A DNA stretch of 64,000 nucleotides from IMG/VR virus record IMGVR_UViG_3300027806_000003, positions 1-64,000 of that record. One strand, written 5' to 3'. Each line of letters starts with the position of its first letter. The stretch's first letter is position 1. The position numbers were made by a program, and so were the translations under genes. Positions 1 to 64,000 of this stretch are shown here, one piece after another. A model generated the notes under the pieces. It saw nothing but the letters and a program-made list of their open reading frames with translations, was not told the origin of the DNA and searched no databases. This DNA is from a virus.

Positions 1-42
1 TTCCCAAGCTGAATGTCGGGAGTTCGATCCTCCTCGCCCGCT
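1..42 (+). tRNA. tRNA-Gly(CCC), 3' half (cut by window edge); probable att core of phage B
   Basis: Anticodon loop TTCCCAA, then GCTGA, T-arm GGGAG-TTCGATC-CTCCT, acceptor strand CGCCCGC-T; no encoded CCA. Confidence 0.9.
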
Positions 43-129
43 TTAGCAGACCCTAGTTTCCTCGACTGGATCTGCGAGGCCCTGCTCGGGCCGCTGCCAC
101 TGAACAGCATTGAGCGCAACGCCGACCCA

Positions 130-164
130 AGCCCCCGGCCGCTAACCGGGGGCTCGGCGTTTTT
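130..164 (+). terminator. Putative intrinsic terminator downstream of tRNA-Gly
   Basis: Stem AGCCCCCGG / CCGGGGGCT followed by CGGCGTTTTT. Confidence 0.55.
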
Positions 165-355
165 GGGCTCAGTCAGGTGGTGCGGGGTGCAAGAAAATCA
201 AGGGGTACCTCTGGGTTTGATGTGTACCGGCTGTGGAAAAGGGCAAGGGGTATCGACTCCCGGCCTATCCATCGGCTCGAATGTGGGGCGGGTTGAGCCG
301 GATCTGGGCCTGCGTGTGTAGGTCACCAACGGCGGGTTATCGGTGGAGAGGCTTC

Positions 356-811
356 ATGGCTCGCTGGAACGTCGAAGTGATCAGCCCGAGCACCGGCGCT
401 CAGCGTCTCGTGGAAGTCAGGGCTGCCTCGTCCGATGAGGCTCGGACCATCGCCTCGGACATGCAGATCGGCGTTGTCGGGACGGCGGTGCGGCTGCCCG
501 ACCTCCCGCCCACAGACGAGCAGATGGCGGCGGTGCTGGATCGGTTGACGATGATCGAAGCCGCGGCGATGAGAATCGCGAAGTCCCGATTGGTTGAGCG
601 GCCGCGTCGGTCTGTCGCGTGGGGGATCGTTCTCGGCGTTCTGTTCTTGATGCTGATCTGGCTCGTGTTGCTGCTGAGCGTGGTGGCACTGAATGCGATC
701 TTTGCAGTATCGCTGATGAACGAGTTGACGAAGCGAGCTCAGACGAATCCCGCTCCTGCGCCGAGTTCGATCTTGTCCACGCCCCGGGAGCCTGGGCGTC
801 TCTCTCGATGA
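356..811 (+). CDS. Membrane protein (moron) with PilC/GspF-N-terminus-like domain
   Basis: GGAGAG RBS before ATG 356; MARWNVEVISPSTGAQRLVEVRAASSDEAR...; long C-terminal hydrophobic segment. Confidence 0.75.
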   Translation: MARWNVEVISPSTGAQRLVEVRAASSDEARTIASDMQIGVVGTAVRLPDLPPTDEQMAAVLDRLTMIEAAAMRIAKSRLVERPRRSVAWGIVLGVLFLMLIWLVLLLSVVALNAIFAVSLMNELTKRAQTNPAPAPSSILSTPREPGRLSR

Positions 812-824
812 ATGGAGTTCTGTC

Positions 825-1475
825 GTGCCCGATTGGAAGATCGAAGTCATCAGCCCGCGGGATGGAACAATCTCGCACGTGGAGGTCAAGGCTCCGACTG
901 CGGAGGTCGCGCGTCAGGCTGTTGCGCTCACGGGTGCTGGAGTCGTCGGCGCGGCGACGCTTATCCGCCTGGATGCCGATCCGGTAGTCGTCACGGCTGC
1001 GCGTCCCGACGATCAGCCCGAGCGGGAGCTCGCGGACCTGCGGCCGTCGGTGCTGCTGATGGTGCCTCCCGTGTTTGGCCTGTGCGCCTGGTCGTCGCTC
1101 ACGTACTTGCTCATCGCGATGGTGCCCGGACCGATGGAGGCGCTGCTCGCGCTTGTCGCCGGCTGCATGGCCTTCTGGTCGATCGTTCGCGTGCTGGACT
1201 GTGCGATGTACATTCATCGCACGCGACTCGTGCTCACAAGCCAGAGGGTGATTGCCCGCGGCGGCACGCTCTTTACAACGAAGCGCATGGAGTCTCCGCT
1301 CCGGTCTGTGGAGACGATCGGCACGGCGAACACGCTGTGGGGAAGCGTGCTGGGTCTCTGGACCGTCGGCGTGTCATTCAACGGCGGCACTCGGACGCAG
1401 ATCCGCGGCGTCGCCGAGGCTCCCGTGGTTGTTGAGAAGCTCAATCGAGCCATCGAGCAGCAGCGACGGCGCTGA
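825..1475 (+). CDS. Membrane protein with bacterial PH (bPH_2-like) domain; N-terminus paralogous to 356-811
   Basis: GGAG + GTG; MPDWKIEVISPRDG...; 2 TM segments then LVLTSQRVIARGGTLF...SPLRSVETI...WGSVLGLWTV, typical of bPH_2. Confidence 0.8.
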   Translation: MPDWKIEVISPRDGTISHVEVKAPTAEVARQAVALTGAGVVGAATLIRLDADPVVVTAARPDDQPERELADLRPSVLLMVPPVFGLCAWSSLTYLLIAMVPGPMEALLALVAGCMAFWSIVRVLDCAMYIHRTRLVLTSQRVIARGGTLFTTKRMESPLRSVETIGTANTLWGSVLGLWTVGVSFNGGTRTQIRGVAEAPVVVEKLNRAIEQQRRR

Positions 1476-1504
1476 GCGTCAGTTCCCTTTACGGACTCCC
1501 AGAC

Positions 1505-2344
1505 ATGCCCGATCTAGAAACGAAGCGCAAGCCCCGTGTCCGCATGACCCAGGTGCAGGCCGCGACCCCCGCGGGCAGGAAGCTCGTTGAGTCGATTCTC
1601 CAAGCGTGCCATGACGGGCAGATCGAGTACCGCGAGGCCGAACAGGTCTTCACGTGTCTGGCGGCGGTCGGCGAATCGATCCCCGCGGCTGGATACCTGC
1701 GCGTCATCCTGATGGAGTCGCTCGAGGATGGCTCGATCGACGAGCACGATGCCTATCGCCTCAAGCAGGCCTTCATCGACGTCGTTCCGCGCGAGGTTAA
1801 GCCGGTCATCGAGACCCACCTGCAGGGGATCGGGCTTCCGGCTCCCGAGGTGGTGTCGCACATCGACCAGCCTCCGTGGTGGTCGGACCCGATGACTGGC
1901 AAGCAGGCGCAGTTCATCGCCAGCCTGGGCGGCGTCGTGCGTGGCGACATGACCAAGGGCCAGGCGAGCCTCCTGATCGATCAGTTGCTCAATCGCCAAC
2001 CGCCGACGCCGCGGCAGATCATGCTCCTTCGCTTCTTCAATCGCCTCGACCTAGCGGACTCTTCGCGCGAAGAGATCAGCGGGTTCGTCGCGGAGCTCAC
2101 CCGCTCCGATCCCGAAGCGATGTTGTACTGGGATCGGTTCAAGGCCCAGACTCAGCAACCCAAGGGATGCCGCGATCCGCTGGTCGTGCCGATCGGCGCG
2201 TACGCGAAGATGAAGGCGGGAAAGACCTTCACGCCCAGCATCGCTGGATCGAACGGATCTCGGCGGCGAATCGTCGCTTTGATCATCGCTCTGATCGCCT
2301 TCATCGTCGCCTCAGCGCTCGTTCAGACGCTGCTGGGGGCGTAA
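1505..2344 (+). CDS. Hypothetical protein, C-terminal TM anchor, two TxxQ...AS/IS..I..L helical repeats
   Basis: 279-aa ORF; PMTGKQAQFIASLG..MTKGQASLLIDQLL and PPTPRQIMLLRFF..SREEISGFVAEL; TM IVALIIALIAFIVASALV. Confidence 0.75.
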   Translation: MPDLETKRKPRVRMTQVQAATPAGRKLVESILQACHDGQIEYREAEQVFTCLAAVGESIPAAGYLRVILMESLEDGSIDEHDAYRLKQAFIDVVPREVKPVIETHLQGIGLPAPEVVSHIDQPPWWSDPMTGKQAQFIASLGGVVRGDMTKGQASLLIDQLLNRQPPTPRQIMLLRFFNRLDLADSSREEISGFVAELTRSDPEAMLYWDRFKAQTQQPKGCRDPLVVPIGAYAKMKAGKTFTPSIAGSNGSRRRIVALIIALIAFIVASALVQTLLGA

Positions 2345-2554
2345 GGCGATCACCCTTGCTGACAACCGGGTTATTTGGATATTCACTCCACTCATCTAGG
2401 GGCAACTGAAATCCGAACAAGCAGTGGAACCACTGGTTGTGAGCAGGCTGGCGTTGTCAATGGCCTGGGGACGCCCGATACTTCATCGTGCTGAATGCAC
2501 GCGGCGAATTGGGTTTGCTTGATCCGCCGCCCTGAACCCGGAAAGGGAATACCG

Positions 2555-2926
2555 ATGTCCGTGCTTGTTCGCGCCAATGTTCGCCTCTTGGAGAGCCCCA
2601 AGGTTCTCGAGGCCCATCTTTTTGACCTCGGATTGACGATCTCGGCTCCGGACGACGCGTCCTTGGTCTCTGAGATCCGCGCGGCGCTCATCGGGCACTA
2701 CATCATTGCCAATCGCGAGAGTCGCGTTCCGTTTGCCGATATGGTTTGCAGCCCGGGCTTTGCTGACGAGGAGCTGTACAACCGGACCCACGTGCTTAAG
2801 GGCACGAACGCTCGACGACTCGATCTGCCTTCCGACGTTCGAGAGGCGTTGTCCAAGGCTCTTGGCCTCGTCAATCGAAACGGGACGCATCCGGCTGATT
2901 CTGTTCGCCTCGTGGTGGCCGCGTGA
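2555..2926 (+). CDS. Possible HicB-like antitoxin
   Basis: RBS GAAAGGG; LEAHLFDLGLTISAPDDASLVSEIRAALIGHY resembles the HicB beta-beta-alpha core; GTGA-coupled to next gene. Confidence 0.45.
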   Translation: MSVLVRANVRLLESPKVLEAHLFDLGLTISAPDDASLVSEIRAALIGHYIIANRESRVPFADMVCSPGFADEELYNRTHVLKGTNARRLDLPSDVREALSKALGLVNRNGTHPADSVRLVVAA

Positions 2927-3204
2927 GTCAGGTTTCTGGCGAGCCTTGGCTTGCTCGAGATGGGTTGCCGCCAATGACTGGCGAGCACCTTGTTGAGTAT
3001 CTGCGCGCGAGTGGCGCTGTGATCGAGGTAGTTGTGCACGAGGCCGCAAGGGGTCTTGAGAGACCTCTTTTCATTGCGACGCTCAACGGCCGCTCGATTC
3101 CACTGCCGCTGTTTCGCGACCGTCCAATATCTCCGCGGCATGCCCGGGATCTGTGTCAGCGGCTCGGACTACCGGTGCCCTCGAACTGGGCAGTTGTGAT
3201 GTGA
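2923..3204 (+). CDS. Possible HicA-like toxin
   Basis: MTGEHLVEYLRASG...RSIPLP..RPISPRHARDLCQRLGL fits HicA size and pattern, but the canonical GSH motif is absent. Confidence 0.45.
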   Translation: MSQVSGEPWLARDGLPPMTGEHLVEYLRASGAVIEVVVHEAARGLERPLFIATLNGRSIPLPLFRDRPISPRHARDLCQRLGLPVPSNWAVVM

Positions 3205-3248
3205 CTGGCGATCGGATCTGTGCCTGTCATTTCCCGAGGGCCTTACGC

Positions 3249-3740
3249 CTACATCGCCGTCGCACGAAGGTGCCTATGGCGATGCAGTTTCCGCCGGCAC
3301 ACCCGAAGCCATCGGTCTAGGTTCGTCGCGGCCCACCATGCGACGCGCACGGCCCGCTTTGCCTGCACGATGCACCCGCACCCCGGAACCTTCGGGGCTC
3401 TCACCGTGCTGATGCTGCCCTTGCTCCACAGCTCGAGGCGCTGCCACATCGGCGCGCCGTGAGTCTTCACGCGGATGTTCAGCCGCCCGATCGTGATCGG
3501 CGTGTGGACGATGCCCTTGGCATCCGGATGGCGGCCCTCGGGGCAAGGCAGGCCGTAGACCGTGTGCTCGTCCACCGTGTACCCCGACCGCGAGCACACG
3601 CCGGCATCGGCGTGCTCGCCGGTCTGCCGCATGTTCGGGCACGCCGCGCAGATGACCGCTCGCGTCACCGTCTGTCCGTCGCGCTTCGCGCCGTTGCGAC
3701 ACGCGATCGTGCCCTTTGTCTGTCCGCATCCGCAGGTCAT
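3249..3740 (-). CDS. Cys-rich small protein, last late gene (allele 1)
   Basis: ATGA-coupled to upstream gene; MTCGCG..CAAC..C..CPEGRH..GCGC; N-terminal part identical to 42461-42949. Confidence 0.75.
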   Translation of the reverse strand: MTCGCGQTKGTIACRNGAKRDGQTVTRAVICAACPNMRQTGEHADAGVCSRSGYTVDEHTVYGLPCPEGRHPDAKGIVHTPITIGRLNIRVKTHGAPMWQRLELWSKGSISTVRAPKVPGCGCIVQAKRAVRVAWWAATNLDRWLRVCRRKLHRHRHLRATAM

Positions 3741-4573
3741 GGAAGGTTCCCTCCTCCGCCGATAATGCCGCGGCACTCTGGCGTGTCGGTAAAGTACGCT
3801 TTGGGGTTCCTTCGGTCGCCAGAGCCTGGTGCGCTGAACTGCTTGAACCCAGAAGATTCGGCTTCGTCAAACTCGCCATTACCAAGATTGAGACGCTGAA
3901 GCCTGTAGTACGCGGAGCGTCGGCAGTCAAAGAACGCCCGAACGATGTCCACTTCGCACGCCCCGCACGCCAAGATGTCAGGCGGCGGGGGCTGCCTGCC
4001 AAAGCAAGAAAAGAACCCGCTGAATGGGCCGTTGGGGTATGGTTCGGAGGCGAAGCAGTTGAAGGGTTGCGGCGTTACTTGGCTCACCGTCGTGGTGGTG
4101 CCGCTAACCGGGTCTGTCCTGATGCGAGTTAGCGTGGCGGAGCCCGACCATTCACAGCAGTCTCCGGGGGTCGCGTTAGGCCGCTGCGACCACGTGACAT
4201 TGCTCTCGAAGATTTGCTCTTCAACCGTCTCGCCGCCGGCTCGAACGGATCGACTCTTGAAGGTCCATCGCATCCGCGCGGTCATGCCTGCAATCTGGCA
4301 CTCGTCGGTCGGAATAAGGTATGTGCCAGGCGGCGCGTTTGGGTCGATCGGATTCGGATCGTCGATCATCCTGCACAGAAATGGACAGCAACAATTCGCA
4401 CACACCGCGTTTGTGCCAACATCGGCACATCGGGCTATCTGTTCTCCCTGCGGCTGAAATGGAAGCGGACAACCTGTGCCATACTCCGGACCTCGGGGTG
4501 CCGACGGGTCGAACCACGGCGGCGGGCCGCCCGGCCCCCACGGCGGCTCGCCATTCCACCCATCACCGCAGCA
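3513..4573 (+). repeat. 1061-bp direct repeat, copy 1
   Basis: Matches 42722-43782 at offset 39209; ORF translations in several frames are identical. Confidence 0.95.
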
Positions 4574-4654
4574 CTCCTCGGCGCACGCGGCGGTGGCCCC
4601 GCGTCCGCCCTTCCGCCCGCCCTTGCCGTTGATCCGCAGCATCTTCTGGGCCAT
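3737..4654 (-). CDS. Cys-rich putative tail-end protein (phage A N-terminus)
   Basis: 305 aa, 19 Cys (CC, CCC, CxxC); directly downstream of tail genes. Confidence 0.75.
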   Translation of the reverse strand: MAQKMLRINGKGGRKGGRGATAACAEECCGDGWNGEPPWGPGGPPPWFDPSAPRGPEYGTGCPLPFQPQGEQIARCADVGTNAVCANCCCPFLCRMIDDPNPIDPNAPPGTYLIPTDECQIAGMTARMRWTFKSRSVRAGGETVEEQIFESNVTWSQRPNATPGDCCEWSGSATLTRIRTDPVSGTTTTVSQVTPQPFNCFASEPYPNGPFSGFFSCFGRQPPPPDILACGACEVDIVRAFFDCRRSAYYRLQRLNLGNGEFDEAESSGFKQFSAPGSGDRRNPKAYFTDTPECRGIIGGGGNLP

Positions 4655-5128
4655 TCACACACCTCCCTCGCCGCCCGCACTCACGCAGTCATCGGGCGCG
4701 ATCTGCTCACGGAGAATCCACAGCCGCGCCACCGGCTCCCCCTCGCTGTCGACCTCGCGCACCACAAAGCACAGATCGCCAACGACCGACGGATGAATCA
4801 CCCAGTCATCTCCGCGGCTCGGCCGCCCGTAGTACGGCGTCATGTTCGCCTGCTCGAATCTCTCGCCCAGCGCCGTGACCGTGTACGTCACGCTCCCGGC
4901 CGCCGTCGGCGTGTTGTGGCTGGCGGTCGTGATGCGGCATGGGATCACCATCCGCGCCAGCAGCAGCGCAAAGGCGTGCAGCGCATCGGCGGGCCTTCCG
5001 GCAACGCCCTGCTCGCGCACCTGCGCGATCGCCGCGCCCAGCGCGTTGAAGACTTCGGCGGTGATCGGATCACGCCGCTGCACAGTCGGGATCGCCGGCA
5101 GCGGCGTCTGGTTCGGCTGCGTGCTCAT
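4655..5128 (-). CDS. Putative tail tip protein
   Basis: ATGA-coupled start MSTQPNQ; C-terminal RITTAS..PT..GSVTYTV..P.YG.P..I.P.VVG is similar to the C-terminus of 43863-45089. Confidence 0.65.
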   Translation of the reverse strand: MSTQPNQTPLPAIPTVQRRDPITAEVFNALGAAIAQVREQGVAGRPADALHAFALLLARMVIPCRITTASHNTPTAAGSVTYTVTALGERFEQANMTPYYGRPSRGDDWVIHPSVVGDLCFVVREVDSEGEPVARLWILREQIAPDDCVSAGGEGGV

Positions 5129-5910
5129 GGGAACAGCACCCCCGCGTCCCAGGAGATCTCGGGGTAGATCTTGGCGCTGACAAGCCCCACGCTCCAGTCC
5201 AGCACCCCGCTGCTGTTCTCCGGTGCCCAGCGCACCAGGTGATCCTCGGCCGCCACAAACTCCAGCACGAACCGCAGCACGCCGTCGACAACCTCCGGGG
5301 CTCGAATGCCCCGGAACCGCAGTTTGCCCGCGTTGTAGTTCTGCTTGCCGCTGATGCCATAGGGCCGCGGCACCGCGATCGTGTTGGCGTTGACGCTGTC
5401 CAGGTAACTCAGGATCGTGTTGTTGTTCGTCGCGTACCAGCTCGGCGAGCGGAAGACCGTCACGCGGATGATCCTGCGGCTGATCTCCCGGGGCACGCCC
5501 TGCCCGTTGGCCAGGGGCCTCGCGCTGGTCGGCGCTCCGGTATCGGGCCGCCAGGGCTGGTAGATGATCACGCTGTCCTTCTCGACATCCTCCTCGCAGA
5601 AGGCCGTGTTGGCGATCGCCCGCCGCCGCGCCGCCCCGATCGTCGGCGGCGCAAAGTCGCAGGTCACTTCCCACTGGCGATTGGGCGACACGCCGCCGAT
5701 GTACTGCGGGTCCATGCTCTGCAGCAGGCTCAGCGCACCCGCGCCAGCGCTGAAGGCGTCGAACATCGCCGGCATACCCGTCGCCGCGTAGACCGCATCG
5801 AGATCATCGGCCCCGAGCACGCGGTAGATCTTCCGCCCAACATACCCGTCGGTGGTGCGCCGCAGCGACGGCGCCTTGCCCGTAGCCGTGATCAGTTCCG
5901 CCGTCGCCAT
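5125..5910 (-). CDS. Putative distal tail protein
   Basis: First gene after tape measure; positional and weak sequence similarity to 45089-45922 (VN...G.L.F.G). Confidence 0.6.
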   Translation of the reverse strand: MATAELITATGKAPSLRRTTDGYVGRKIYRVLGADDLDAVYAATGMPAMFDAFSAGAGALSLLQSMDPQYIGGVSPNRQWEVTCDFAPPTIGAARRRAIANTAFCEEDVEKDSVIIYQPWRPDTGAPTSARPLANGQGVPREISRRIIRVTVFRSPSWYATNNNTILSYLDSVNANTIAVPRPYGISGKQNYNAGKLRFRGIRAPEVVDGVLRFVLEFVAAEDHLVRWAPENSSGVLDWSVGLVSAKIYPEISWDAGVLFP

Positions 5911-5946
5911 GGTCGCTTCCTTTCACCTTCGCAGCTTCTTCCCGGT

Positions 5947-6043
5947 CCTCCACCGGTTCCCACCGGGGCAGGTGCGGCGTCTTCGCCGCGGAGGGGGCGC
6001 ATTCATTTGGCCATTTGACCACTTGCCCATTTGCCCATTTGCC
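5947..6043 (+). repeat. Family-2 palindromic element followed by CCATTTG(A/C) octamer array
   Basis: CCTCC..GGGG(C/G)AGGTG..CGGAGGGGGCG then ~5 octamers; other family-2 copies at 11553, 13986, 18906, 22548, 39115, 40738. Confidence 0.85.
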
Positions 6044-6055
6044 GCGTCTTCGCGG

Positions 6056-7474
6056 CTACCCAAACACCGCCCCCCCGTCCCTGGCCGCGATCTTCTCCAG
6101 CAGCACCACGGCCCGCTGCACACCCGCCGCGGTCTGCTGCGTACTCGTGGCCGTCGCCTGAGCAAAGGCCATCGCGGGCGACACACCAAAGACCTGGGCC
6201 GCCAGCCCCGCGTTGATCGCCCCGCCCGCCAGCGTGCGGGCCTGGGTGAAACTGCTCGGCTCGGGCCTGCTCGCCTCGGCGGCAAAGCGTCCGCGCAGGG
6301 CCTCGTTGGCGATCAGCGCCCGCGTCCGCTCGCTCTCGCTCAGGCTGGTGTTCTTGAGGATCTCCGCCCGCCGCTGCTCAAACTCCAGCGCCGTGGCCGC
6401 CAGGTCCGCGTCCTTCTGCCGCCCCTGCAATCGCAGGAGTTCGATGCGGTACTGCTCCTCCTGCAGCCGGATCGCCTCGGCGGCCGCGTCCTGCTCCTGC
6501 TGCCTGGTCATGTTCATGCGGGCCTGCGTGGCCTCGTAGGCGGCCTGGGCCTGGTCGATGAGCTCCTGCCGCGCGATCGGGTCGGCCACGTCCATCGCCG
6601 CGGCGCGGGCCTGCAGGAACGCGGCCTGGGATGAGAAGAACTCCGCCTCGCGGTCATCGCCCCGGCTCTGGGCCAGCGCCGCGCGGCTCTGGGCGATGGC
6701 GATCTGGGTCTTCTCGATTTCCTTCTCCGCCGCCAGCCTGCTCTCGCTCTCGGTCTTCATCGCCTTGGCCGCGGCCTCGGCGGTGCGCTTCTGCTCCTCG
6801 AGCAACGCGATGGCCGCCTCGCGGCCCCGCAACTCCGCCCGCGCCGCATCATCGAGCCCCTTGTCCTGGGCGATCGCCTGCTGCCTCCGCATCAGGTCAA
6901 GCTGAGAGGCCAGCGCCGCGGCGGTATCCTCGTCGCCGCGGGCGCGTGCCTCGCGGATCTTCTGCTCAAGGGCCAGCTCTTCCTTGCGGGCCTCAATGCG
7001 CAGCCGATCGGCCCTTGCCTCAAGCGACTGAATCGTGCTCCGTACAATGCCGCTGGGATCGCCCTCGTCGCCGACCAACCCTAATCCGATCTGCACAGTC
7101 GTCTGCACGGCGCGTTCATACACACGATTGAGATAGTCCAGGAACCCGGCCGCTGCACCGCCTGCAATCGCGTAGCTCCTGGCCAGATCACCGCCGATGT
7201 TCCGGCTGAGCCTGCTGCTTGCTGCGGACAGCTGATCGACCTTGGGCAGCAACTCCGCATACTGCTCCTGATACTGCCGGGTCATCCTGATCGCCACGGC
7301 CGTCATCGCCGCAAGAGTGCCCACGCCACCGCCGGCAACACCGAACGCGCGACCGGCCATGATCCACGACTGATTCAGCGTGCGTGCGGACATCTCGCCG
7401 GTCGTCTGCACGCGCCGCAGCCCGCGCACGACATCCGCATCGTCCATCGTCGCCACAATCCGCACATCGCTCAT
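6056..7474 (-). CDS. Tape measure protein (short)
   Basis: 472 aa, Ala/Glu/Arg-rich helical; N-terminal DVRIVATMDD; position after tail chaperones. Confidence 0.7.
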   Translation of the reverse strand: MSDVRIVATMDDADVVRGLRRVQTTGEMSARTLNQSWIMAGRAFGVAGGGVGTLAAMTAVAIRMTRQYQEQYAELLPKVDQLSAASSRLSRNIGGDLARSYAIAGGAAAGFLDYLNRVYERAVQTTVQIGLGLVGDEGDPSGIVRSTIQSLEARADRLRIEARKEELALEQKIREARARGDEDTAAALASQLDLMRRQQAIAQDKGLDDAARAELRGREAAIALLEEQKRTAEAAAKAMKTESESRLAAEKEIEKTQIAIAQSRAALAQSRGDDREAEFFSSQAAFLQARAAAMDVADPIARQELIDQAQAAYEATQARMNMTRQQEQDAAAEAIRLQEEQYRIELLRLQGRQKDADLAATALEFEQRRAEILKNTSLSESERTRALIANEALRGRFAAEASRPEPSSFTQARTLAGGAINAGLAAQVFGVSPAMAFAQATATSTQQTAAGVQRAVVLLEKIAARDGGAVFG

Positions 7475-8253
7475 CGTGGTGCTCCCGCGTTCATGCTTGC
7501 CAAGATCGCCTTGCGTCCGGTGGTGATCCCCAGTTGCCGCAGCAGCGCCGCGGCCTTCTGCGCCAGCCGTTTCTTGAACTCCACGATCCGCGCGTGGGGC
7601 TCGCGGTTGGACACCATGATCGTGCTCCGCTCCGGGGTGTGCTCGGCTCTGCCGACTCCGCCGTAGACCTTGGCCCGCACCGTCGTCAGCCTCGGCCTGC
7701 CGCTCCTGGTGCGCGTCTTGCCGAAGATCAGCACCCCCTGCCCGCCGCTGGCCATGTACAGATCAAGCTCGGTCCGGCTCCGCCGGTGCCGATCGTCCGC
7801 GTCCTCTTCCCACTTGCGCAGTTTGGTCAGCCGCGTCCGCAGTTCCCGCAGCCGCAGTTGCATCGCGCTCGACCGCCGCCCCTGGGCGATCGTCGCCTCG
7901 GCCGACCGCAAACTCCGCTCGGTCTTGTCCACGGCCATGCGCGCCACCTGCAGTTCCTTCCACCGCTCGACAACCTGCACCGCCAGCCGATCGGCCCACT
8001 GCTCGGCAAAGCGGCTCTTGCGCACCTCCGGCACGGGAAACGGGCCGATGCCCGCCTGGTTGCCCGCCATCGCCCACGCGCGGCTGTACCGCATCGTGTC
8101 GCGCGGGCTCACGGCCAGCACCGCCCGCATCGCCGTGCGGAAACTCATCCGCATCGCTTCCACACGCGCGCCGGGGATCCTCCGCCGCGCAAACTCGATC
8201 CGCTCCTTCAGCGGCCGCACGTTCACGCGTACAACCATCGCCCCGGTGCTCAT
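7471..8253 (-). CDS. Putative neck/tail-completion (HK97 gp10-like) protein with coiled-coil insert
   Basis: Basic protein; SPRDT..YSRAW and VSNREPHARIVEF motifs; same position as 47953-48525. Confidence 0.5.
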   Translation of the reverse strand: MSTGAMVVRVNVRPLKERIEFARRRIPGARVEAMRMSFRTAMRAVLAVSPRDTMRYSRAWAMAGNQAGIGPFPVPEVRKSRFAEQWADRLAVQVVERWKELQVARMAVDKTERSLRSAEATIAQGRRSSAMQLRLRELRTRLTKLRKWEEDADDRHRRSRTELDLYMASGGQGVLIFGKTRTRSGRPRLTTVRAKVYGGVGRAEHTPERSTIMVSNREPHARIVEFKKRLAQKAAALLRQLGITTGRKAILASMNAGAPR

Positions 8254-8504
8254 GGCCTGCCCGCTTCCTGCGTCATGCGCACAAGTTCAAAGGCCACAAG
8301 CTGCTCGCGCAGCCCCGGCTCAAAGGCGTCGATCTCCCTCGGGTCGATCGCAAATCGCTCGCACACCCGCAGGTGCATGTACAGCCCGGTGTACGCCAGG
8401 CCCGCATCGGCCTTGCCGACAAGGCCCAGGAGCCGTTCATCGTCGGCCTCCGCCGCGGTCGGTCGTTGCCTCTGCTCGCCGCGGCCCGAGCGGATCAGTT
8501 TCCC
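8250..8504 (-). CDS. Tail assembly chaperone -1 frameshift extension (gpT-like)
   Basis: Slippery G GGA AAC (8504-8498) just before the gpG stop; -1 frame open (KLIRSG..HLRVCERFAIDPREID..EQLVAFEL) to a TGA overlapping the next ATG. Confidence 0.8.
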   Translation of the reverse strand, partial: GKLIRSGRGEQRQRPTAAEADDERLLGLVGKADAGLAYTGLYMHLRVCERFAIDPREIDAFEPGLREQLVAFELVRMTQEAGRP

Positions 8505-9166
8505 ACCAGCCCCAGCTGCTGCTCCCTGCCCAGCGCCGCGCCGCTGGTGTCCTCAAGGGCCGCTCGCAGGTGCCGCAGCAGCCTGTGCGTCGCGGCCCGG
8601 GCCGCCTCCTGCGGGCTTGAGGCGTGCTCCTGGGCCGCATCGCGGCAGATCGCCTCGGCCGCCTGAGCCAAAGGCGATTGGCCCGCGGCAAAGAGCGGGT
8701 CATCGAGCATTTGGCCGATGATCGCCGCCGCCGCGGCCCGGTCCCTGGCCTTGCGCGCACCCAGCGTCGTCGGCCCGGCCTCGAGCCCGACCAGCCGCAC
8801 AAACGCGTCCTGCAGTTCCTGGGCCGTGACCAGTCCGAGCAACCTCTCGGCCAGCTCGCCAAGGGCCTCGGGGCTGTCGCCGGTGGCCCACGGCTTGCCG
8901 CCGTTGACCTGCGCGTCGCACATCTTCCCCGCCACGGCCACCCGCGCGGCCATGAGCGTCAGGTTGTGGTCGGCGCGGCTTCTGGACGGCCCGGCCGCCC
9001 CGGCCCCGGCGCCCTTGCGGACCGCCGCCGCGTCGTAGATCGCCCCCACGGCGTTCTCGACCGCCGCCACATCGCGGGCGCTCAGCCCGCTGAGCACCAC
9101 CGAGCACCCGCCGATCGGCACCGCCTCGCTGGCCATCGCCCGCGCAAATCCCGCCAAACTGAACAT
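8495..9166 (-). CDS. Tail assembly chaperone (gpG-like)
   Basis: Follows tail tube gene; AAAGGA RBS; ends at slippery site GGA AAC TGA. Confidence 0.75.
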   Translation of the reverse strand: MFSLAGFARAMASEAVPIGGCSVVLSGLSARDVAAVENAVGAIYDAAAVRKGAGAGAAGPSRSRADHNLTLMAARVAVAGKMCDAQVNGGKPWATGDSPEALGELAERLLGLVTAQELQDAFVRLVGLEAGPTTLGARKARDRAAAAAIIGQMLDDPLFAAGQSPLAQAAEAICRDAAQEHASSPQEAARAATHRLLRHLRAALEDTSGAALGREQQLGLVGN

Positions 9167-9184
9167 CGCGCCCATTCCTTTCCG

Positions 9185-9231
9185 CTTTGCCCTTTGCTGC
9201 TTTGCTGCTTTGCCCTTTGCCCTTTGCCCTT
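9185..9231 (+). repeat. CTTTGCC/CTTTGCTG 7-8-mer tandem array
   Basis: Seen directly, intergenic. Confidence 0.85.
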
Positions 9232-9243
9232 CCCACCCCCCCC

Positions 9244-9738
9244 TTACGCCGTCGCGTCCCAAGCGTCCTCGATCGCGGGCATGTTCTTGCACCGGATCGT
9301 CAGCGTCCAGGTGTCGTGGCTGTCGGTAGAGCTGCTCAGCACCGCGTTGGTCACGCGCGAGCGTGCGAAGGTCTGCGTCACGCCCGAGGTTGCGCCGAAG
9401 TACGCCAAGCGCGTGATGCGGAGGTCCACCTCCGAGCGCAGGCCCGCGGCGGTGTGGGCCGGGCGCAGGGCCGCCACGGCGTTGTCGGTCCCGCTGAAGG
9501 TGCCCGTGGTGACCTTGATCACCAGCGTCAGCTCCCCTTCCTGCTGGCCGAGCACGTAGGTGCTGCCAAGCACGCCGTACTGCTCATCGGTGTACTCGCG
9601 CGGGCCGGGCTCGGTGATCTGCAGGCTCTGCGGCACCACGCCGAGGATCTCCTCGAACGTGCCCGAGCCCGCGGGCTTGATCTCGACCTTGCCGCCGGAG
9701 TTAAAGTGCGTGTTGTTGCCCGAGTTCTTGGCCGCCAT
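9244..9738 (-). CDS. Major tail tube protein (putative)
   Basis: 164 aa, beta-rich, upstream of frameshifting chaperone; GGAG RBS. Confidence 0.65.
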   Translation of the reverse strand: MAAKNSGNNTHFNSGGKVEIKPAGSGTFEEILGVVPQSLQITEPGPREYTDEQYGVLGSTYVLGQQEGELTLVIKVTTGTFSGTDNAVAALRPAHTAAGLRSEVDLRITRLAYFGATSGVTQTFARSRVTNAVLSSSTDSHDTWTLTIRCKNMPAIEDAWDATA

Positions 9739-9749
9739 GGTTCATGCTC

Positions 9750-9838
9750 CTTTGTTTGCTGCTCTGCCCTTTGCTGCTCTGCCCTTTGCTGCTCTGGCCT
9801 TTGCCGATTTGCTGCTTTGCCCTTTGCTGCTTTGGCCT
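9750..9838 (+). repeat. TTTGCTGC/TCTGCCC tandem array (~11 units)
   Basis: Seen directly, fills the intergenic space. Confidence 0.85.
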
Positions 9839-9848
9839 CTCGGCCCGC

Positions 9849-10427
9849 TCATCCCACCTGGAACGCCGCCTGAATCACCGTCACCTCCGTCAGCCCCGCC
9901 CGGTCGTGCGCATCGGCGACCGTCGCCCGCACGCACGAGGCCACGGCAAAGTCCGCCGCGGGCACGGGGGGCTGTCTGCTTGAGCCCATGGCCAGCAGCG
10001 CCCGCAGCAGCGTCTGCACCGCCTGCGGGTGCCGCCACGCGCTGCGCTGCTGCTGGTTCTGGCTCTCAGCGGGCGAGCCTCCGCTGCGTCCGCTGGGCGT
10101 CACAACCTCGAGCTCGACCGTCACCTCGCTCATGCTCACGTTGACATTGCCCTGCGCATCGGGCGGCGTGGCCCCGTGCCGCGTGGCGGTGTACGAAACG
10201 CCGTTGATCCTGATCCACGAGCCGGGGATCGGCGCCGCTCCCTCGTGGTCCTGGTCCGACGGATCGCCATCACCAACATCCGCATCAGGGTCCGGCTGGC
10301 ATCCGATCAGGGGCAGGTACTCGGCAAAGACCTCCTCGGGGTGCCCGGCGTTGGCCAGCACCTTGGCCGTAGCCATGAGATATTCCACCAGCGCCTTGTA
10401 GAGTCCGGCGTGATCCATCATCGCCAT
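9849..10427 (-). CDS. Putative tail terminator
   Basis: Position before tail tube gene; AAAGGA RBS. Confidence 0.5.
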   Translation of the reverse strand: MAMMDHAGLYKALVEYLMATAKVLANAGHPEEVFAEYLPLIGCQPDPDADVGDGDPSDQDHEGAAPIPGSWIRINGVSYTATRHGATPPDAQGNVNVSMSEVTVELEVVTPSGRSGGSPAESQNQQQRSAWRHPQAVQTLLRALLAMGSSRQPPVPAADFAVASCVRATVADAHDRAGLTEVTVIQAAFQVG

Positions 10428-10445
10428 CGCGTGCGTCCTTTGCTT

Positions 10446-10835
10446 TTACCCGGCCTTGGGCCCGGTGGTTGAGAGCACCAGAAACTTGCCGTCGCTGACG
10501 CTCCTGGCGTCGGCGATGTGCCGCGTGATATCACCGTCGATCAGCGTCCACCCTCGCTCGGGCCGGTACTGCGTGCCGTCCTGGTTCAGGTCGGCCAGCA
10601 GCACCGTGTACTCGATCGTCGAGCTCCTGCGCGACGCCCCGCCCATGCCGCCGCCGGCATAGATCAGGCTCTCCTCTCCCCGCACCGCCTGCACGCTCAG
10701 GCTCACGTCGGTCCCGCCGATCGTGCCCTGCTCGATGTTCATCCGCCCGCTGGCGATGCGCCCCTTGAGCGTGACGGTCCGCCCCAGTACCGCCGCCACC
10801 TCCCCGCGCAGATACGCCGCCAGTTGAGCATCCAA
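10446..10835 (-). CDS. Putative head closure/head-tail adaptor
   Basis: GAAGGAG + TTG; beta-rich ~130 aa ending PERGWTLIDG..RHI, similar in style to FII-like proteins. Confidence 0.55.
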   Translation of the reverse strand: MDAQLAAYLRGEVAAVLGRTVTLKGRIASGRMNIEQGTIGGTDVSLSVQAVRGEESLIYAGGGMGGASRRSSTIEYTVLLADLNQDGTQYRPERGWTLIDGDITRHIADARSVSDGKFLVLSTTGPKAG

Positions 10836-10852
10836 GCGCGACTCCTTCCCAC

Positions 10853-10891
10853 GCCACTGCGCCACTCTGCCACTGCGCCACTCCGCCACTT
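10853..10891 (+). repeat. GCCACT(GC/CT/CC) octamer array
   Basis: 5 units; also at 11623-11661, 14101-14136, 38673-38704. Confidence 0.85.
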
Positions 10892-10898
10892 CCCCGCG

Positions 10899-11528
10899 TC
10901 ACACGCTCCCCACCTCCACCGCCACCGCCGCCGCCGTGCTGCCGCTGGCCGCGGCGAAGGCCTCGACCAGCAGCGCCTCGGCGCCGCTGGGCGCGGGCAG
11001 GATCAGCGCCGCGGGCGTGGTCAACTCCAGCCCAGTGCCGCCTGCCGCGGGGTCGATCGCCACCGGCGAGCCGCGGCCCATCGCCGCCAGGTCCGCCTGG
11101 TACTCGGGCGACGGCGCAAAGTCGATGAACTTGGCCCATCGGTATGAGTTTGGGATTTGCCCATCTCCGCCGCTGGCACCGACCAGCACGGTCCCCGTGG
11201 TCACCGTCGCGGTGCCCAAAAGGCTGATCGTTCCGTCTCGGCCACCGGCGGCCGCTGGTCCGGCCCGCTGCTGAATGGCCCAGATCGCCACACGCACGCC
11301 CGTGTCGTTCACGCCGTCCATCGCCGCGCGAACTTTGAGCATCGCCCGCGGCCCCTCGGGCCCGTTGCGGTCGATGTCCACGCGCCGCACCTGCCGCGCT
11401 CCGCCCGCGTTGGCCGGCATCAGCGCCGCCAGCACATCCTGCCGCGTCACATCACCGATCTGCCGCGGCGTCAGCGCCGCCGCCGTATCGGCCGCCAGCA
11501 CGTTGCCCACAATCGCCACCCTGTTCAT
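10899..11528 (-). CDS. Hypothetical virion-associated protein
   Basis: GGAG RBS, MNRVAIVGNV..; 209 aa in late operon. Confidence 0.65.
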   Translation of the reverse strand: MNRVAIVGNVLAADTAAALTPRQIGDVTRQDVLAALMPANAGGARQVRRVDIDRNGPEGPRAMLKVRAAMDGVNDTGVRVAIWAIQQRAGPAAAGGRDGTISLLGTATVTTGTVLVGASGGDGQIPNSYRWAKFIDFAPSPEYQADLAAMGRGSPVAIDPAAGGTGLELTTPAALILPAPSGAEALLVEAFAAASGSTAAAVAVEVGSV

Positions 11529-11670
11529 GGTCGCTCCGTTTCTGTTTTCGCTCCTCCCCCTGTTCCTACCGGGGGAGGTGCGGCGTCTTCGCCGCGGAGG
11601 GGGTGCCTCCGCCTTTGCCTCTGCCACTCCGCCACTGCGCCACTCTGCCACTGTGCCACTTCCCGCCCCG

Positions 11671-13896
11671 TCACTGCCTCCCCGGCGCCCGCCTCGGCAC
11701 GCTCGGCCCGATCCACGCCATATCCGCCGGCCTCCCGTCAAGGTCCACCCCGGGCCTCAGCCATCGGATGTACGGCACACCGCCGCGCACAAACGTGCTG
11801 CCGGTGATGAACGGGCTGCCCAGCAGCGTCGGCGATCGTGTGTTGTTGATCCCGAAGAACTCGTTGGTCCCGGCGGAGATGATGTTGTCGATGTCTCGAT
11901 TGCCGAAGTACCCGTTGAACTCCTGGCCGCCCGTGCCGCCGACGGCCGGTGCGCGGTTGCGGATCATCGTCCCGTTGGTGTCCACGCTCAGCGCGTACAC
12001 CCCTTCAAAGGTAAAGGCCGTGTTGGTCGCCGTCACGCGCTCAAAGAGCCCCGCGCTGGTCCGCTGCCTCAGCAGCAGGTGCATGCTCTGGTTGCGGTGG
12101 CCTTTGAACGTCACGGCGCAGTGGCTGAAGATGATCGCCGGATCACCGCCCGGCGTGGTGCCGACGGTGAATGCGGCAAAGAACGTGTCGGCCGTTCCGG
12201 TCCGCGTGCGAAAGTCCAGCGCGATCTCGCAGGCCAGGTAGAGCACATTGTTCGTGCTCCCGCCGGCAAAGCTCGCCAGGACCGATGCGGGCGACGGGGC
12301 CATGCTCGCGGCGATGCGGCTGCTGACAAAGGCCGTGTCGGTGGTGGTGATCAGCGCCGCCAGCGGCCCGGGTGGCTGGGTGCTCTGGATCACGCGGCTC
12401 CGCCAGCTCGTGGCCAGTTCGGGGTTCGGCCGCGCCGCGTTGCCGCGCGGGTCGCTCCCGCCGATGGCCACGAACGATCCACCCGCCGCCATGGCCTCGG
12501 TGTCGATGCGGCAGCGGTAGATGATGGACAGGTCCGGCCCCGGTGCCGATGCGCCCGCGTGGCTGTACCAGCCGTAGGCCACGCCGATCGGCGCCGCGGT
12601 CGTGCCCGTGCCGCTGCTGCCCCCGCCGTTGACGCTCATCAGGTTTCCGAAGCCCAGCCGCTCATCGGCGTAGATCACCTCATTGCGTCCGCCCTCGGTG
12701 TAGCAGACGGCGGTGGTGCTGTTGCCGGTCTGGTCGCCCTGCGTCCAGCCCGAGAAGTTGCCCTGCCAGAGCGTGGTTCCCCCGGTCAGTCCCGCGCTGG
12801 TCACAAGCTGCCCGTAGGCGTGGTGCCCGGTGTAGGCCGCGATGGAGTTTGTCACCGCCGCCACGTTGTTCTGGTGATGCGTCAGGTGTATGGCGTAGGC
12901 CTGGCTCACGCCGTCGGGTCTGTTCATCCCCCAGCCGATCGCCGCGATCGAGTCGATGCGCACGTTGTTGACGTTGCTCGTGCTGATCCCGCGCGTGGTG
13001 CTCACCACCGCTTCCACGCGGCTGTTCGTCGCCCAGTTGGTGGCCCGGGCCGCCCGCGGCCGCACAAAGAGCCGCTGGTTGGTCGTGTCGTACACGGCGC
13101 TGTCCTGCCCCGCGTCGGCCTGCATCGCCGTCAGCGCCGTATCGAGCGTGGTCCCCGCGGCCAGCCGCCCGTACCAGCGGATCGTGTTTGTGCCCAAGCC
13201 GTACGCGCGGCCGTCGACCGGGTCGGTCTCGGCGTAGAGCACGTGGTACACCACATTGCTCTCGGTCCGGTGCCAGATCGCCGTGTACGCCGCGTTGATC
13301 GCGGTGCTGGCGGTCCAGTCGCCGGAGTAGGGGGCCAGCGTGCCGCGCAGTTGCGGCAGCCGTGCGCGGTCGCCCGCGGTGTGGGTGCCGGCCGTCAGCG
13401 CCGGGTCGATGTACGAGGAGAAACTGAAGTTGTCAACCGCCGGCAGATCGATCTGCGAGCCGGCCAGGTTGCCCGTGTCCACGCGCAGCGTATCGCCGCG
13501 GCGCAGGTACCAGGTCCAGTTCGGCCCGCTGGTCACGCTGGCCATCAGCGACCGCAGGTCGGCCGTGTGCCGCACCCCGTAGGCCGTCGCGGGCGTGAGC
13601 CCATCGCGGCCGCCGCCGCTGATCGCCCCGGTGGCCGAGCCGTTGGCATCGAATCGCACAAACCGCACCGAGCGCCCGGGAGCCGTGATCGGCGTCCGCC
13701 GCAGGATCAGCTCGATCGCCGCCTCAACGTAGTCCAGCTCAGCCACGGTCCCCGGCGCAGGCGGCGCACCGAGCGTCCCGATCACCAGCCGATTCTGCGC
13801 CGCCGCCGAAGGCACCAGCAGCACGAACACCATCGCCGCCGCGAACACCACCAGCGACACCACCGCCGCCGTCAGATTGCGCAGAACAGTCCGCAT
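11671..13896 (-). CDS. Large secreted beta-helix-like (pectin-lyase-fold-like) protein with Sec signal peptide
   Basis: MRTVLRNLTAAVVSLVVFAAAMVFVLLVPSAAA|Q; YLRRGD, RGISTSNVNNVRIDSI, YTGHHAYG; homologous to 56315-58447. Confidence 0.7.
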   Translation of the reverse strand: MRTVLRNLTAAVVSLVVFAAAMVFVLLVPSAAAQNRLVIGTLGAPPAPGTVAELDYVEAAIELILRRTPITAPGRSVRFVRFDANGSATGAISGGGRDGLTPATAYGVRHTADLRSLMASVTSGPNWTWYLRRGDTLRVDTGNLAGSQIDLPAVDNFSFSSYIDPALTAGTHTAGDRARLPQLRGTLAPYSGDWTASTAINAAYTAIWHRTESNVVYHVLYAETDPVDGRAYGLGTNTIRWYGRLAAGTTLDTALTAMQADAGQDSAVYDTTNQRLFVRPRAARATNWATNSRVEAVVSTTRGISTSNVNNVRIDSIAAIGWGMNRPDGVSQAYAIHLTHHQNNVAAVTNSIAAYTGHHAYGQLVTSAGLTGGTTLWQGNFSGWTQGDQTGNSTTAVCYTEGGRNEVIYADERLGFGNLMSVNGGGSSGTGTTAAPIGVAYGWYSHAGASAPGPDLSIIYRCRIDTEAMAAGGSFVAIGGSDPRGNAARPNPELATSWRSRVIQSTQPPGPLAALITTTDTAFVSSRIAASMAPSPASVLASFAGGSTNNVLYLACEIALDFRTRTGTADTFFAAFTVGTTPGGDPAIIFSHCAVTFKGHRNQSMHLLLRQRTSAGLFERVTATNTAFTFEGVYALSVDTNGTMIRNRAPAVGGTGGQEFNGYFGNRDIDNIISAGTNEFFGINNTRSPTLLGSPFITGSTFVRGGVPYIRWLRPGVDLDGRPADMAWIGPSVPRRAPGRQ

Positions 13897-13910
13897 CGAG
13901 CACACCTCGG

Positions 13911-14136
13911 AAATGGTCAAATGTCCAAATCAGAACCGGCCATCGGCCCCCGGCCATCGGCCATCGGCCCCCGGCTCTTCAAGCTCCTCCCCCGCCAACT
14001 GTGAGATTGGCCACCGGGGGAGGTGCCGCGCGCCACCTGTCATCCAGTCCGCGGAGGGGGCGTCTCCCTTTGCCGCTTTGCCCTTTGCTGTTTTTCCCTC
14101 TGCCACTCTGCCACTGCGCCACTGCGTCACTCTGCC
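13911..14136 (+). repeat. Composite repeat cluster (reverse octamers, CGGCCAT heptamers, family-2 element, two octamer arrays)
   Basis: Five repeat types concatenated in one intergenic region. Confidence 0.85.
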
Positions 14137-14432
14137 TTCAGATACCGCTCATTCCTCTCCGCCCGTCCTTCCATTCGGCCGAGCCTCTCCCGCACCGCCG
14201 TCAGGTCATCGCTGACCTTCTGCAGCTTGGTCTCAACGGCCTTGAGTGTCGTGCTGATCGACTCGAGCTCGCGTTCGCTGGTGGCGCTGGTCTGCCCGCC
14301 CTGGCCGAGCACCGACGGGATCTGCCCGCCGCCGATCCCCAGCGCCGCCGCGATACACATCAAGAGCACGGCCTGCGGCACCTTCAGCACCACCGCCGGC
14401 TTCTCCTGATGGCTCTTCCCGCTGATCGTCAT
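14127..14432 (-). CDS. Small TM + coiled-coil protein, holin/XhlA-like candidate
   Basis: GGAGG RBS; VLLMCIAAALGIGGG then heptad coil ending ERLGRMEG; start uncertain (14432-14447). Confidence 0.55.
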   Translation of the reverse strand: MTISGKSHQEKPAVVLKVPQAVLLMCIAAALGIGGGQIPSVLGQGGQTSATSERELESISTTLKAVETKLQKVSDDLTAVRERLGRMEGRAERNERYLKAE

Positions 14433-14453
14433 CGCCATCCTCCGCATGTTGTA

Positions 14454-14556
14454 TTCGGCCCCAACGGGGCCGAGGTGTGTAGCCACGGGTGCATCGCAGC
14501 GCAACCCGTGGATGTCTCATCACGCTTGGTCCTGCCCCGGCAGGGGCAGAGGAATC
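14454..14556 (+). repeat. Family-1 REP-like element (GTAG-type)
   Basis: TTCGGCCCC-n2/3-GGGGCCG..TGTAGCCACGGGT..AACCCGTGG..CTGCCCC-n3-GGGGCAGAGGA; copies at 22616, 23849, 24994, 39180, 40660, 41798. Confidence 0.85.
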
Positions 14557-15160
14557 ACGGCGCGCCCGCGGCCGTGCGGATCGCCTGGCCGAGCACATCA
14601 CCGATCATCTGGCCGACTTCGCCCTGGGCCTTGAGCTGCTCGATCACCAGCGCCCGCTGGTCCTCGCTGAGCTTGACCCAGTAGGCCACGAGCCGGTCAT
14701 AAGCCTCGTTGCTGGCCCTGGTCGGCTCGCTGGCCGTGGTTGTCAGCGCAAAGCCCTTCAGGTCGATGATCCCGGTTTTGGGGTCCACCTTGGCGTTGTC
14801 GGCCCTGATGTTGATGTCCGTGCCGCTGGCCACGTTGCCGATGAGCGTGCCATCGGGGAGCCTTCGCGTGTACAGCGTGCGCTGGGTCTGGTTTTGCGCC
14901 CACCAGCGGGCTTCCTGGTCGTTGACCACGGCGTATCCGGCCGGGCCGGTGCCGGTGGATTGGAGCGTCTCGCGTCCATCGGGCTCGAACACCCCGCCGA
15001 TGGTGATGGGGCTTGAGTTTTCAACGCGTCCGGTGGCCGCGTCGATCTGCGCCCGCGTCCCCGGCGCCACCGCCGTCTGCACGCACGCGGGCAGAATCAT
15101 CGCCGCCGCGGCGATCATCATCAGGGCCAAGGCCATCATCATCATCCTGACATTGCTCAT
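14555..15160 (-). CDS. Lipoprotein, possible lysis (spanin-like) component
   Basis: AAAGGA RBS; hydrophobic signal ending in lipobox LPAC. Confidence 0.65.
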   Translation of the reverse strand: MSNVRMMMMALALMMIAAAAMILPACVQTAVAPGTRAQIDAATGRVENSSPITIGGVFEPDGRETLQSTGTGPAGYAVVNDQEARWWAQNQTQRTLYTRRLPDGTLIGNVASGTDINIRADNAKVDPKTGIIDLKGFALTTTASEPTRASNEAYDRLVAYWVKLSEDQRALVIEQLKAQGEVGQMIGDVLGQAIRTAAGAP

Positions 15161-15193
15161 GGCATGTTCCTTTGCGTTGCTGCCAGAATCAAC

Positions 15194-15230
15194 AAAAGGG
15201 CGGCGTCGGCATGGAGCCGGACGCCACCCC
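15194..15230 (-). terminator. Putative intrinsic terminator after major capsid gene
   Basis: Minus strand GGGGTGGCGTC-CGGC..GCCG-ACGCCGCCC-TTTTG. Confidence 0.6.
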
Positions 15231-15236
15231 GTGGGG

Positions 15237-15293
15237 GGTGCAGAAGTGGTCGGTGCAGAAGTGGTCGGTGCAGAAGTGGTTGGTGCAGAAGTT
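15237..15293 (+). repeat. 15-bp tandem repeat GGTGCAGAAGTGGTC (~3.8 copies)
   Basis: Seen directly between capsid stop and terminator. Confidence 0.9.
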
Positions 15294-15309
15294 GCAGATG
15301 CGGCCCGAT

Positions 15310-16344
15310 TTACTCGGCCGCCATCACACCCTTGATGTTGAACGACGCCTCGATGTTCATCGCCAGCGGCAGAGCCGTCTGCATCGCGCCGATCAGGCGG
15401 TTGTGGGCGCCCTCGAATCGCTCGTACATCACCACCGACATGCCAAGGATGTCCTGGCTGCCCAGCGAATCGCCGCCCACGGGCGCGTTTTGGTTCAGGT
15501 GGATCAGCGTGCGGCCGAACTGCGGCTCAGCGCCGAAGGAGTCGGGGCTCACGTTTGTGGGCGTGTACGTCAGCAGCGCGTACTGGCGATCCCAGACGCG
15601 GCGGTTGACCGGCGACAGTCCGCGGCTGGCGTTGTTGCGGAGCATGCCCGCGATGTTCACGCGATCCACGCGGAAGATCTCGGCCATCTGCTCGGCCGTC
15701 AGCCGCGTGGGGTTGCGTCCGGCGTTGCCACCGGCAAACGTCGCCCTCACGGCGGTGTTGAGGCTGATCGGGCGGACAAGGTCCTGGCTGATCGTCAGCG
15801 TGTTGGGGCGGATGCCGCCGCTGGCCTTCTCGGCGGTGTCCAGACCGGTCAGGATCGTGCCGATGATGTCCGCGGCCGGATCGGTCCAGGCCGTGCCGAC
15901 GGTCACGCCCGTGGTTCCCGACGGCGGGAAGTTCGTGTCGTTGTTCAGGTACGCGCAGGTGTTCTGCTCGTAGGCCCGGACCACGTGCAGCGCGGTCAGT
16001 TCGGCGGCCTGCCGCTCGGCCTGATCGCGGATGCGCTCAGTCTGGCCGCGCAACTTGGTTTCGTCAAGGGCCAGCTCGAGGTTGTACTCCTCAAGGTCGT
16101 AGGACAGGAACTCCTGCGCACCCTCGATGCGGATGGCGCTGCCGCCGTATCCGCGCTTGGCGCTGCTGATGCCCTGGCTGTACACGGCCGTGGGCGTGAT
16201 CGGGATCTGCCCGTTGGTGTTCTCGACCACCAGCGCGGGGAAGATCGACAGCGCGACCGCGCCCTGCGTCAGCAGGCTGTACTTGCGGATCTCACCGTCA
16301 AGGTCGGGGCGGATCAGGCCGCCGTTTGCGGGGACAAATGCCAT
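15310..16344 (-). CDS. Major capsid protein (lambda gpE-like)
   Basis: 344 aa after protease and decoration genes; AWTDPAADII..GIRPNTLTIS..PQFGRT motifs. Confidence 0.85.
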   Translation of the reverse strand: MAFVPANGGLIRPDLDGEIRKYSLLTQGAVALSIFPALVVENTNGQIPITPTAVYSQGISSAKRGYGGSAIRIEGAQEFLSYDLEEYNLELALDETKLRGQTERIRDQAERQAAELTALHVVRAYEQNTCAYLNNDTNFPPSGTTGVTVGTAWTDPAADIIGTILTGLDTAEKASGGIRPNTLTISQDLVRPISLNTAVRATFAGGNAGRNPTRLTAEQMAEIFRVDRVNIAGMLRNNASRGLSPVNRRVWDRQYALLTYTPTNVSPDSFGAEPQFGRTLIHLNQNAPVGGDSLGSQDILGMSVVMYERFEGAHNRLIGAMQTALPLAMNIEASFNIKGVMAAE

Positions 16345-16415
16345 GGTCAGAGTCCTTTCTTGTTCGTTCTACCCGCACCGGCGGGCCGTTGTGTTCTTCG
16401 CGTCATATCGGGCAC

Positions 16416-16451
16416 GGCCGCGGGGACGCCGTCCTTGGCGTCCCCGCGGCC
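16416..16451. other. Perfect 15-bp hairpin upstream of capsid gene
   Basis: GGCCGCGGGGACGCC-gtcctt-GGCGTCCCCGCGGCC. Confidence 0.7.
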
Positions 16452-16473
16452 CCTGATGGGTCGTGGGTTGTTC

Positions 16474-17046
16474 TCAGTGCTGGATGATCAGCACTTCGTC
16501 GGTCGCCGCCAGCGTGCCAGCGGCGATGGTCACGTTGTTGCCGCTGGTCGTGACCGTCAGCGCGCCGCGATCCAGGCCCGCGTTGCTGCGCACCTGCACC
16601 TGCAAGCGCGTGCGGTTGGTCGGCTGGCCGACGTTGATCGTCACGCTGTTGGCCGCCGCGCCCGTGGCCGGACCGGCGTACAGGGTCGTGCGTCCGTCGT
16701 TGTCGAAGAGGATCGCCTCGATCTGCGCGTTGTCGCCGCTGGCCGTCTGCAGGGCAAGGCCGATGGCATCGCCGGTCGGCGTGGCGGTCACCTTGCCCGC
16801 GGCGTCGGGGTAGATCAGGCTCAGCGCCGTGATCGAGCCCGAGGCGGTCACCAGCGTTGCGCCGGGCACGCTGCGCGGCCAGAGGTCACCGGCCGCGCCC
16901 GCGGCGATCGTCGGTCCGATGTTGATCCCGTGCGGCACCTGGCCGGCACCGTTGAGGGTGATCGTCCCCGCCGCGCTGATGCGGCCCAGGCGAAACTGCG
17001 GGATGGCCACGGCGGCCGTTCCCTTGATCGTGTCGGTCACGTTCAT
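16474..17046 (-). CDS. Capsid decoration/cement protein (DUF2190-like)
   Basis: ASGSITA..IYPDAAGKV..IGLALQTASGD..IEA pattern, with C-terminal extension. Confidence 0.7.
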   Translation of the reverse strand: MNVTDTIKGTAAVAIPQFRLGRISAAGTITLNGAGQVPHGINIGPTIAAGAAGDLWPRSVPGATLVTASGSITALSLIYPDAAGKVTATPTGDAIGLALQTASGDNAQIEAILFDNDGRTTLYAGPATGAAANSVTINVGQPTNRTRLQVQVRSNAGLDRGALTVTTSGNNVTIAAGTLAATDEVLIIQH

Positions 17047-17169
17047 GCGATTCCTTTCCTTCTCGTGTGTGCGTGTGCGGCGACCGGTCCCGTGCCGCCT
17101 CTGGGGCCGTGGCCGGTGCCGTTGAATGTCGTTGCCCGTTTCTTAAAGGCTCTTGCCGCTCGGCCTTGG

Positions 17170-17742
17170 TCAGCCGATGAGTTCCTGCTGCAACCGCGTC
17201 AGGGCGGCGGGACCGAGCAGCCGATACCCGGCCGCGTCGACCTTCTTGGCCTCAGCGCAGGCGGCGGCAAAGTCGGCCTTCTTGGCGTACGCCGTGCGGA
17301 TGAGGCCTTCGGCCCGCTCGGTCGTCCCCTTGGCGTGCTCATGGCCATCGCCCCCCACGCCGCCGCTGGCGTTGCCCTGCGGGCCCTGGCCATCCTTGGC
17401 CAGGCTCAAGGGCGATCCATGCCCCTGGGCGGCGGTCGATGCGGCCTTCTTCACCCCCGCGTCGATCTTGCTCTGCAGCTCCGCGTTCTTGGCCTGCGCC
17501 GCCTTGAGCCGCTCACCGAGCACATCGGCAAAGGCCGCCTTGGCCTGGCTCATCGTCGCGCCGCGCTCCGCCTGGCCGAGCACAAACTCCGCCTCGCCCG
17601 CAAACGCGCTCTTGAGTTCGCCGATGCTCGCGGGCTTGTCCTGTGCCGCGGCGGGCGCGTTCTTGACCGCATCGGCCTGAATCTGGCCGATGAGCTCTTC
17701 GCCGCCGTCGAGCTTCTTGAGTCCTTCCAGTGTGATCGCCAT
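17170..17742 (-). CDS. Nested in-frame scaffold protein (Nu3-like)
   Basis: Strong internal RBS AGGAAAGGA before ATG 17742; Ala/Lys-rich coil; matches the lambda C/Nu3 arrangement. Confidence 0.65.
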   Translation of the reverse strand: MAITLEGLKKLDGGEELIGQIQADAVKNAPAAAQDKPASIGELKSAFAGEAEFVLGQAERGATMSQAKAAFADVLGERLKAAQAKNAELQSKIDAGVKKAASTAAQGHGSPLSLAKDGQGPQGNASGGVGGDGHEHAKGTTERAEGLIRTAYAKKADFAAACAEAKKVDAAGYRLLGPAALTRLQQELIG

Positions 17743-18825
17743 GATCTGTCCTTTCCTGCCGCGCTGCGCGGCCCCTTGGGTGCTCCCGGCGTTGCCGCCG
17801 CGCTGGCCGCGGTCCGCCCGCAGCCGCGTCAGCGCCGCCGTCATATCCGTCACAACTTCATCAGCCAGCCCCGTGGCCACCGCTGCCGCACCGGCGTACC
17901 AGTGCTTGCCGCTCCAGCCCTGGGCGATCTCCACGCTCACGCCGCGGCCAGCGGCCACCGCCCGTGTGAACTGCTGGCCCATGGCGTCGATGTCTTCCTG
18001 GAGCGCCGCCCGCTGCGCATCGGTCAGCGGCTCGCGCCAGAGCTTCTTGATTTCGGCGCTGGCCACCGTCTGCGGCTTGATCCCCGCAATGGCCATCGCC
18101 TCAAAGTCCTCGTACCAGTGCAGCACCGTGCCGATGTTGCCGACCTCGGCATCGCTGGTGAGCATGAACAGCCCGGGCGTGCAGGCAGAGGCCAGGTAGA
18201 ACGCGGCGCTCATGCACCAACCCGCGCACATCACGCCGATGGGCTTGAGATCGCGCAGAGCCCTGATCTTCTCGGCCAGCGGGTCACACCCTATCGCTTC
18301 GCCACCGGGCGAATCGGCCACCATCAGAATCTCGCCAATCCGGGGGTCTTCGATCCCCGCCGTGATCGCCGCGGCGATGTCCTCGTACGCCGATGCAAAC
18401 GCGTTTCCGTTGCTGTCGATCGCGTCCTCGACCTTGCGCACCAGCGGCCCGCTGAGCGGGATCACCAGCGTCGAGCCCTGCACGCTCGGCGCGGCCAGCG
18501 ACCAGTACTCGCGTCCCGCGTAGGTGCTCAGGGCCTGCTTCTCGGGCGCGCTTGCGCCACCATCGTCGTGCCAGGCCGCCGGGCCAACAGCCGGTCCAGC
18601 AGCCGGGCCAGCATCCGCGCTCGCGTGATCAAGGCCGGCTCGTTTGCTCCGCACAGACCGTCCAGCGTCTCGCATCATCGCGTTTAGGCGGATGCCGCCG
18701 CTGACATCGACCTCGCCAAGGGCGACCCGGCGCAGCATCGCCCGCGCGGCCATGTCAACGCTCGCCTCGAGCATCCACGGCTTATTCATCGCAGCCGCGG
18801 CACGGATTGTCCAGTGCATGTGCAT
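17170..18825 (-). CDS. Head maturation protease, S49 family (lambda C-like)
   Basis: DSPGGEA, CMSAAFYLASAC, VGNIGTV, F..AVAAGRG, GLADEV. Confidence 0.9.
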   Translation of the reverse strand: MHMHWTIRAAAAMNKPWMLEASVDMAARAMLRRVALGEVDVSGGIRLNAMMRDAGRSVRSKRAGLDHASADAGPAAGPAVGPAAWHDDGGASAPEKQALSTYAGREYWSLAAPSVQGSTLVIPLSGPLVRKVEDAIDSNGNAFASAYEDIAAAITAGIEDPRIGEILMVADSPGGEAIGCDPLAEKIRALRDLKPIGVMCAGWCMSAAFYLASACTPGLFMLTSDAEVGNIGTVLHWYEDFEAMAIAGIKPQTVASAEIKKLWREPLTDAQRAALQEDIDAMGQQFTRAVAAGRGVSVEIAQGWSGKHWYAGAAAVATGLADEVVTDMTAALTRLRADRGQRGGNAGSTQGAAQRGRKGQIMAITLEGLKKLDGGEELIGQIQADAVKNAPAAAQDKPASIGELKSAFAGEAEFVLGQAERGATMSQAKAAFADVLGERLKAAQAKNAELQSKIDAGVKKAASTAAQGHGSPLSLAKDGQGPQGNASGGVGGDGHEHAKGTTERAEGLIRTAYAKKADFAAACAEAKKVDAAGYRLLGPAALTRLQQELIG

Positions 18826-18836
18826 TCGCTATTGGC

Positions 18837-18873
18837 CCTCTACCCATGTGCGCCCGTGGAGCATTTCTATGTC
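18837..18873 (-). promoter_or_regulatory. 37-bp late-region motif, copy 1 (upstream of protease)
   Basis: 35/37 identical to 22494-22530. Confidence 0.65.
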
Positions 18874-18905
18874 CCACCGCCAAACCGGCCCCGGCATCAA
18901 CAGAT

Positions 18906-19023
18906 CCTCCCCCGCCCAATGTCAGATTGGCCACCGGGGGAGGTGCCGCGGCCCAAATGTCATCCGGGCGGCGGAGGGGGTGCCTTTATTTGGTCATTTG
19001 ACCATTTGACCATTTGCCCATTT
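18906..19023 (+). repeat. Family-2 element + CCATTTGA array
   Basis: Seen directly. Confidence 0.85.
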
Positions 19024-20638
19024 ACGCTGGCGGCGCTTCGCCGCCAGCGGCCTGCCCCGGCATCAGCACCGGCTCGATGCCCAGCTCGCGCTCGATCTGC
19101 TTCTCCTCGCTGCGTTCGGCGGCCACGCTGGCAAAGTCGCGCCCGCCCAGCTGCTCGGCCGCTTCGCGCTTGCTCATGAGGTTCGCGTTGATCGCCGCCA
19201 CCAGCGCCGCCGTTTCCTTCTCCGGGTCAAACTGGCCGATGGGCAGGCCGATCCAACGCACGCCCATCGGGCTCAGCGCGTAGGCCAGTTCCTCTTGGCT
19301 CAGGTCGATCACGCCCGCCTGTGCCCACTCGCGCAGCCGCCACTGGTAGATCGGCGTGCACACGGTCCGCACAAAGTGCGCGAGCATCATCCGCCGCTGC
19401 CGCATCGCCATCATCACCGCCGTGCGTCCGGCGTAGGCGGTGCTCTGGCTGGCGTCCAAAAGCAGCACCTCCAGCGGCAGGCCCATGCGTGCCCCGAGCA
19501 CCCGCAGGAGCATCCGCAGGCTCGCGTCAAACGACGCGGCCGGGTACGGGCTCTGCGGCATGCTCACGGTCACATCCTCGCCGACATAGTGCACGCTGCC
19601 GGCCGGAATCTCCGTTGTCTTGGGGCTTGTCGGGCTGGCCGCCGCCTTGGGCGCGCCGATGAGCTTGCTGGTCAGTTCCGGCCTGCGCGAAGAAACAAAC
19701 GCCGCCAGCCGGCTGGTCAGGTCGCACGCGCGGATGTACGAGCTGAACATATCGTCGGCGCCGATGATCCGGTCGATCATCCCGCGCAGCGCGCTGATGC
19801 CGCGGTACTGGCTGATCTGATCCACGTTGGCCAGGAACACCGCGCCGCGTGCATCCACGCGCGCGATGTCCACACCGCTGGGCGCTCCGTCCTTGAACAC
19901 CGCCACGCGGTAGCGCAGCACGCGTCCGTCGCTATCGAGCTCCAGCCCCTCGGCGGGCAGATCCTGGCTCTGCGGCCTTGGCCCGTCTCGCACGAGCTGG
20001 GCCTCGACCATCTGCACCGTCCGGCCGACCATCGGATCGTCGCCCTGGGCCACCAGCACGCCCAGCACATCGCCGTCGAGGTACGCCGAGCGCAGCAGTT
20101 CCCGCTGCAGGCCGCCCCAGCCGTACCGCCGTGTGTGCTCGGCGCTCTCGGCCCATTCGATGAACAGGTCTTCGATCATCCGGGCCTTTTCGGTCCGGCC
20201 CTGCGGCAGCACGGTCTGCGGGTACAGCCCATCACCCAGCAGGAAGTCCACCGCGCTGTCGATCAGCAGCGGCGCGAGCGTGGTGGTGCGGTAGGCCTGG
20301 CGTGCGGCCCGGGCCACGGCGCTCCTTCGCGTCTCGCGGGCGATGCGTCCGCCCGCGGCATTGATCGGCGGCGAATCCTTGCGACCGCTCGACAGATCCG
20401 CTTCGGTGTACGGTGCGGAGCCTCGGCCGGCCGAGCCGAACGACGCCGACGCGTTCATGGCCGCGCCCGGTGCGGCCCTGCGCCACTGCCTGACCGACTC
20501 AAGTTGCGCCCGCGCAAGAGCCGACCGCGCCTCCGCCTCGGCCTTGTCGGCTCGCAGGCTCGCCACGCTGGCATCCACGCGCGCGCGCGTGATCGTCGCC
20601 ACCTTGCCGGTGGGCCTGTTGCTGGGCTTGCTGGCCAT
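19022..20638 (-). CDS. Portal protein, lambda family
   Basis: GAAAGG RBS, MASKP; LDGDVL, VQMVEAQLV, GLELDSDGR..YRV, QYRGIS, DPEKE..A. Confidence 0.9.
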   Translation of the reverse strand: MASKPSNRPTGKVATITRARVDASVASLRADKAEAEARSALARAQLESVRQWRRAAPGAAMNASASFGSAGRGSAPYTEADLSSGRKDSPPINAAGGRIARETRRSAVARAARQAYRTTTLAPLLIDSAVDFLLGDGLYPQTVLPQGRTEKARMIEDLFIEWAESAEHTRRYGWGGLQRELLRSAYLDGDVLGVLVAQGDDPMVGRTVQMVEAQLVRDGPRPQSQDLPAEGLELDSDGRVLRYRVAVFKDGAPSGVDIARVDARGAVFLANVDQISQYRGISALRGMIDRIIGADDMFSSYIRACDLTSRLAAFVSSRRPELTSKLIGAPKAAASPTSPKTTEIPAGSVHYVGEDVTVSMPQSPYPAASFDASLRMLLRVLGARMGLPLEVLLLDASQSTAYAGRTAVMMAMRQRRMMLAHFVRTVCTPIYQWRLREWAQAGVIDLSQEELAYALSPMGVRWIGLPIGQFDPEKETAALVAAINANLMSKREAAEQLGGRDFASVAAERSEEKQIERELGIEPVLMPGQAAGGEAPPA

Positions 20639-20720
20639 ATCGCGTTCGTCCCTTTCCTGCGTTGCCCTTTGCTGCTCTGCCGCTTTGCCCTTTGCTGCTT
20701 TGCCGATTTCCCGCGGCCGC

Positions 20721-21242
20721 TCAGCCCTCAAGTCTGCGCAGTTCCGCCTCCAGCGCGTACCGCTCGGCCACCAGCGGCTGGAAGATCTCCCGCTCCTGCC
20801 GCTCGTATTCGCGGGTGATCTCCTGCGCCTCGGCCTCGAGCTCTTCGATCACACGCTGGCGGCGAGAGTGGACCTCAGCCCGGCGCATCTTGATGTCGTC
20901 GAGCACCTTGACCGGCTGGCCGATCTGGTTCAGCCGCGTGCGGATCTGCCCCGCCCGCTCGGCCCGCGCACGCTCGGACCGCTCGTGCTCATCGGCATCG
21001 TGCGCATCGACCTCCGCGGCCGCATCCAGCTCAACATCGGTCTCAACATCCAGCTCGGTATCCTCCACCTCGGCACCGCTCGCACGCGCGCCCGCACCAG
21101 CATCAAACGGCGCGGTCTCATCCCCGGCCCCGGCGTCGAGCCCACCATCACCCACCGGCGTCTCCGCCGAGCCGCTGCGGTTTGTCGTGCTCAGCGTCGA
21201 GGCCGCCGCCGCGTTCACGTCTTTATTGCCCTTGCGTGCCAT
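20721..21242 (-). CDS. Hypothetical acidic/coiled-coil late protein carrying an antisense integrase fragment
   Basis: AAAGGA RBS, MARKGNK; D/E-rich linker then coiled coil. Confidence 0.7.
   Translation of the reverse strand: MARKGNKDVNAAAASTLSTTNRSGSAETPVGDGGLDAGAGDETAPFDAGAGARASGAEVEDTELDVETDVELDAAAEVDAHDADEHERSERARAERAGQIRTRLNQIGQPVKVLDDIKMRRAEVHSRRQRVIEELEAEAQEITREYERQEREIFQPLVAERYALEAELRRLEG
21152..21212 (+). repeat. 61-bp exact copy of integrase segment 32078-32138
   Basis: CCACCGGCGTCTCCGCCGAGCCGCTGCGGTTTGTCGTGCTCAGCGTCGAGGCCGCCGCCGC at both sites. Confidence 0.95.
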
Positions 21243-21304
21243 GCTTGTTTCCTTTTTGCTGCTCTGCTGATTTGCTGCTCTGCTGCTTTGAGCTTCGAGC
21301 TTTG

Positions 21305-21547
21305 TCACACCACCACGTACGTCCCGCCCCCTCCGCCATTTCCATCACCGACCACCGCCGCCAGCATGCGTTCTTCCTCGATAAGCATGTTCAGAAGGCT
21401 CGTCAGCGAACCGCTGGCCACGCTCATGTTCCCGCCGCTGACATCCGGCCCGATCTTCTGCGTGACTTCGACGATGTGCAGCCGCAGCCGCGCCAGCCGC
21501 TCGGCATCGCTCGAGTACCCCCGCCAGTCCGCGTACTGCCACATCAT
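21305..21547 (-). CDS. Head-tail joining protein (gpW-like)
   Basis: 80 aa helix-hairpin-helix style, between terminase and portal; ATGA-coupled. Confidence 0.55.
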   Translation of the reverse strand: MMWQYADWRGYSSDAERLARLRLHIVEVTQKIGPDVSGGNMSVASGSLTSLLNMLIEEERMLAAVVGDGNGGGGGTYVVV

Positions 21548-22491
21548 GCCGCCTCCTGTTCCGTCGCTGCGTCCGCCATCACCGCCGCCCCCCCCGCCGC
21601 CGCTCCTGTTCCGCTCCGCTCCTGCAGCGCCGCCGCCGCCCGCTGGCGGATCTCCAGAACCAGTCTTTCGGCCGCGGCCCGCAGCCGGGCCACGCTCATG
21701 GGGTCCATCGGCTCGGCGCTCTGGCCGCGATCGCCGGCAACCGGCGGCAGGCCGATCTGTGCCAGGTCCGCCAGCCTCTGCGGCAGGCCGTCGATCGCGT
21801 GCACCAGCCCGGTGATCACCTCCTGCATCGCCGCCGCCGCCGCCGCACGGTCGACCAGCTCGCCGCGCTTGGCCTTCATGGCCATGTCCTTGCTGCTGGC
21901 CTCGATCAGCGCCCGCAGGTTCTCCGCGTCGGCCCTGGTCACCCGGCCGATCACTTCATTCAGCACGCCCGGGTCGCTGATCGATCGCCCGTTCAAGATC
22001 CGCATCAGGCTCAAGCCCTCGCCCTGCTCGGCCGCTTCCATGGCGGCCTCGCGCACAGCCTGCCCCAGCGGCGACTGGTCAAAGGCCTGCCCCGGCTCAC
22101 CGGCTGCGGTCGACCGACCACGGCCACCCCCGCGCCCATTCACACGCCCGGCCACGCTCCCGGCTACGCCGGACGCACGCCGCACGCCCCGCACGTTCAG
22201 CCCGGCCTTGCGTCCGGCCCCGCCGCGAATCCCGCCGTGGTGCGCGGTCGACGCCTCCACCGCGTGCGCCTTGTTCGTCTTTGCCCAGGCCACGCACGCG
22301 GCCTGGTCGAACCACCTCTGCCCGCTGGCCACCGTGTGCGGCATGCCGTCGCGCACGTAGTTCGTGATCGTCATGCGCGTCACGCCCAGCGCCTTGGCCA
22401 GCTTGCCCGCGCCGACCATTCCCGGCGGCGGCAACTCCGCCGCCCCCGGCAGCAGCAGCCCACCCGAGTTGTCGCCGGTTGCTTCGCCCAT
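21544..22491 (-). CDS. terS: Terminase small subunit (Nu1-like)
   Basis: wHTH KLAKALGVTRMTITNYVRDGMP..WFDQAACVAW; later KRGELVD..LPQRLA typical of Nu1. Confidence 0.75.
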   Translation of the reverse strand: MGEATGDNSGGLLLPGAAELPPPGMVGAGKLAKALGVTRMTITNYVRDGMPHTVASGQRWFDQAACVAWAKTNKAHAVEASTAHHGGIRGGAGRKAGLNVRGVRRASGVAGSVAGRVNGRGGGRGRSTAAGEPGQAFDQSPLGQAVREAAMEAAEQGEGLSLMRILNGRSISDPGVLNEVIGRVTRADAENLRALIEASSKDMAMKAKRGELVDRAAAAAAMQEVITGLVHAIDGLPQRLADLAQIGLPPVAGDRGQSAEPMDPMSVARLRAAAERLVLEIRQRAAAALQERSGTGAAAGGAAVMADAATEQEAA

Positions 22492-22493
22492 GG

Positions 22494-22530
22494 CCTCTAC
22501 CCATGTGCGCCGGTGGTGCATTTCTATGTC
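22494..22530 (-). promoter_or_regulatory. 37-bp late-region motif, copy 2 (upstream of terS)
   Basis: 35/37 identical to 18837-18873. Confidence 0.65.
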
Positions 22531-22547
22531 TCATCGCGCTCTTCGCA

Positions 22548-22692
22548 CCTCCCCCGCTCGGCGGGGGAGGTGCCGAGTCCCAAGTGTCATTTGGGAGGCG
22601 GAGGGGGCGCCCGCCTTCAGCCCCAACGGGGCCGCGGCCTGCCCCCCAATAGCCACGGGTGGAGCCCGCGCTTCCCGGGCGCAGCCCGTGAA
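22548..22692 (+). repeat. Family-2 element + family-1 REP-like element
   Basis: Seen directly between terL and terS. Confidence 0.85.
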
Positions 22693-22696
22693 CGCC

Positions 22697-24976
22697 TCAC
22701 CCACGCTCCTCCTGATACAGCTCCACCGCCATCTGCCGCGTGAACGTCCGCACCTCGTTTCTGTCCGCGATCGCGCAGGCATACACCTCGCAGTCCAGCA
22801 GGTGGTTGTCCTTCCGCCCCTCGCGCAGTTCCCACACCGCCATCGCGCGGCCGTACCGGTCCGTCGCCACCACTTGCCGCTCGGCGGTCACCTGGTGCCA
22901 GTACCGGTCGTGATTGTCGCCCCTGCGGACCGTGCCCCCCGGCTCGGTTCGGTCGGCGGTGTACGCCGGCCACCACCACCGCTGCTTGTCGGCCTCGATG
23001 CTCAGCCTGTCTGAGCCATCCCGTGCCGCCGTCGGCGGCGCCGCGGCCATGTGGCCAACGATCATCGTTTTGTAGTAACTGCCACCAACCATCAGCAGCA
23101 GCCTCGGCGCAGCGCGCCCCGCCGCACCCCTGCCCGCCCCGCCGATCTGGCTCATGCGGAAGTTCACAAGCCCCGGCCGTGATTCGCTCATGCCCTTGGC
23201 CGCCTGCGCCCCCGTCTGGTCGCACGCCGCGTACACCTCGCTGGTCCGGTCGCCCGAGTCCACGGCCAGATCAATGATCGGCAGGCCAACTCGCTCGATC
23301 ATGCCCTCGGGCCGCTCAAGTGTGTACCGCAGCCCCTGCAGGCCCGCCAGTTCATGCCCGTCGACCAAGGGGTACCGCCGGCTCTTGACCCGCTCGATCG
23401 CGCCGACCAGCGCGTGCCGATCGCCGGCCTCGAGCGCGCCGTAGTCGATCAGCCAACTCGACCGCCCCTCTGCGCCAAACCCGCGCACCACGTAGTAGAT
23501 CCGGTCGGCCTGCACATCCACGCCCGCGAACAGCGCCAAACATCCGCGCGGCACCGTCCCGCGTCGGTACCCGCCATCGGCCAGGCTCAGGCAGTGCGCC
23601 TTCATGCTCCCCGGCTCGATCGACCGCCCCACGGCCTGCGTCGCGCGGCCGAGCATGCCCGCCCACCACTTGTCCGGCGGGTTCTTGCCGAGCTTGACGT
23701 AGTCGTGCACCAGGCTCGCCCACGTGGTCCACGGCGAATACATGCCGGAGATTGAGAACGACGCCACCCGCGTCCTTGGCCCCTCGCCCACGACCCCCGC
23801 CCGCTCCCCGCCCGCCTCCCTCCGCTCCCACGCAAACGCAAAGGCATCTTCGGCCCCGAAGGGGCCGAGGGATGTAGCCACGGGTGCAGCCCGCGCTTGG
23901 CGGGCAGAACCCGTGGAAGCCTCCGCATCCGAATCCTGCCCCGGAGGGGCAGAGGAAGCTTCATCGGACCCGACGCCTTCCCCTTCTCCCATTTGACCAT
24001 TTGACCATTTGACCATTTGGCCCTTTTTGACCCACACCCCCCGCCGCATCATCGCCGCCTTGTACTTCTCATCGATCTCCGCCCCGCAGCACTCGCACAC
24101 GTACACGCACGATTGCTCGGCGTCCAAGGGGTCAACGTCATCACGGTCTTTCCCCTCCCAGTCCAGTTGCTCGAAGGACAACTCGCGGTACTCGCCGCAG
24201 TGGGGGCAGGGCACGTGATACGTCCGCTGGTCCCCCTGCTTGTAGAGCCGATCGATGCCCTGATCGGCGGCCCCCGGCGTCGACACGGCCATCCGCACCG
24301 CGGCGTCCTTGAAGGTCTTGGTCCGTTCGCACGCCAGTTCCCACGCGTCCTTGCTCCACTCCTCAACCTCATCACCGATCAGGTAGCGGATCGGCAGGCT
24401 CTTCAGGTCCGCATCGCTCCGCGTGCCGCGCAGAAAGACCGTGCTCTGGCCGATGGTCAGGTCGGCGATGCGGGCTTCCTTGCCATCGAGAGCGCCCGCG
24501 TTCTTGAGTTTGTTCTTGATCCTGGGCGTGGCGCGAATCGCGGGGATGAGCCTCTTGCGGTTCTGCTCGCGTGCGAAGTCCGTCGACGGGTACACCACCA
24601 TCGCCGGCCCCGGCGCGTTGTCGATGCACGCAAAGAGCACGTTGATCGCCGCTTCGGTCGCGCCGACCTGGGAGCACTTGATCACGACCACATCCGAGTA
24701 CAGCCCGCTGGCGGCCGCGTCCATGATGTCCACCAGGTACGGCGTGACATCGTTCCGCCAGGGCCCCGGCCTGTGGCTCGACTCGGCCGCCACACCGCGG
24801 TGCCGCTCGGCCCACTGGCTCGGCGTCAGCCGCTCCTGCGGACGGATCACCCCGGCGGCCACGCTCAGCAGAAACGCGCGATCACCGCCATCGGCCACCG
24901 CCGCCCCCCCCGCACCAGCATCTACGCCGGACGCCACGACCGCCACCGCCGCCCCCGCCGAAGCCGCCGCGCTCAT
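22697..24976 (-). CDS. terL: Terminase large subunit, lambda GpA family
   Basis: KCSQVGATE, LIGDEVE, VSTP, CPHCG/CECCG, YSPW, GVDVQ, VDSG, NHLLDC. Confidence 0.92.
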   Translation of the reverse strand: MSAAASAGAAVAVVASGVDAGAGGAAVADGGDRAFLLSVAAGVIRPQERLTPSQWAERHRGVAAESSHRPGPWRNDVTPYLVDIMDAAASGLYSDVVVIKCSQVGATEAAINVLFACIDNAPGPAMVVYPSTDFAREQNRKRLIPAIRATPRIKNKLKNAGALDGKEARIADLTIGQSTVFLRGTRSDADLKSLPIRYLIGDEVEEWSKDAWELACERTKTFKDAAVRMAVSTPGAADQGIDRLYKQGDQRTYHVPCPHCGEYRELSFEQLDWEGKDRDDVDPLDAEQSCVYVCECCGAEIDEKYKAAMMRRGVWVKKGQMVKWSNGQMGEGEGVGSDEASSAPPGQDSDAEASTGSARQARAAPVATSLGPFGAEDAFAFAWERREAGGERAGVVGEGPRTRVASFSISGMYSPWTTWASLVHDYVKLGKNPPDKWWAGMLGRATQAVGRSIEPGSMKAHCLSLADGGYRRGTVPRGCLALFAGVDVQADRIYYVVRGFGAEGRSSWLIDYGALEAGDRHALVGAIERVKSRRYPLVDGHELAGLQGLRYTLERPEGMIERVGLPIIDLAVDSGDRTSEVYAACDQTGAQAAKGMSESRPGLVNFRMSQIGGAGRGAAGRAAPRLLLMVGGSYYKTMIVGHMAAAPPTAARDGSDRLSIEADKQRWWWPAYTADRTEPGGTVRRGDNHDRYWHQVTAERQVVATDRYGRAMAVWELREGRKDNHLLDCEVYACAIADRNEVRTFTRQMAVELYQEERG
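23849..24020 (+). repeat. Family-1 element + CCATTTGA x4 inserted in-frame in terL
   Basis: Same repeats as intergenic copies; terL frame stays open. Confidence 0.85.
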
Positions 24977-25323
24977 CGCACCACCTCCGCGACTTCGGCC
25001 CCAACGGGGCCGAGGGATGCAGCCACGGGTGGAGCGCAGCGCAACCCGTGGACCGCCCCCGACTCATCGCCCTGCCCCAAAGGGGCAGAGGAATCGGCCA
25101 TCAACGTCCCGCCCTGAGCCCCCACGCATCCGCACGCCAAACCCGCAATCATCTTCCTGATCGTCCGCGGATCAATCGCGTGCCGCCTGGCCGCCGCCCG
25201 CGCGGTTTGGCCCTCGACGATCACCGCCCGCACCGCCTCAAACCGCGCCGCCGCCTCGGCCTTCTCCCCCTGCGTCCACCCCAGGCAGTACGCTGCCAGC
25301 CACTCTTCCGGCGGCATGTTCAT
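24973..25323 (-). CDS. Small HTH protein (C-terminus encoded by a family-1 element)
   Basis: EGQTARAAARRHAIDPRTIRKMI; coupled to terL. Confidence 0.6.
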   Translation of the reverse strand: MNMPPEEWLAAYCLGWTQGEKAEAAARFEAVRAVIVEGQTARAAARRHAIDPRTIRKMIAGLACGCVGAQGGTLMADSSAPLGQGDESGAVHGLRCAPPVAASLGPVGAEVAEVVR

Positions 25324-26024
25324 CCGTTACCCCCCGCGGCGTACGCCGCGATCACTTCTTCGGCGCTCCGCCGATCATCCTCGATTCCGCGCTCGCGTTG
25401 CCGCAGCGTGGCCAGCACGCTGGCCTCATCGAACGCGCGAGCGCTCCGCACCCCGCGAGCCGCCGCGGCCGATGCGCCGCACGGCTGCCTGGCCAGCCAG
25501 TCCCGCACCTTGTCCATGGTCGACCGGCCCCGGGCCCACGGATCCAGCCGCACCACATCCTCGCCGAGCTCCGCCGCCAGCATGCACTGGGCCGTGTGCA
25601 GGTCATCGGCCCGCGTGTCATCGCTGACCAGCTCGGCGTACTCGAGGCTCAGCCCGCCGCCGCGCACCCGCACGCGAACGTACCGCGTCTGGGCGCACGC
25701 GCGCGGGTACCGCCGCGGCCGCGAGCCCGGCAGTGGGGGCGTGCTCACGCGGCCGAACCGATCCACGCCGCACGCCGGCACCAGGCCCGGGATGCCGAAA
25801 GCCCCAGCGCGATCCCCACCACAAAATCGTGTTGATCCCTCGCCCATGATCCCCATCACCGCGTGGGCGCGGTCGGTCGCATCGGCCGTGCTGATCATCT
25901 CGCACGCGCTCTCATCGGCGCAGACCAGCACCTCGGCCCTGTTCGGGCACAGCTGATCCTGGTGCGATTGCTCCTGCTCGCCCCGCCACGCCTTGGGTTT
26001 TCTTCCAGCCTTCGCCGCGCCCAT
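25320..26024 (-). CDS. Hypothetical protein
   Basis: GGAGGT RBS; ATGA-coupled downstream. Confidence 0.55.
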   Translation of the reverse strand: MGAAKAGRKPKAWRGEQEQSHQDQLCPNRAEVLVCADESACEMISTADATDRAHAVMGIMGEGSTRFCGGDRAGAFGIPGLVPACGVDRFGRVSTPPLPGSRPRRYPRACAQTRYVRVRVRGGGLSLEYAELVSDDTRADDLHTAQCMLAAELGEDVVRLDPWARGRSTMDKVRDWLARQPCGASAAAARGVRSARAFDEASVLATLRQRERGIEDDRRSAEEVIAAYAAGGNG

Positions 26025-26040
26025 CGGTCACCTCCGCACA

Positions 26041-26120
26041 CGCCATCCACGCCCATCCGCTCATCCGCCCATCCGCTCAGGCCGTCATCCGCCCAGCCGC
26101 CCATCCGCTCACCCGCTTAT
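26041..26120 (+). repeat. CATCCGC(C/T) octamer array
   Basis: ~8 degenerate units. Confidence 0.75.
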
Positions 26121-26357
26121 CGCCGTTCGCTCGTGCGCCTCGGCGATCGCCAGCGCCGCCTCAAAGCTCGCCGCGCTGTGCTCGCTCATCAGCCCAGGCT
26201 CCGAGCACGAGACCTTGAACAACCCACCAGGCCTCCGCGGCGCGATGATCGTGAAGTGAATCGGCGAGTCCGGCCTGCTCAGCCCGCTGGCCGCCACCCA
26301 CACCACCGCCCGCCCACGCCCCGCCTCTTGCACAAACTCCAACGCCCGCTCGCTCAC
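26109..26357 (-). CDS. Hypothetical protein
   Basis: AAGGAG + GTG; 82 aa. Confidence 0.5.
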   Translation of the reverse strand: MSERALEFVQEAGRGRAVVWVAASGLSRPDSPIHFTIIAPRRPGGLFKVSCSEPGLMSEHSAASFEAALAIAEAHERTAISG

Positions 26358-26406
26358 GCCCTTGCTCCTTGTATAGTCATTGCATCGGCATGACAACCGA
26401 TTATCT

Positions 26407-27078
26407 TTACCCGATCGCCGCGCGGGCGTCGATCGCCTCGCGTTCCCATTCCTTCTCCGGCTCAACGCGCCGCACCACGATCGGCCGCCCCATCCGGTCC
26501 GGGTGCAACTCGGTCACCACGCCAGGCCACGCATCGCGCCGCCGCAGGCAGATGTGCACCAGTTGCCGCGCCGAGCCCTGCACCACGTCGACCGCGACCA
26601 CGCTCTCTCCCACGTTTCGCACGTGCGAGAGCACCTGCAGCATCGCGGCCATCGTCGCCGGGCCCAGCGGCTTGCCGTTGCGGCTGGCCCGCTGATCGGT
26701 CGACGCCGCCGCCGCCCATCGCTCGGCCGCCAGCGCCCCCGGCCCGGCGCGGTAGGCCGCGATCGCCGCGCTCCGCTCGGCCACGCTCGGCCGCCGGCCC
26801 CGACCACCGCCACCATCACCGCCGCCCGCGCCCTCCTCCAGCAGCGGCCCGACCTTCTCCAGCAGCATGTTGCCGATTCGTGCGCAGTCGCCCGGCGTCA
26901 GGTCGCCCAGCTCGCACATCGAGGCCAGCGTCGGCCCCACACACCGAACGAACAGATCCACCGGCATCTTGGCCAGCTCGCCCACCTCCGCCGCCACATC
27001 ACGCCTATCGCCGCCACCCTCGCGGCCCCGCGGCATCGCGTCGATGATCATGGCCACCTCGCCGCTCCTCATCTTCAT
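26407..27078 (-). CDS. Hypothetical protein
   Basis: 223-aa ORF in operon orientation, ATGA-coupled. Confidence 0.55.
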   Translation of the reverse strand: MKMRSGEVAMIIDAMPRGREGGGDRRDVAAEVGELAKMPVDLFVRCVGPTLASMCELGDLTPGDCARIGNMLLEKVGPLLEEGAGGGDGGGGRGRRPSVAERSAAIAAYRAGPGALAAERWAAAASTDQRASRNGKPLGPATMAAMLQVLSHVRNVGESVVAVDVVQGSARQLVHICLRRRDAWPGVVTELHPDRMGRPIVVRRVEPEKEWEREAIDARAAIG

Positions 27079-27734
27079 CGCTCACCCCCTTCTTCCTGCC
27101 CGCCATCAGCGCGGGAGTCATCGACCACGCGAGCAGTCCCCACCACCGGCCGCGGCGCACGCTCGCACTCGCACACATACGGCTCGCCGCAGGCACACCC
27201 CGGCCAGCTCCGCGCCGCCACCGCGGCCTCAACCGGCACCTCGCGCCCGCCGCACGGACAGCACCCGCGCGAGCCCGCCAAGCCCGCACCCCGGCCCGCA
27301 CCACAACCCACACCACCGCCCGCACCCCGGCGCGCCCGCTTGGCCCGCACATACGGCCGCAGCCTTCGCATCTCCACGATTCGCCGCGAGCGCCGCACAT
27401 CAGCCGCCACATCGCGCCCAACGGCCACGAGCAGCCCGACCGCCACCCCCAGCAGCGTCACCAGCAGCCCGATCTGCACCAATCCCGTGGAATACTCAAC
27501 AACCCACCACGCCGCCGCATGGCCGAGCATCCACCCCAGCCACGCCCCGAGCACCACCAGCACCACCGCCAGCACACCCACCAGCCCCCGAGGCACCCCG
27601 CGAACAACCGCCAGCGCCGCCCGCGCCACCGCCAGCGCCAGCGCCGCCCGCGACACAACCCACCCCGCCGCCGCGGCCACACTCCTGCCCAGCCACCAAG
27701 CCCGCCCCCAACCATCAGCCCCGGCAAAACGCAT
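27075..27734 (-). CDS. Possible membrane protein (low complexity)
   Basis: Two hydrophobic stretches and a Cys cluster; extreme G skew makes the ORF uncertain. Confidence 0.35.
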   Translation of the reverse strand: MRFAGADGWGRAWWLGRSVAAAAGWVVSRAALALAVARAALAVVRGVPRGLVGVLAVVLVVLGAWLGWMLGHAAAWWVVEYSTGLVQIGLLVTLLGVAVGLLVAVGRDVAADVRRSRRIVEMRRLRPYVRAKRARRGAGGGVGCGAGRGAGLAGSRGCCPCGGREVPVEAAVAARSWPGCACGEPYVCECERAPRPVVGTARVVDDSRADGGQEEGGER

Positions 27735-28264
27735 ATGACCGCCCGAGCCTCATCGGCTCGGAGCGGTGTGCAGCCGCTCCCTTGGTGTTGGTGCGACGAT
27801 GATATGCCCGCACCCCCGCCAATGCAACAATCCACACCCCCATTCCACCAGGCCGCGATCGGGATGCACGGGTTCGAACGGGTTCCAGCCTAGAGCGAGC
27901 GCCAAGAGCAAATATCACCCAAGCATTTCGATATTGCCACAAAGGCCAACCATGGCCCGCGCACCGGTTCACGCTCGGCCATCCCCCCGCACCCCACGCC
28001 CGGATGCTCGGCCAATCCGTTTCACGCCACCCCCAACCCGTTCACCCCATCAAACCCCACCACCAACCCCATCCAATCCACCCCAACCCCACCTCCACTC
28101 CACCCCAAGCGGCCTAAATCAACCCCACCGCCCCCATCCATCCCAAAAACGGGACGCCTTCGGTACTGCGGGCCACGTAAGGGCTCCGGTAGTACCGACG
28201 TGGGGGGGGCCTCAGAGCACCTCAGAACGCCGATTTCTCTGCCTCATGGGGTGCGGGGCGACGA

Positions 28265-31102
28265 TCAGAACACCGGCACGCCGTCGCCCTGCTGTTCAGG
28301 CTGAGCGCCGTAGCCAATGGTGAACTCCGCGGGCCTGCGTGCCAGACCAAGATATGCCGGCACTCGCTCGCTATTGATCGTGTTGCGCTGCACCCGCCGG
28401 ACCGACGGCGCTGCGACCAGCAGTTTGCGGCCGAAGATGTTGCGAGCCAGCATCTTCTTCTCATCGATTTTTGTGTGATTGCACCAGCGCATGTACTCGG
28501 TGTACACCTCGTCCGTGGCAACCCACGAATCAGGCTCACGCACAAACCCAAAGCGGCTGTCTTCGAGGAAGTCCAGCACGTGCGACTGCTGCCGCCGAAG
28601 ATCGTCGGCCATCTCCTGGCCGTGCTCGCTCATGGCCCACGGGCTCCCCGACGTACGCAGTCTCCGAAGGTGATACAGCGCATAGAGCGCAATGCCCGTG
28701 CCCTCGCCGCGGATGCCCGCCTTGATCGACGGGTCGGCCTTGCCCACAAACGACTGCGAGAAGGGGATCACAACCTGCCGCCTGGCCAGTGCGCCCGAGT
28801 TGTCGGGCAGCGTGGCCGGCTCGTTGTAACTGATCAGAATCTGAGCCGCAATCCGCACCTGCTGCGCCTCTGAGTAGAGCCTTCGCACCGTCAGCATGTC
28901 GCCGCCGCTCAGCTTCTTGAGCCCCTCCATCGCCGCCGCGGCGTCCACCTTGCCCAGGCTCGCGTCGTGCAGGATCACCGCACGCTTGCCCACCATCTTG
29001 GTCAGGCCGCGATCGTCGGCGAAGTCGCCAAGGCTCGCGGCGCACACAGCCTCCTCGCCGATCATCGAAGTCACCGCCTCAAACGCCGACGACTTGCCGC
29101 TGCCCGGCGGCCCGATCAGCAGGAAGATCCGCTCGTGGCTCACATCGGCCGTCAGGCAGAGTGCGAACATGCCGCCTAGACAGTTGCCCCAGTTGGCGTC
29201 CTCGGCGGGCGCGACACTGTTGAGCCACCTGGAGAAGCACGGAGCCAGCCGCTCAACCTCCGCCATCCACACGGCCGGGCGCTCGGCCTCGGGCGCGGCC
29301 TCGATGCGGTCGACGGCCTCAGCCGGAAACGCGTATGGCAGCACCTGCTCGCTGAACCACCGAGGCGTATGCGGCCGCATGATCAGTTCCCCACGTGCCC
29401 ACGCTTCCACGTCCACCAGCGCATCGGCGAACGCGATCACCGAGTCCGCACGCCACATACCCTGATCTTCGGCCGTCCCCCGTGCGCCCAAGTCACCCCA
29501 CACCGGCTGCCCCGCCGCGTCAAAGGTTGTCGGTGCCCAGCACGGCACCGACACATCGGGTTCGACGCGCACGATGCACTCGCTCGCCAGCGCCTGCACA
29601 ACCTCCGTCGTGGTTTTCGGCCCGGGGTTCATCGGCGCGGGCCCGTACGTGTCGCCCTGCTTTTTCATGACCTGGTAGCGCTGCAGGAGCTGCTGCGTCT
29701 CCGTGGTCAAGTCCTCATCGGTCTTTCGCACGTACGCGTAGCCGCCGCCGCGCCGCTTCTCCCACGAGTACCACTGCCCGCCGAACCGCACGCGGTGCCA
29801 CCTCTGCCCCTCGCGCTCGCCGGTTGGGTGGTACATCGGCCAGTCCATCAGCAGCCGCCGCGCCCTCGGCAGAGCCCCATCGGGCATCACGTCGGCAATA
29901 TCCGCCCCGCCCGCAGCGCCCGCGCCGATGGTGTAGAGCGTCCGCTCGGCGCTGGCCGGCTCGCTGCGCTGCTCGGCCGCCGCACGCTCGAGGTACGTCA
30001 TCGAACCCTTGCCCAGAATCGCCTCGCGCACCACCTCGGCGCCCGCACGCACGTACACATCGAGCCAGTCCAGGCCCTTGATCGTGCAGCCGCCCTCACC
30101 AAAGACCTCTGGCACGTGGTCCGAGCCCGGCATGGCCAGCGTCACCGTCAGCCACGGACAGTCGGCTCGCAAACGCTTGGCCAGGTCGGCGCTGGCGTCG
30201 GGCCCAGCGGCGTTGCCCTGCTCGTTGCGCTTGTCCCGGTCAACCGCGATCACCACGCGGCTCAGCGGCCCCGGCCTGCCGAAGAGCTCGCCGGGGAGCT
30301 GGAGCTGGCGCACGCCGTTGGCGCTGATCGCGGCCCACACACCAACGCCCGAGCCATGGCCAACGCGGCACGCCGCGGCGATCGCCAGCGCGGTCTCCAC
30401 GCCCTCGGCGATCACCAGCGTGCCGCCCTCGGCGGGCTTGAAGAGCCGGCAGGCCGCACCGGCCATAACGCCCATGCTGCGCTTGGCGGCGGCCCCTCCA
30501 AGGTCGGCCTTGCCGCCATCGGGGCCAAGGAAGATCCGCTGCAGGCCCACCACGCTCCGCGGGTCGGCCCGCACGCACGCGCACAAGATCGCGGGCCCTT
30601 CGTGCTCTTTGTTCACCTCACCGAGATACGCCTTCGTCTTGGCCACCAGCCGCAGCGACTGGGGCGTCTCGCCCAGGTCGACCAGCGCGATACCCCGCCG
30701 CGCGATGTACTGGCGTATGTCGGCGTGCTTCGGCGTGCCCTGACCCCAGAGCCTCTTAGCCGTGTCGATCTTCCGCTGCTCGGCCAGTTCCTCTTCGGCC
30801 TTGATTCTCGCCAGTTCGATCGGCCCGAGCGTGCGAACGCTCGCCGATGCGCCATCATCGGGCACAAAGATGTAGTCGCCCTCCCCGTACGGCTGACCAC
30901 CGGGGTTGATCATGCGGTACCCGGTGATGTTCATGCCCCCGCTGGAGGCGGCGGTGCCGCCCTCGCCGGTGACAAAGCAGTGCACGGTTCCGTCGGGCCA
31001 CGTGCCCTTCTTGCCGGGGGTTGGTCCATCGGTCCGGCAGCAGCGTGAGGAACCGCCGCAGATCGGGCAGGGCCGCTTTTTCCCAAACTCTTTCCAAGCC
31101 AT
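28265..31102 (-). CDS. Primase-helicase (Zn finger + TOPRIM + D5/P4-alpha SF3 helicase)
   Basis: CPICGG..CC; IAEGVETALA, IAVDRD, DWLD; Walker A GPPGSGKS; LKKLSGGD..RRLY; N.P..DNSGALARR. Confidence 0.9.
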   Translation of the reverse strand: MAWKEFGKKRPCPICGGSSRCCRTDGPTPGKKGTWPDGTVHCFVTGEGGTAASSGGMNITGYRMINPGGQPYGEGDYIFVPDDGASASVRTLGPIELARIKAEEELAEQRKIDTAKRLWGQGTPKHADIRQYIARRGIALVDLGETPQSLRLVAKTKAYLGEVNKEHEGPAILCACVRADPRSVVGLQRIFLGPDGGKADLGGAAAKRSMGVMAGAACRLFKPAEGGTLVIAEGVETALAIAAACRVGHGSGVGVWAAISANGVRQLQLPGELFGRPGPLSRVVIAVDRDKRNEQGNAAGPDASADLAKRLRADCPWLTVTLAMPGSDHVPEVFGEGGCTIKGLDWLDVYVRAGAEVVREAILGKGSMTYLERAAAEQRSEPASAERTLYTIGAGAAGGADIADVMPDGALPRARRLLMDWPMYHPTGEREGQRWHRVRFGGQWYSWEKRRGGGYAYVRKTDEDLTTETQQLLQRYQVMKKQGDTYGPAPMNPGPKTTTEVVQALASECIVRVEPDVSVPCWAPTTFDAAGQPVWGDLGARGTAEDQGMWRADSVIAFADALVDVEAWARGELIMRPHTPRWFSEQVLPYAFPAEAVDRIEAAPEAERPAVWMAEVERLAPCFSRWLNSVAPAEDANWGNCLGGMFALCLTADVSHERIFLLIGPPGSGKSSAFEAVTSMIGEEAVCAASLGDFADDRGLTKMVGKRAVILHDASLGKVDAAAAMEGLKKLSGGDMLTVRRLYSEAQQVRIAAQILISYNEPATLPDNSGALARRQVVIPFSQSFVGKADPSIKAGIRGEGTGIALYALYHLRRLRTSGSPWAMSEHGQEMADDLRRQQSHVLDFLEDSRFGFVREPDSWVATDEVYTEYMRWCNHTKIDEKKMLARNIFGRKLLVAAPSVRRVQRNTINSERVPAYLGLARRPAEFTIGYGAQPEQQGDGVPVF

Positions 31103-31127
31103 CCATGACCTCCGAGCAGACGTAGAA

Positions 31128-31306
31128 GCGCACCACCGGCCGCAGGTGGTGCGCCTTCAAGTTTCACAGATCAAACCCGCAACACGACCCCGCTGTTAAC
31201 CGGCAGGTTATAGGTTCGAGTCCTATTCGGGGAGTTCAAAAGAGCCTTGTTTTCCCGCACGAAACGCGCACCACCGCGCACCACGCAAAAACCACCGCGC
31301 ACCACC
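31128..31306. other. attP-like site: tRNA-Asn core flanked by GCGCACCAC(C/G) arm-like repeats
   Basis: Repeats at 31128-37, 31145-54 (inverted), 31266-75, 31276-85, 31297-306; adjacent to integrase. Confidence 0.75.
31192..31234 (+). tRNA. tRNA-Asn(GTT) 3' half only (att core, not a functional tRNA)
   Basis: CTGTTAA loop, CCGGC, T-arm ATAGG-TTCGAGT-CCTAT, TCGGGGA-G; no D-arm or 5' acceptor upstream. Confidence 0.88.
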
Positions 31307-31350
31307 TTCCCGACCCGCACAGGCCCCTCGGCCCCGTGTACGCTGGCCCC

Positions 31351-32715
31351 ATGCCCCGCCCTCTGCCCATGATGCGAAAGCACGCCCGCGGCATGTGGAC
31401 CGTGCGGATCGACGGCATCGACCACTACCTCGGCCTGGACCGCACCGCTGCCGAGGCCCAATACGCCCAGCTCATCGCCGAAGTCGCCGCCGCCCGCGCC
31501 GACGAGGCCGAGGCGATCGCCGCGGCCCACGCCGCCGCCCCTGCCGGCAGCACGCGCCGCGAGCCGACGATCGCCCAGGTCATCACCGCGTACATCACGC
31601 AGCGCACCGCCGAGCGTGGCCGCGGCACGGCCCGCTACGACCGCACCAGCCTGCGCCGCCTGGCCAGCACTTTTCCCAAGCTTCCGCTCAGCCGTCTCTC
31701 GGCCCCGCTGGTGGCCGCCATGGCCGCCGACGCCCAGCAGTCGGGCCTTGCCCCCCGCACGGTCTCGCACGAACTGACGGCCATCAAGGGCCTCATGCGC
31801 TGGGCCGCGCTGAACTACCCGCACATCCGCCTGGCCTGGAACCGTGACGCCCTGCCCCGCGTCCGCGTGCCGCGCAGCCCCCGGCGCTACCAGCCCGTGG
31901 CGTACATCGCAAAGTACATCCTCGCGCACGAGGCCTACGACCCCCGCATCGCCCCGTGGCTTCGGCTGCAGTTCCTGGCCGCCCTCCGCCCGATCGAAAC
32001 AACCCGCATCATCCACGGCCAGTACGAGTTTCACCGCCCCGAGCTCGGCGAGTATGTCCTGGCCATCGACAACAAAACCACCGGCGTCTCCGCCGAGCCG
32101 CTGCGGTTTGTCGTGCTCAGCGTCGAGGCCGCCGCCGCCCTCGCGGCCGCCACGGCCGAGCCTCCGCCCTGGAGCTGCCCTCAGCCGGGCGAGCCGGCCT
32201 CCAACGCCTCGGGTGCCGATCAGGTCTTCCGCCGCGCCTGGCGTGGCCAGCACACCAAGAGCACCACGCTCATCGAGGCCCTGAGCGTCCGCCGCCCGCG
32301 TCAGTCTGGCGTCGGCCCGCCGCCGGGCTTCCCGCGTCACTTCCTGCGTCACTCGGCGTATCAGGCTCTTCTCGACGCCCTGCCCGAGCAGCAGAGCACG
32401 GCCAAGATGCTCGCCGGCCACGTCCAGCCCGGGGCCTGGAGCGCCTACGCCGATGCTCCGTGGCACCGCTGGCGCGATCAGATCAGCAGTGCCTTGACGC
32501 TCACCGCGCACGAGTCAGCCCTCCTTGCCGATCCGGCCTTCGCCGCCGTGCTCGAGAAGATCCGCGCCGAGAGTCCCGTGCGTGCCAAGCTGGCCCTGGG
32601 CCTGCCCGCCAGCCACCGCGGCATGCTCAAGGGCCGCAGGCTCGGCCCCCGTCAGCGTGCCCTTGAGTCCCCGTCCGGCGACACCGGCTCGGCGACGGTC
32701 GACGGCGGCCGCTGA
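31351..32715 (+). CDS. int: Tyrosine integrase
   Basis: N-terminal W.VRIDG..HYLG arm-binding style; LAALRPIE (R), DNKTT (K), HFLRH, LAGH, SAY (Y). Confidence 0.88.
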   Translation: MPRPLPMMRKHARGMWTVRIDGIDHYLGLDRTAAEAQYAQLIAEVAAARADEAEAIAAAHAAAPAGSTRREPTIAQVITAYITQRTAERGRGTARYDRTSLRRLASTFPKLPLSRLSAPLVAAMAADAQQSGLAPRTVSHELTAIKGLMRWAALNYPHIRLAWNRDALPRVRVPRSPRRYQPVAYIAKYILAHEAYDPRIAPWLRLQFLAALRPIETTRIIHGQYEFHRPELGEYVLAIDNKTTGVSAEPLRFVVLSVEAAAALAAATAEPPPWSCPQPGEPASNASGADQVFRRAWRGQHTKSTTLIEALSVRRPRQSGVGPPPGFPRHFLRHSAYQALLDALPEQQSTAKMLAGHVQPGAWSAYADAPWHRWRDQISSALTLTAHESALLADPAFAAVLEKIRAESPVRAKLALGLPASHRGMLKGRRLGPRQRALESPSGDTGSATVDGGR

Positions 32716-32898
32716 TCGTTCCCGCTCGAGCCTGGCCCGTGCGGCGATGGACAACACACGGGGTGCGGGGCTCATGTACTTCTCGAGCCCAAGCCGCCGG
32801 GCCAGGAGCCGCGTCTGCGTGACCGGCCCGCACGTCACGGCCAGTTCCGCGGGCCGCATGCGGCCGACCAGATCCAAGCACTTTTCGGTGTGATTCAC
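32515..32898 (-). CDS. Possible small basic protein converging on int
   Basis: GTGA-coupled to upstream gene but overlaps int 3' end by ~200 bp. Confidence 0.3.
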   Translation of the reverse strand: MNHTEKCLDLVGRMRPAELAVTCGPVTQTRLLARRLGLEKYMSPAPRVLSIAARARLERERSAAAVDRRRAGVAGRGLKGTLTGAEPAALEHAAVAGGQAQGQLGTHGTLGADLLEHGGEGRIGKEG

Positions 32899-33305
32899 GC
32901 CGCACCTCCCGCCATCATCTCGCGCACCTGTCCCTCAACCTTGCCAACGATCTCCAGCGCCTGCCGCCGCGCTTGCCGGTTGCGATCGCTGCCCCTGGCC
33001 TCATCGGCTCCCGCCTCTTGCCTGGCCAGTTCGATCATCTCCGGCATTCTGATGACCGAGCTATGCCCGGTCCCGTGCGGCCGCACCCGATCGGCAACCT
33101 CCGGCCACGAGAGCCGCGACAACGTGCGCAGCAGGTACGCCATCGCCCACCGCGCTGCCAGCACCTGCGGCATGCGGCCGATGCCGCGAATCTCGCCGAT
33201 CGGCACACCGCTGGCGAACACCACCATCAGCACAACGGCATCCGGCTCGGCACGCCAAAGCCCCCTGGGCACCAGATGCGAACTCAGCGACTGGGCAACG
33301 CTCAC
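32895..33305 (-). CDS. DnaA C-terminal (domain IV)-like HTH protein
   Basis: GVPIGEIRG..R...VLAARWAMAYLLR.L..LSWPEVA....HSSVI; GTGA-coupled. Confidence 0.75.
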   Translation of the reverse strand: MSVAQSLSSHLVPRGLWRAEPDAVVLMVVFASGVPIGEIRGIGRMPQVLAARWAMAYLLRTLSRLSWPEVADRVRPHGTGHSSVIRMPEMIELARQEAGADEARGSDRNRQARRQALEIVGKVEGQVREMMAGGAA

Positions 33306-35092
33306 GCCACACCTCCCACCCGCCCCGCATCGACTCCCGCCGCCACGCGCGCCCCTACGCGCGGCAGGTTCGCCCGCACCAGCGCCGCCGCCTGCACGGG
33401 CGACACGGCGTTGCCGATCAGCCGCACGGCCTCTCGCTGCGTGGCCGGCCAGATGTACGTTTCGGGGAACCCCATCGCCGCCGCCAGCTCGCGCGGCTTG
33501 AGCATGCGAAACAGGATGTCGACCATCGGCCGCCGCACAACCAGCCCCGGCTGATTCGCATCGTGCAGGCTCACGTACACCAGCCCATCGGCATCGGCCA
33601 CCGCCACGCCCAGCCGCACCAGGAGCCCGGCCACGGCCAGCGCCCGCCGCCGCATCTCCGGGCTCATCGTCAACGTCTGCTCGCCAACCGCCGCCGCGAC
33701 GATGCCATGGCGATCGTGCGTCGTCACGGTCCCCAGCGGCTCGAGCACATCGCGCCCGCCGCTCTCGGCCCCGTAGAACGCCAGCGCCACCGGGCACACC
33801 AGCCCACTCTGTCCTCCGGTGGTAACGGTCGGCAGCGGCTGCTCCATCGTGCCGCCGGTGTGCCCCGTGGTGTTGTGCATGATCACCGGCATCGCCACCG
33901 CGCGATGGTCTCGCGTCAGCACAGTGCCCATTGGCTCCGACGCCGGAACCGCTCGACACGTCGGCCCTCCGGCAGAGAGCACCATCGGGCACACCAGCCC
34001 CTGGTGCATCCCGCCCGCGGCGATCGTCGCCATGGGCTCTTGCACATCGCGGCCCTGCCCGTTGCGCCGCAGCACGCCGAGCACCGGCGTGACCACGGCC
34101 AAGTCCTGCCGCGTGGTCTGGGTGGGCATCGGCCGCAGCACATCGGCCACATGCCACCCCCCGCCGGTCTGCGTCACGCGGAGGCAGAACGGCCGCGGCG
34201 AGTTGATGACGTACCGCCTGATCCCTTCGCCGATCCGCGCGAGCGTCTTGTCCGCGAGCGGCCTTTCCCGCTCGAAGATGCTCCGCCCGAGGTCGGTCCA
34301 GTCGATGACATCCGCCGCGCAGCGGGCATCGGCGGCCTTGCCCCGCGCAGCGGATGCTTCCGGCCACGCCGGAGCGTGGCCATCTCTGCGTGCGATCACG
34401 TACAACCGCTTCCTTCGGCACGCAGCACCGAAGTCCGCGGCATCCATCACCCGCCACTCAACCTTGTACCCCAGCCTCCGCAGCATCGCCGCCCACCGCC
34501 TGAACGTCTGGCCCTTTCGCCCGGGCACGGGCTCGAGCACCGTGCGTCCCTGCGCATCGCGCACCGCGCGGCCGTGTTCATCGGTGCGCGCCCGCGTCGG
34601 TCCCCACTCAAGGAACTCCGGCACGTTCTCGACCATGATGATCCGCGGCCTGTGCCGCTCATCGAGCTCGCGTGCCCACTTGATCACCACCCACGCCAGG
34701 CTCCGCACGCGGCCCGATACCGGCGCGGCCCCTCGCGCCCGCGAGAAGTGCCGGCAGTCGGGAGAAGCCCAGAGCACGCCGACCGGCCGCGGCTTTCCGT
34801 CAGCCCCGCGGATGACGCTGCCCGGTGCCTCGGCCCAGACATCACCGAGCCGGTGGTTCGTGCGCGGGTGGTTGCGTGCGTGCGTCAGCACGGCCACTTC
34901 GGAGTGGTTCACGCACTCGTGCACCAGCAGCCCGGCATCTTCCATGCCCTGCGTCGCCCCACCGCCGCCGGCAAAGAGATCAACGTTGATCTCCCCGGGC
35001 AGGGGTCCGCCGCAGACCGACTCGGCCAGGCTCAACCTCGCCGCCGATTCAAAGTCCAGCATGTCCATCATGTCCGCAGGGCTGACCGTCAC
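33302..35092 (-). CDS. DNA cytosine-C5 methyltransferase
   Basis: VDLFAGGGG, SPDCRHFS, ENVPEF, RKRLYVIARRD, IGNAVSP; repeated P..T.TT in the variable region. Confidence 0.92.
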   Translation of the reverse strand: MTVSPADMMDMLDFESAARLSLAESVCGGPLPGEINVDLFAGGGGATQGMEDAGLLVHECVNHSEVAVLTHARNHPRTNHRLGDVWAEAPGSVIRGADGKPRPVGVLWASPDCRHFSRARGAAPVSGRVRSLAWVVIKWARELDERHRPRIIMVENVPEFLEWGPTRARTDEHGRAVRDAQGRTVLEPVPGRKGQTFRRWAAMLRRLGYKVEWRVMDAADFGAACRRKRLYVIARRDGHAPAWPEASAARGKAADARCAADVIDWTDLGRSIFERERPLADKTLARIGEGIRRYVINSPRPFCLRVTQTGGGWHVADVLRPMPTQTTRQDLAVVTPVLGVLRRNGQGRDVQEPMATIAAGGMHQGLVCPMVLSAGGPTCRAVPASEPMGTVLTRDHRAVAMPVIMHNTTGHTGGTMEQPLPTVTTGGQSGLVCPVALAFYGAESGGRDVLEPLGTVTTHDRHGIVAAAVGEQTLTMSPEMRRRALAVAGLLVRLGVAVADADGLVYVSLHDANQPGLVVRRPMVDILFRMLKPRELAAAMGFPETYIWPATQREAVRLIGNAVSPVQAAALVRANLPRVGARVAAGVDAGRVGGVA

Positions 35093-35238
35093 GATTGCTT
35101 CTCCCGCTGTCCACCCCGGTCGCACCCAACCCCCATCCGCCCGCACACACCGTCAACCACCGCTTCAACCATCAGGTACACCACCACCGCCGCCGCGGCA
35201 CACACCACCGCCGCCGCGGCGATCAACACCGCGCTCAC
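35089..35238 (-). CDS. Small single-TM protein
   Basis: GTGA-coupled on both sides; VLIAAAAVVCAAAAVVVYLMV. Confidence 0.45.
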   Translation of the reverse strand: MSAVLIAAAAVVCAAAAVVVYLMVEAVVDGVCGRMGVGCDRGGQREKQS

Positions 35239-35774
35239 GCAGCACCGCCTTCGATCGGGTTTCCGTTGACGTAGTGCCACAGCCGATCGAACGCCTCTTC
35301 GCACGGGTCAAAACCGCGATAGGCACGGATCACACCGCGCAGCGCCTCAACAATCAACTCGGCCTCGGCCGGCCCATTGGCCGCGGCGATCGACCACACA
35401 CCCTCTGCGGTCTTGATGCGCACCACATAGTCACCGGTGGCATCATCGCGATGATCAGTGACAACGATGTTCTGCGTGTGCCGGTGTGAGCCGCTGTTCA
35501 GCCGCTTATGGATGCCCGTCGCGGCCTCGGCCAGCCGGTCCCTCACCGCCGCGAGCGCCGCTTCCCGCGATGAATACACCTGCCGCATGGCAAAGTTCCC
35601 GCCGATGCCCGGGAAGTGAATGAAGACCGCGCTCTGCGAGGCGCTGAGCGTCCAGACCGGGTGCTCCGAAGCATCCATGTCCTTGTCCGAATGCAGCACA
35701 AAGACCGGCCCTTCATGCTCACAGATCTTCTTCCCACACGCCATCGTCGCTTCGCTGATCTTGCCCATCGTCAT
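35235..35774 (-). CDS. Hypothetical protein
   Basis: AGGGAG RBS; 179 aa. Confidence 0.6.
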   Translation of the reverse strand: MTMGKISEATMACGKKICEHEGPVFVLHSDKDMDASEHPVWTLSASQSAVFIHFPGIGGNFAMRQVYSSREAALAAVRDRLAEAATGIHKRLNSGSHRHTQNIVVTDHRDDATGDYVVRIKTAEGVWSIAAANGPAEAELIVEALRGVIRAYRGFDPCEEAFDRLWHYVNGNPIEGGAA

Positions 35775-35827
35775 GCTCCCTTGACTTTGCTGCTTTGCCC
35801 TTTGCTGCTTTGCCCTTTTCTCAGCGT

Positions 35828-36418
35828 CTACTTCCCCCTGCGCTGCCCCGTGCTCTCCGGCTCGCTCCCGCTCCGCACCCCCGCCCGCTGCTCGATGTGC
35901 CACCGGCGCACGCGCGTCGCCGCCGCGGCCGCGCTCACCAGCGCATCGGCCAGCTCCATCGCCGAGCCGCTGGCCATATCCGGCAGCGTCACGTACGCGC
36001 GCCCGTCGCCGCCGCTCTCGCTCAGGCTCACGCGCACCATCCCGGGCGCGACGATCCGCACCGTGTGCCCGCTCAAGCTCGCGTAGACCACGCGGTCGAG
36101 CGTGCTCAGTTCCATCTTCGCGGCCTGGTCACCATTGACCGCGCGGCCGAGCAGCTCGCTCAGCGATCGCGCCGCATCGGCCAGCACGCGGCCGATCCCC
36201 TCGGCCTGGCCGATCGCGGCCCTGGTCCCGCCCGGCAGTTCCGCGGGCTCAACGTCCAGGCTCGCCCGCTGCACGCTCCCGCGCTCATCGGCCATGTTCG
36301 CCTCCTCGGTGATCGTCACGGTCAAGCCTTCCCGGCCGGGCTCCCGGCCAACATCCACGCGCAGCAGCCCCACCGCCCACGGGCACACGCCCCGGGCCAC
36401 CACGACAGGCACACGCAT
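35828..36418 (-). CDS. Hypothetical protein
   Basis: GAAAGGA RBS; alternative start at 36295 (GGAGG). Confidence 0.55.
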   Translation of the reverse strand: MRVPVVVARGVCPWAVGLLRVDVGREPGREGLTVTITEEANMADERGSVQRASLDVEPAELPGGTRAAIGQAEGIGRVLADAARSLSELLGRAVNGDQAAKMELSTLDRVVYASLSGHTVRIVAPGMVRVSLSESGGDGRAYVTLPDMASGSAMELADALVSAAAAATRVRRWHIEQRAGVRSGSEPESTGQRRGK

Positions 36419-36532
36419 TGCATTTCCTTTCGTGCCTCCGGCGGCTCTTGAACTCACGCCGCCCGCACACACCTTGCAAATCCCGCCGCCGGGTGTCCCC
36501 GGCGGCAGGCATCCGTGGAGAGAGAGAATGCC

Positions 36533-37471
36533 TTACGCCTCGAACGACCAGGCCTGAACGTTGCTCTTCATCGGCAGCGCCTCGAACACGCCGACGCTCT
36601 TGATGCCGCCATCGCCCTCACGGCCAGCGGCGATTTCCTTGAGCGTTCGGCGAACAACGCCCGCCAGCCAGCCCACCGCTTCCGCCTCGGCCCGCTCGAC
36701 CTGCCCGGCCTTGGCCCGCAGCAGCAGCGGCTTGTCCGCCAGAGCGTCAACATCCAGCGTGGCGCCGACGCGCTGCATGTGCGGAACCTCATCGATCAGC
36801 ACGTTGTCCCACACCGCCGCATCGATGACCACGTCCTCGGGCAGCTTGTCGGTGCCGGTCACTTCGGCCACGATGTCAACATCCACCTTGCTGGCACCCT
36901 GGCTGATCTTGCTGGTGCCCGTGGTGTTGCTGACGCTCTTCAGATCGCTGATAAGCTCGACCAAGTTGGCCGGCTCGTAGCGGGCCTGCATGTCGGTCTT
37001 CAGCAGCGTGCGCAGCTCCCGCTGGCCCGTCCGCTGGCTCTGCCGCAGGGCCCGCACGCGATGCCAAGTCTGCGAAATCGCCAGATCCATCCGCACGCCG
37101 TCGCCGTAGGCGATCGCTTCTTCATCTCGGTAAGCCTCGATCGCACCGAGGCTCACCAGCACAATGGGCTTGTACGGGCTGTCACCGCCGCCGCAGATCC
37201 GGTCGAGCATCGCGCACAGCGCGTCAACCGTCAGCGCCACCAACCGCACCGGCGGCTCAAGCGGCGACACCACCAGCCCCTCAACCTCCTCGCTGGTCAG
37301 CGCCCGTCCCGCGGCCCGGTCATAAACGATCTTGGTCCCGTTGGCCTTGTCGACATCGCTCACCGTCAGGCCCAGGTTCGCGCCCTTGCTCTCGGCCCAC
37401 TTGAGCACCTCGATCTGCCCACCACCGCCACCACCACCACCCGCCGTACCGCCATTCTTCTCACTGCTCAT
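36533..37471 (-). CDS. DUF2303/YfdQ-like phage protein
   Basis: AAGGA RBS; W....Q..Q..L...LVELISDL..KLPE..I..AVW pattern; paired with upstream small gene. Confidence 0.6.
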   Translation of the reverse strand: MSSEKNGGTAGGGGGGGGQIEVLKWAESKGANLGLTVSDVDKANGTKIVYDRAAGRALTSEEVEGLVVSPLEPPVRLVALTVDALCAMLDRICGGGDSPYKPIVLVSLGAIEAYRDEEAIAYGDGVRMDLAISQTWHRVRALRQSQRTGQRELRTLLKTDMQARYEPANLVELISDLKSVSNTTGTSKISQGASKVDVDIVAEVTGTDKLPEDVVIDAAVWDNVLIDEVPHMQRVGATLDVDALADKPLLLRAKAGQVERAEAEAVGWLAGVVRRTLKEIAAGREGDGGIKSVGVFEALPMKSNVQAWSFEA

Positions 37472-37554
37472 TGCATGTTCCTTGTCTTCACCGCCACACG
37501 TTGCACATCCACCATGCCGCACCCTTGCTCAGAACCAGCCGCGACGATCGCGGC

Positions 37555-37947
37555 TTACTCGCTCTGATCCTCAAGACCGCCGAAGGTCGCCTGCGCCACG
37601 TTGTCAGGATCGCCGCCGATCACGCCGGCAAACAACCGCTCACCGGTGGCCCGATCAACCGTCTCGGTGATCATGCACTCGTGGCCCTCGGTCTGCTGCG
37701 GCGGAACCACCGATCGGATCGCCACGTTGATCGTCGCCGTCGGCGCGGATTCCCCGGAGCCCTCATCGTCGCCGTGGCTCTTGGGGGTCACGCTCATCAC
37801 GATCGTCAACTTCCGCGCCGCGTTCACGCCGGGCCGCTTGGCCACATCGCGGAGCACCGTCCCGAGTTCCTTGTTGAAGATCTTGCCCACCAGCCCCTTC
37901 TTGAGCTTGCCGACCGCCCCCAGATCCAAGACCGCTCGCTGCGCCAT
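37555..37947 (-). CDS. YfdP-like partner of DUF2303
   Basis: GAAAGGA RBS; L..G....FN.EL..V..DV..RP....ARKLTI...VTP. Confidence 0.6.
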   Translation of the reverse strand: MAQRAVLDLGAVGKLKKGLVGKIFNKELGTVLRDVAKRPGVNAARKLTIVMSVTPKSHGDDEGSGESAPTATINVAIRSVVPPQQTEGHECMITETVDRATGERLFAGVIGGDPDNVAQATFGGLEDQSE

Positions 37948-38039
37948 GCGTATTCCTTTCTGCACCCGACCATGTTGCACACGCCCCTTTGCGCAGCGGA
38001 GTGCAACACACACTCCGCCGCGCGCCGGTGGCGACACCA

Positions 38040-38666
38040 TTACAAACCCTTCCGCCCCCCGGCCCCAGCCGCGCCCCCCGCCGTTTGCCCCATCCCCGTC
38101 GCCCGCTGCTGCATCTCACTGGCCAGCAGCATCAGCCGCCCCGCCTGGTCGGCCAGGGCCTGCGCCTCGTCCTTACTAATGACCGTGTCCTGCGCCGCGG
38201 CGTTCAGCCGCTCGGCCAGCATGCCGACCGAGGCCATCACGCCCAGCATCATGCGGTCAAGGCTCTGCGCCGCCGCGTCGGCCTCGCTCTCGGCCACCAG
38301 CGCGAATCCCCACTCCTCGCCCAGCCGCGACACCAGCCACGCCCGCGCGTCATCCGGCAGGTGCGGGATCAGCTTGAACAGCTGGAACCAGGGCACATGC
38401 CGATCCGCCTTGCTCGGCGAGAGCCAGGCCACGATCGTCTCGTACGAGATCCCGAGCCGATTGGCCAGGAACCGCCGCGTCACACCCAGCTCCTCGCACC
38501 GATGCACCGCCCCGCGGAAGAGCTCCTCCGCCCGCGCCCCCACCGGATCACGCACGAGATCCTCCTTGATCTCACCGTCTGCTCGCCGCAGGTCTGGCCG
38601 CCGCCCGTCCAGAAGTTTCCCGCGTTGTTGGCTTGTTATGTCCATGGACCCACGCAATCCTTCCAT
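38040..38666 (-). CDS. Phage regulatory protein, 186 CII-like
   Basis: LANRLGISYETI..WLSP....H; C-terminal G.L......AAQD.VISKDE. Confidence 0.6.
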   Translation of the reverse strand: MEGLRGSMDITSQQRGKLLDGRRPDLRRADGEIKEDLVRDPVGARAEELFRGAVHRCEELGVTRRFLANRLGISYETIVAWLSPSKADRHVPWFQLFKLIPHLPDDARAWLVSRLGEEWGFALVAESEADAAAQSLDRMMLGVMASVGMLAERLNAAAQDTVISKDEAQALADQAGRLMLLASEMQQRATGMGQTAGGAAGAGGRKGL

Positions 38667-38777
38667 CACTGTGCCACTGCGCCACTCCGCCACTGCACCA
38701 CTGCCCGCATCACTTCCCAACCAAACCCGCGTGCCGGGGCGCCAGCCCCGGCCGCGAGCGCACCAGCGCGGCCTCGC

Positions 38778-39860
38778 TCACACGCCCACCGTGTTTGCCT
38801 GCTCCGCACCGCCAACACCGCCAGCCGTTCCCCCAGCCGCCCCCCCGCCCCCGCCCGCCGCCACCACCGCCTCCAGCTCCGCCAAGCGCGACACCAGCGC
38901 CGCCACATCCGCCGCCAGCGCCCTGGCCGCCGCGGCGTCGATCCCCGCCCCCCGCTCAGCGCTCACGCTGATCCGAGCCAGCACCCGCTGCGCATGCCCC
39001 CTTGCCGCCACCACCGCCTTCTCAGCCGCCGCGAACATCGGCACCAGACTCAGCTGCACCGCCGCCGGCTGCACCACCCCCGCGGCCATCGGCCCCCGGC
39101 CATCGGTCTTTGATCCTCCCACGTTTCCTAACGGGGGAGGTGGCGAGTCCTCGAGCCGGATGGGGTCCCCGCCTTCGCCTTCGGCCCCGAAGGGGCCGCG
39201 GCCTGCCCCCCCAATAGCCACGTGTGCAACCCGTGGAAACGTCTGCACGCTCGCTCCTGCCCCGGCAGGGGCAGAGGAGAGCCCCGCCAATCCACCCCCA
39301 GCATTTCCCCTCGGAGTTGGACCAATCGGTCCAACTTCAAGGGTTCTCCCCGGCCCGCCGATGGCACCGACGATGATCTCGGCCTCGTGCGTGCTCAGCC
39401 GGCCTTCGTCGGCGTTGCGGCTGATCCGCGCCGCCATCGTGGCGTGTCCCGCCTGGGCCAGCCGCTTGGCCGCGTCCTTGGCCGCCGCCCGCACCGCCTG
39501 CTCGTTCATGTCCCCGTCGCGGCCAAAGGCCTCGCCCAGCGCGATCGCCCGGCTGACCAGCTTGGCGTGGAGCTGGCTCTCTCGCTGCCACTGCCCCCAG
39601 GCCCCGTGCCTGCCGCGTGCCATGAGCTGCTGCCGCACCGCGATCAGGTACGCCCCAAGCTGCACCCGCGCCCGCAGCAGATCCTTCTTCTTCACCGCCA
39701 CCAGGCTGGCCAGGCTCCCCGCCCGCGCGATACTCGCCCCCCAGGTCACCTCGAGCGTGGCCCCGTCCACCGTCGGCACCACCAGCGGCGCGTACACGCC
39801 AGCGCCAGCCCCAACGGCAACACCAGCCGCCGCCCCCGACTCAATCCGCAGTGCGGTCAT
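38778..39860 (-). CDS. DUF3102-like protein with repeat-derived insert
   Basis: QLGAYLIAVRQQL..RHGAWGQW; both repeat families in-frame at 39084-39278. Confidence 0.55.
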   Translation of the reverse strand: MTALRIESGAAAGVAVGAGAGVYAPLVVPTVDGATLEVTWGASIARAGSLASLVAVKKKDLLRARVQLGAYLIAVRQQLMARGRHGAWGQWQRESQLHAKLVSRAIALGEAFGRDGDMNEQAVRAAAKDAAKRLAQAGHATMAARISRNADEGRLSTHEAEIIVGAIGGPGRTLEVGPIGPTPRGNAGGGLAGLSSAPAGAGASVQTFPRVAHVAIGGAGRGPFGAEGEGGDPIRLEDSPPPPLGNVGGSKTDGRGPMAAGVVQPAAVQLSLVPMFAAAEKAVVAARGHAQRVLARISVSAERGAGIDAAAARALAADVAALVSRLAELEAVVAAGGGGGAAGGTAGGVGGAEQANTVGV

Positions 39861-39939
39861 GGCTCACCCCCGTCATCGGCCCCGGGCTCAATCACCACGC
39901 CCGCTCCTTCCCACTTCCTCTTGCTCTTGCTCTTGCTCC

Positions 39940-40614
39940 TCACGCCGCACCCCCATCCTGCCGCCCGGCCTGCCCCTCTTCCCTCCGCTCCCCTTCCCTT
40001 CGCGTCTTCGCGTCTTCGTGCGCCCGCCCCCGCGCCTTCTCCTCCGCCTCCATCTCGCGTATGAACTCCGCGTGCTCGGCCCCCAGCAGCCTGGCCATCA
40101 GCCCGATCGGCGTGCCGTCCAGGTCCGCCAGCCCGGCGACGATCTCCAGCCCGTGATAGCACAGGGTCTGCGTCACGGTCCCGCCCCCGGCGGTGCCCTC
40201 GCTCCACTTGCACAGCCCGTCTCGTTTGCTGGCCCAGGTCATGGCCACCGCGTGGTAGAGCCCGCTGGCGTCGATCGGCATGCCGATGCTGCGTGCCCGC
40301 TGGGCGACCTGAACCCAGTCCACCTGGTCAACATCCGCCCGTCCGCAGTGCACCAGCGTCTCGGTGATCAGCCCCGCGGCCACGGCCCGCGCCGTGATCT
40401 GGTGGGCCTCGCAGATCAGTTCCCGCCCCCGCCGCCGCGCCTCGGCGATCGACCACACATCGGCGGTCACCGCATCGGGCAGGCGGTACACCATCTGCCC
40501 CACCGGCGGCCTCGGTGCCCGCCCGAACTCGCCAACCGGCTCGAGCCCCATCGCCGCGGCCTCGGCCCCCAGCGCCGGCAGCCGGCCCTTCTCATCTCGC
40601 TGCACGCTGATCAC
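39940..40614 (-). CDS. Hypothetical protein
   Basis: GTGA-coupled start; early operon. Confidence 0.5.
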   Translation of the reverse strand: MISVQRDEKGRLPALGAEAAAMGLEPVGEFGRAPRPPVGQMVYRLPDAVTADVWSIAEARRRGRELICEAHQITARAVAAGLITETLVHCGRADVDQVDWVQVAQRARSIGMPIDASGLYHAVAMTWASKRDGLCKWSEGTAGGGTVTQTLCYHGLEIVAGLADLDGTPIGLMARLLGAEHAEFIREMEAEEKARGRAHEDAKTRREGERREEGQAGRQDGGAA

Positions 40615-40949
40615 AGGCCACCCCCAGCGTTCTGGCCCTCGGCCATCGGGATGCGGCCCCCGGACCCAACGGGGCCGCGGGATGTCGCCACGGGTGAAGC
40701 GCAGCGCAACCCGTGGACAGCCTTCGCCCCCACAGATCCTTCCCCGCCCACCGTCAGATTGGCCAACCGGGGAGGTGCCGAGTCCCAAGTGTCATTTGGG
40801 AGGCGGAGGGGGCGAGCCGCTCGCGCCACCGGCCTGACCACCGCCGCCACCAGCCTTCGGATCGCGGCATCACTGGCCTCGGCCTCAACGAACACAAGCC
40901 GCATCGCTGCGGCTGGTGGTGTCGGTACAACGGGTCTGGTCTTGTTCAC
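40611..40949 (-). CDS. First early ORF, largely repeat-derived C-terminus
   Basis: GGAG + GTG; contains family-1 and family-2 elements. Confidence 0.35.
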   Translation of the reverse strand: MNKTRPVVPTPPAAAMRLVFVEAEASDAAIRRLVAAVVRPVARAARPLRLPNDTWDSAPPRLANLTVGGEGSVGAKAVHGLRCASPVATSRGPVGSGGRIPMAEGQNAGGGL

Positions 40950-41093
40950 GCGCGTGCTCCACTGCCCTCTCGGGCCTTGTCGGGTCGGCGGCCATCCACG
41001 GTCGCCGTGCCCCTAAAACCCGCGGCGAGCGTTGAAACTCGCCGAGGGCTGGATGGCTTTCGTGGGCCTTGAACCCCACGCACGCACGGGAGG

Positions 41094-41195
41094 ATTGTGC
41101 CATGCGTAGGGCATATGTCAAACACAAGTGTCAAAGAAGTCTATAAATCCCCGGTTTGGGGCGTTTGTTGACATTGCCACCACACACGGAAGACT
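41094..41195. promoter_or_regulatory. Divergent promoters of the immunity switch
   Basis: Minus: TTGACA(41121-16)-16nt-CACAAT with TG extension, second TTGACA at 41134-29; plus: TTGACA(41168-73)-16nt-AAGACT 5 nt before repressor ATG (leaderless-like); AT-rich. Confidence 0.7.
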
Positions 41196-41200
41196 CATGC

Positions 41201-41794
41201 ATGAACCCGGTCGCAGAACTTCGCCGGGGGCGGGGTCTGACGCAGAGTGAACTCGCCGCCGCGGCGGGCGTGCATCTTCGCACCGTCTGGCGAATGGAGC
41301 ATGACAGAGGCTCGGCAACACTTCCGAGCGTCACCGCCGTAGTGATCGCGCTGCACGACTCCTCCGGAGTTTCTGAGGATGAACTGTTTTCTGTTGCCCG
41401 CCACTTTGGGCTTCCGCCGGCCCCGATACTGGCTCGCCTTGGAGTTCAATCGGTGCGATCAGGAACGGCGCCGGCAAGCGTTGCGGACACCGATCGGCTC
41501 ATCGCAAAGCTGCGCGTTGCCATCGCGGAGCTCGGCGTAGCAGCCGTCGAACAGCACCTCAATGACGTTCTCATGGCGGCTTTTGCCAAAAACTCGCCGC
41601 CGCCCGCGACCGCCGTTGGTGCCACTTCCGATGAGCATGTCATGACCGTCGCATCGAACCCCCGCAAGAGCCCGCTCGGCCCGAACATCCTGGAGCAGGA
41701 GTTTCGCCACTACTCGCCAGCCCCTCCACCAGCCGCGCCCACCGAGCCTCAGCAGTCCCCGTCCAAGCCCGCCCCCAAACGCCGACCCGGATAA
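41201..41794 (+). CDS. XRE-family HTH repressor
   Basis: VAELRRGRGLTQSELAAAAGVHLRTVWRMEH; divergent from early operon; no S24 domain evident. Confidence 0.85.
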   Translation: MNPVAELRRGRGLTQSELAAAAGVHLRTVWRMEHDRGSATLPSVTAVVIALHDSSGVSEDELFSVARHFGLPPAPILARLGVQSVRSGTAPASVADTDRLIAKLRVAIAELGVAAVEQHLNDVLMAAFAKNSPPPATAVGATSDEHVMTVASNPRKSPLGPNILEQEFRHYSPAPPPAAPTEPQQSPSKPAPKRRPG

Positions 41795-41797
41795 CTC

Positions 41798-41897
41798 TTC
41801 GGCCCCGAAGGGGCCGAGGTATGTAGCCACGGGTGGAGCGCAGCGCAACCCGTGGACAGCCTTCCCCTTCATTCCTGCCCCGGCAGGGGCAGAGGAG
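41798..41897 (+). repeat. Family-1 REP-like element after repressor
   Basis: Full three-hairpin copy. Confidence 0.85.
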
Positions 41898-41990
41898 TCT
41901 CGGAGCCACGATCCCGCCCGCCCGCACGCGACCATCGCCGCTCTCTTTGCTTTGCCGCTTCACCGCGATCATCATCAAAGGCCCTCCCTC

Positions 41991-42431
41991 ATGCCCAGGT
42001 ATCACATCCACACCGTCATCGACGGCCGCCGCAAGATCGCCAAGCTCGATGCACCCTCCGAGGCCGCCGCCCGCGATCAGGCCACCCGCGCGGGCCTGAT
42101 CATCAACGCCATCGAGCTCGCTCCCGAGCCGCCCCAGCCCGCCAGCCAGCCCGCGCCGGAACCGCTCATCACGCCCGCCTCGGCGCCTCCGCACGATGCT
42201 GCCATCGCCGATCTCCTCGCCCGCATCCACGCGGATCTTGTCGTGCTCAAGGCCCACACAGCTTTCCTCGAGCCCATCGCCCGGTGCGAACTTCTCCGGC
42301 GTCCAAACTTCACGCTCATCGCCACCGTCTGCCTGGGCATCTTCTTCGGCGTGGTCTTCCTGCTGGTCGTGGCGTTCTTCGTGCTCCTGTTCTTTAACCA
42401 GGTCGGTCGTTTCACCCGCACCGGCGGCTGA
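41991..42431 (+). CDS. Membrane protein (moron) with PilC/GspF-N-terminus-like domain
   Basis: MPRYHIHTVIDGRRKIAKLDAPSEAAARDQATRAGL; Pro linker; C-terminal TM; co-oriented with repressor. Confidence 0.75.
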   Translation: MPRYHIHTVIDGRRKIAKLDAPSEAAARDQATRAGLIINAIELAPEPPQPASQPAPEPLITPASAPPHDAAIADLLARIHADLVVLKAHTAFLEPIARCELLRRPNFTLIATVCLGIFFGVVFLLVVAFFVLLFFNQVGRFTRTGG

Positions 42432-42460
42432 CACCCACCCGCCGACCGCACCAACCACCC

Positions 42461-42949
42461 TTATTTGACCATTTGACCATTTGACCATTTGGCTCTTCGC
42501 CTCCGCCCCACCCTCCACCACCGGTCCAGGTTCGTCACCGCCCACAGCGTGACCCTGACCGCTCGCTTGAGCGGAATCACGCATCCGCACCCGGGCACCT
42601 TCGGCGCCAGCGGCGTGCTGATCTTGCCCTGGCTCCAAAGCTCCAGCCGTTGCCACATCGGCGATCCCCGCGTCCGCACACGCACGCTCACACGCCCGAT
42701 CGTGATCGGCGTGCTGACCACGCCCTTGGCATCCGGATGGCGGCCCTCGGGGCAAGGCAGGCCGTAGACCGTGTGCTCGTCCACCGTGTACCCCGACCGC
42801 GAGCACACGCCGGCATCGGCGTGCTCGCCGGTCTGCCGCATGTTCGGGCACGCCGCGCAGATGACCGCTCGCGTCACCGTCTGTCCGTCGCGCTTCGCGC
42901 CGTTGCGACACGCGATCGTGCCCTTTGTCTGTCCGCATCCGCAGGTCAT
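42461..42949 (-). CDS. Cys-rich small protein, last late gene (allele 2)
   Basis: Paralog of 3249-3740 with diverged C-terminal half; ends in CCATTTGA array typical of phage A. Confidence 0.75.
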   Translation of the reverse strand: MTCGCGQTKGTIACRNGAKRDGQTVTRAVICAACPNMRQTGEHADAGVCSRSGYTVDEHTVYGLPCPEGRHPDAKGVVSTPITIGRVSVRVRTRGSPMWQRLELWSQGKISTPLAPKVPGCGCVIPLKRAVRVTLWAVTNLDRWWRVGRRRRAKWSNGQMVK

Positions 42950-43782
42950 GGAAGGTTCCCTCCTCCGCCGATAATGCCGCGGCACTCTGGCGTGTCGGTA
43001 AAGTACGCTTTGGGGTTCCTTCGGTCGCCAGAGCCTGGTGCGCTGAACTGCTTGAACCCAGAAGATTCGGCTTCGTCAAACTCGCCATTACCAAGATTGA
43101 GACGCTGAAGCCTGTAGTACGCGGAGCGTCGGCAGTCAAAGAACGCCCGAACGATGTCCACTTCGCACGCCCCGCACGCCAAGATGTCAGGCGGCGGGGG
43201 CTGCCTGCCAAAGCAAGAAAAGAACCCGCTGAATGGGCCGTTGGGGTATGGTTCGGAGGCGAAGCAGTTGAAGGGTTGCGGCGTTACTTGGCTCACCGTC
43301 GTGGTGGTGCCGCTAACCGGGTCTGTCCTGATGCGAGTTAGCGTGGCGGAGCCCGACCATTCACAGCAGTCTCCGGGGGTCGCGTTAGGCCGCTGCGACC
43401 ACGTGACATTGCTCTCGAAGATTTGCTCTTCAACCGTCTCGCCGCCGGCTCGAACGGATCGACTCTTGAAGGTCCATCGCATCCGCGCGGTCATGCCTGC
43501 AATCTGGCACTCGTCGGTCGGAATAAGGTATGTGCCAGGCGGCGCGTTTGGGTCGATCGGATTCGGATCGTCGATCATCCTGCACAGAAATGGACAGCAA
43601 CAATTCGCACACACCGCGTTTGTGCCAACATCGGCACATCGGGCTATCTGTTCTCCCTGCGGCTGAAATGGAAGCGGACAACCTGTGCCATACTCCGGAC
43701 CTCGGGGTGCCGACGGGTCGAACCACGGCGGCGGGCCGCCCGGCCCCCACGGCGGCTCGCCATTCCACCCATCACCGCAGCA
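42722..43782 (+). repeat. 1061-bp direct repeat, copy 2
   Basis: Matches 3513-4573. Confidence 0.95.
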
Positions 43783-43866
43783 GTTCGGCGGCGGCGGACA
43801 CGCGCCGGTGTACAGCTTGCCCGCGGCCGTCGTGATGATCTTGCCGTTATCGAGCTGGTAGATCAT
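42946..43866 (-). CDS. Cys-rich putative tail-end protein (phage B N-terminus)
   Basis: Identical to 3737-4654 from CCGDGWNG onward; different first ~28 aa. Confidence 0.75.
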   Translation of the reverse strand: MIYQLDNGKIITTAAGKLYTGACPPPPNCCGDGWNGEPPWGPGGPPPWFDPSAPRGPEYGTGCPLPFQPQGEQIARCADVGTNAVCANCCCPFLCRMIDDPNPIDPNAPPGTYLIPTDECQIAGMTARMRWTFKSRSVRAGGETVEEQIFESNVTWSQRPNATPGDCCEWSGSATLTRIRTDPVSGTTTTVSQVTPQPFNCFASEPYPNGPFSGFFSCFGRQPPPPDILACGACEVDIVRAFFDCRRSAYYRLQRLNLGNGEFDEAESSGFKQFSAPGSGDRRNPKAYFTDTPECRGIIGGGGNLP

Positions 43867-45089
43867 GTCGGCCCCGGCGCGGGCTCAGGCTCGCAGACCT
43901 GGACTTCGAGCCGCTCTTGGATGAGCAGGTACCAGCCAAGGCCTCCGTCGCCGTTGTCGTCCCGAATGCACAGCGCGCGAGCGCCGACGATCGCTGGCAC
44001 GATGATGCCGTCGGGCATCACCGGTGTCCCCCAATGCGGCCGCACGTTCGTGAGGGTCTGGTCGGTGCCGCGGATCTTCACCGAGTAGTTGACCGACGAG
44101 ACGACCGTCGGCTCCGTCGCGCTCGCCGCGGTGATCTCGCCGATGAGAATGTTTGGCGTCGGGCGCTCGAACGCGAACAGCGTCTCGCCGGTCGTCGTTC
44201 GCTGGGGCCACGCGTGCACGATCGTTCCGGGTCGGACCTGCTCGAGCCACTCGTTCTCTCGATGCGTGGTGTCGGTGTGTGTGGCTTCGAGCAGGTTGAT
44301 CGCGCGATACGGCTGGAAGTCGGCCGAGGTGATCCCTCCCGGCTTCGCCACCCACGTGCCGAAGTCGGGGCTCTCGGGGTCAGTGTCCCAGGCGACCTGC
44401 GTGAAGTGATACAGGTAGCGGTACTGCCTGGTCTCTGCCGGGTCTGAGCCCGGCACTTCCCACGGCTCGGCGTTGTCGATACGAATCGTGATCGGCCCCG
44501 CCGGCAAGGGGCCGAGGTGCAGCATGGCCCACAGCGGGAGTGGTTCTTCCGGCGTGCCGTGCCCAGGCTCTTCGTCGCCGCTGAAGCCGGCTTCCGCCGC
44601 GATGATGGTGAACTCGCCGACCTCGCCGGCATGCAGCGTGCGCGACCCGGCGCGGAGGCTCGCACGACTCTGGCCCTCGCGCGTGATGATCACCAGCGCC
44701 GGGACCATCCCGTGGACGACGACCGGGCCGACCGCTCCCGGCAGGATGGGCCTGGCGGCGATGCATGTGCGGCCTACATGGGTCTCCGCCGGCTCGATGA
44801 GCCTCATGACGGGGCGGGTCTGGAACAGGTTCGCCGATGGATCGACCAGGTCATCCTCGCCGACTCGGGCCGGCTCCCAGCACGGGCCGCCGAGTGCCAT
44901 CGCCTGGCCCTTCTCGATCAGCGTGGCCGTGGTGTTGAGCGCGGCGAGCACGCGGGGCCGCTCTGTGGAGTCTTCGGTAGTTTGGCCGAGGGTGCGAGAC
45001 TCCGCGGCCGCGGCGGCTTGCTGCCAGCGGTTGAGGGTGCTTGCCTTGAGCCTGACATTCTCGCCGGATTGGAAGATCCGTTCGGCCAT
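43863..45089 (-). CDS. Putative tail tip protein
   Basis: 408 aa; LKASTLN N-terminus; C-terminus similar to 4655-5128. Confidence 0.65.
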   Translation of the reverse strand: MAERIFQSGENVRLKASTLNRWQQAAAAAESRTLGQTTEDSTERPRVLAALNTTATLIEKGQAMALGGPCWEPARVGEDDLVDPSANLFQTRPVMRLIEPAETHVGRTCIAARPILPGAVGPVVVHGMVPALVIITREGQSRASLRAGSRTLHAGEVGEFTIIAAEAGFSGDEEPGHGTPEEPLPLWAMLHLGPLPAGPITIRIDNAEPWEVPGSDPAETRQYRYLYHFTQVAWDTDPESPDFGTWVAKPGGITSADFQPYRAINLLEATHTDTTHRENEWLEQVRPGTIVHAWPQRTTTGETLFAFERPTPNILIGEITAASATEPTVVSSVNYSVKIRGTDQTLTNVRPHWGTPVMPDGIIVPAIVGARALCIRDDNGDGGLGWYLLIQERLEVQVCEPEPAPGPT

Positions 45090-45922
45090 CAGGGCTCCGG
45101 GAGATCGAGCGCCGCAAACGAGACTTCGTCGTACACGCGGTCGATGTGTGCAAGGTCGGGGATCTTCCGAAGACGGCCGCTGGCGTCGGGAACGTCTCGG
45201 TACTGCACCGAGAGATAGTGCCAGCCCTTCTTTCCCGGTATGTTGATGAACTCGCCTGGCGGCGCTCCAGCGTTGATGACGAATGCGTCCTTGTTCTCAG
45301 AGATCGCAAACTGGGAGACGATCTCATAGTCGCCATTGGCGATTCGCGGCTCCCCGCGCGAGCCAAGGAACAGCACCTCGCCTGGCTCGAAGCCGCGGAA
45401 GTTGTCTGAGTTCACTTTGAACGCGTTCCGGTTGATCGTCCGGAGCCACGCCGTTGTGATGGAGCCGACCGGCTTGAACCCCCGCTCGGTCAGGATCCCG
45501 TTGCCCGTTGGAACGGACACGCCCTGGGGCACGCCGTTCTCGTCGATGTTGAGCGCGCCGCCCGTCAGTGTGCTGACCCCGCCCGCGTTGCCCCAAGAGC
45601 CAATGTGCTCGAGCGAGTAGGTCAGGAGGACTTCGCTCCGCTGAGTCTCGAAGGACTGGAAGAAGTCGGTCGTCTGTGGCTGAACGCGGATCGAACCGCC
45701 GGAAGTGGAGCCCCAGGTAACTCGGCCCTCGTAGACGCCGACTGTGACCGGGCGGATGATCGGATCGCCTCGCCTCAGCCGCCCAAGGTTGGCGGGGGTG
45801 TTGGCTACCAGGTGTGCGAGAACGGTGTCGGGGTTCGTTTCACCGCGCAGAATGTACAGCCGGCTCTGTTGGGCAGTGCCTTGCTCAAACCCGCCGCCGA
45901 CCTCAATCATTTCGATGGGCAT
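45089..45922 (-). CDS. Putative distal tail protein
   Basis: After TMP; KVN...FRGF.PGEVLFLG, KKGWHYL.V.Y. Confidence 0.65.
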   Translation of the reverse strand: MPIEMIEVGGGFEQGTAQQSRLYILRGETNPDTVLAHLVANTPANLGRLRRGDPIIRPVTVGVYEGRVTWGSTSGGSIRVQPQTTDFFQSFETQRSEVLLTYSLEHIGSWGNAGGVSTLTGGALNIDENGVPQGVSVPTGNGILTERGFKPVGSITTAWLRTINRNAFKVNSDNFRGFEPGEVLFLGSRGEPRIANGDYEIVSQFAISENKDAFVINAGAPPGEFINIPGKKGWHYLSVQYRDVPDASGRLRKIPDLAHIDRVYDEVSFAALDLPEP

Positions 45923-45925
45923 GGC

Positions 45926-47956
45926 TTATCCCAGGTTCAGGTAACCGGGCTCCATCCGCTCGACGGCTCGCTGGATGCTCGAGATCTTGCTGTCGATCCG
46001 CTCGAGGACCTGGCCGGTCGGTCCGCCGCGGAGGCCCGCCAGGGCCGTGTCGGTCAGGTTGAATGCACCGCGGACCCCGCCGAACTGAGAGATCGCCTCG
46101 AAGGCCTCGCCGATGCTCTCCATCGCGGCCTTGACCTTCGGCGCTGCCGCTTCTGGGCCGAAGGGATTCGCACCGCCGGCCTCGTACCAGGCGGCAAACG
46201 CGTCGGCCTGGGCCTTGGCTCGCGACTCCTCTAGGCCTGCACGTGCAGCGTCAATTTCCTTTTGCAACGCGTCGATTGGCGACTGAAGTATCGACCCGAA
46301 GTCCTTGCCGATCGCCTCGATCATCTGCTTGCGATAGCCCTCCTGGGCGTTGTAGTTCTCGAGGTACTGCCTACCCGCGTCGCCGAACAGTCCCTCCGCT
46401 CGCAGATCCCGCTCCGCGATCGTGTTCTCAAGACTTGCGTTGTGGCGCTTTTGCCAACGTACCAGCCACGAGTCGGTACTGAATGCTTCTCTGGCTCTGT
46501 TCCACCGAACGCTAGGATCCATTCCCGCGAGCCCTTCAAGCCCAGCACCGATCGCGAAGTACGCGCCGGCGATCGAGTCACCCACGAACTCAGCGGCGTT
46601 GACCAGCGGCGTCGCGACTCCCTTGTTCAAATCGAGCCGTGCATCCAAAAACTCAGCGTCTATCCGGTTGGCCAGCCCCGCGATTCCCTTGGCTCCAGCG
46701 GACTCGCCGTACTGATCCGGCGCTATCGTGGCGGCGACGGCGCTCGTCGCGCTCGCCATGAGCTTTGCGAGGGTCTCGCCGATCCAGGTGAAGAGGTTCT
46801 GAAATGCCTGCGCGATGCTCTTTGCCGCGGTCAGGAACGCCATCTGGAGAGAATTCGCTGCGATCTTCCCCGCCGTCTCCATGTCTCCGCTCTGCATCGC
46901 CTTCGTGAGATCGTCGAGCACGCCCTTCGTCGCTGTCCAGGCATCACCGATCATTTCGCCCGCTGCTCGGAGTGCTTCGCTCGGACCAACGGTGAAGGAG
47001 ACGACCGCCGCGGCCAGTCCGACAACGGCTCCCGTTACGAGCACGATCGGGCTCGCGAGCAGGCCGATGCCGATGGCAGCTGCCTTGGCGGCGATCGCCA
47101 AGGTCACGAGTGCTGAACCAAGGACCACTGCGCCCGCTGCTGTTGCGCCCAGCGCCATGATGACCGCGGGGTTGGCGGAGACGAAGTTGCCGAACTGCGC
47201 GATCAGCGGCGTGATCGTCTCCAGCGCGACCGTCATCGCGGGGGCGAAGGCCTCGCCGATCTTCTGGCTCGTACGAGCGATCGAGGCTTCGAGCTCATCG
47301 AACCGGTCGGCAAGCGCTGCGCCAGCCCTGGCGGTGCTCGTGCTCATCGTCAGCCCGAGCTCCCGCGCCCGCGCCCGCATGTCCTGAAGCCCCTTGGCCC
47401 CGCGGTCCAGAAGTGGTATCAGGCTCGCGCCTGAGCGGCCGAAGATGCCCATCGCCGCGGCGGTCTTCTGCGCCGGGTCCTGGATCGCGGCGATCGCGTC
47501 GGCGATGACCTCAAACTGGCGGTCTGGGTGCAGGCCCTGCAGCTGCTCAATCGTCAGCCCCAGATCCTCGAGCGCTCCGACAGACCCGGCGTCGCCCTGC
47601 ATCGCGCCGGCCAGGACACGCTGCATCCTGGCAACGCTGCTGGTCAGGTCGCTTATCTCGAGGTTCGCCTGCTGGACGCCGAGCTTCAGCTCGCTGATCG
47701 CCTCGACGGACATGCCCGTCTTTGTCGCCATGGTGTCGATGTCATCGGCGCTGTTGGCGAACAGCTTCGCCATGGTCGCGAGGCCTCCCAGGGCTGCGCC
47801 GCCGAGAGCGATGCTCGCGCCGCCGATCTTGCCGACCGACGCCGCGAAGGAGTTGAGTCGCTTCTCAGCGTTCGACATCGCCCGGTGAAACTTCTCGTCA
47901 CGTGCGCCAAGCTCCACGAACGCGCGCCCAGCTCGGATGGCGGCTGCCACACTCAT
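45926..47956 (-). CDS. Tape measure protein
   Basis: IRAGRAFVEL; KTGMSVEAISEL; AAAMGIFGRSG..LIPLL; 676 aa. Confidence 0.88.
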   Translation of the reverse strand: MSVAAAIRAGRAFVELGARDEKFHRAMSNAEKRLNSFAASVGKIGGASIALGGAALGGLATMAKLFANSADDIDTMATKTGMSVEAISELKLGVQQANLEISDLTSSVARMQRVLAGAMQGDAGSVGALEDLGLTIEQLQGLHPDRQFEVIADAIAAIQDPAQKTAAAMGIFGRSGASLIPLLDRGAKGLQDMRARARELGLTMSTSTARAGAALADRFDELEASIARTSQKIGEAFAPAMTVALETITPLIAQFGNFVSANPAVIMALGATAAGAVVLGSALVTLAIAAKAAAIGIGLLASPIVLVTGAVVGLAAAVVSFTVGPSEALRAAGEMIGDAWTATKGVLDDLTKAMQSGDMETAGKIAANSLQMAFLTAAKSIAQAFQNLFTWIGETLAKLMASATSAVAATIAPDQYGESAGAKGIAGLANRIDAEFLDARLDLNKGVATPLVNAAEFVGDSIAGAYFAIGAGLEGLAGMDPSVRWNRAREAFSTDSWLVRWQKRHNASLENTIAERDLRAEGLFGDAGRQYLENYNAQEGYRKQMIEAIGKDFGSILQSPIDALQKEIDAARAGLEESRAKAQADAFAAWYEAGGANPFGPEAAAPKVKAAMESIGEAFEAISQFGGVRGAFNLTDTALAGLRGGPTGQVLERIDSKISSIQRAVERMEPGYLNLG

Positions 47957-48525
47957 CGGAGATCTCCGGTCTTACGCAACGCGTCCTGCCACGCCTGGCG
48001 AAGCCCAGCGAGGCCCTTGCCGAACGCCGGCCGCATGAAGGGCCGTGCCGCCATGGTCCTGGTCTTCTTCACCCAGCGCCCCTGGGTCTGCCACGTCGAA
48101 CCGTCCGACCGAATCCTGACGCGGCCGGGTTCGAAGGTTCGGAACCGCACCGTTCCGCCGAACTCGAGGACCTCTGGAGCGCCCGTCGGCTTGTTCGTTC
48201 GGGCAGGGCCGATGATGATGCTGCCCGTCGCGCGGTCGTACGAGAAGAAGACAAACTTCCGCAGGAGCGAGTTGGGATCACGGACGAAGGGCGGGTTGCC
48301 CGGCGCGCTGTACTCGGTCTCGTCGCTCCAGTTGACGACGCCCTCGATCTCCTGCCGAATGAGCTTCTTCCGCCGAGTCTTCAGCAGCTTGCGGGCCTGC
48401 TGCCGCACGTTCCCGCCGAGGGCGAACAGCGCGCGGTACCGGGCCTCGTTCATCGACGTGATGATGTCCTTCCGGTTGAAGAAGCCGGCCTTCATGCCCT
48501 TGATGGTCGCGGTCGGGGTGATCAT
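47953..48525 (-). CDS. HK97 gp10-like neck/tail completion protein
   Basis: SAPGNPP, LEFGG, MAARPFMRPAF. Confidence 0.75.
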   Translation of the reverse strand: MITPTATIKGMKAGFFNRKDIITSMNEARYRALFALGGNVRQQARKLLKTRRKKLIRQEIEGVVNWSDETEYSAPGNPPFVRDPNSLLRKFVFFSYDRATGSIIIGPARTNKPTGAPEVLEFGGTVRFRTFEPGRVRIRSDGSTWQTQGRWVKKTRTMAARPFMRPAFGKGLAGLRQAWQDALRKTGDLR

Positions 48526-48740
48526 CGGTCGTCGCGGTGCTGCTTGCGATGCTCTTCGAGAAGGCTCAGTCGGGTCTCGTGGCCGTGCAGACGATCCTCG
48601 AGCTTTTCAATGGTCCTGGACAACTCGCGCACGTCCGCGCCGAGTCGCTGAATGGTCGACATCAGACGCCCAATGCCGATCAAGATTCCGGCCGCGGACA
48701 TCAGGATGGTCAGGAGCGTGAGCCCGTTGTCGAGAGTCAT
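48522..48740 (-). CDS. Small TM + coiled-coil protein, holin/XhlA-like candidate
   Basis: One TM then coil ending HETRLSLLE; coupled on both sides. Confidence 0.55.
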   Translation of the reverse strand: MTLDNGLTLLTILMSAAGILIGIGRLMSTIQRLGADVRELSRTIEKLEDRLHGHETRLSLLEEHRKQHRDDR

Positions 48741-49501
48741 GCTTTGGGATCCGTTGCAGGTGATGAAGATGATGTCGGCGGCTGCATCGCCGCCAGCACT
48801 CGCATGAGCGCCGCGTTCTGTGCCGCGGCGGTTGCTTCGTCCCAAGCCTCGTCGGCGAGGCGCTTGCGGGCCAGCCCCTCGGCCAGGCCCTCGTCGTACG
48901 ACTTGTCCGCTTGCTTCTGCCCGCGGCGAGTGATGCCGTACGCGCCAACGCCCGCAGCGCCGATACCCAGCAGGGTGCCGAGCCCGCTGAGGTTGACGCC
49001 GGCCTGACCGGCAGCTGCCTGGACGTATGGGTTGTCAGTGATGAACTTCAGGGCTGCCGCGCTCTGCTGGCGCTTGGTCTCGATCTCCGCCAGGGCGTTG
49101 TTTGCCACGGTCTCGATCGTCGTCAGACTCTGCTCCAGCCGCGCCTTGGCCGCCGCGGCATCGGCCACGCTCTGAGACACGGCCTGCTCCGTTTCGACGA
49201 CAATCTGCTCCAGCTCGCTCTTGGCCTGAGCCTCACCAATGGCCACATCGCGGCGGACCTTCGACGCCCGCAACTCGGCCTGTGCGCGTGCCGCGAGGAT
49301 GCGAGCCTCCGCCGCGTCCTGCTGCGCCTTGGCCTCGGCTTCCTTGGCCGCGGCCATCTGGTCCGACTTGATGCGGACCTGCGTTGCGGTGACCTGCTTC
49401 CCGGAGCCGTACGGGTCTTCGATCTTCGGTTCGAGGAATCCGCAGCCTGCGATGATGAGCGCGATGGCGGCGACGACGATGGCGATCGGGGTGCTCTTCA
49501 T
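48737..49501 (-). CDS. Lipoprotein with coiled coil and C-terminal hydrophobic helix (u-spanin-like architecture)
   Basis: MKSTPIAIVVAAIALIIAG|C; long coil; LSGLGTLLGIGAAGVGAYGI. Confidence 0.65.
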   Translation of the reverse strand: MKSTPIAIVVAAIALIIAGCGFLEPKIEDPYGSGKQVTATQVRIKSDQMAAAKEAEAKAQQDAAEARILAARAQAELRASKVRRDVAIGEAQAKSELEQIVVETEQAVSQSVADAAAAKARLEQSLTTIETVANNALAEIETKRQQSAAALKFITDNPYVQAAAGQAGVNLSGLGTLLGIGAAGVGAYGITRRGQKQADKSYDEGLAEGLARKRLADEAWDEATAAAQNAALMRVLAAMQPPTSSSSPATDPKA

Positions 49502-49760
49502 AGTGTGGCTCTCTGAGCGAGGATCTGGAACTCGGCGGCGCTCACGCGAGAGTCGTCGGTTCCGTCGGTTTGAGGCATGAAGTCCGAGGGCTTGGTTCGG
49601 TTTCCGGCGAGGTTCGCCACCAAGCTCATGAGGCGTGCGGTCTGTCCGCAGTGGAACTGCGTGGCCCCCGCCCACATGGCGATCAGCTGCCATTCCTGGA
49701 GGCCGTCGAGGCTGTTGAGGCCGATGGCTCCGGCGATTTGCCAGGCGTTGATCCAGGCAC
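49498..49760 (-). CDS. gpT-like second part of tail assembly chaperone (-1 frame)
   Basis: AWQIAGAIG..L..WQL.AM..TARLMSLVAN..KPSDFMP in -1 frame overlapping gpG end; start or shift site unclear. Confidence 0.55.
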
Positions 49761-50144
49761 AAGGTCGACGGCCAGGCTCAGAACCTGGTCCGCCGCGCTC
49801 TGCGCCGCCTTCTCCTGAGCTTGGCGCACCTTTCGAATCTGCTTGGCCGCGGCGCGCAGGAACGCCCCGCGGCCCCCAACGAAATCCGCCAGTGCCTCCA
49901 GCAGGACCTCGGTGCCGGCCTCGATCCGCTCGAGGCTGTCGAACTTGGCGGCCCACTCCTCCGGGGTGCACTTCGGCTGGCAGCAGATGTGGAGGATGGT
50001 CACGACCGCCTTGCTGTTGGCCAGCGTTTCGACGGTCGTTGCGGGTGCACCCAGGAGGTCGTAGCCGGCCTGCCGGATCTGATCGAGCAGGCCGAAGTGC
50101 AGTCGGAACTCGTAGCGCTCGTTGGCGATCGCGAAGGCTTGCAT
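49683..50144 (-). CDS. Tail assembly chaperone (gpG-like)
   Basis: GGAGAG RBS; follows tail tube; LLEALADF. Confidence 0.7.
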   Translation of the reverse strand: MQAFAIANERYEFRLHFGLLDQIRQAGYDLLGAPATTVETLANSKAVVTILHICCQPKCTPEEWAAKFDSLERIEAGTEVLLEALADFVGGRGAFLRAAAKQIRKVRQAQEKAAQSAADQVLSLAVDLVPGSTPGKSPEPSASTASTASRNGS

Positions 50145-50195
50145 GTGGCTCTCCGAAGGTCAGCGGCTGGGTGGGAGCGTGATCGACCTGGCGAC

Positions 50196-50636
50196 TCAGC
50201 CCGTCACGGTTGAGAAGTTGGGCGAGATCGTCGCGTGCGGCGTCGGCCGCAGGGTGATGGTGATCTGGACGGTCGTGTTGGCCTGCTCGGGCTGGCTGAT
50301 GCCCTCGACCATGAATACGGCCTCGAAGACCACGGTGCCCACGATGGCGATGGCGTCCGTGGTGAACTTCAGATGCACCGACGTCTGATTGATGAACGCC
50401 GTTCGCAAAGCGATGTAGCTCGCGTCGTCCGGCTCGAGGTTCAGCACTATCGACGCCGAGATGTCGATCTTGCCCGGGATGTACAGCGAGAACTTCGAGT
50501 CCCGGCTGCTCGCATCGACCGCCTGCCCGCTCAGCTGCAGCTCCGTCGAGACGACGTTCTTGATGAGCGCGGGGGCGAGCGGATCGCCCGTCATCAGATA
50601 GACCTTGTGAAAGTCGCCGGTTCGCTTGGTTCCCAT
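50196..50636 (-). CDS. Major tail tube protein
   Basis: VDASSRDS.F..YIPG.ID..; Y.ALR.AF; TP901-1/lambda-type tube pattern. Confidence 0.8.
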   Translation of the reverse strand: MGTKRTGDFHKVYLMTGDPLAPALIKNVVSTELQLSGQAVDASSRDSKFSLYIPGKIDISASIVLNLEPDDASYIALRTAFINQTSVHLKFTTDAIAIVGTVVFEAVFMVEGISQPEQANTTVQITITLRPTPHATISPNFSTVTG

Positions 50637-50639
50637 GGG

Positions 50640-51116
50640 TCACTCCTGGTCGTGGTCGCTGGTGTGCACGCTGTAGCGTGCGAGGATGTTGATGAGCGCG
50701 ACCGCCTGCGTCTCCCGCAGTGCGGTGTGCTCGATGGACCTGTCGCTCGTCGTTGCCTGCCACTCTGCGAGAATGCCGGGGCCGAGCGTCAGGTGCTTGC
50801 GTGTCAGTGCAGCACGAACATTGGCCGCGACGATCATCATCGCCTTGGCTTCCGCGAAGGTGTTCACCGCTCGGCGGATCACGGTCACGCCGACGCCGAT
50901 CTCGTGGCGATCGCCATCGCGCGAGACCGGCTCGATCGTGTAGTCGGATGCGTAGACCAGCGTGATGACGTCGTTGTCGCGAACGTCGCGGACCACCGAT
51001 GCCAAGGGCGCGGCGGCGGTCTGGACGATCAGGCCCAGGCCGTTGGTCTCCGGCGCGGTCTGCAGGAGCTCGGCGACCTCTTCGACGACCCGCGCATCAA
51101 GGGCGAGGCGGCTCAC
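50640..51116 (-). CDS. Putative tail terminator
   Basis: GGAGG + GTGA-coupled start; position. Confidence 0.55.
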   Translation of the reverse strand: MSRLALDARVVEEVAELLQTAPETNGLGLIVQTAAAPLASVVRDVRDNDVITLVYASDYTIEPVSRDGDRHEIGVGVTVIRRAVNTFAEAKAMMIVAANVRAALTRKHLTLGPGILAEWQATTSDRSIEHTALRETQAVALINILARYSVHTSDHDQE

Positions 51117-51493
51117 AGCGCACCTCCCGCGGCGGTGGTGCGGATGCGGATGCTCGTTCGATCGGCGGTCTGGTAGGACCAGGCGTCGAGGCCGGGCCGT
51201 GCGATCACGCGATAGATGACCGTCTGTCCGCCGACCGTGTCGCGGATCTGGTCGCCGGCCGCGGGGCGGAAGAGCGCGGCGCCGATCCTCAGATCCGCTG
51301 CGGTCACCGTCCAATCCTGGGTGCGAACCTCGACGACGACGTCGTCGTTGGTGACGGCCTCGCCGCGGGTCTGACCTGGCATGGCCCGGACCGTGATCTG
51401 CTCGTTCGTCGCCGCGCGAATGTACACCACCTCACGCGAGAGGCTGGTCTCGCGGACGCGGTTCAGAACGGCTTGGCCCTGCTGAAGGATCAA
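51113..51493 (-). CDS. Head closure/head-tail adaptor
   Basis: D..V.AADL....F.PAAGDQI..Y.V; start uncertain. Confidence 0.6.
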   Translation of the reverse strand: MILQQGQAVLNRVRETSLSREVVYIRAATNEQITVRAMPGQTRGEAVTNDDVVVEVRTQDWTVTAADLRIGAALFRPAAGDQIRDTVGGQTVIYRVIARPGLDAWSYQTADRTSIRIRTTAAGGAL

Positions 51494-51543
51494 ATCGGCC
51501 AGCCCGCCTGTCAGCGAGCCGGCCCGGAAGAGAGAGATCAGGA

Positions 51544-52245
51544 TCAGGCCGCGAGCGGCTGCAGCACGAGGAAGAACCGGACCGCCGGCAGGTTGGCGGT
51601 TGCGCCATTCGTGACGTCAAGCCGCAGCTGCTCGTCGGGCAACAGCGCCGCGTGTGCCTGGTTCGGGACCGGCAGGTAAAAGGTCCCGCTGTTCGGCAGG
51701 GTGTTCACGTTGTTGTAAGTCGCGGTCGTGATCGAATTGCCCGCCTGGTCCTTGAAGTTGATGACGACCGTGTTGGCCGCGTCGACACCGCCGACGTTGC
51801 CCTGCGTGAGCCCGTAGATGCCGAGCACGCGGTGTCCGCGGGGAGCGACAAAGACCGGCCGGTCGGCGATGTCGGCACCGGCCGCCAGATCCTCGAGGTC
51901 CACCGGCACGATGAGCGACTGAGCCGGGTTGATGCGGCGGACCAGGACGGACGTCGTGTCATCCCCCGCCGCCTCGACGACGACGCCGGTGTCGAGGTTG
52001 CGAATGTCCCGCGTCGAGAGCCCTGTTGCCGGGTCGATGTACGCGCGCTCGCCCGGGACGAAGACCGTCGCCAAGGCCTTGTCGAGCTCGTCGATGCCCT
52101 CAAGCTGCAGGCCGACGAGCTCGTTGGCGGCGGTCGGGGTCGGGACCAGGCCTCGCACTGCGCCCACGTTCACGAACGTGCCTGCGGCCAGGGCCGCGGC
52201 CGGCCGGTGATTGATGCTGTCAGCGCGAGAACGACGAGTGTGCAT
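51544..52245 (-). CDS. Capsid cement (DUF2190-like) with C-terminal extension
   Basis: AAGGAG RBS; DSINHRP.A.LAAG.FV.VG..G; L.K....F..G...Y. Confidence 0.7.
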   Translation of the reverse strand: MHTRRSRADSINHRPAAALAAGTFVNVGAVRGLVPTPTAANELVGLQLEGIDELDKALATVFVPGERAYIDPATGLSTRDIRNLDTGVVVEAAGDDTTSVLVRRINPAQSLIVPVDLEDLAAGADIADRPVFVAPRGHRVLGIYGLTQGNVGGVDAANTVVINFKDQAGNSITTATYNNVNTLPNSGTFYLPVPNQAHAALLPDEQLRLDVTNGATANLPAVRFFLVLQPLAA

Positions 52246-52344
52246 GTGTGCTCCTTGCTCGGGTGTGTGTGCCCCGCCAGTGCGGAGCGTGAATCCAGGC
52301 CCTTGGCTCTCGCCCTGGGCCTGGTTGAAGTCAGTGGGAGTCGA

Positions 52345-54486
52345 TCAGGCCTTGCCCTTGGACCAGGCGAGCCCGCGGCCATCGCCCTTGCCAGCGCCGT
52401 AGCGGGCATACGCACGGATCGAGAAGCCCAGGACGTCTGCCGGAGCGTCGACGGCCTCGACCGTGACGTCCTGATTGCCCTGGACAAAGACCATGTCCAC
52501 GGGCATGACCGAATCGCCGAGGATGGCGAAGTTGTCCTCCTGGCTGCCAGGGACGAACTTCGTCAAGGACATGAACGGGCTGCAGATCGGCGTGAGCTTG
52601 CCCTGGTGCGGGTTGTCGGCCAGCTTGGGCTTGTTGGCGGTCGTCGTCTCGTTGACCTGCTGGGCCTTGTACAGCAGATCCGCGGCGGTCTTGTTCTTCG
52701 TCGTGACCAGCACCTTGGTCGGCTGAAGGAGGATCGGCAGACCGTTCGCGTCGACCTGATCCATCAGCAGCCGCTCGAGGGCGCTGATCGATTCGATCGA
52801 GAAGGCCGAGTCCGCACCCTCGATGTAGTTCTTCCTGGCGGCGCTGATCTCCGTGCCGAGCATGGAGAAGAGCACCTTGTACGCATCAATTTCAATCTGC
52901 TGCGCGGCGTGCACGGCGAACATCCCGGGCAGGCGATCGAGCGCGCCGAGGTGGTCGTTGATGTACATGACCTCGGTGATGTTCACGATGCCGGCAATCT
53001 GCTTCGCCTGCGTCGTGAACTCGCTCTCCTGGAGGCTCACGTCCTGAATCGTGCCGTCCTTGGCGACTTCGCGCATCGTCCCCAAGAGATCGATCTGATA
53101 CGACTTGCTCGGCTGGAAGTTGGCGACGGGCCGCACGCTGCAGAACTGCCTCCAGGTCATGGGCTGCCGCTGCCACTGTTCCCGAAGGCGAGCGTCAACA
53201 TACGAGTTGAACACGCTGGCCAGGGGAATGGTGCTCGCCGAGGCGGCTTGGATCGTGCGCTTCGCCTGAGCACGAAGCTGCAAGTCCAGTGCCTTCGCGG
53301 CCCGGAGCTCATCGGTGTGCGACATGTTGACCGAGTACTCGCCGTGAGCGGCCAGGAACTGGCGGACGGTCTTCTGAAGCGACGAACCGAGGCTCAGGCG
53401 ATCGCCCTGCTCGACCGCCTGTGCGCCGAAGCGGCGGATGCGGTCATCGTCCTTCATGACTCCTGCGGTGAGGCCGGCCGCCAGGCAGAGGCCGATGGTC
53501 CCGGGCGTGGTGCCGCTGTTGATGTGCGCGGCGGGCGCGCTGGACGCCTTGAGCTTGAACACTTCGAGTTCGACCTTTTCGGCGGTCCACTTGTTCCTGA
53601 TGGCCTTCGCGGCCAGCTCGAGGTGGGTGGTGCCGCAGATCTCCAGGATCTTGCTCTGACGCTCGAGGTTCTGCGCGAGCTCCTCATCGCTGGCCTGGAT
53701 CGTCGATCGGCTGTTCGCCGCGGCCAGCCGCCCTCGGCTCGCGGCCTGAACGCCGGTCGCCGCGCCGGAGCCAGCGGCAGCCGCCTCGCCGGCCTTGGCC
53801 GCGTCGGCCTGCTCGGCGTCGTACTCCGCCTGCAACGTGGTCATCTCGTCGTCCGTCAGGTCCGCCAGGACCTTGCCCTTCGCCTTCACCCATGCCTCGA
53901 AGCCCATGCGTTTCTCCTTTGTTTCGCCCGCGCGCTGGGCGGCGAGCCTGGTTTCCGTGTCCGGGTCCGCGCCCGCCGCCACAAGCGACACTTCGCGGAG
54001 CCGTGACGTGGTGACGATTTCAACAGGGCCAACGACCTCGCGGCCGTTGACCACGGTCTTTTCTCCCGCTCTCAATTCCCTTGTCTCGATGACATCGATT
54101 CCAATCGAGGCCTCCCACGAATAGCCGTTTTTGGCCATCGCGACGACAAGGTCGGCCTCCGGGTACCCAATCGCGGACACCACGGCCGCGACATAGAGCT
54201 GGCCGGTGTCGACACGCGCCGACTCAAGATGACCGAGGATCTTGGACTCGTCGTGCTGACGCAGGAATGAGCGAGGCTTGCCCTCGCGGAGGTCGATCCC
54301 CGCCAAGTCGACGACGACCCCATCCCAGAAACCGGGATGCTCGATGCGGCTGCCTGTGTAGGCGAGACTCTCGAACCGCGGGAGCTTCGTGCCGTCCGCG
54401 TTCTGAAACTTCATGCTGCCGCCCGAGGAGGCGAGCCGAATCTGGCGCGTGCGCGAAACGTTGAGGTTGAGTCGGCGGGTCTTCAC
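52345..54486 (-). CDS. Fused prohead protease + major capsid protein (Mu gpT-like capsid domain)
   Basis: AYTG..VVVDLAG, QHD..ILGH, WEASIG, LREVSLV..GAD; then VANFQP, INDHLGA, G.P...P..LV. Confidence 0.85.
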   Translation of the reverse strand: MKTRRLNLNVSRTRQIRLASSGGSMKFQNADGTKLPRFESLAYTGSRIEHPGFWDGVVVDLAGIDLREGKPRSFLRQHDESKILGHLESARVDTGQLYVAAVVSAIGYPEADLVVAMAKNGYSWEASIGIDVIETRELRAGEKTVVNGREVVGPVEIVTTSRLREVSLVAAGADPDTETRLAAQRAGETKEKRMGFEAWVKAKGKVLADLTDDEMTTLQAEYDAEQADAAKAGEAAAAGSGAATGVQAASRGRLAAANSRSTIQASDEELAQNLERQSKILEICGTTHLELAAKAIRNKWTAEKVELEVFKLKASSAPAAHINSGTTPGTIGLCLAAGLTAGVMKDDDRIRRFGAQAVEQGDRLSLGSSLQKTVRQFLAAHGEYSVNMSHTDELRAAKALDLQLRAQAKRTIQAASASTIPLASVFNSYVDARLREQWQRQPMTWRQFCSVRPVANFQPSKSYQIDLLGTMREVAKDGTIQDVSLQESEFTTQAKQIAGIVNITEVMYINDHLGALDRLPGMFAVHAAQQIEIDAYKVLFSMLGTEISAARKNYIEGADSAFSIESISALERLLMDQVDANGLPILLQPTKVLVTTKNKTAADLLYKAQQVNETTTANKPKLADNPHQGKLTPICSPFMSLTKFVPGSQEDNFAILGDSVMPVDMVFVQGNQDVTVEAVDAPADVLGFSIRAYARYGAGKGDGRGLAWSKGKA

Positions 54487-56021
54487 TGGGCGGCCTCCTG
54501 CAGGTTGTTGTCGGCGCTGCCCTGGCCGCTCGCGGTCGATGATGCCGGCTGCGAGGCCTTGGGCTGCATGAACTCGAGCTGCGTGCCCCCGAGCATCGCG
54601 CGTTCGCTGCGGATCATGCTCGCTTGGCTGCGCGGGTCGCGCGTGCTGTACTGGCGGACGCAGTCGCCCCACGTCTTCAGTCCGTGGCGCACCGCTTCGA
54701 TGTCGGCGTTCATCGTCTTTTCAACGTCGACGTGCGGCCGGATCGGCCAGGCCCAGAAGGCCTGCAGTCGCAGCAGCAGCGATCGGAGCCGATAGGAGAA
54801 CTTGCCTTCGCCTGCTCGCGCCGCCCACAGCTGGTCGCTCTTGACGGCGTACCAGAGGTACTTGTCCAGGAGCGGGGCGATCACGAGCTCCTCGATCCGC
54901 ATCTGCCGGTCCTGCGTGGCCAGGTTGTACGACTGGAAGTCCAGTCGGGCGCTCGCGTACGAGTGCCCGCTGCTGTCGCCAAACGCGATGCAGTACGGCA
55001 TCAGCACCGCACGCGCCGCCTCCGTGACGACCGACTTGTAGTACTCGCCATACGTTGCGCCGCCGTGGCCGGGCTGCAGCATCTGCGCTTCCCAGCCTGC
55101 CGGCAGCGTGACCGCCATGCGGTTGGCGAGCGGGAGCGTCAGACCGGTCGCGACCTTGGCAGTCTGGCCGTCCGGCGGCGTGTCGGTCTTGAAGAACACG
55201 GCGAAGTTGGCGTTCGTCTCGGCCTGGGCAACCGTCGCCAGGCCGAACCGGCGAAGGTTGGCGAGCAGCGGGATGGCCGCGGCGATCGCGGGGAAGCCTC
55301 TTCGCTGGCCTGGGCGCTGCCAGTCGAATAGGTGCAGCATGTCCTCGGCGTCGACCGGCGTCGTCTCGAGCGACGCGCCCAGGCCGTTCACCTCGCCGGG
55401 GTGATCGACCCGCACGTGGTAGCGGATGGGGTTGCCGAAGGTGTCGTAATCGATGCCCGAGACATGCTCCGGCGACTCGAAGACAAACGGGGAGCTTTCG
55501 ACCTGGTCGGCTTCGAGGAGGCGAAGATCCAGCTGGATCGGGTGCTTGATCTTCGGGTTGTGGAGCATGACGCCGAAGGCCTCGCCGTCGATCGCCTCAG
55601 CGCGGACCATGACGGAGAGCTTGCGGCGCAGTGCGATCGCTCGCGCCCACTTCTGGAAGAGAACCTCGAACTCGTCGATCTCGGCGCGGAGGTCGTCGTC
55701 GGGCTGTTCGCCCATCGGAAGGTCAAGTTGCAGCGTCGGCCCGCGGCCGATCGTGTCGATGGTGAGCGTCTGCACCATGCCCGCCAGGACGGCGTTGTTG
55801 GCGGCTTCGGCGCGGCAGCGCTCGCGGGCGATGCGGCGGACCTGGGGTACCAGGCTCGCGATCGCCGAGCGGTCGTCGGCCGTCTGCAGGAAGTGACGCG
55901 CGATCTCCGGGGTGTTCCGCGCGATGTCGTACCGCGTGGCCTCGACTCGCGCAGGCTCAGCAGAAGCAGCCATGGCGGGCGGCGAGGCCTGGACACCGGT
56001 TGGAAGGTCTACGTAGATCAT
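54483..56021 (-). CDS. Portal protein, lambda family
   Basis: R.R.E..NN, IDGEAF, LRLLEADQV, GI.YD.FGNP..Y, RPGQRRG, YASARLD, HVD..K. Confidence 0.92.
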   Translation of the reverse strand: MIYVDLPTGVQASPPAMAASAEPARVEATRYDIARNTPEIARHFLQTADDRSAIASLVPQVRRIARERCRAEAANNAVLAGMVQTLTIDTIGRGPTLQLDLPMGEQPDDDLRAEIDEFEVLFQKWARAIALRRKLSVMVRAEAIDGEAFGVMLHNPKIKHPIQLDLRLLEADQVESSPFVFESPEHVSGIDYDTFGNPIRYHVRVDHPGEVNGLGASLETTPVDAEDMLHLFDWQRPGQRRGFPAIAAAIPLLANLRRFGLATVAQAETNANFAVFFKTDTPPDGQTAKVATGLTLPLANRMAVTLPAGWEAQMLQPGHGGATYGEYYKSVVTEAARAVLMPYCIAFGDSSGHSYASARLDFQSYNLATQDRQMRIEELVIAPLLDKYLWYAVKSDQLWAARAGEGKFSYRLRSLLLRLQAFWAWPIRPHVDVEKTMNADIEAVRHGLKTWGDCVRQYSTRDPRSQASMIRSERAMLGGTQLEFMQPKASQPASSTASGQGSADNNLQEAAQ

Positions 56022-56221
56022 GTTCCGGGGGGCTGGGGGATGATCTTGACGAAGCCGATCGCGCTGAGTGGGTTGCTTGAGACGCTTGCCCGCTGGATCT
56101 CTCGGCGTGCCTCGATCGTCTCGGTCACGCTGTCGAGGGTGACCGACTGGCCATCCGACGTCGTCGAGCGCACGCCCTCTTTGGCTCGCTCCTCGATTTT
56201 CGTCTTCAGCTCGTCAGCCAT
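56018..56221 (-). CDS. gpW-like head-tail joining protein
   Basis: AGGAG RBS; 67 aa; ATGA-coupled to portal. Confidence 0.6.
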   Translation of the reverse strand: MADELKTKIEERAKEGVRSTTSDGQSVTLDSVTETIEARREIQRASVSSNPLSAIGFVKIIPQPPGT

Positions 56222-56286
56222 TGCAAGGGCTCCTGGTCCGCTTGGTTCTACCGACTGGTCCACCTTCGGGCAAGGGCTCGGGGGAA

Positions 56287-56312
56287 AACGTCCCAGCGTC
56301 TGGGACGTTCCG
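56287..56312. promoter_or_regulatory. Palindrome AACGTCCCAG-cgt-CTGGGACGTT(ccg), copy 1
   Basis: Exact reverse complement of 58844-58869. Confidence 0.7.
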
Positions 56313-56314
56313 TG

Positions 56315-58447
56315 TCAATTCAGTCGTCGCGGACCGCCGATGGGGGGAGCGAGGGCGTCGAGCGGACCGAGCACCGCAAGGGCGAGCTCCCGGCCGTTGA
56401 GGTCGTACTCGGGCCTCAGCCAGTCCAGGTGTGGCTGCACTCGCGGCGTCGCCGACGCCAGGGCAAAGGGCGAGTCGAGGAACGTCGGCGAGTCGGTGAG
56501 GTTCACGCCGGGCACGACGTTGCCTCCGCCGAAGTCGCGTGGGACTTCACGAACACCGAAGAACTCGCAGCCGGCCATGCCTCCGGTGCCGCCGGCCGCG
56601 GGTGCTCCGTTGCGGAATCCAACGACGTTCTTGTCGGTGCCGCTGACCGGCGCGCCCCCAAGGAAGGTGAGGCGGCTGTTGACGCCGAAGCTCTTCGAGA
56701 ACTCCGTCGACCTGAATCGAGCGAGGAACTCGGCCATCTGGTTCGGCGCAGACTTGATCGTGAACTGCGAGTTGGCCATGGCGATGACGGGCGTCGAGCC
56801 CGTGTTCGTGGCGAAGATCGTCCAGTAGGTCGTGCTATTCCCGGCGAGCGATCGGGCGTCGATCTCGAAGCGGCTTCCCATGAAGAGCAGGTTGTTGTTC
56901 GAAGCGTTCAACGCGACGACTGCGCCCGAGCCCGACGTCCACGGGATCTGGACATCGCACCCGAGGTACGAGGTGTCCATCGACAGCGAGAGGGCTCCGA
57001 GCCGTCCGAGCGGCTGTCGGCAGAGGATGACGCGCGATCGCCCCCACGAGGTGGCAAGCTCGGCGTTGGGCTGGCTCTGGCCATCGCCGCGGCCGTCAGC
57101 GCCGCCGATGAAGACGACGCTCCCACCGTCGGCGACTGCGTCCTCGTCGATCTCGCAGTCCATGATGATGGCCAACGCCGGTGGCGGCTGGTTCGCACCC
57201 GCGTGACCGTACCAGCCCTGGCACACGCCACGGGGCGTGCTCGTAATCGTCGTGCCCGTTCCGTTGGTACCCAGGTTGAGCGACCGAAGGTTTCCACCGA
57301 TCAGCCGATCCCCGATGACCAAGAACTCGTTGCCGCCGCCTTGCGCGTAGTCCACGTGAACCGTCGAGTTTCCGAGGTTGTCTCCCTGCGTGAAGCCCGC
57401 CGAGTTTCGCCAGTAGAGCGTCGTCCCGCCCGTCGCGTTCAGGGCTGTGACGAGGTGGCCGTACGCGTGGTGACCGCTATAGCCGACCACGCAGTTGTCG
57501 ATGACGGCGTACTTGTTGCCCTCGTGGGTCAGATGAATGCAGTACGCCTGGCTGACGCCGACGTCGGAGTTCATGCCCCAGCCCGCAACGACGAGGCCGC
57601 TACTTCGGAAGCCCGTGACGTCGCCGACGCTGATACCCCGTGTCGTCGCGATCTGGGCTTCGATCCGGCCTGTGGTGTTCTGGATCGCGTTCCTCGCGGA
57701 CCGCGAAACGTGGAAGAGTCGCTGGTTCGTCGGGTCATAAACCGCGCTGTCCTGGTCGAGGGCCGCGAGCGTCGCCAGCTGCGCGGTGATCGTCGGGCTT
57801 GTCGCCGCGGTGAGCCGACCACCCCAGGCGATCGTCTGCCGACCCATGCCTCCCGCCGCTCCGTCGCGCGGATCATCCTCGGCGAAACGCGTGTGATACA
57901 CGGTCTGCGTGACGGAGCGGAACCAGACGTTGCCCGGCAGTCCGGCGTACCCGCCGCCGAGCGTGCTCGCGAGCGTCCACCCGCCGGCAAAGGGGGCGAG
58001 AAAGCCCAGGATCTGCGGCGCTCGTTGGAGCGAGCCCACGTCGTCAGCGCCCGCTGTCGCTGTGCCTCGATACCCGGTGATGGTGATGTTGTTCAGGTTG
58101 ATGTTGGTCTGCGAGCCCGCCAGGTTGGCGGGGTCGCAACGGAACACATCGCCGCGGCGGAGATAGATCGTCGTGTTCGCTTGTGCGTTCGCGGCGATGA
58201 TCGCGGCGAGGTCGGCCGTGTGCCGAGCGCCGAAGGCCAGTGCCGGTGTCGTCCCGTTCCTGGCTGGATTGGCACCAGTCACGGCACCGGTCGCCGACCC
58301 GTTCGCGTTGAACTCGATGTAGATCGAGTTTTGCCGCTGGATCGGGCACAGGCTCAGCAGGAGTTGAGCGCCGGCCTTGATCCACAGAAGCTCGGCGCGA
58401 GTGCCGGGCGCAGGAAGCGGTCCCTGGCTGTCGAGCAGGAAGGGCAT
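56315..58447 (-). CDS. Large beta-helix-like protein, homolog of 11671-13896 without signal peptide
   Basis: F.ANGSATGA, G.RHTADL, YLRRGD, QDSAVYD.TNQRLF, GWGMN..GVSQAY.IHLTH shared. Confidence 0.75.
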   Translation of the reverse strand: MPFLLDSQGPLPAPGTRAELLWIKAGAQLLLSLCPIQRQNSIYIEFNANGSATGAVTGANPARNGTTPALAFGARHTADLAAIIAANAQANTTIYLRRGDVFRCDPANLAGSQTNINLNNITITGYRGTATAGADDVGSLQRAPQILGFLAPFAGGWTLASTLGGGYAGLPGNVWFRSVTQTVYHTRFAEDDPRDGAAGGMGRQTIAWGGRLTAATSPTITAQLATLAALDQDSAVYDPTNQRLFHVSRSARNAIQNTTGRIEAQIATTRGISVGDVTGFRSSGLVVAGWGMNSDVGVSQAYCIHLTHEGNKYAVIDNCVVGYSGHHAYGHLVTALNATGGTTLYWRNSAGFTQGDNLGNSTVHVDYAQGGGNEFLVIGDRLIGGNLRSLNLGTNGTGTTITSTPRGVCQGWYGHAGANQPPPALAIIMDCEIDEDAVADGGSVVFIGGADGRGDGQSQPNAELATSWGRSRVILCRQPLGRLGALSLSMDTSYLGCDVQIPWTSGSGAVVALNASNNNLLFMGSRFEIDARSLAGNSTTYWTIFATNTGSTPVIAMANSQFTIKSAPNQMAEFLARFRSTEFSKSFGVNSRLTFLGGAPVSGTDKNVVGFRNGAPAAGGTGGMAGCEFFGVREVPRDFGGGNVVPGVNLTDSPTFLDSPFALASATPRVQPHLDWLRPEYDLNGRELALAVLGPLDALAPPIGGPRRLN

Positions 58448-58450
58448 GGC

Positions 58451-58753
58451 TTACTCCGTGGGGATGACAGAGGCGATCGCGTTGCCGCCGACGGCGCGGA
58501 GTCGCAGTGTCTTGAGGCCTGCCAGCTTGCCGCCGGTTCCAAGCTCGCGCTCCTTCCGAAACTCGACGGACGTCCCGGGGCTGACCTTGTGCCAGGTGGC
58601 TCCGTGAATCTCCGGCGCGTTGACCTCGACTGCCGTGGGGCTCGCGAACTCGCAGGTCACCAGGACGGACCGATAGGGCGCGCCGAAGTCGCCGTTGAAG
58701 ACTTCGTTGGTGGCTCCGCTGGCGATGGTGACCGAGTTGAAGGGCAGACTCAT
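58451..58753 (-). CDS. Small beta-rich hypothetical protein
   Basis: GGAG RBS; 100 aa. Confidence 0.65.
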   Translation of the reverse strand: MSLPFNSVTIASGATNEVFNGDFGAPYRSVLVTCEFASPTAVEVNAPEIHGATWHKVSPGTSVEFRKERELGTGGKLAGLKTLRLRAVGGNAIASVIPTE

Positions 58754-58843
58754 GAGCGGCTCCGGTGGGGATCTCGCACGCGACGTGTGGCTGTCGTCGC
58801 GGAAGTCCTACCAGCTCACGCTGAGGGGATCAATGGGCGGCGG

Positions 58844-58870
58844 CGGAACGTCCCAGACGCTGGGACGTTC
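58844..58870. promoter_or_regulatory. Palindrome copy 2
   Basis: cggAACGTCCCAG-acg-CTGGGACGTT immediately after Zn-finger gene stop. Confidence 0.7.
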
Positions 58871-59176
58871 TCACAAAATTTGTTCGATGGTGCAGAAGAC
58901 GTGCTTGCAGTAGTCGCACTCGCGCCAGCGCTGGCGAAAGTTCGCCCCCACGTTGGTCTCGCGGAACCGGCTGGTCTTCACGCTCGCGTTGCAGCCACAC
59001 TTTGGGCAGCGGATCGGATCTCCGCTCGGCTGGTACGCGGGGTCGAGCGCGGCGTATGGCCCGCTCGGCGCTGCCGGCCCCGAGGTGGCATCTGCGGACG
59101 CGGGTGTCGGCGGCGGAGCTCCGCCGGCTGGACGCGCGGGTGGTGGACCCTTCTTGCCTTTGTCGCTCAGCCCCAT
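58871..59176 (-). CDS. Zinc-ribbon protein (Ogr/Delta or NrdR-N-like), putative late activator
   Basis: RCPKCG....V..SR....RQRWRECDYCKHVF.TIE. Confidence 0.7.
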   Translation of the reverse strand: MGLSDKGKKGPPPARPAGGAPPPTPASADATSGPAAPSGPYAALDPAYQPSGDPIRCPKCGCNASVKTSRFRETNVGANFRQRWRECDYCKHVFCTIEQIL

Positions 59177-61263
59177 GCGGAACTCCCGGGTTGACTGCCG
59201 ACCTGCCACAGCCTGGCGAGGTCGACGAATTCGCTGCCTTCGTCGCTGGTCGCGGTCGGCCACAAGGTCAGGCCTTCCATGCTCGCGGCCGCGGCGCAGC
59301 CGACGAGGCCGTCCCACCAGTGGTTGTCGCGGCCCGCGGCTCCGCCCCATTCGTCGAGCCGCCGGCCGTGGCCGACCGTGCGCGTCGGCCGCTCGGAGCG
59401 GATGTGGTCAATGAGCATGCGGTGCAGGTCCGCGTTCGCGTCGAGCTGGCCGTAGAAGGTCAGCGCGCCCGGGTCACCCGGTGCGGTGCGGAGGCGATCG
59501 GCGACGAACGTCTTCCAGTAGTTCACGTCAATCTGGAGGAGCCTCGTCGCTCGTGCGGCCTTGGGCGAGGTGAGCAGCCAGTGCAGGCCGCGGCGCTCGC
59601 CTGGTCTGATCTTCCAGGTGCTCATCGGGGACTTCGCCGCGGTGATGCCGACGCCGGCACTCGGCGTGATGATCGCTTTGTGTGGGCTGATCCTGGCGAT
59701 CTCGTGGACGATCTCGGTGCTGACGTTCCAGTTGGAGTCGATCAGCAGCCGGCTCAGCAGCATCTCTGCGCCGTCCTCTCGCAGCCACGTGCGGCCGCAG
59801 AGGTCGTTGGTCAGATCAATCAGGCCCTGGCGGAGCCGGGCCTGCTGGTCGTGCCCGGGGTAGCGCTTGCTCAGTGTCTCGCGGATGTCGCGGTTGCTGA
59901 AGTAGGCGTCGGCTTGGCCCGGCCAGGTGCCATAAGCGATCACGCTCCCGCGCATCCGCTCGCCCCAAGCGCAGATCACGTACCACAGCGCCTCGCCCTG
60001 CACGTCGACGAAGCCGGTGAGGTGGCTCGCGTAGAGGGGCACGCGGCCGCGCGGGAGACCGCTCAGCCTGGCGGCGAGATCGGCGGCGCTGAGGAGCTTG
60101 GCCTCCGTCTCATCGCGAAGCGGCTCCAGCTGATACTCGCTGGCGAACATCTGCGGGCGCAGGAGGTAGATGTGCATGAGGCTCTGCACGGCGCTCACGC
60201 ATCCGGGCTCGATTCGCTCCGGCCAATAGACCTCAGCGCCGTGGTCCAGCTGCTTGCGGTGTCGCTTGTAGAACGCGTTGACCTCGCCGAAGTCCTTCCG
60301 GAGGGTCGCCGCGCGGAGCAGCTCGAGGTACTGACCTCGCCAAAGGTCGAGCCGCTCGGGCATGGTGATCATCGCGCGGAACCGCTCGCCCGACCATTGC
60401 GGGCTCTTCTCGCGGTCGAGCAGCCGGTCGGCGAGGTCGTCATGCTCAATGACCGTGCAGGGGACGACCGTCGCGAGGGGCCGCGTCGGTCCCTGCAGGC
60501 CCTGCAGGCCGGACTCGAGCGTGCGTTGCCGAGAGACGACCTGGGCCGGGCTCCGCGCCGACGCGTCGGTCTGCGGGTCGTCGGCGATGACGAGCTCCGG
60601 CCTGACGGAACGGCCGTCGCGGCGCTGGTGATTCAGCCCGCGGAAGCCCGACTCGAGACCGACCGCCTCGATGATGCAGCCCGCGGCCTTGGAGCCCGGG
60701 ATGTCCGGGAGCACGATGACTCCGTCACCCCATTGCATGTGCGTGCGCCGGCCGTGGTGCAGCTGGCCCGCACATCGCCGCGGCTCGCCCTCGAGCGCCG
60801 CGATCGGATAGCAGACCTCCGGGAAGTCGGCGGCGAGTTCGACCGATGTCTCCAGCCAAGTCTTCAGCGTCGCGATCGACTGCTCCGCCTTCTTCTCTGA
60901 CGCGCCGACGAACAGGATGTACGGCACCCCGTTCAATGCGGCCCAGAGCGTGGCGGCCTCGCAGAGCTTGGTCTTTCCCGAGCCGCGTGGCATGCCGACG
61001 GCGAACCCTCCGCCCTGGCGGATGACGGCCTCCAGGACTTCGATCACTCGCAGGTGTGCTTTGCTGAATGTCAGCGCGAAGGTCGCCGGGAAGTACGTTC
61101 GGCAGAACGTCTCCAGGCTCGCGAGGCAGCGGTGCTTTCGTGCCGGCCGTGCGACCCTGGGGATGCGGCCGATGTCACGGCCCTCCCGCGAGATGCGCTG
61201 CTCACGCGCACCTGCAGACTTGAGCTTGCGCTGATAACTCGCTCCCTTGCCGGCCTTTGGCAC
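59167..61263 (-). CDS. terL: Terminase large subunit (GpA-related nuclease domain)
   Basis: MPRGSGKT, IADDPQT, CTVI, FVDVQG, IDSNW, DNHWWDGLVG. Confidence 0.9.
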   Translation of the reverse strand: MPKAGKGASYQRKLKSAGAREQRISREGRDIGRIPRVARPARKHRCLASLETFCRTYFPATFALTFSKAHLRVIEVLEAVIRQGGGFAVGMPRGSGKTKLCEAATLWAALNGVPYILFVGASEKKAEQSIATLKTWLETSVELAADFPEVCYPIAALEGEPRRCAGQLHHGRRTHMQWGDGVIVLPDIPGSKAAGCIIEAVGLESGFRGLNHQRRDGRSVRPELVIADDPQTDASARSPAQVVSRQRTLESGLQGLQGPTRPLATVVPCTVIEHDDLADRLLDREKSPQWSGERFRAMITMPERLDLWRGQYLELLRAATLRKDFGEVNAFYKRHRKQLDHGAEVYWPERIEPGCVSAVQSLMHIYLLRPQMFASEYQLEPLRDETEAKLLSAADLAARLSGLPRGRVPLYASHLTGFVDVQGEALWYVICAWGERMRGSVIAYGTWPGQADAYFSNRDIRETLSKRYPGHDQQARLRQGLIDLTNDLCGRTWLREDGAEMLLSRLLIDSNWNVSTEIVHEIARISPHKAIITPSAGVGITAAKSPMSTWKIRPGERRGLHWLLTSPKAARATRLLQIDVNYWKTFVADRLRTAPGDPGALTFYGQLDANADLHRMLIDHIRSERPTRTVGHGRRLDEWGGAAGRDNHWWDGLVGCAAAASMEGLTLWPTATSDEGSEFVDLARLWQVGSQPGSSAWG

Positions 61264-61348
61264 TTATGGGTCTCGGGGGCTCCCCGCCATTTCGTGGCGT
61301 CCTGCCGGTGGGGTGGCTCAATCGTATCGGGAAAGGTATCGTCAGTGC

Positions 61349-61600
61349 ATGCCAAGTCTCCGCGAGCAACTCGAGCCCCACATCCGCGCGTTCGGCGTCG
61401 GCAGGTTGGCGGATGCGACCGGCATCCGCGGCCCGAACATCTCCGAGTTCCTTCATGGCAAGCGGAGCATGCGTGAGGAGAACCTCACCAAGATGGCGAC
61501 GGCGCTCGGCTTTGAGATCGTCATCCGCCGGACGAAGTCAGCCTCGGCGGGCGCTCGGCCGGCCGCTCGTCCCGCTGCTCGCCCGCGGCGTCGCGCGTGA
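61349..61600 (+). CDS. Cro/XRE-like HTH protein
   Basis: GAAAGG RBS; GVGRLADATGIRGPNISEFLHGKR..L.KMA.ALG. Confidence 0.75.
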   Translation: MPSLREQLEPHIRAFGVGRLADATGIRGPNISEFLHGKRSMREENLTKMATALGFEIVIRRTKSASAGARPAARPAARPRRRA

Positions 61601-61786
61601 TCGGCGCGGTGGTTTGATGATCAGCGTTGCGCCGAGGGCCTTGACGATCGCCTCGATGTGCTTCACCGGCAGTTCCCGACGGCCGGCCATGTAGGCGTTC
61701 AGCGATGGGGCGTGGATGCCGATCTCCGCGGCGCAGCGGGCCTGGCCGTACTCGTTGATCAGTGGTGTCAGTTGTTCGCGGATCAT
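61538..61786 (-). CDS. Cro/XRE-like HTH protein, paralog of 61349-61600
   Basis: REQL.P.I..YGQARCAAEIGI..PSLNAYM.GRR..I.KALG. Confidence 0.75.
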   Translation of the reverse strand: MIREQLTPLINEYGQARCAAEIGIHAPSLNAYMAGRRELPVKHIEAIVKALGATLIIKPPRRSRATPRASSGTSGRPSARRG

Positions 61787-62028
61787 GCGTGCTCCTGGAG
61801 AGTCTGGCGGATCTCGAGCGGGTCCCTCCCGGTCAGCACCGAGAGGGAGACGATCAGGTGTGAGAGGACTCGCTCATTCTTCGCGACGTCGCGTGCGGTC
61901 GCTGGCATTCTGCGGGCGCGCTTGTCGCCGGCCTCGATCGCGGCCTCGATCCCGGTCAGCAGCTTGAGCATCTGCAGGGCGGTGGTCTGGCGGCGGGACT
62001 CGGGCGCGAGCTTGTTCGTGATCTTCAT
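61783..62028 (-). CDS. Small hypothetical protein
   Basis: AAAGGAG RBS; coupled downstream. Confidence 0.65.
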   Translation of the reverse strand: MKITNKLAPESRRQTTALQMLKLLTGIEAAIEAGDKRARRMPATARDVAKNERVLSHLIVSLSVLTGRDPLEIRQTLQEHA

Positions 62029-62050
62029 GGGGGTGCTCCTTTGGGGCGTT

Positions 62051-62284
62051 TCATTCGGCGTCGTTCAGGAAGGCCTCGACCTCTTCTGGCTCTTGGCTGC
62101 TGATGAATCCGACCAGGTTGATCAGGTCTTCGCGGATCTTGCCGAGGTCTCCGGCGTGGCCCCAGTTCTTCGGTTCGGCCTTCTGCTCGGCGTCGTGCCG
62201 GTCGAGCTCCATCTGCAGCACATCCATCAGGCGGGCGATGTCGTTGCGGCGAGCGGCGTAGGTCTGGGCGGCGGTTGCGGACAT
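62051..62284 (-). CDS. Small helical hypothetical protein
   Basis: AAGGAG RBS; NWGHAGDL motif. Confidence 0.7.
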   Translation of the reverse strand: MSATAAQTYAARRNDIARLMDVLQMELDRHDAEQKAEPKNWGHAGDLGKIREDLINLVGFISSQEPEEVEAFLNDAE

Positions 62285-62295
62285 GGTCGTGCTCC

Positions 62296-62589
62296 TTACT
62301 TCGTGATGGGGTTGCGGGGCTTGCTCTGCGCGTTCATGCCGCGGGCCTCTCGGCAGGCATCGCCGCGGCCCTGGCGGTAGCCGGTGCTCAGTCCTGCGGA
62401 GTAGCCGGCCTCGAAGGCCGCGGCGATCACCTCGCGGAGCGTGGCGACCGAGAGGTCGTGGAAGTCCAGGTGGTCGCGCCCGCGGGTCGCGAGCGTTTCG
62501 AGTTCAAGGTTGGTCCTCGCGGCCTCCATCGCGGCGCTCATGGCGTTGGTCTTTGCGGTCGCGTCGAGGCTGATCTTGCTGCTGCTCAT
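62296..62589 (-). CDS. DUF6900-like protein
   Basis: LETL.TR..D.LDFHD.SV..L...L/I.AAFEAG. Confidence 0.7.
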   Translation of the reverse strand: MSSSKISLDATAKTNAMSAAMEAARTNLELETLATRGRDHLDFHDLSVATLREVIAAAFEAGYSAGLSTGYRQGRGDACREARGMNAQSKPRNPITK

Positions 62590-62610
62590 TGCTTGCTCCT
62601 GTTCTCACAC

Positions 62611-62628
62611 ATTAGCACCCGTGCTAAT
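62611..62628. promoter_or_regulatory. Palindromic operator candidate ATTAGCAC-cc-GTGCTAAT
   Basis: Perfect 8-bp arms in AT-rich gap, overlapping a TAATGT -10-like box upstream of 62589. Confidence 0.6.
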
Positions 62629-62674
62629 CAATGCCAGCGCAATGCGAGAAAAGAAGAGCAGAATTGCAAAGATC

Positions 62675-63142
62675 TCAGCGGCGTTTCGCGGCCGCGATCG
62701 CGGCGGCCGCGAGCCTGGCCAGCTCGCTGACGGGATAGCCCTTCGGCCCGAGTCTCAGGGGTTCCAGGTGCTCGCGAACGGCGGCGAGTTCGAGGCTGCT
62801 TTCGTCATCGGCGGCGTGCGCCGGGGTCTCCGTGGGCGCGTCGAGGCGCATCAGCTTGACGAGCTCGGCCTGGGCGCGGAGGGCGGTGCGGTTGTCCTGC
62901 CCCTGCAGCGCGCGGCGGTAGATGTCCTCGAACCGAACGACGGCCTTGCCCCGCTCGACCGCTCGGCTCGCGTCGCCGGCCAGAATGATCCGGCGGTGGA
63001 CCTCGGCCATGGTCTCCTCGAGCGCGTCCGCCGGCACGCCGATCTTCGCCAGCGCGGCGTTCTTCAGATCGGTCGGGCTAAGCCCGCTGACGCTGAGGAG
63101 GATGAGCTTCTCGACGTGGCCCTGGTCAGGCGTCGCGGGCAT
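62675..63142 (-). CDS. HTH/helical protein, possible terminase small subunit
   Basis: G.S..DL...A..K.GV; F..IYRRAL...D..TAL.AQ.EL.KL; upstream of terL. Confidence 0.45.
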   Translation of the reverse strand: MPATPDQGHVEKLILLSVSGLSPTDLKNAALAKIGVPADALEETMAEVHRRIILAGDASRAVERGKAVVRFEDIYRRALQGQDNRTALRAQAELVKLMRLDAPTETPAHAADDESSLELAAVREHLEPLRLGPKGYPVSELARLAAAAIAAAKRR

Positions 63143-63770
63143 GCGCCTCCTCCATCCATCGCGCGTGAAACCTCAGCAGGTCGGCGCTTTGCGTCAGCGT
63201 GAACTGCTCGATCGCGCGGCAGGTCCGCAGGTTGGCCGAGGACTCGACGACGAACGCTCGGCCGTCGGTCAGCCTGGCGGCGATGATCTTCGCGTGCGTC
63301 CGTGTCGCGCAGTACCAGCCCCCGCGGGCGGGGAGCTCGGCGCGAAGGCGGTTGCAGACGTCGGCCTCGTTGTAGTCCGACTCGTAGAAGTGGGAGACCA
63401 GAAGCCTGGTCGGCCCGATCACGCCGGCATCCATCGCGCTGAGAAGGCGCTGGGCGTTGGCGGCGTTGAAGCCGAGCGTCGCGAGCCAGAGGTCGGCGAT
63501 TCGCGCCGGGCTCGCGTGGATCAGGATCGCATCGACGAGGTCGTATCCGTCCCAGGCCCCGCTCATGAGGCCGTGCCAGGACTCGTTGTCCGCCGGCAGG
63601 CCCCCGAGCGCGTGAGCCGCGACGTCGGCCCTAGTCAGGTCGATCGTCTTCCGCCCCGCGGCGGTGCGCTTGAGCAGCGGTGTTCCTTCGAGCGGGATGG
63701 GCTTGGCCTTGGCGCGGCTCTCGCGCTCCGGCGATCGCGTCACGCCGAGGATCTCGTCGAGGTCATCCAT
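63126..63770 (-). CDS. Phospholipase D-like (HxK) nuclease-fold protein
   Basis: THAKII....FVVESSANL...IEQF. Confidence 0.7.
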   Translation of the reverse strand: MDDLDEILGVTRSPERESRAKAKPIPLEGTPLLKRTAAGRKTIDLTRADVAAHALGGLPADNESWHGLMSGAWDGYDLVDAILIHASPARIADLWLATLGFNAANAQRLLSAMDAGVIGPTRLLVSHFYESDYNEADVCNRLRAELPARGGWYCATRTHAKIIAARLTDGRAFVVESSANLRTCRAIEQFTLTQSADLLRFHARWMEEAHARDA

Positions 63771-64000
63771 CGATCCGCTCCGCGGCCTTTCCCGCGAAGG
63801 CCTCCCATCGGGCGATGATCACGTCGCAGTACAGTGGGTCGAGCTCCATCAGGAACGCGCGGCGTCCGGTCATCTCCGCGGCGATAAGCGTCATCCCGCT
63901 CCCGCCGAAGAGGTCGAGGACGTTCTCGCCCGGGAGCGTGCTGTACTCAATCGCCCGGCGGGCCAGCTCGACGGGCTTCTCCGTGAGGTGGACCATCGCC
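63763..64000 (-). CDS. DNA N6A/N4C methyltransferase, C-terminal part (truncated by window)
   Basis: H.TEKPVEL, VLDLFGGSG.TLIAAE..GR....ELDP.YCDVI. Confidence 0.9.
   Translation of the reverse strand, partial: AMVHLTEKPVELARRAIEYSTLPGENVLDLFGGSGMTLIAAEMTGRRAFLMELDPLYCDVIIARWEAFAGKAAERIDG

What the first reader, a model, noticed from the sequence alone, without database searches (positions are those of the whole stretch)
356..1475. Prophage morons with PilC/GspF-N-terminus-like domains: candidate pilus-jamming superinfection exclusion system
Seen: 356-811 (MARWNVEVISPSTGAQRLVEVRAASSDEAR), 825-1475 (MPDWKIEVISPRDGTISHVEVKAPTAEVAR) and phage A 41991-42431 (MPRYHIHTVIDGRRKIAKLDAPSEAAARDQATRAGL) share a short beta-beta-alpha N-terminal module tethered by C-terminal TM helices. 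All are transcribed opposite to the lytic genes. Known: PilC/GspF platform proteins begin with roughly MPxFxYxAxDxxG....EAxSxxEAxxxLRxxGL, and Pseudomonas phage proteins such as Tip and Aqs1 block type IV pili by binding PilB. Inference: both phages carry membrane-anchored platform mimics that could sequester the pilus/T2SS ATPase in lysogens. The resemblance is by eye only.
Basis: inference. Interest (0 to 1): 0.72.

Follow-up and report, generated by a model that had tools for sequence, protein, structure and literature searches.

The report
Prophage membrane proteins sharing small N-domain
Three small membrane-anchored proteins at the lysogeny end of two Phycisphaerae prophages share a 48-residue N-terminal fold that does resemble the start of the pilus/secretion platform proteins PilC/GspF, but the fold is common, host PH-domain membrane proteins carry it too, and it is not the ATPase-binding part of the platform, so "pilus jamming" stays speculative.

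Summary
ORFs 356-811, 825-1475 and 41991-42431 are real-looking genes on the strand opposite to the late genes. Each has an N-terminal module of about 48 aa followed by TM segments. Leave-one-out profiles find these three, and nothing else, among 645 ORFs of the record. AlphaFold2 folds the module with confidence (pLDDT 92) as beta-beta-alpha-beta.

The likeness to PilC/GspF is partly real. Profile-profile alignment to 20 Phycisphaerae platform N-termini is in register from Met1 (hhalign 91-94%, P about 1e-6 to 1e-7). The published PulF N-domain has the same fold and the same PDB neighbours (T7 Gp2, YkzG). But HMMER-level similarity is not significant, and the fold is very common in small phage proteins.

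The module is at least as similar to the N-terminus of a cellular Phycisphaerae family with the architecture of ORF 825-1475: module, TM hairpin, bPH_2. That ORF is therefore best read as a phage-borne YdbS-like PH-domain membrane protein.

The proposed mechanism, sequestering PilB/GspE, is not supported. The GspF N-domain is peripheral and dispensable, has no known partner, and is not the modelled ATPase interface.

Most likely these are lysogeny-expressed inner-membrane morons acting in exclusion or immunity, with an unknown target. Interest is moderate to low.

The parts
1..44 (+). att core: the 3' half of tRNA-Gly(CCC), repeated exactly at the other end of the 79,354-bp record
   Evidence: The 44-bp terminal direct repeat was found. 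By my reading of the sequence, the anticodon loop is TTCCCAA and a T-arm and acceptor stem follow. The exact 42-mer occurs in 91 genome stretches, nearly all Phycisphaerales/Phycisphaeraceae MAGs. An integrase lies next to the other copy (record 78164-79216, phrog_1 E=6e-32).
130..163 (+). Terminator-like hairpin plus T-run just after the tRNA piece
   Evidence: It is conserved in the related phage contig L001, with a compensatory stem change.
266..306 (+). Conserved non-coding block upstream of the module genes; candidate promoter or operator of the cassette (inferred)
   Evidence: It aligns with the block directly upstream of the P0002 homologue in L001, while the flanking sequence is diverged. 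No sigma-70 consensus was found.
356..811 (+). P0001, 151 aa: beta-beta-alpha-beta N-module (1-48), helical linker, one long hydrophobic TM stretch (about 87-121), short Pro-rich tail
   Evidence: A GGAGAGG Shine-Dalgarno-like motif lies 6-12 nt before the ATG. No Pfam, PHROG or PADLOC family matched. Only its own 90% cluster was found among 5.8 billion proteins.
825..1475 (+). P0002, 216 aa: N-module (1-48), linker, TM hairpin (about 77-125), cytoplasmic bPH_2 domain (132-203)
   Evidence: Five full-length relatives at 55-87% identity. One sits in the same position in a second viral contig, L001: int(-), tRNA piece, this gene(+), Cys-rich late genes(-).
1505..2344 (+). P0004, 279 aa: third gene of the same + strand cassette, a soluble region with a single C-terminal TM anchor (251-279); no module
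   Evidence: no family; TM. It is included only as an operon neighbour.
41156..41794 (+). XRE-type HTH repressor-like gene directly upstream of P0003 and co-oriented with it
   Evidence: HTH_3 26.7 bits against a cut-off of 23. PHROG transcriptional repressor and regulator families, E about 1e-5.
41991..42431 (+). P0003, 146 aa: diverged N-module (1-46), Pro-rich linker, helix, one long TM stretch (about 108-139)
   Evidence: A 57-aa truncated variant (P0012) starts at the same Met.

Best explanation
These are three lysogeny-side (moron) genes of two related temperate phages of Phycisphaerales (Planctomycetota).

Each encodes an inner-membrane-anchored protein. Its first 48 residues or so form a small cytoplasmic beta-beta-alpha-beta domain held at the membrane by TM helices.

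P0002 is a phage-borne member of the YdbS-like class: a TM hairpin plus a cytoplasmic bacterial PH domain (bPH_2). It copies an architecture found in chromosomal proteins of the host clade: the same kind of N-domain, a TM hairpin, then bPH_2. P0001 and P0003 are minimal, mosaic versions made of the N-domain, a helix and a TM.

The N-domain belongs to the same fold class as the N-domain of the PilC/GspF platform proteins and is weakly profile-similar to it. It is not a platform protein.

Inferred function: the proteins are made in the lysogen, from their own promoter next to attP or downstream of the repressor-like gene. They act at the cytoplasmic face of the inner membrane as exclusion or immunity factors. 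The TM/PH part would form an oligomeric membrane assembly, and the N-domain would act as a partner-binding or lipid-binding head. The target is unknown.

Shown here: gene reality, the shared module, the fold, topology by the positive-inside rule, bPH_2 membership, the host clade and the cellular relatives. Inferred only: expression in lysogens and the exclusion or immunity role.
For: - Shared module.
- Confident fold (pLDDT 92.3; strands 3-9, 16-22 and 40-48, helix 26-36).
- bPH_2 above Pfam's cut-off, and PHROG 3707 'membrane-flanked domain' in the moron category.
- Position between attP/integrase and the distal end of the convergent late operon, the same in a second viral contig.
- P0003 lies directly downstream of an XRE-type repressor-like gene.
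- Cellular Phycisphaerae family P0023-P0035 has an N-terminus matching the module in register (HMM E down to 6e-7 among 21 sequences; hhalign Prob 94.5%, P=7.5e-8) plus a TM hairpin and bPH_2 (E=2e-11 and 9e-13). It sits in non-phage, non-pilus neighbourhoods.
- Shorter family members lack the module, and other bPH_2 proteins of these genomes carry a Zn-ribbon there instead, so the N-domain is a swappable accessory head.
- bPH domains of the membrane-anchored families are predicted intracellular and form oligomeric rings (PMC2817789).
- YdbS/YdbT-like proteins are tied to export of, or protection from, membrane-active peptides (PMC8657885).
Against: - There are no expression data, and no recognisable promoter by sigma-70 consensus.
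- No match to any defence family in PADLOC.
- No homologue in 50,697 deposited phage genomes, so no characterised relative exists.
- An exclusion or immunity role rests on gene position and analogy alone.
- The cellular relatives show that the architecture has a host function that need not concern phages.
- The full-length AF2 model of P0002 was poor (pLDDT 51), so the PH ring is not modelled here.
Confidence: 0.45

Rival explanations
1. The membrane-tethered module is a decoy of the PilC/GspF N-domain. It competes for whatever that domain normally contacts in one of the host's many type IV pilus or type II secretion machines. That lowers piliation or secretion and gives pilus-dependent superinfection exclusion.
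For: - In-register profile-profile match to 20 Phycisphaerae platform N-termini: score 31.3, P=1.1e-6, Prob 91%. The column-shuffled null has mean 8.3 and maximum 13 over 200 shuffles; the reversed alignment scores 10.5.
- The match persists without the first three columns (P=6e-5) and for each subfamily taken separately.
- Against a full-length 413-column platform profile it is still the only hit (module 1-41 to platform 1-40, P=5.7e-5; next best score 9).
- The platform N-term HMM ranks the P0003 ORF first of 645 ORFs.
- The module has the same beta-beta-alpha-beta fold and the same PDB neighbours (T7 Gp2 Z=5.8, YkzG/RNAP epsilon Z=4.7) as reported for the PulF N-domain.
- Host-clade genomes carry about 6-9 T2SSF genes each, some next to GspE-like ATPases, so targets exist.
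- The module is predicted cytoplasmic and membrane-proximal, like the platform N-domain.
- Deleting the PulF N-domain lowers pilus assembly and secretion, so interfering with it could have an effect.
Against: - HMMER-level similarity is not significant: best E=0.076 for P0003, and P0001 and P0002 are not in the top 15.
- A whole-genome search of 5 host-clade genomes with the module profile did not return any platform gene.
- Identity is about 20%, and the shared positions (hairpin Gly, A-x-S/T-x-x-x-A helix start, Gly before beta3) look structural.
- The module matches cellular bPH_2 N-domains at least as well (36.9 against 31.3). Those sit away from pilus genes.
- The fold is very common in about 50-aa phage proteins.
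- The N-domain is dispensable, shows no coevolution with other parts, has no known partner, and is not the modelled ATPase interface. ATPase sequestration as originally proposed therefore has no basis.
- There is no similarity to the known PilB inhibitors.
Confidence: 0.12
2. The genes are host-derived cargo with an ordinary cellular role. P0002 does in the lysogen what its chromosomal relatives do, for example YdbS/YdbT-like export of, or tolerance to, membrane-active peptides, or an envelope-stress function. It benefits the lysogen but has no role in phage-phage conflict. P0001 and P0003 are degenerate fragments.
For: - The same architecture occurs in chromosomal Phycisphaerae genes in housekeeping neighbourhoods: photolyases, histidine kinase and Ham1; MauE/DoxX, GAF, DUF885 and an ammonium transporter.
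- bPH_2 proteins are linked to bacteriocin transport and antibiotic tolerance.
- P0001 looks mosaic: an N-module like P0002's and a C-half like P0003's.
Against: - The P0002 lineage is only 29% identical to the cellular family over the PH region (E=0.001), so it is not a recent capture.
- It keeps its position next to attP in two diverged phages at 56% identity, which argues for a phage-selected function.
- Both phages retain a module-plus-TM gene in the same place.
Confidence: 0.2
3. The proteins are lysis-timing or abortive-infection membrane effectors (holin/antiholin-like or pore-forming) that act during the lytic cycle or on superinfection, rather than passive exclusion proteins.
For: - They are small proteins with one or two TMs and charged tails.
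- bPH rings have been proposed to act as membrane pores or transporters.
Against: - They are transcribed opposite to the late genes and far from the lysis-like cassette at about 11.6-15.2 kb.
- P0003 follows a repressor-like gene.
- The cytoplasmic N-domains and the PH domain are atypical for holins.
- No PADLOC hit.
Confidence: 0.08

Closest known systems
N-domain of GspF/PilC platform proteins (for example PulF residues 1-54; PMC10790770)
   Same: It is an N-terminal, cytoplasmic, membrane-proximal domain of about 45-50 aa starting at Met1. It has the beta-beta-alpha-beta order and an in-register profile similarity. It has the same PDB neighbours, T7 Gp2 and YkzG. A flexible linker follows, then membrane segments.
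   Different: No T2SSF helical domains and no three-TM platform core follow the module. Identity is about 20%, and HMMER-level similarity is not significant. The modules here are roughly neutral in charge (5 K/R against 5 D/E), whereas the paper describes a positively charged, lipid-binding N-domain.
YdbS/YdbT-like bPH_2 (PF03703, formerly DUF304) membrane proteins; PHROG 3707 'membrane-flanked domain' phage morons
   Same: P0002 has the TM hairpin followed by a bPH_2 domain above Pfam's cut-off. Cellular Phycisphaerae relatives have the identical three-part architecture.
   Different: P0002 has an extra N-terminal beta-beta-alpha-beta head that Pfam does not describe. P0001 and P0003 have the head and a TM but no PH domain.
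Phage-encoded type IV pilus inhibitors Tip (D3112), Aqs1 (DMS3), Zip and PfsE (Pf)
   Same: They are small prophage-expressed proteins that give superinfection exclusion by disabling pili (PMC11656802; PMC8764522, listed).
   Different: No sequence match to any solved structure of these proteins or to any PHROG family. By the review read, Tip and Aqs1 bind PilB and Zip acts on the PilZ-PilB complex. From my own knowledge, not checked here, Tip and Aqs1 are soluble and PfsE is a tiny TM peptide that binds PilC. None is reported as a platform mimic.
Small beta-beta-alpha-beta phage proteins: T7 Gp2, DpnD/PcfM-like (PF14207), phi29 p56, T4 Dmd, AcrIE2
   Same: Fold-level matches: Gp2 Z=5.8, rmsd 2.1 A over 48 residues; AcrIE2 Z=4.3; Dmd Z=4.2; p56 Z=3.5. 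BFVD lists dozens of about 50-aa phage proteins with TM-scores of 0.7-0.87, including a PcfM-like protein. There is a weak Pfam hit to DpnD-PcfM (15.3 bits). From my own knowledge, several of these are inhibitors that bind a host protein.
   Different: Those are free soluble proteins, whereas here the domain is tethered to the membrane. All Z-scores are below the level that separates homology from a common arrangement (tool note).
Inner-membrane superinfection-exclusion morons such as HK97 gp15, P22 SieA and T4 Imm
   Same: They are small inner-membrane proteins encoded by temperate phages outside the late operon, some between the tail genes and int/att, and are expressed in lysogens.
   Different: No sequence or domain relationship was tested or is known. 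This is an analogy of position and topology only.

Membership tests
GspF/PilC platform proteins (T2SSF, PF00482) | Two T2SSF helical cytoplasmic domains | tested here: not met
   Pfam scans of P0001-P0003 at E up to 1 gave no PF00482 hit. The same model finds 12-18 domain matches in each of four host-clade genomes and 3 in the fifth.
GspF/PilC platform proteins (T2SSF, PF00482) | Three TM segments in a protein of about 400 aa | tested here: not met
   The proteins are 146-216 aa, with one hydrophobic stretch (P0001, P0003) or a hairpin (P0002).
GspF/PilC platform proteins (T2SSF, PF00482) | N-terminal beta-beta-alpha-beta N-domain | tested here: met
   The AF2 model has pLDDT 92.3 with strands 3-9, 16-22 and 40-48 and helix 26-36. 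hhalign to 20 platform N-termini is in register, Prob 91-94%. The fold description for PulF was read. A direct structural superposition was not possible: no solved N-domain is in the PDB apart from the 3jc8 pseudo-atomic model.
GspF/PilC platform proteins (T2SSF, PF00482) | Binding of the GspE/PilB ATPase | not testable with these tools
   No complex-prediction tool was available. Published AF2-multimer models place the ATPase on Cyto1/Cyto2, with the N-domain left out of the model.
bPH_2 / YdbS-like membrane proteins (PF03703) | bPH_2 domain above the curated cut-off | tested here: met
   P0002: 27.5 bits against a cut-off of 22, residues 132-203. All five relatives carry precomputed PF03703. 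P0001 and P0003 have no hit, so this feature is not met for those two.
bPH_2 / YdbS-like membrane proteins (PF03703) | Two TM helices directly before the PH domain | tested here: met
   Hydrophobic segments at about 77-98 and 103-125, followed by HRTR and the PH domain. The AF2 secondary structure shows helices at 76-98 and 103-144 (low confidence).
Tip/Aqs1-type PilB inhibitors | Sequence similarity to the Aqs core | tested here: not met
   A profile search of all PDB sequences, which include Aqs1 entry 6V7U cited, gave no hit at E up to 10 apart from a methyltransferase. No PHROG family matched.
DpnD/PcfM-like (PF14207) | Pfam match above the cut-off | tested here: inconclusive
   The P0001 module scores 15.3 bits against a cut-off of 25. 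A BFVD fold match to a PcfM-like protein has TM-score 0.68-0.70.
Known anti-phage defence systems (PADLOC-DB 2.0) | Any model match | tested here: not met
   No hit at E up to 1 for P0001-P0004.

The most novel reading that the evidence does not exclude
The beta-beta-alpha-beta head is one undescribed domain superfamily. It would link the orphan N-domain of PilC/GspF platform proteins, the N-domain of planctomycete YdbS-like PH proteins and these phage morons. All would dock to the same, still unknown, membrane-proximal partner. The phage versions would then be tethered decoys that shut down one of the host's many type IV filament machines in lysogens. That would both define a new exclusion mechanism and point to the missing partner of the platform N-domain.
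Probability: 0.1. Interest if true: 0.75.

Novelty: new variant of a known kind. Interest (0 to 1): 0.36.

Why it matters
If the modest reading is right, this adds an uncharacterised N-terminal domain family, absent from Pfam, to the catalogue of prophage membrane morons. It also shows that a Phycisphaerae phage carries a diverged copy of a host-clade PH-domain membrane protein. That is useful for annotation but not surprising.

The more interesting point is the function and partner of the GspF/PilC N-domain, which are an acknowledged open question (PMC10790770). A family of stand-alone, membrane-tethered look-alikes would give a handle for pull-downs or genetics, if the relationship is real. 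Planctomycete phage-host biology is almost unexplored, and no cultured system exists for these particular phages.

Tried and rejected
- The genome-contig scan with the P0002-family alignment found nothing.
- Viral-contig scans with P0001, P0003 and the P0014/P0016 alignment found nothing new. The module alignment was too diverse for the search for related loci.
- The word-index search found no relative of P0001.
- The ESM Atlas gave no usable hit for the module.
- A PDB sequence search with the module profile gave only a chance hit.
- A whole-genome HMMER search of five host-clade genomes with the 4-sequence module profile gave only chance-level hits (E of 0.04 or worse). None was at a platform gene, and inspection showed low-complexity or wrong-frame matches.
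- Foldseek against the PDB and BFVD gave no match at E of 0.001 or better. VIA-align gave no Z of 8 or more.
- The first AF2 run, on full-length P0002 with 6 sequences, was too poor to use (pLDDT 51).
- tblastn of P0002 against deposited phage genomes gave no match.
- I considered that the start of P0001 might be the GTG at 233. I rejected this because all relatives begin at the module's Met and a Shine-Dalgarno-like motif precedes 356.
- I considered GYF_2 and Zn-ribbon identities for the module. Pfam does not support them: there was no GYF hit, and Zn_ribbon_Com scored only 15.5 bits against a cut-off of 22.9 and the module has no Cys ligands.
Full report
**Setting.**

The window is the first 64 kb of a 79,354-bp IMG/VR virus record. 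The record begins and ends with the same 44 bases. I read these as the 3' half of tRNA-Gly(CCC): anticodon loop TTCCCAA, T-arm and acceptor strand. This is a classic att core.

The exact 42-mer occurs in 91 stretches of public genomes, almost all Phycisphaerales/Phycisphaeraceae MAGs. The host is therefore a member of the Phycisphaerae (Planctomycetota). A tyrosine integrase lies next to the far copy (record 78164-79216, phrog_1 E=6e-32).

A GC3-based gene map shows nearly all genes on the - strand. The + strand exceptions are:
- 356-2344, three genes;
- a second integrase at 31336-32715;
- 41156-42431, an XRE-type HTH gene (HTH_3, 26.7 bits) followed by the third ORF of the finding.

The record holds two phage-like genomes. 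They share a 1,267-bp segment at 95.7% identity (3309-4573 against 42518-43782). In both, the module gene or genes lie just before this Cys-rich distal end of the late operon and converge on it.

**The observation.**

- P0001 and P0002 share 44% identity over 41 N-terminal residues (E=3e-7).
- P0001 and P0003 are alike in the linker and TM half (E=3e-6). P0001 therefore looks mosaic.
- P0003's N-terminus is too diverged for BLASTP. A module HMM built without it still ranks it third among all 645 ORFs of 40 aa or more in the record (E=3e-5), in register from its Met.
- Leaving out P0001 gives E=9e-15 for P0001. No other ORF scores better than E=0.29.

Hydropathy gives one long hydrophobic stretch in P0001 (84-124) and in P0003 (105-142), and a hairpin in P0002 (about 77-125). 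K/R-rich N-flanks place the module in the cytoplasm.

**Relatives.**

P0002 has five full-length relatives at 55-87% identity. One lies in a second viral contig (L001) in the same place: integrase(-), tRNA-Gly piece, this gene(+), Cys-rich late genes(-). A terminator-like hairpin after the tRNA piece is conserved there, with a compensatory stem change. So is a block of about 40 nt just upstream of the gene.

P0001 has no relative outside its own cluster.

A 50-position profile of the module was scored against 1.84 billion representatives. It found a few more proteins with the module at the N-terminus, fused to other parts:
- P0014 and P0016: multi-TM, faintly DUF4328-like;
- P0022: two or more TMs;
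- P0020: two modules plus a TM;
- P0021: no TM.

The module is thus a mobile N-terminal head, mostly found on membrane proteins.

**Fold.**

With the 13-sequence alignment restricted to the module, AlphaFold2 gives pLDDT 92.3 and pTM 0.69. The elements are strand 3-9, strand 16-22, helix 26-36 and strand 40-48.

Nothing in the PDB is a significant match (Foldseek E of 0.6 or worse; best VIA Z=6.7). The neighbours are small beta-beta-alpha-beta proteins:
- a phage portal-vertex protein;
- PurS;
- ribosomal proteins;
- T7 Gp2 (Z=5.8, rmsd 2.1 A over 48 residues);
- RNAP epsilon/YkzG (Z=4.7);
- AcrIE2, Dmd and p56.

In BFVD, dozens of phage proteins of about 50 aa and unknown function match with TM-scores of 0.7-0.87, including a DpnD/PcfM-like one. 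The fold is real but very common.

**Is it PilC/GspF-like?**

No solved structure covers the first 55 residues or so of a platform protein, apart from the 3jc8 pseudo-atomic model. I therefore tested at sequence-profile level and against the literature.

Five host-clade genomes carry many T2SSF genes: 12-18 domain matches in four of them, that is about 6-9 proteins each. I extracted 20 platform N-termini from them.

hhalign of the 13-sequence module alignment against these gives the following:
- Score 31.3, P=1.1e-6, Prob 91%, over 40 columns, in register from Met1.
- 200 column shuffles give mean 8.3 and maximum 13. The reversed alignment scores 10.5.
- The match survives removal of the first three columns (P=6e-5).
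- It is seen separately for the P0002 family (P=4e-4), for P0003 (P=1e-4) and for the other module proteins (P=3e-6). It is weak for P0001 alone (P=0.02).
- Against a full-length 413-column platform profile, the only hit is still module 1-41 to platform 1-40 (P=5.7e-5; next best score 9).

The paper on PulF (PMC10790770) describes the N-domain (residues 1-54) as beta-beta-alpha-beta. It names T7 Gp2 and YkzG as its structural neighbours in the PDB. These two proteins are also in my lists.

Against a specific relationship:
- HMMER-level similarity is not significant. The platform HMM's best hit in the record is P0003 at E=0.076, and P0001 and P0002 are not in the top 15.
- The module profile does not retrieve platform genes from whole host-clade genomes.
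- Identity is about 20%.
- The shared positions look like fold determinants: the hairpin Gly, the A-x-S/T-x-x-x-A helix start and the Gly before strand 3.

**A closer relative.**

The one metagenome locus recovered for P0014 (L134) is a chromosomal stretch with a histidine kinase, Ham1 and photolyases. It also carries a second module-like gene, P0023. Its N-terminus begins M-A-R-R-Y-I-V-H-G, continues to an EAESAKAAE helix start, and is followed by a TM hairpin and bPH_2 (E=2e-11).

P0023 has a family of about 200-220-aa homologues in Phycisphaerales MAGs.
- Their N-termini match the phage module HMM in register (best E=6e-7 among 21 sequences).
- By hhalign the match is Prob 94.5%, P=7.5e-8, score 36.9. 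That is slightly better than either family's match to the platform N-domain (27.2 and 31.3).
- Shorter members of the family lack the head.
- Other bPH_2 proteins of the same genomes carry a Zn-ribbon there instead.
- The copy in a 4.46-Mb Phycisphaerales genome sits among MauE/DoxX, GAF, DUF885 and ammonium-transporter genes, not pilus genes.

P0002 is therefore best described as a diverged phage-borne member of a host-clade architecture: head, TM hairpin, bPH_2. It is only 29% identical to P0023 over the PH region, so it is not a recent capture.

**Mechanism.**

What I read argues against that step.
- The PulF N-domain is joined by a flexible linker and sits at the periphery of all oligomer models.
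- It shows no coevolution with the rest of the protein.
- It is dispensable for stability and oligomerisation. Its loss only lowers secretion and piliation.
- Its partner is unknown.
- The ATPase is modelled on Cyto1/Cyto2, with the N-domain omitted.

Among the known phage pilus inhibitors, Tip and Aqs1 bind PilB and Zip acts on the PilZ-PilB complex. From my own knowledge, PfsE binds PilC; I did not read that paper. None of them resembles these proteins. A corrected version of the idea, a decoy for the N-domain's unknown partner, is not excluded. I give it about 0.12.

My preferred reading (about 0.45) is as follows. These are lysogeny-expressed inner-membrane morons. The TM/PH part assembles in the membrane: bPH domains of membrane-anchored families are predicted intracellular and form rings, and YdbS/T-like proteins are tied to traffic of, or protection from, membrane-active peptides. 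The head binds a partner or lipid at the inner face. The result would be exclusion or immunity. Position next to attP or behind a repressor-like gene, opposite orientation to the late genes, and retention in two diverged phages support this. Expression and phenotype remain untested.

Other readings are ordinary host-type cargo (0.2) and a lysis or abortive-infection effector (0.08).

**Verdict.**

- Novelty: a new variant of a known kind, namely prophage bPH_2/TM morons with an undescribed N-terminal head.
- Interest is moderate to low. The main value would come only if the head proves to be a true homologue of the orphan platform N-domain.

This limited the context analysis of the other module proteins.

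Noticed in passing
window 1-44 and record 79311-79354 (L002 15311-15354): The record's 'direct terminal repeat' is the 44-bp 3' half of tRNA-Gly(CCC), that is, an att core rather than a packaging repeat. The exact 42-mer is found almost only in Phycisphaerales MAGs, several of which carry two copies on one contig. Those may be further prophages or remnants at this tRNA.
   Followed up: partly
window 3309-4573 vs 42518-43782: A 1,267-bp segment at 95.7% identity is the only long similarity between the two halves of the record. The 79-kb record thus holds two phage-like genomes of about 40 kb. They could be nested or tandem prophages, or an assembly path that crossed between two phages through this shared segment. 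No middle copy of the tRNA att core exists.
   Followed up: partly
window 130-163; L001 about 7770-7805: A strong terminator-like hairpin plus T-run lies right after the tRNA fragment. It is conserved in a second phage, with a compensatory change in the stem. It is probably the replacement terminator for the tRNA gene after integration.
   Followed up: no
window 1505-2344: The third gene of the + strand cassette (279 aa) is tail-anchored by a single C-terminal TM. It has no family in Pfam, PHROGs, NCBIfam or PADLOC. All three cassette genes thus encode proteins tethered to the membrane with cytoplasmic parts.
   Followed up: partly
window 2495-2926 and 2923-3204: Two + strand ORFs (143 and 93 aa) overlap by 4 nt in a stretch of lower G+C between the cassette and the late genes. 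They have no family hit, and their GC3 is below that of the neighbouring genes. They may be a coupled foreign gene pair or not genes at all.
   Followed up: partly
L134 7001-7876 and 13641-14312: One chromosomal metagenome contig carries two different module-bearing membrane proteins about 6 kb apart, flanking photolyase-type genes. One is multi-TM (P0014); the other has a TM hairpin plus bPH_2 (P0023). P0023 starts 12 nt after a photolyase/amine-oxidase fusion gene.
   Followed up: no
L136 1162-1785; L138 1486-2250: Other bPH_2 membrane proteins of Phycisphaerae genomes carry a CxxC...CPxC zinc-ribbon head in place of the beta-beta-alpha-beta head. The N-terminal head of this protein class is therefore interchangeable.
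   Followed up: no
P0020 (171 aa): This protein has two tandem copies of the module before a single C-terminal TM.
   Followed up: no

What the first reader, a model, noticed from the sequence alone, without database searches (positions are those of the whole stretch)
3513..43782. A complete phage nested in another prophage via a 1061-bp shared repeat, with its own attP unused
Seen: direct repeats 3513-4573 and 42722-43782 bracket a full 39,209-bp genome whose tRNA-Asn core is internal with phage genes on both sides. Looping it out restores intact gene pairs for both phages: 43866 continues into the 3249 allele, and 4654 into the 42461 allele, which carries phage A's signature octamers. Inference: phage A entered prophage B by single-crossover homologous recombination, bypassing its integrase and leaving hybrid tail-end gene combinations. 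An assembler joining an excised or circular phage A through the repeat would give the same picture.
Basis: partly seen in the sequence, partly recalled or inferred. Interest (0 to 1): 0.8.

Follow-up and report, generated by a model that had tools for sequence, protein, structure and literature searches.

The report
Two phages joined through shared repeat
Two unrelated, complete ~40-kb temperate phages of Phycisphaerales (Planctomycetota) bacteria share an identical 1,061-bp tail-tip cassette and are written as one 79-kb sequence. The join is more likely the assembler's path through that shared stretch than a phage truly nested inside a prophage, though this cannot be settled without reads.

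Summary
**Observation confirmed.** 3513-4573 equals 42722-43782 base for base (1,061 bp), bracketing a complete 39,209-bp phage A whose tRNA-Asn attP lies intact inside it.

**Context.** The window is part of a 79,354-bp IMG/VR record.
- The rest is a second complete phage, B (40,101 bp). No host DNA is present.
- The record's 44-bp terminal repeat is exactly B's own att core, a tRNA-Gly(CCC) 3' half.

**Loop-out holds.**
- A's closure occurs in an independent A-like phage that has no B.
- B's closure is inferred from two short Logan contigs of B-like relatives.
- The shared stretch is a swappable, fibre-like Cys-rich cassette behind lineage-specific N-termini. A second cassette type is likewise shared by both lineages.

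**The join is not shown to be physical.**
- 39,322-bp contigs in other assemblies (GenBank-derived) equal, to the base, B alone closed through its att core and stopping 141 nt inside the repeat at both ends.
- A 59,380-bp contig cannot hold A between two B genes it carries.
- Composite contigs (79,354 and 98,848 bp) pass the repeat twice. I expect a path-resolving assembler to give this either way.

**Verdict.** About 0.6 two separate replicons joined in silico; about 0.3 real homologous-recombination cointegrate. Known kind, modest interest.

The parts
3513..4573 (.). Repeat R, copy 1 (1,061 bp, exact). GC 0.633, lower than A (0.691) and B (0.670).
42722..43782 (.). Repeat R, copy 2 (identical to copy 1)
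3291..3512 (.). B-side continuation of the homology, about 75% identical to 42500-42721. It is the 3' part of the small Cys-rich gene, B allele.
42500..42721 (.). A-side continuation of the homology: the 3' part of the small Cys-rich gene, A allele. Its protein C-terminus is identical to that of the independent A-like phage.
3737..4654 (-). Fibre-like Cys/Pro-rich gene, 305 aa. It has an A-type N-terminus (about 28 aa, in A-unique DNA) plus the shared cassette. No Pfam or PHROG hit.
42946..43866 (-). Fibre-like gene, 306 aa. It has a B-type N-terminus plus the same cassette.
3249..3740 (-). Small Cys-rich gene, B allele (163 aa from the ATG). The N-terminal 76 aa lie in R.
42461..42949 (-). 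Small Cys-rich gene, A allele (162 aa). It ends in an octamer array.
4574..42721 (.). Phage A unique DNA (38,148 bp). Genes, minus strand unless marked:
- major head protein 15310-16344
- protease-like 17170-18825
- portal 19022-20731
- TerL 22697-24976
- primase 28265-31102
- integrase 31336-32715 (+)
- methyltransferase 33302-35146
31189..31236 (+). A's attP core: the 3' part of tRNA-Asn(GTT). It is intact, with primase on one side and integrase on the other.
31336..32715 (+). A's integrase: a divergent tyrosine recombinase (PHROG 1, E 7.6e-13; no Pfam hit).
43783..64000 (.). Phage B, late region within the window, all on the minus strand:
- tail genes 43863-45089 and 45089-45922
- tape measure 45926-47956
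- head-protease 52345-54672
- 710-aa ORF 56315-58447 (portal by position only)
- TerL 59167-61263

B continues to 79,310 of the record, with ParB-methyltransferase, DnaC-like, ParB-like and Sak4-like genes, and an integrase at record 78164-79216.
45..3512 (.). Phage B, the arm between its att core and R. It holds plus-strand accessory genes 233-811, 825-1475 (bPH_2 domain), 1505-2344, 2495-2926 and 2923-3204.
1..44 (+). B's att core, which is also the record's terminal repeat (identical to record 79311-79354). It runs from the tRNA-Gly(CCC) anticodon loop to the 3' end plus TT. Exact identity to host tRNA genes starts at base 1 of the record.
42462..42491 (+). Octamer array (CATTTGNC repeated). 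Sister arrays lie at 6004-6041, 18995-19024 and 23990-24019, with a single match at 13910-13923. All are in A and none in B.

Best explanation
A and B are two separate temperate phages of the same Phycisphaerales (Planctomycetota) host group.
- **A:** 39.2 kb, attP in tRNA-Asn.
- **B:** 40.1 kb, attP in tRNA-Gly(CCC).

They are unrelated at DNA level apart from a tail-tip cassette, exchanged recently by homologous recombination.
- It comprises the distal about 277 residues of a fibre-like Cys-rich protein plus the first 76 residues (counted from the ATG) of the next small Cys-rich protein.
- In each phage the cassette sits behind that phage's own N-terminal segment of about 28 residues.

Because the 1,061 bp are identical, the two genomes share one edge in an assembly graph.
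- A then forms a loop on that edge.
- A path-resolving assembler writes the only walk that uses every edge: B1-R-A-R-B2.
- That walk looks like A nested in B.
- The record stops at B's att core at both ends. That is what a de Bruijn graph gives when excised and integrated B are both present.

**Shown:** the repeat, the two complete genomes, both att cores, the modular cassette, natural A-to-A closure, and other assemblies breaking at the repeat edges with B closed on itself.

**Inferred:** that the join in this record is only a graph path, and that the cassette determines host recognition.
For: **1. The two units are complete and unrelated.**
- Each unit has its own TerL, portal, head, tail, replication genes and integrase.
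- They share no other DNA.
- The long IMG/VR contigs carrying distant relatives of either terminase are mostly 34-46 kb, two being longer (66-77 kb).

**2. There is no host DNA in the record.**
- The 44-bp terminal repeat is B's tRNA-Gly att core.
- Its first base is the first base of exact identity to host tRNA-Gly genes.

**3. A occurs without B.**
- An independent MAG (G001) holds an A-like phage at 93-99% identity.
- Its attP is intact (C64).
- A's right flank runs through its own fibre gene into A's left flank on one contig (L004).
- That MAG has no B DNA.

**4. B occurs closed on itself in other assemblies.**
- Contigs of 39,322 bp, seen in at least five GenBank-derived assemblies, carry three truncated or shortened B proteins:
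  - the B fibre cut at 75 aa;
  - the B-allele small protein cut to its last 134 aa;
  - B's tape measure.
- Predicted length for B-unique DNA, closed through one att core, plus 141 nt of R at each end, is 39,322 exactly.
- The predicted truncations of 75, 134 and (for A) 74 aa all match.
- So unitig-type assemblies break at both edges of R, and B is excised there.

**5. B occurs on contigs that cannot hold A.**
- B's gene 825-1475 and B's TerL share a longest contig of 59,380 bp.
- The order through A needs at least 60,439 bp.
- Logan contigs of 5,388 and 4,756 bp carry B2-side tail gene, fibre, small protein and B1-side genes together.

**6. Cassette sharing between the two lineages is recurrent.**
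- Two N-terminal types combine with at least three cassette types.
- Cassette 3 also occurs with both N-types.
- A polymorphism (E212/D212) occurs on both backgrounds.

**7. Literature.**
- De Bruijn assemblers break at multi-path positions.
- Repeats in mosaic phages give fragmented or chimeric contigs (PMC10914622, PMC10563150).
Against: - **Composite seen twice.** It appears on this record and on a 98,848-bp JGI contig. That contig carries exact copies of both fibre versions, A's TerL and B's genes, with about 19.5 kb extra that looks like host flank.
- **A never seen integrated.** A was not found integrated at tRNA-Asn in any data I could reach. Nesting in B would explain its persistence in cellular metagenomes.
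- **Recombination at R is real.** The shared alleles and swapped cassettes show it happens in nature, so cointegrates must exist at least transiently.
- **Assembler behaviour is from memory.** I could not see reads, coverage or the assembler used. My account of how SPAdes-type tools traverse a simple loop is recollection, not a test.
Confidence: 0.6

Rival explanations
1. The composite is a real molecule. A circular phage A recombined once with B inside the shared 1,061 bp. The recombination used RecA or a phage recombinase; B encodes a Sak4-like annealing protein and a RusA-like resolvase. This gave a Campbell-type cointegrate: A nested in prophage B at tRNA-Gly, or a 79-kb excised circle. 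A's integrase and attP were not used. Recombination between the two R copies releases A again.
For: - The topology is exactly that of a single crossover: direct repeats flank one unit, the genes at both junctions are hybrid but intact, and attP is internal.
- The composite was assembled on two contigs, one apparently with host flanks (98,848 bp).
- Exchange at R between the lineages is recurrent.
- Recombinase genes are present in B.
- A was not found integrated at tRNA-Asn anywhere.
Against: - The same graph and contig arise if A is a separate circle, so the contig itself carries no weight.
- Both R copies are identical to the base, as they must be if one graph edge was walked twice.
- B without A, and an A-like phage without B, both exist.
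- In at least five assemblies B is excised and contigs end at R.
- A 79-kb circle would be about twice the size of the long contigs carrying relatives of either terminase (mostly 34-46 kb), so I doubt it could be packaged (inference).
- A 1-kb direct repeat is unstable.
Confidence: 0.3
2. Both states coexist. A and B replicate as separate circles in co-infected or induced cells, and interconvert with a minority of cointegrates through R. The contig then shows a real but minor species.
For: - Alleles and cassettes are shared on both backgrounds.
- The record ends on B's att core, which implies that excised and integrated B were both present in the sample (inference from graph logic).
- B carries recombination genes.
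Against: - There is no quantitative information.
- This reading is indistinguishable from the other two without read data.
Confidence: 0.08
3. The 79-kb circle is the genome of a single phage that carries two full sets of structural genes.
For: IMG/VR classes the record as complete with direct terminal repeats.
Against: - The terminal repeat is a tRNA-Gly att core, not a packaging repeat.
- The record has two terminases, two head systems, two integrases and two att sites.
- The two halves differ in GC and in repeat content.
- An A-like phage and B each occur alone.
Confidence: 0.02

Closest known systems
Campbell-type insertion of a phage into a resident prophage by general (homologous) recombination. 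The classical case is lambda int-minus phages forming double lysogens; this is my own knowledge, not tested here. The route is also discussed for tandem mycobacterial prophages in PMC9934374.
   Same: - One unit is bracketed by direct repeats of the shared homology.
- attP is left intact.
- Loop-out restores both parental genomes.
   Different: - Here the physical existence of the join is not shown.
- The two phages are otherwise unrelated and share only a 1-kb tail-tip cassette.
- The host is a planctomycete.
Prophages integrating into prophages (Nakamura et al. 2021, PMC8112680)
   Same: One complete phage is written inside another.
   Different: - There, integration is integrase-mediated at short attB sequences carried by the outer prophage, so the inner phage is flanked by its own attL and attR.
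- Here A's attP is unused and the flanks are 1,061 bp of homology.
Mosaic exchange between temperate phages and prophages by relaxed homologous recombination (PMC3945230; recombinant mycobacteriophages, PMC10700106)
   Same: - An identical module sits in otherwise dissimilar phages, with breakpoints inside genes.
- Phage recombinase genes are present (a Sak4-like gene in B).
   Different: - Those are double-crossover products.
- The present record would be the single-crossover intermediate, if it is real.
Assembly joins or breaks at regions shared between genomes, in de Bruijn graph metagenome assemblies (COBRA, PMC10914622; Phables, PMC10563150)
   Same: - The shared edge is identical to the base.
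- Other assemblies break exactly k nt inside it.
- The unit genomes are recoverable on either side.
   Different: Those papers mostly describe fragmentation. Here the assembler appears to have walked the shared edge twice, producing a double-length 'complete' record.
Tail-fibre or receptor-binding-protein cassette swapping, with a conserved N-terminal anchor and a variable distal part
   Same: - The gene lies downstream of the tape measure and distal tail genes.
- The N-terminus is lineage-specific, followed by a conserved junction motif and hypervariable distal parts. The two A-lineage fibres are only 42% identical overall.
   Different: - There is no sequence or fold match to any known fibre or RBP family.
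- The protein is unusually rich in Cys and Pro.

Membership tests
Campbell-type cointegrate by homologous recombination | The inserted unit is flanked by direct repeats of the sequence shared by both parents | tested here: met
   3513-4573 equals 42722-43782, 1,061 bp at 100%
Campbell-type cointegrate by homologous recombination | Recombining the two repeats restores two parental genomes that exist in nature | tested here: met
   - **A closure:** seen on L004.
- **B closure:** inferred from contigs of 5,388 and 4,756 bp and the 59,380-bp bound.
Campbell-type cointegrate by homologous recombination | Single DNA molecules span each repeat copy with the recombinant flanks, and A and B have equal copy number | not testable with these tools
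Prophage-in-prophage by site-specific integration (PMC8112680) | The inner phage is flanked by attL and attR derived from its own attP | tested here: not met
   A's tRNA-Asn core is single, internal and next to its integrase, with primase on the other side.
Prophage-in-prophage (any mechanism) | The outer prophage is flanked by host chromosome | tested here: not met
   - The record holds no host DNA and ends on B's att core at both ends.
- Host flanks are only inferred for other contigs, from their lengths.
Assembly path through an inter-genome shared region | The two copies are identical to the base (one graph edge used twice) | tested here: met
Assembly path through an inter-genome shared region | Assemblies that do not resolve paths break at the edges of the shared region | tested here: met
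   - The 39,322-bp contigs equal B-unique DNA plus 141 nt of R at each end.
- Truncated proteins of 75, 134 and 74 aa match the prediction.
Assembly path through an inter-genome shared region | Each genome also occurs without the other | tested here: met
   - G001 holds an A-like phage and no B.
- The 59,380-bp contig holds B genes and cannot hold A between them.
Assembly path through an inter-genome shared region | The two units differ in read depth, or no reads span the recombinant junctions | not testable with these tools
   no read data
Temperate phage with tyrosine integrase and tRNA-derived attP | A tRNA 3' fragment identical to a host tRNA gene lies next to the integrase gene | tested here: met
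   - **A:** 31189-31236 matches tRNA-Asn(GTT).
- **B:** the 44-nt core matches tRNA-Gly(CCC) of Phycisphaerales.
- **Integrases:**
Tail fibre / receptor-binding protein | Sequence or fold homology to a known fibre or RBP family | tested here: not met
   No Pfam or PHROG hit. The Atlas search gave no usable hit.
Tail fibre / receptor-binding protein | A predicted structure comparable with known fibres | tested here: inconclusive
   The AlphaFold2 model has mean pLDDT 39 and is unusable.
Tail fibre / receptor-binding protein | Last genes of the tail module, with a modular N-terminal anchor and an exchangeable distal part | tested here: met
   - In B the gene order is tape measure, then two tail genes, then this gene.
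- Two N-terminal types combine with at least three cassette types.

The most novel reading that the evidence does not exclude
Phage A really lysogenises by homologous recombination into resident prophage B, through their shared host-recognition cassette. It would ride inside B at tRNA-Gly in Phycisphaerales, with its own integrase idle. The same cassette would then serve both as host-range determinant and as a portable 'attachment site' between two unrelated phages, which would explain why the two lineages keep identical cassettes in different environments.
Probability: 0.25. Interest if true: 0.6.

Novelty: new member of a known kind. Interest (0 to 1): 0.3.

Why it matters
**If it is an artefact**
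- A public virus record classed as complete, with direct terminal repeats and 100% estimated completeness, would be two genomes stitched through a shared module.
- Its 'terminal repeat' would be an att core.
- Databases and tools that trust terminal repeats would mis-size and mis-cluster such records.

**If it is real**
- It would be a natural example of integrase-independent lysogeny by recombination into another prophage.
- The host phylum is Planctomycetota; I know of no temperate phages characterised for it (my own knowledge, not checked here).

**Either way**
- The data identify two temperate phages of Phycisphaerales, their tRNA integration sites, and a family of Cys-rich tail-tip cassettes that matches no known family.
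- The two unrelated lineages exchange those cassettes repeatedly.

Tried and rejected

I could therefore not fetch the 98,848-, 59,380-, 39,322- or 39,212-bp contigs. Their content is inferred from exact-protein look-ups and length arithmetic.
- Near-identical records seem to be withheld from the collection scans.
  - The repeat protein found nothing in viral or metagenome contigs.
  - B's 408-aa protein found nothing in genome or viral contigs.
- Five Phycisphaerales MAGs hold only distant B-like patches.
- The earlier-findings look-up of relatives was empty.

**Function of the cassette proteins**
- No Pfam or PHROG hit.
- No Atlas hit.
- The AlphaFold2 model built on 7 sequences had pLDDT 39, so it was not searched.

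**Readings considered and dropped**
- I first read contigs of about 39.21 kb as circular A genomes. 'A-unique plus one R' has the same length, so they say nothing about closure.
- I first took P0031 and P0063 as sequence variants on the 98,848-bp contig. They differ from the window's proteins only by V versus M at a GTG start. That contig therefore carries the same B, and may or may not come from the same sample as this record.
- The 'NCBI nr' and 'gem' source flags are inconsistent between adjacent genes, so I did not build on them.
- The 44-bp terminal repeat as a k-mer overlap of a circular assembly was rejected. It coincides base for base with the tRNA identity block.


Full report
**1. 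The observation**

- At an offset of 39,209 bases every position of 3513-4573 equals 42722-43782 (1,061 bp).
- Leftwards the two copies stay homologous at about 75% for about 220 bp more (3291-3512 vs 42500-42721). Rightwards identity stops abruptly.
- The only other long self-match is a 61-bp exact repeat inside A, plus a family of short repeats confined to A.

**2. What the window belongs to**

- The window is bases 1-64,000 of a 79,354-bp IMG/VR record. The record is classed as having direct terminal repeats, with CheckV completeness 100%.
- The terminal repeat is 44 bp, so the circle is 79,310 bp. It divides as follows:

| Part | Length (bp) | GC |
|---|---|---|
| A-unique | 38,148 | 0.691 |
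| B-unique | 39,040 | 0.670 |
| R (two copies) | 1,061 each | 0.633 |

- A carries a major head protein, protease-like protein, portal, TerL, primase, a tyrosine integrase and a methyltransferase.
- B carries its own tape measure, head-protease fusion, TerL, ParB-methyltransferase, DnaC-like, ParB-like, Sak4-like and RusA-like genes, and an integrase.
- No host genes were seen.
- The long IMG/VR contigs carrying distant relatives of either terminase are mostly 34-46 kb, two being longer (66-77 kb).
- The record is therefore two complete temperate phage genomes in one circle.

**3. The att sites**

*Phage A*
- 31189-31236 is the 3' part of a tRNA-Asn(GTT). It lies between primase and integrase.
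- It matches genuine tRNA-Asn genes of Actinoplanes and of two Phycisphaerales MAGs.
- A's attP is therefore intact.

*Phage B*
- The record's 44-bp terminal repeat is itself a tRNA fragment: the anticodon loop of tRNA-Gly(CCC) through the 3' end plus TT. It lies just upstream of B's integrase.
- The 42-nt core is exact in 91 loci, nearly all Phycisphaerales or Phycisphaerae MAGs.
- Exact identity to those tRNA genes begins at the very first base of the record. The base before it is C in hosts and A in the phage.

*Host*
- Two Phycisphaerales MAGs carry both cores (L139/L099 and L141/L109).
- The second of these, G003, is flagged unpublished, so that part of the host statement rests on an unpublished genome.

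*My inference from de Bruijn graph logic, not tested*
- A contig that starts and ends exactly on the block of identity between attP and the host site is what results when excised and integrated B are both present.
- It is not the signature of a packaged terminal repeat.

**4. What the repeat encodes**

- R holds the distal about 277 residues of a 305/306-aa Cys- and Pro-rich protein. The first about 28 residues differ between the copies: A-type at 4654, B-type at 43866.
- R also holds the first 76 residues of a small Cys-rich protein. Its C-terminus exists as a B allele (3249) and an A allele (42461).
- The genes follow the tape measure and two tail genes in B.
- No family or fold could be assigned.
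- Database homologues show two N-terminal types combined with at least three very different distal cassettes, behind a conserved junction motif.
- Cassette 3 also occurs with both N-types, and an E212/D212 polymorphism is found on both backgrounds.
- I read this as a swappable host-recognition cassette that the two lineages exchange repeatedly. Position and modularity are shown; the function is inferred.

**5. Does looping out restore natural genomes?**

*Phage A: yes, directly.*
- A 4,994-bp contig of a MAG binned as Gemmatimonas (L004) matches 6804 down to 4497 at 99.1%.
- It then carries a different 673-bp fibre segment, then matches 42969 down to 40949 at 87.5%.
- Its small protein has a C-terminus identical to the 42461 allele.
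- The same MAG holds the rest of an A-like phage at 93-99% identity, with attP and integrase uninterrupted, and no B DNA.
- The octamer arrays occur only in A, including at 42462-42491.

*Phage B: by inference.*
- Logan contigs of 5,388 and 4,756 bp each carry a B2-side tail protein, a B-type fibre, the small protein and B1-side proteins.
- B's gene 825-1475 and B's TerL share a longest contig of 59,380 bp. The order through A needs at least 60,439 bp.

**6. Is the join physical?**

The strongest new datum is arithmetic.
- Contigs of 39,322 bp, from at least five GenBank-derived assemblies, carry the B fibre cut at residue 75, the B-allele small protein cut to its last 134 residues, and B's tape measure.
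- B-unique DNA, closed through a single att core, plus 141 nt of R at each end, is exactly 39,322 bp.
- The predicted truncations (75 aa, 134 aa, and 74 aa for the A-type fibre, P0007) all match.
- So in k=141 unitig-type assemblies, contigs stop at both edges of R, and B is in its excised form while A-type flanks co-occur.

Composite contigs exist too.
- They are this record and a 98,848-bp JGI contig. That contig carries both fibre versions, A's TerL and the same B. The apparent TerL 'variant' is only V versus M at a GTG start.
- Length bookkeeping suggests B-only and composite prophages with about 19.2-19.5 kb of host flank. This is inference.

The graph for 'A nested in B' and for 'circular A plus B sharing R' is the same.
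- A walk that uses every edge is B1-R-A-R-B2 in both cases.
- My recollection is that SPAdes-type loop resolution produces that walk without spanning evidence. I did not test this.
- The literature confirms only that such assemblers break at, or mis-join across, shared regions (PMC10914622, PMC10563150).

**7. Weighing**

Nothing I could reach requires a physical cointegrate.
- An A-like phage occurs without B, and B occurs on contigs too short to hold A.
- In several assemblies B is excised while contigs stop at R, where A-type flanks co-occur. In that state two packageable 40-kb genomes are far more natural than a 79-kb circle.

Against this:
- recombination at R clearly happens;
- the composite was assembled twice;
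- A has not been seen integrated at its own site.

My odds are about 0.6 for separate replicons joined in silico, 0.3 for a real homologous-recombination cointegrate, and the rest for a mixture or other readings.

**8. Comparison with known systems**

- If real, this is Campbell-type insertion by general recombination into a resident prophage. That is known from lambda genetics (my own knowledge) and is discussed for mycobacterial tandem prophages (PMC9934374).
- It is not the integrase-mediated prophage-in-prophage of E. coli (PMC8112680), because A's attP is unused.
- The module exchange itself fits relaxed homologous recombination among temperate phages (PMC3945230, PMC10700106).
- I class it as a new member of a known kind, of modest interest.
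- It is also a useful warning: a 'complete, terminally repeated' virus record can be two genomes, with an att core as its repeat.

Noticed in passing
window 1-44 and record 79311-79354: The record's 'direct terminal repeat' is a tRNA-Gly(CCC) 3' half, i.e. prophage B's att core, not a packaging repeat. The completeness call based on terminal repeats is therefore misleading.
   Followed up: yes
window 21152-21212 and 32078-32138: - A 61-bp piece of A's integrase gene is copied exactly, on the same DNA strand, into the late region, where the genes run the other way.
- The A-like phage of MAG G001 has only the integrase copy; its late region differs there.
- The meaning is unknown. It could be a recombination scar or an assembly glitch.
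   Followed up: partly
window 6004-6041, 18995-19024, 23990-24019, 42462-42491 (also 13910-13923): - Tandem arrays of the octamer CATTTGNC sit at gene ends in phage A only (14 matches against 0.07 expected; none in B).
- At 42462 the array is translated as the C-terminal tail of the small Cys-rich protein.
- The function is unknown.
   Followed up: partly
L004 (JBEILM010000214.1) and G001 contigs C64, C268, C405, C429: - A near-identical A-like phage is binned in a 'Gemmatimonas' MAG.
- Its att core matches tRNA-Asn of Phycisphaerales and Actinoplanes. Within that MAG the core occurs only in the phage copy; the only Gemmatimonas-named match in the collection scan is that same contig.
- The phage contigs are probably mis-binned.
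   Followed up: partly
proteins P0136 (Logan, 4,756-bp contig) and L004:2151-3005: A second, very different fibre cassette is also shared between an A-type and a B-type N-terminus. The two unrelated phage lineages therefore carry matching cassettes in more than one environment.
   Followed up: partly
L043 (CP054186.1, Phycisphaeraceae chromosome), locus position about 357-398, minus strand: This is a copy of the tRNA-Gly core without the 5' half of the tRNA, i.e. an attR-like remnant. Several other Phycisphaerales contigs carry two core copies (for example L050, L062/L068, L075/L098). tRNA-Gly(CCC) therefore looks like a busy integration site in this order.
   Followed up: no
window 825-1475 (+): An accessory gene in B's arm next to the att core has a bacterial PH domain (bPH_2, E 3.7e-6). 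It is transcribed opposite to the late genes, which makes it a moron candidate.
   Followed up: no
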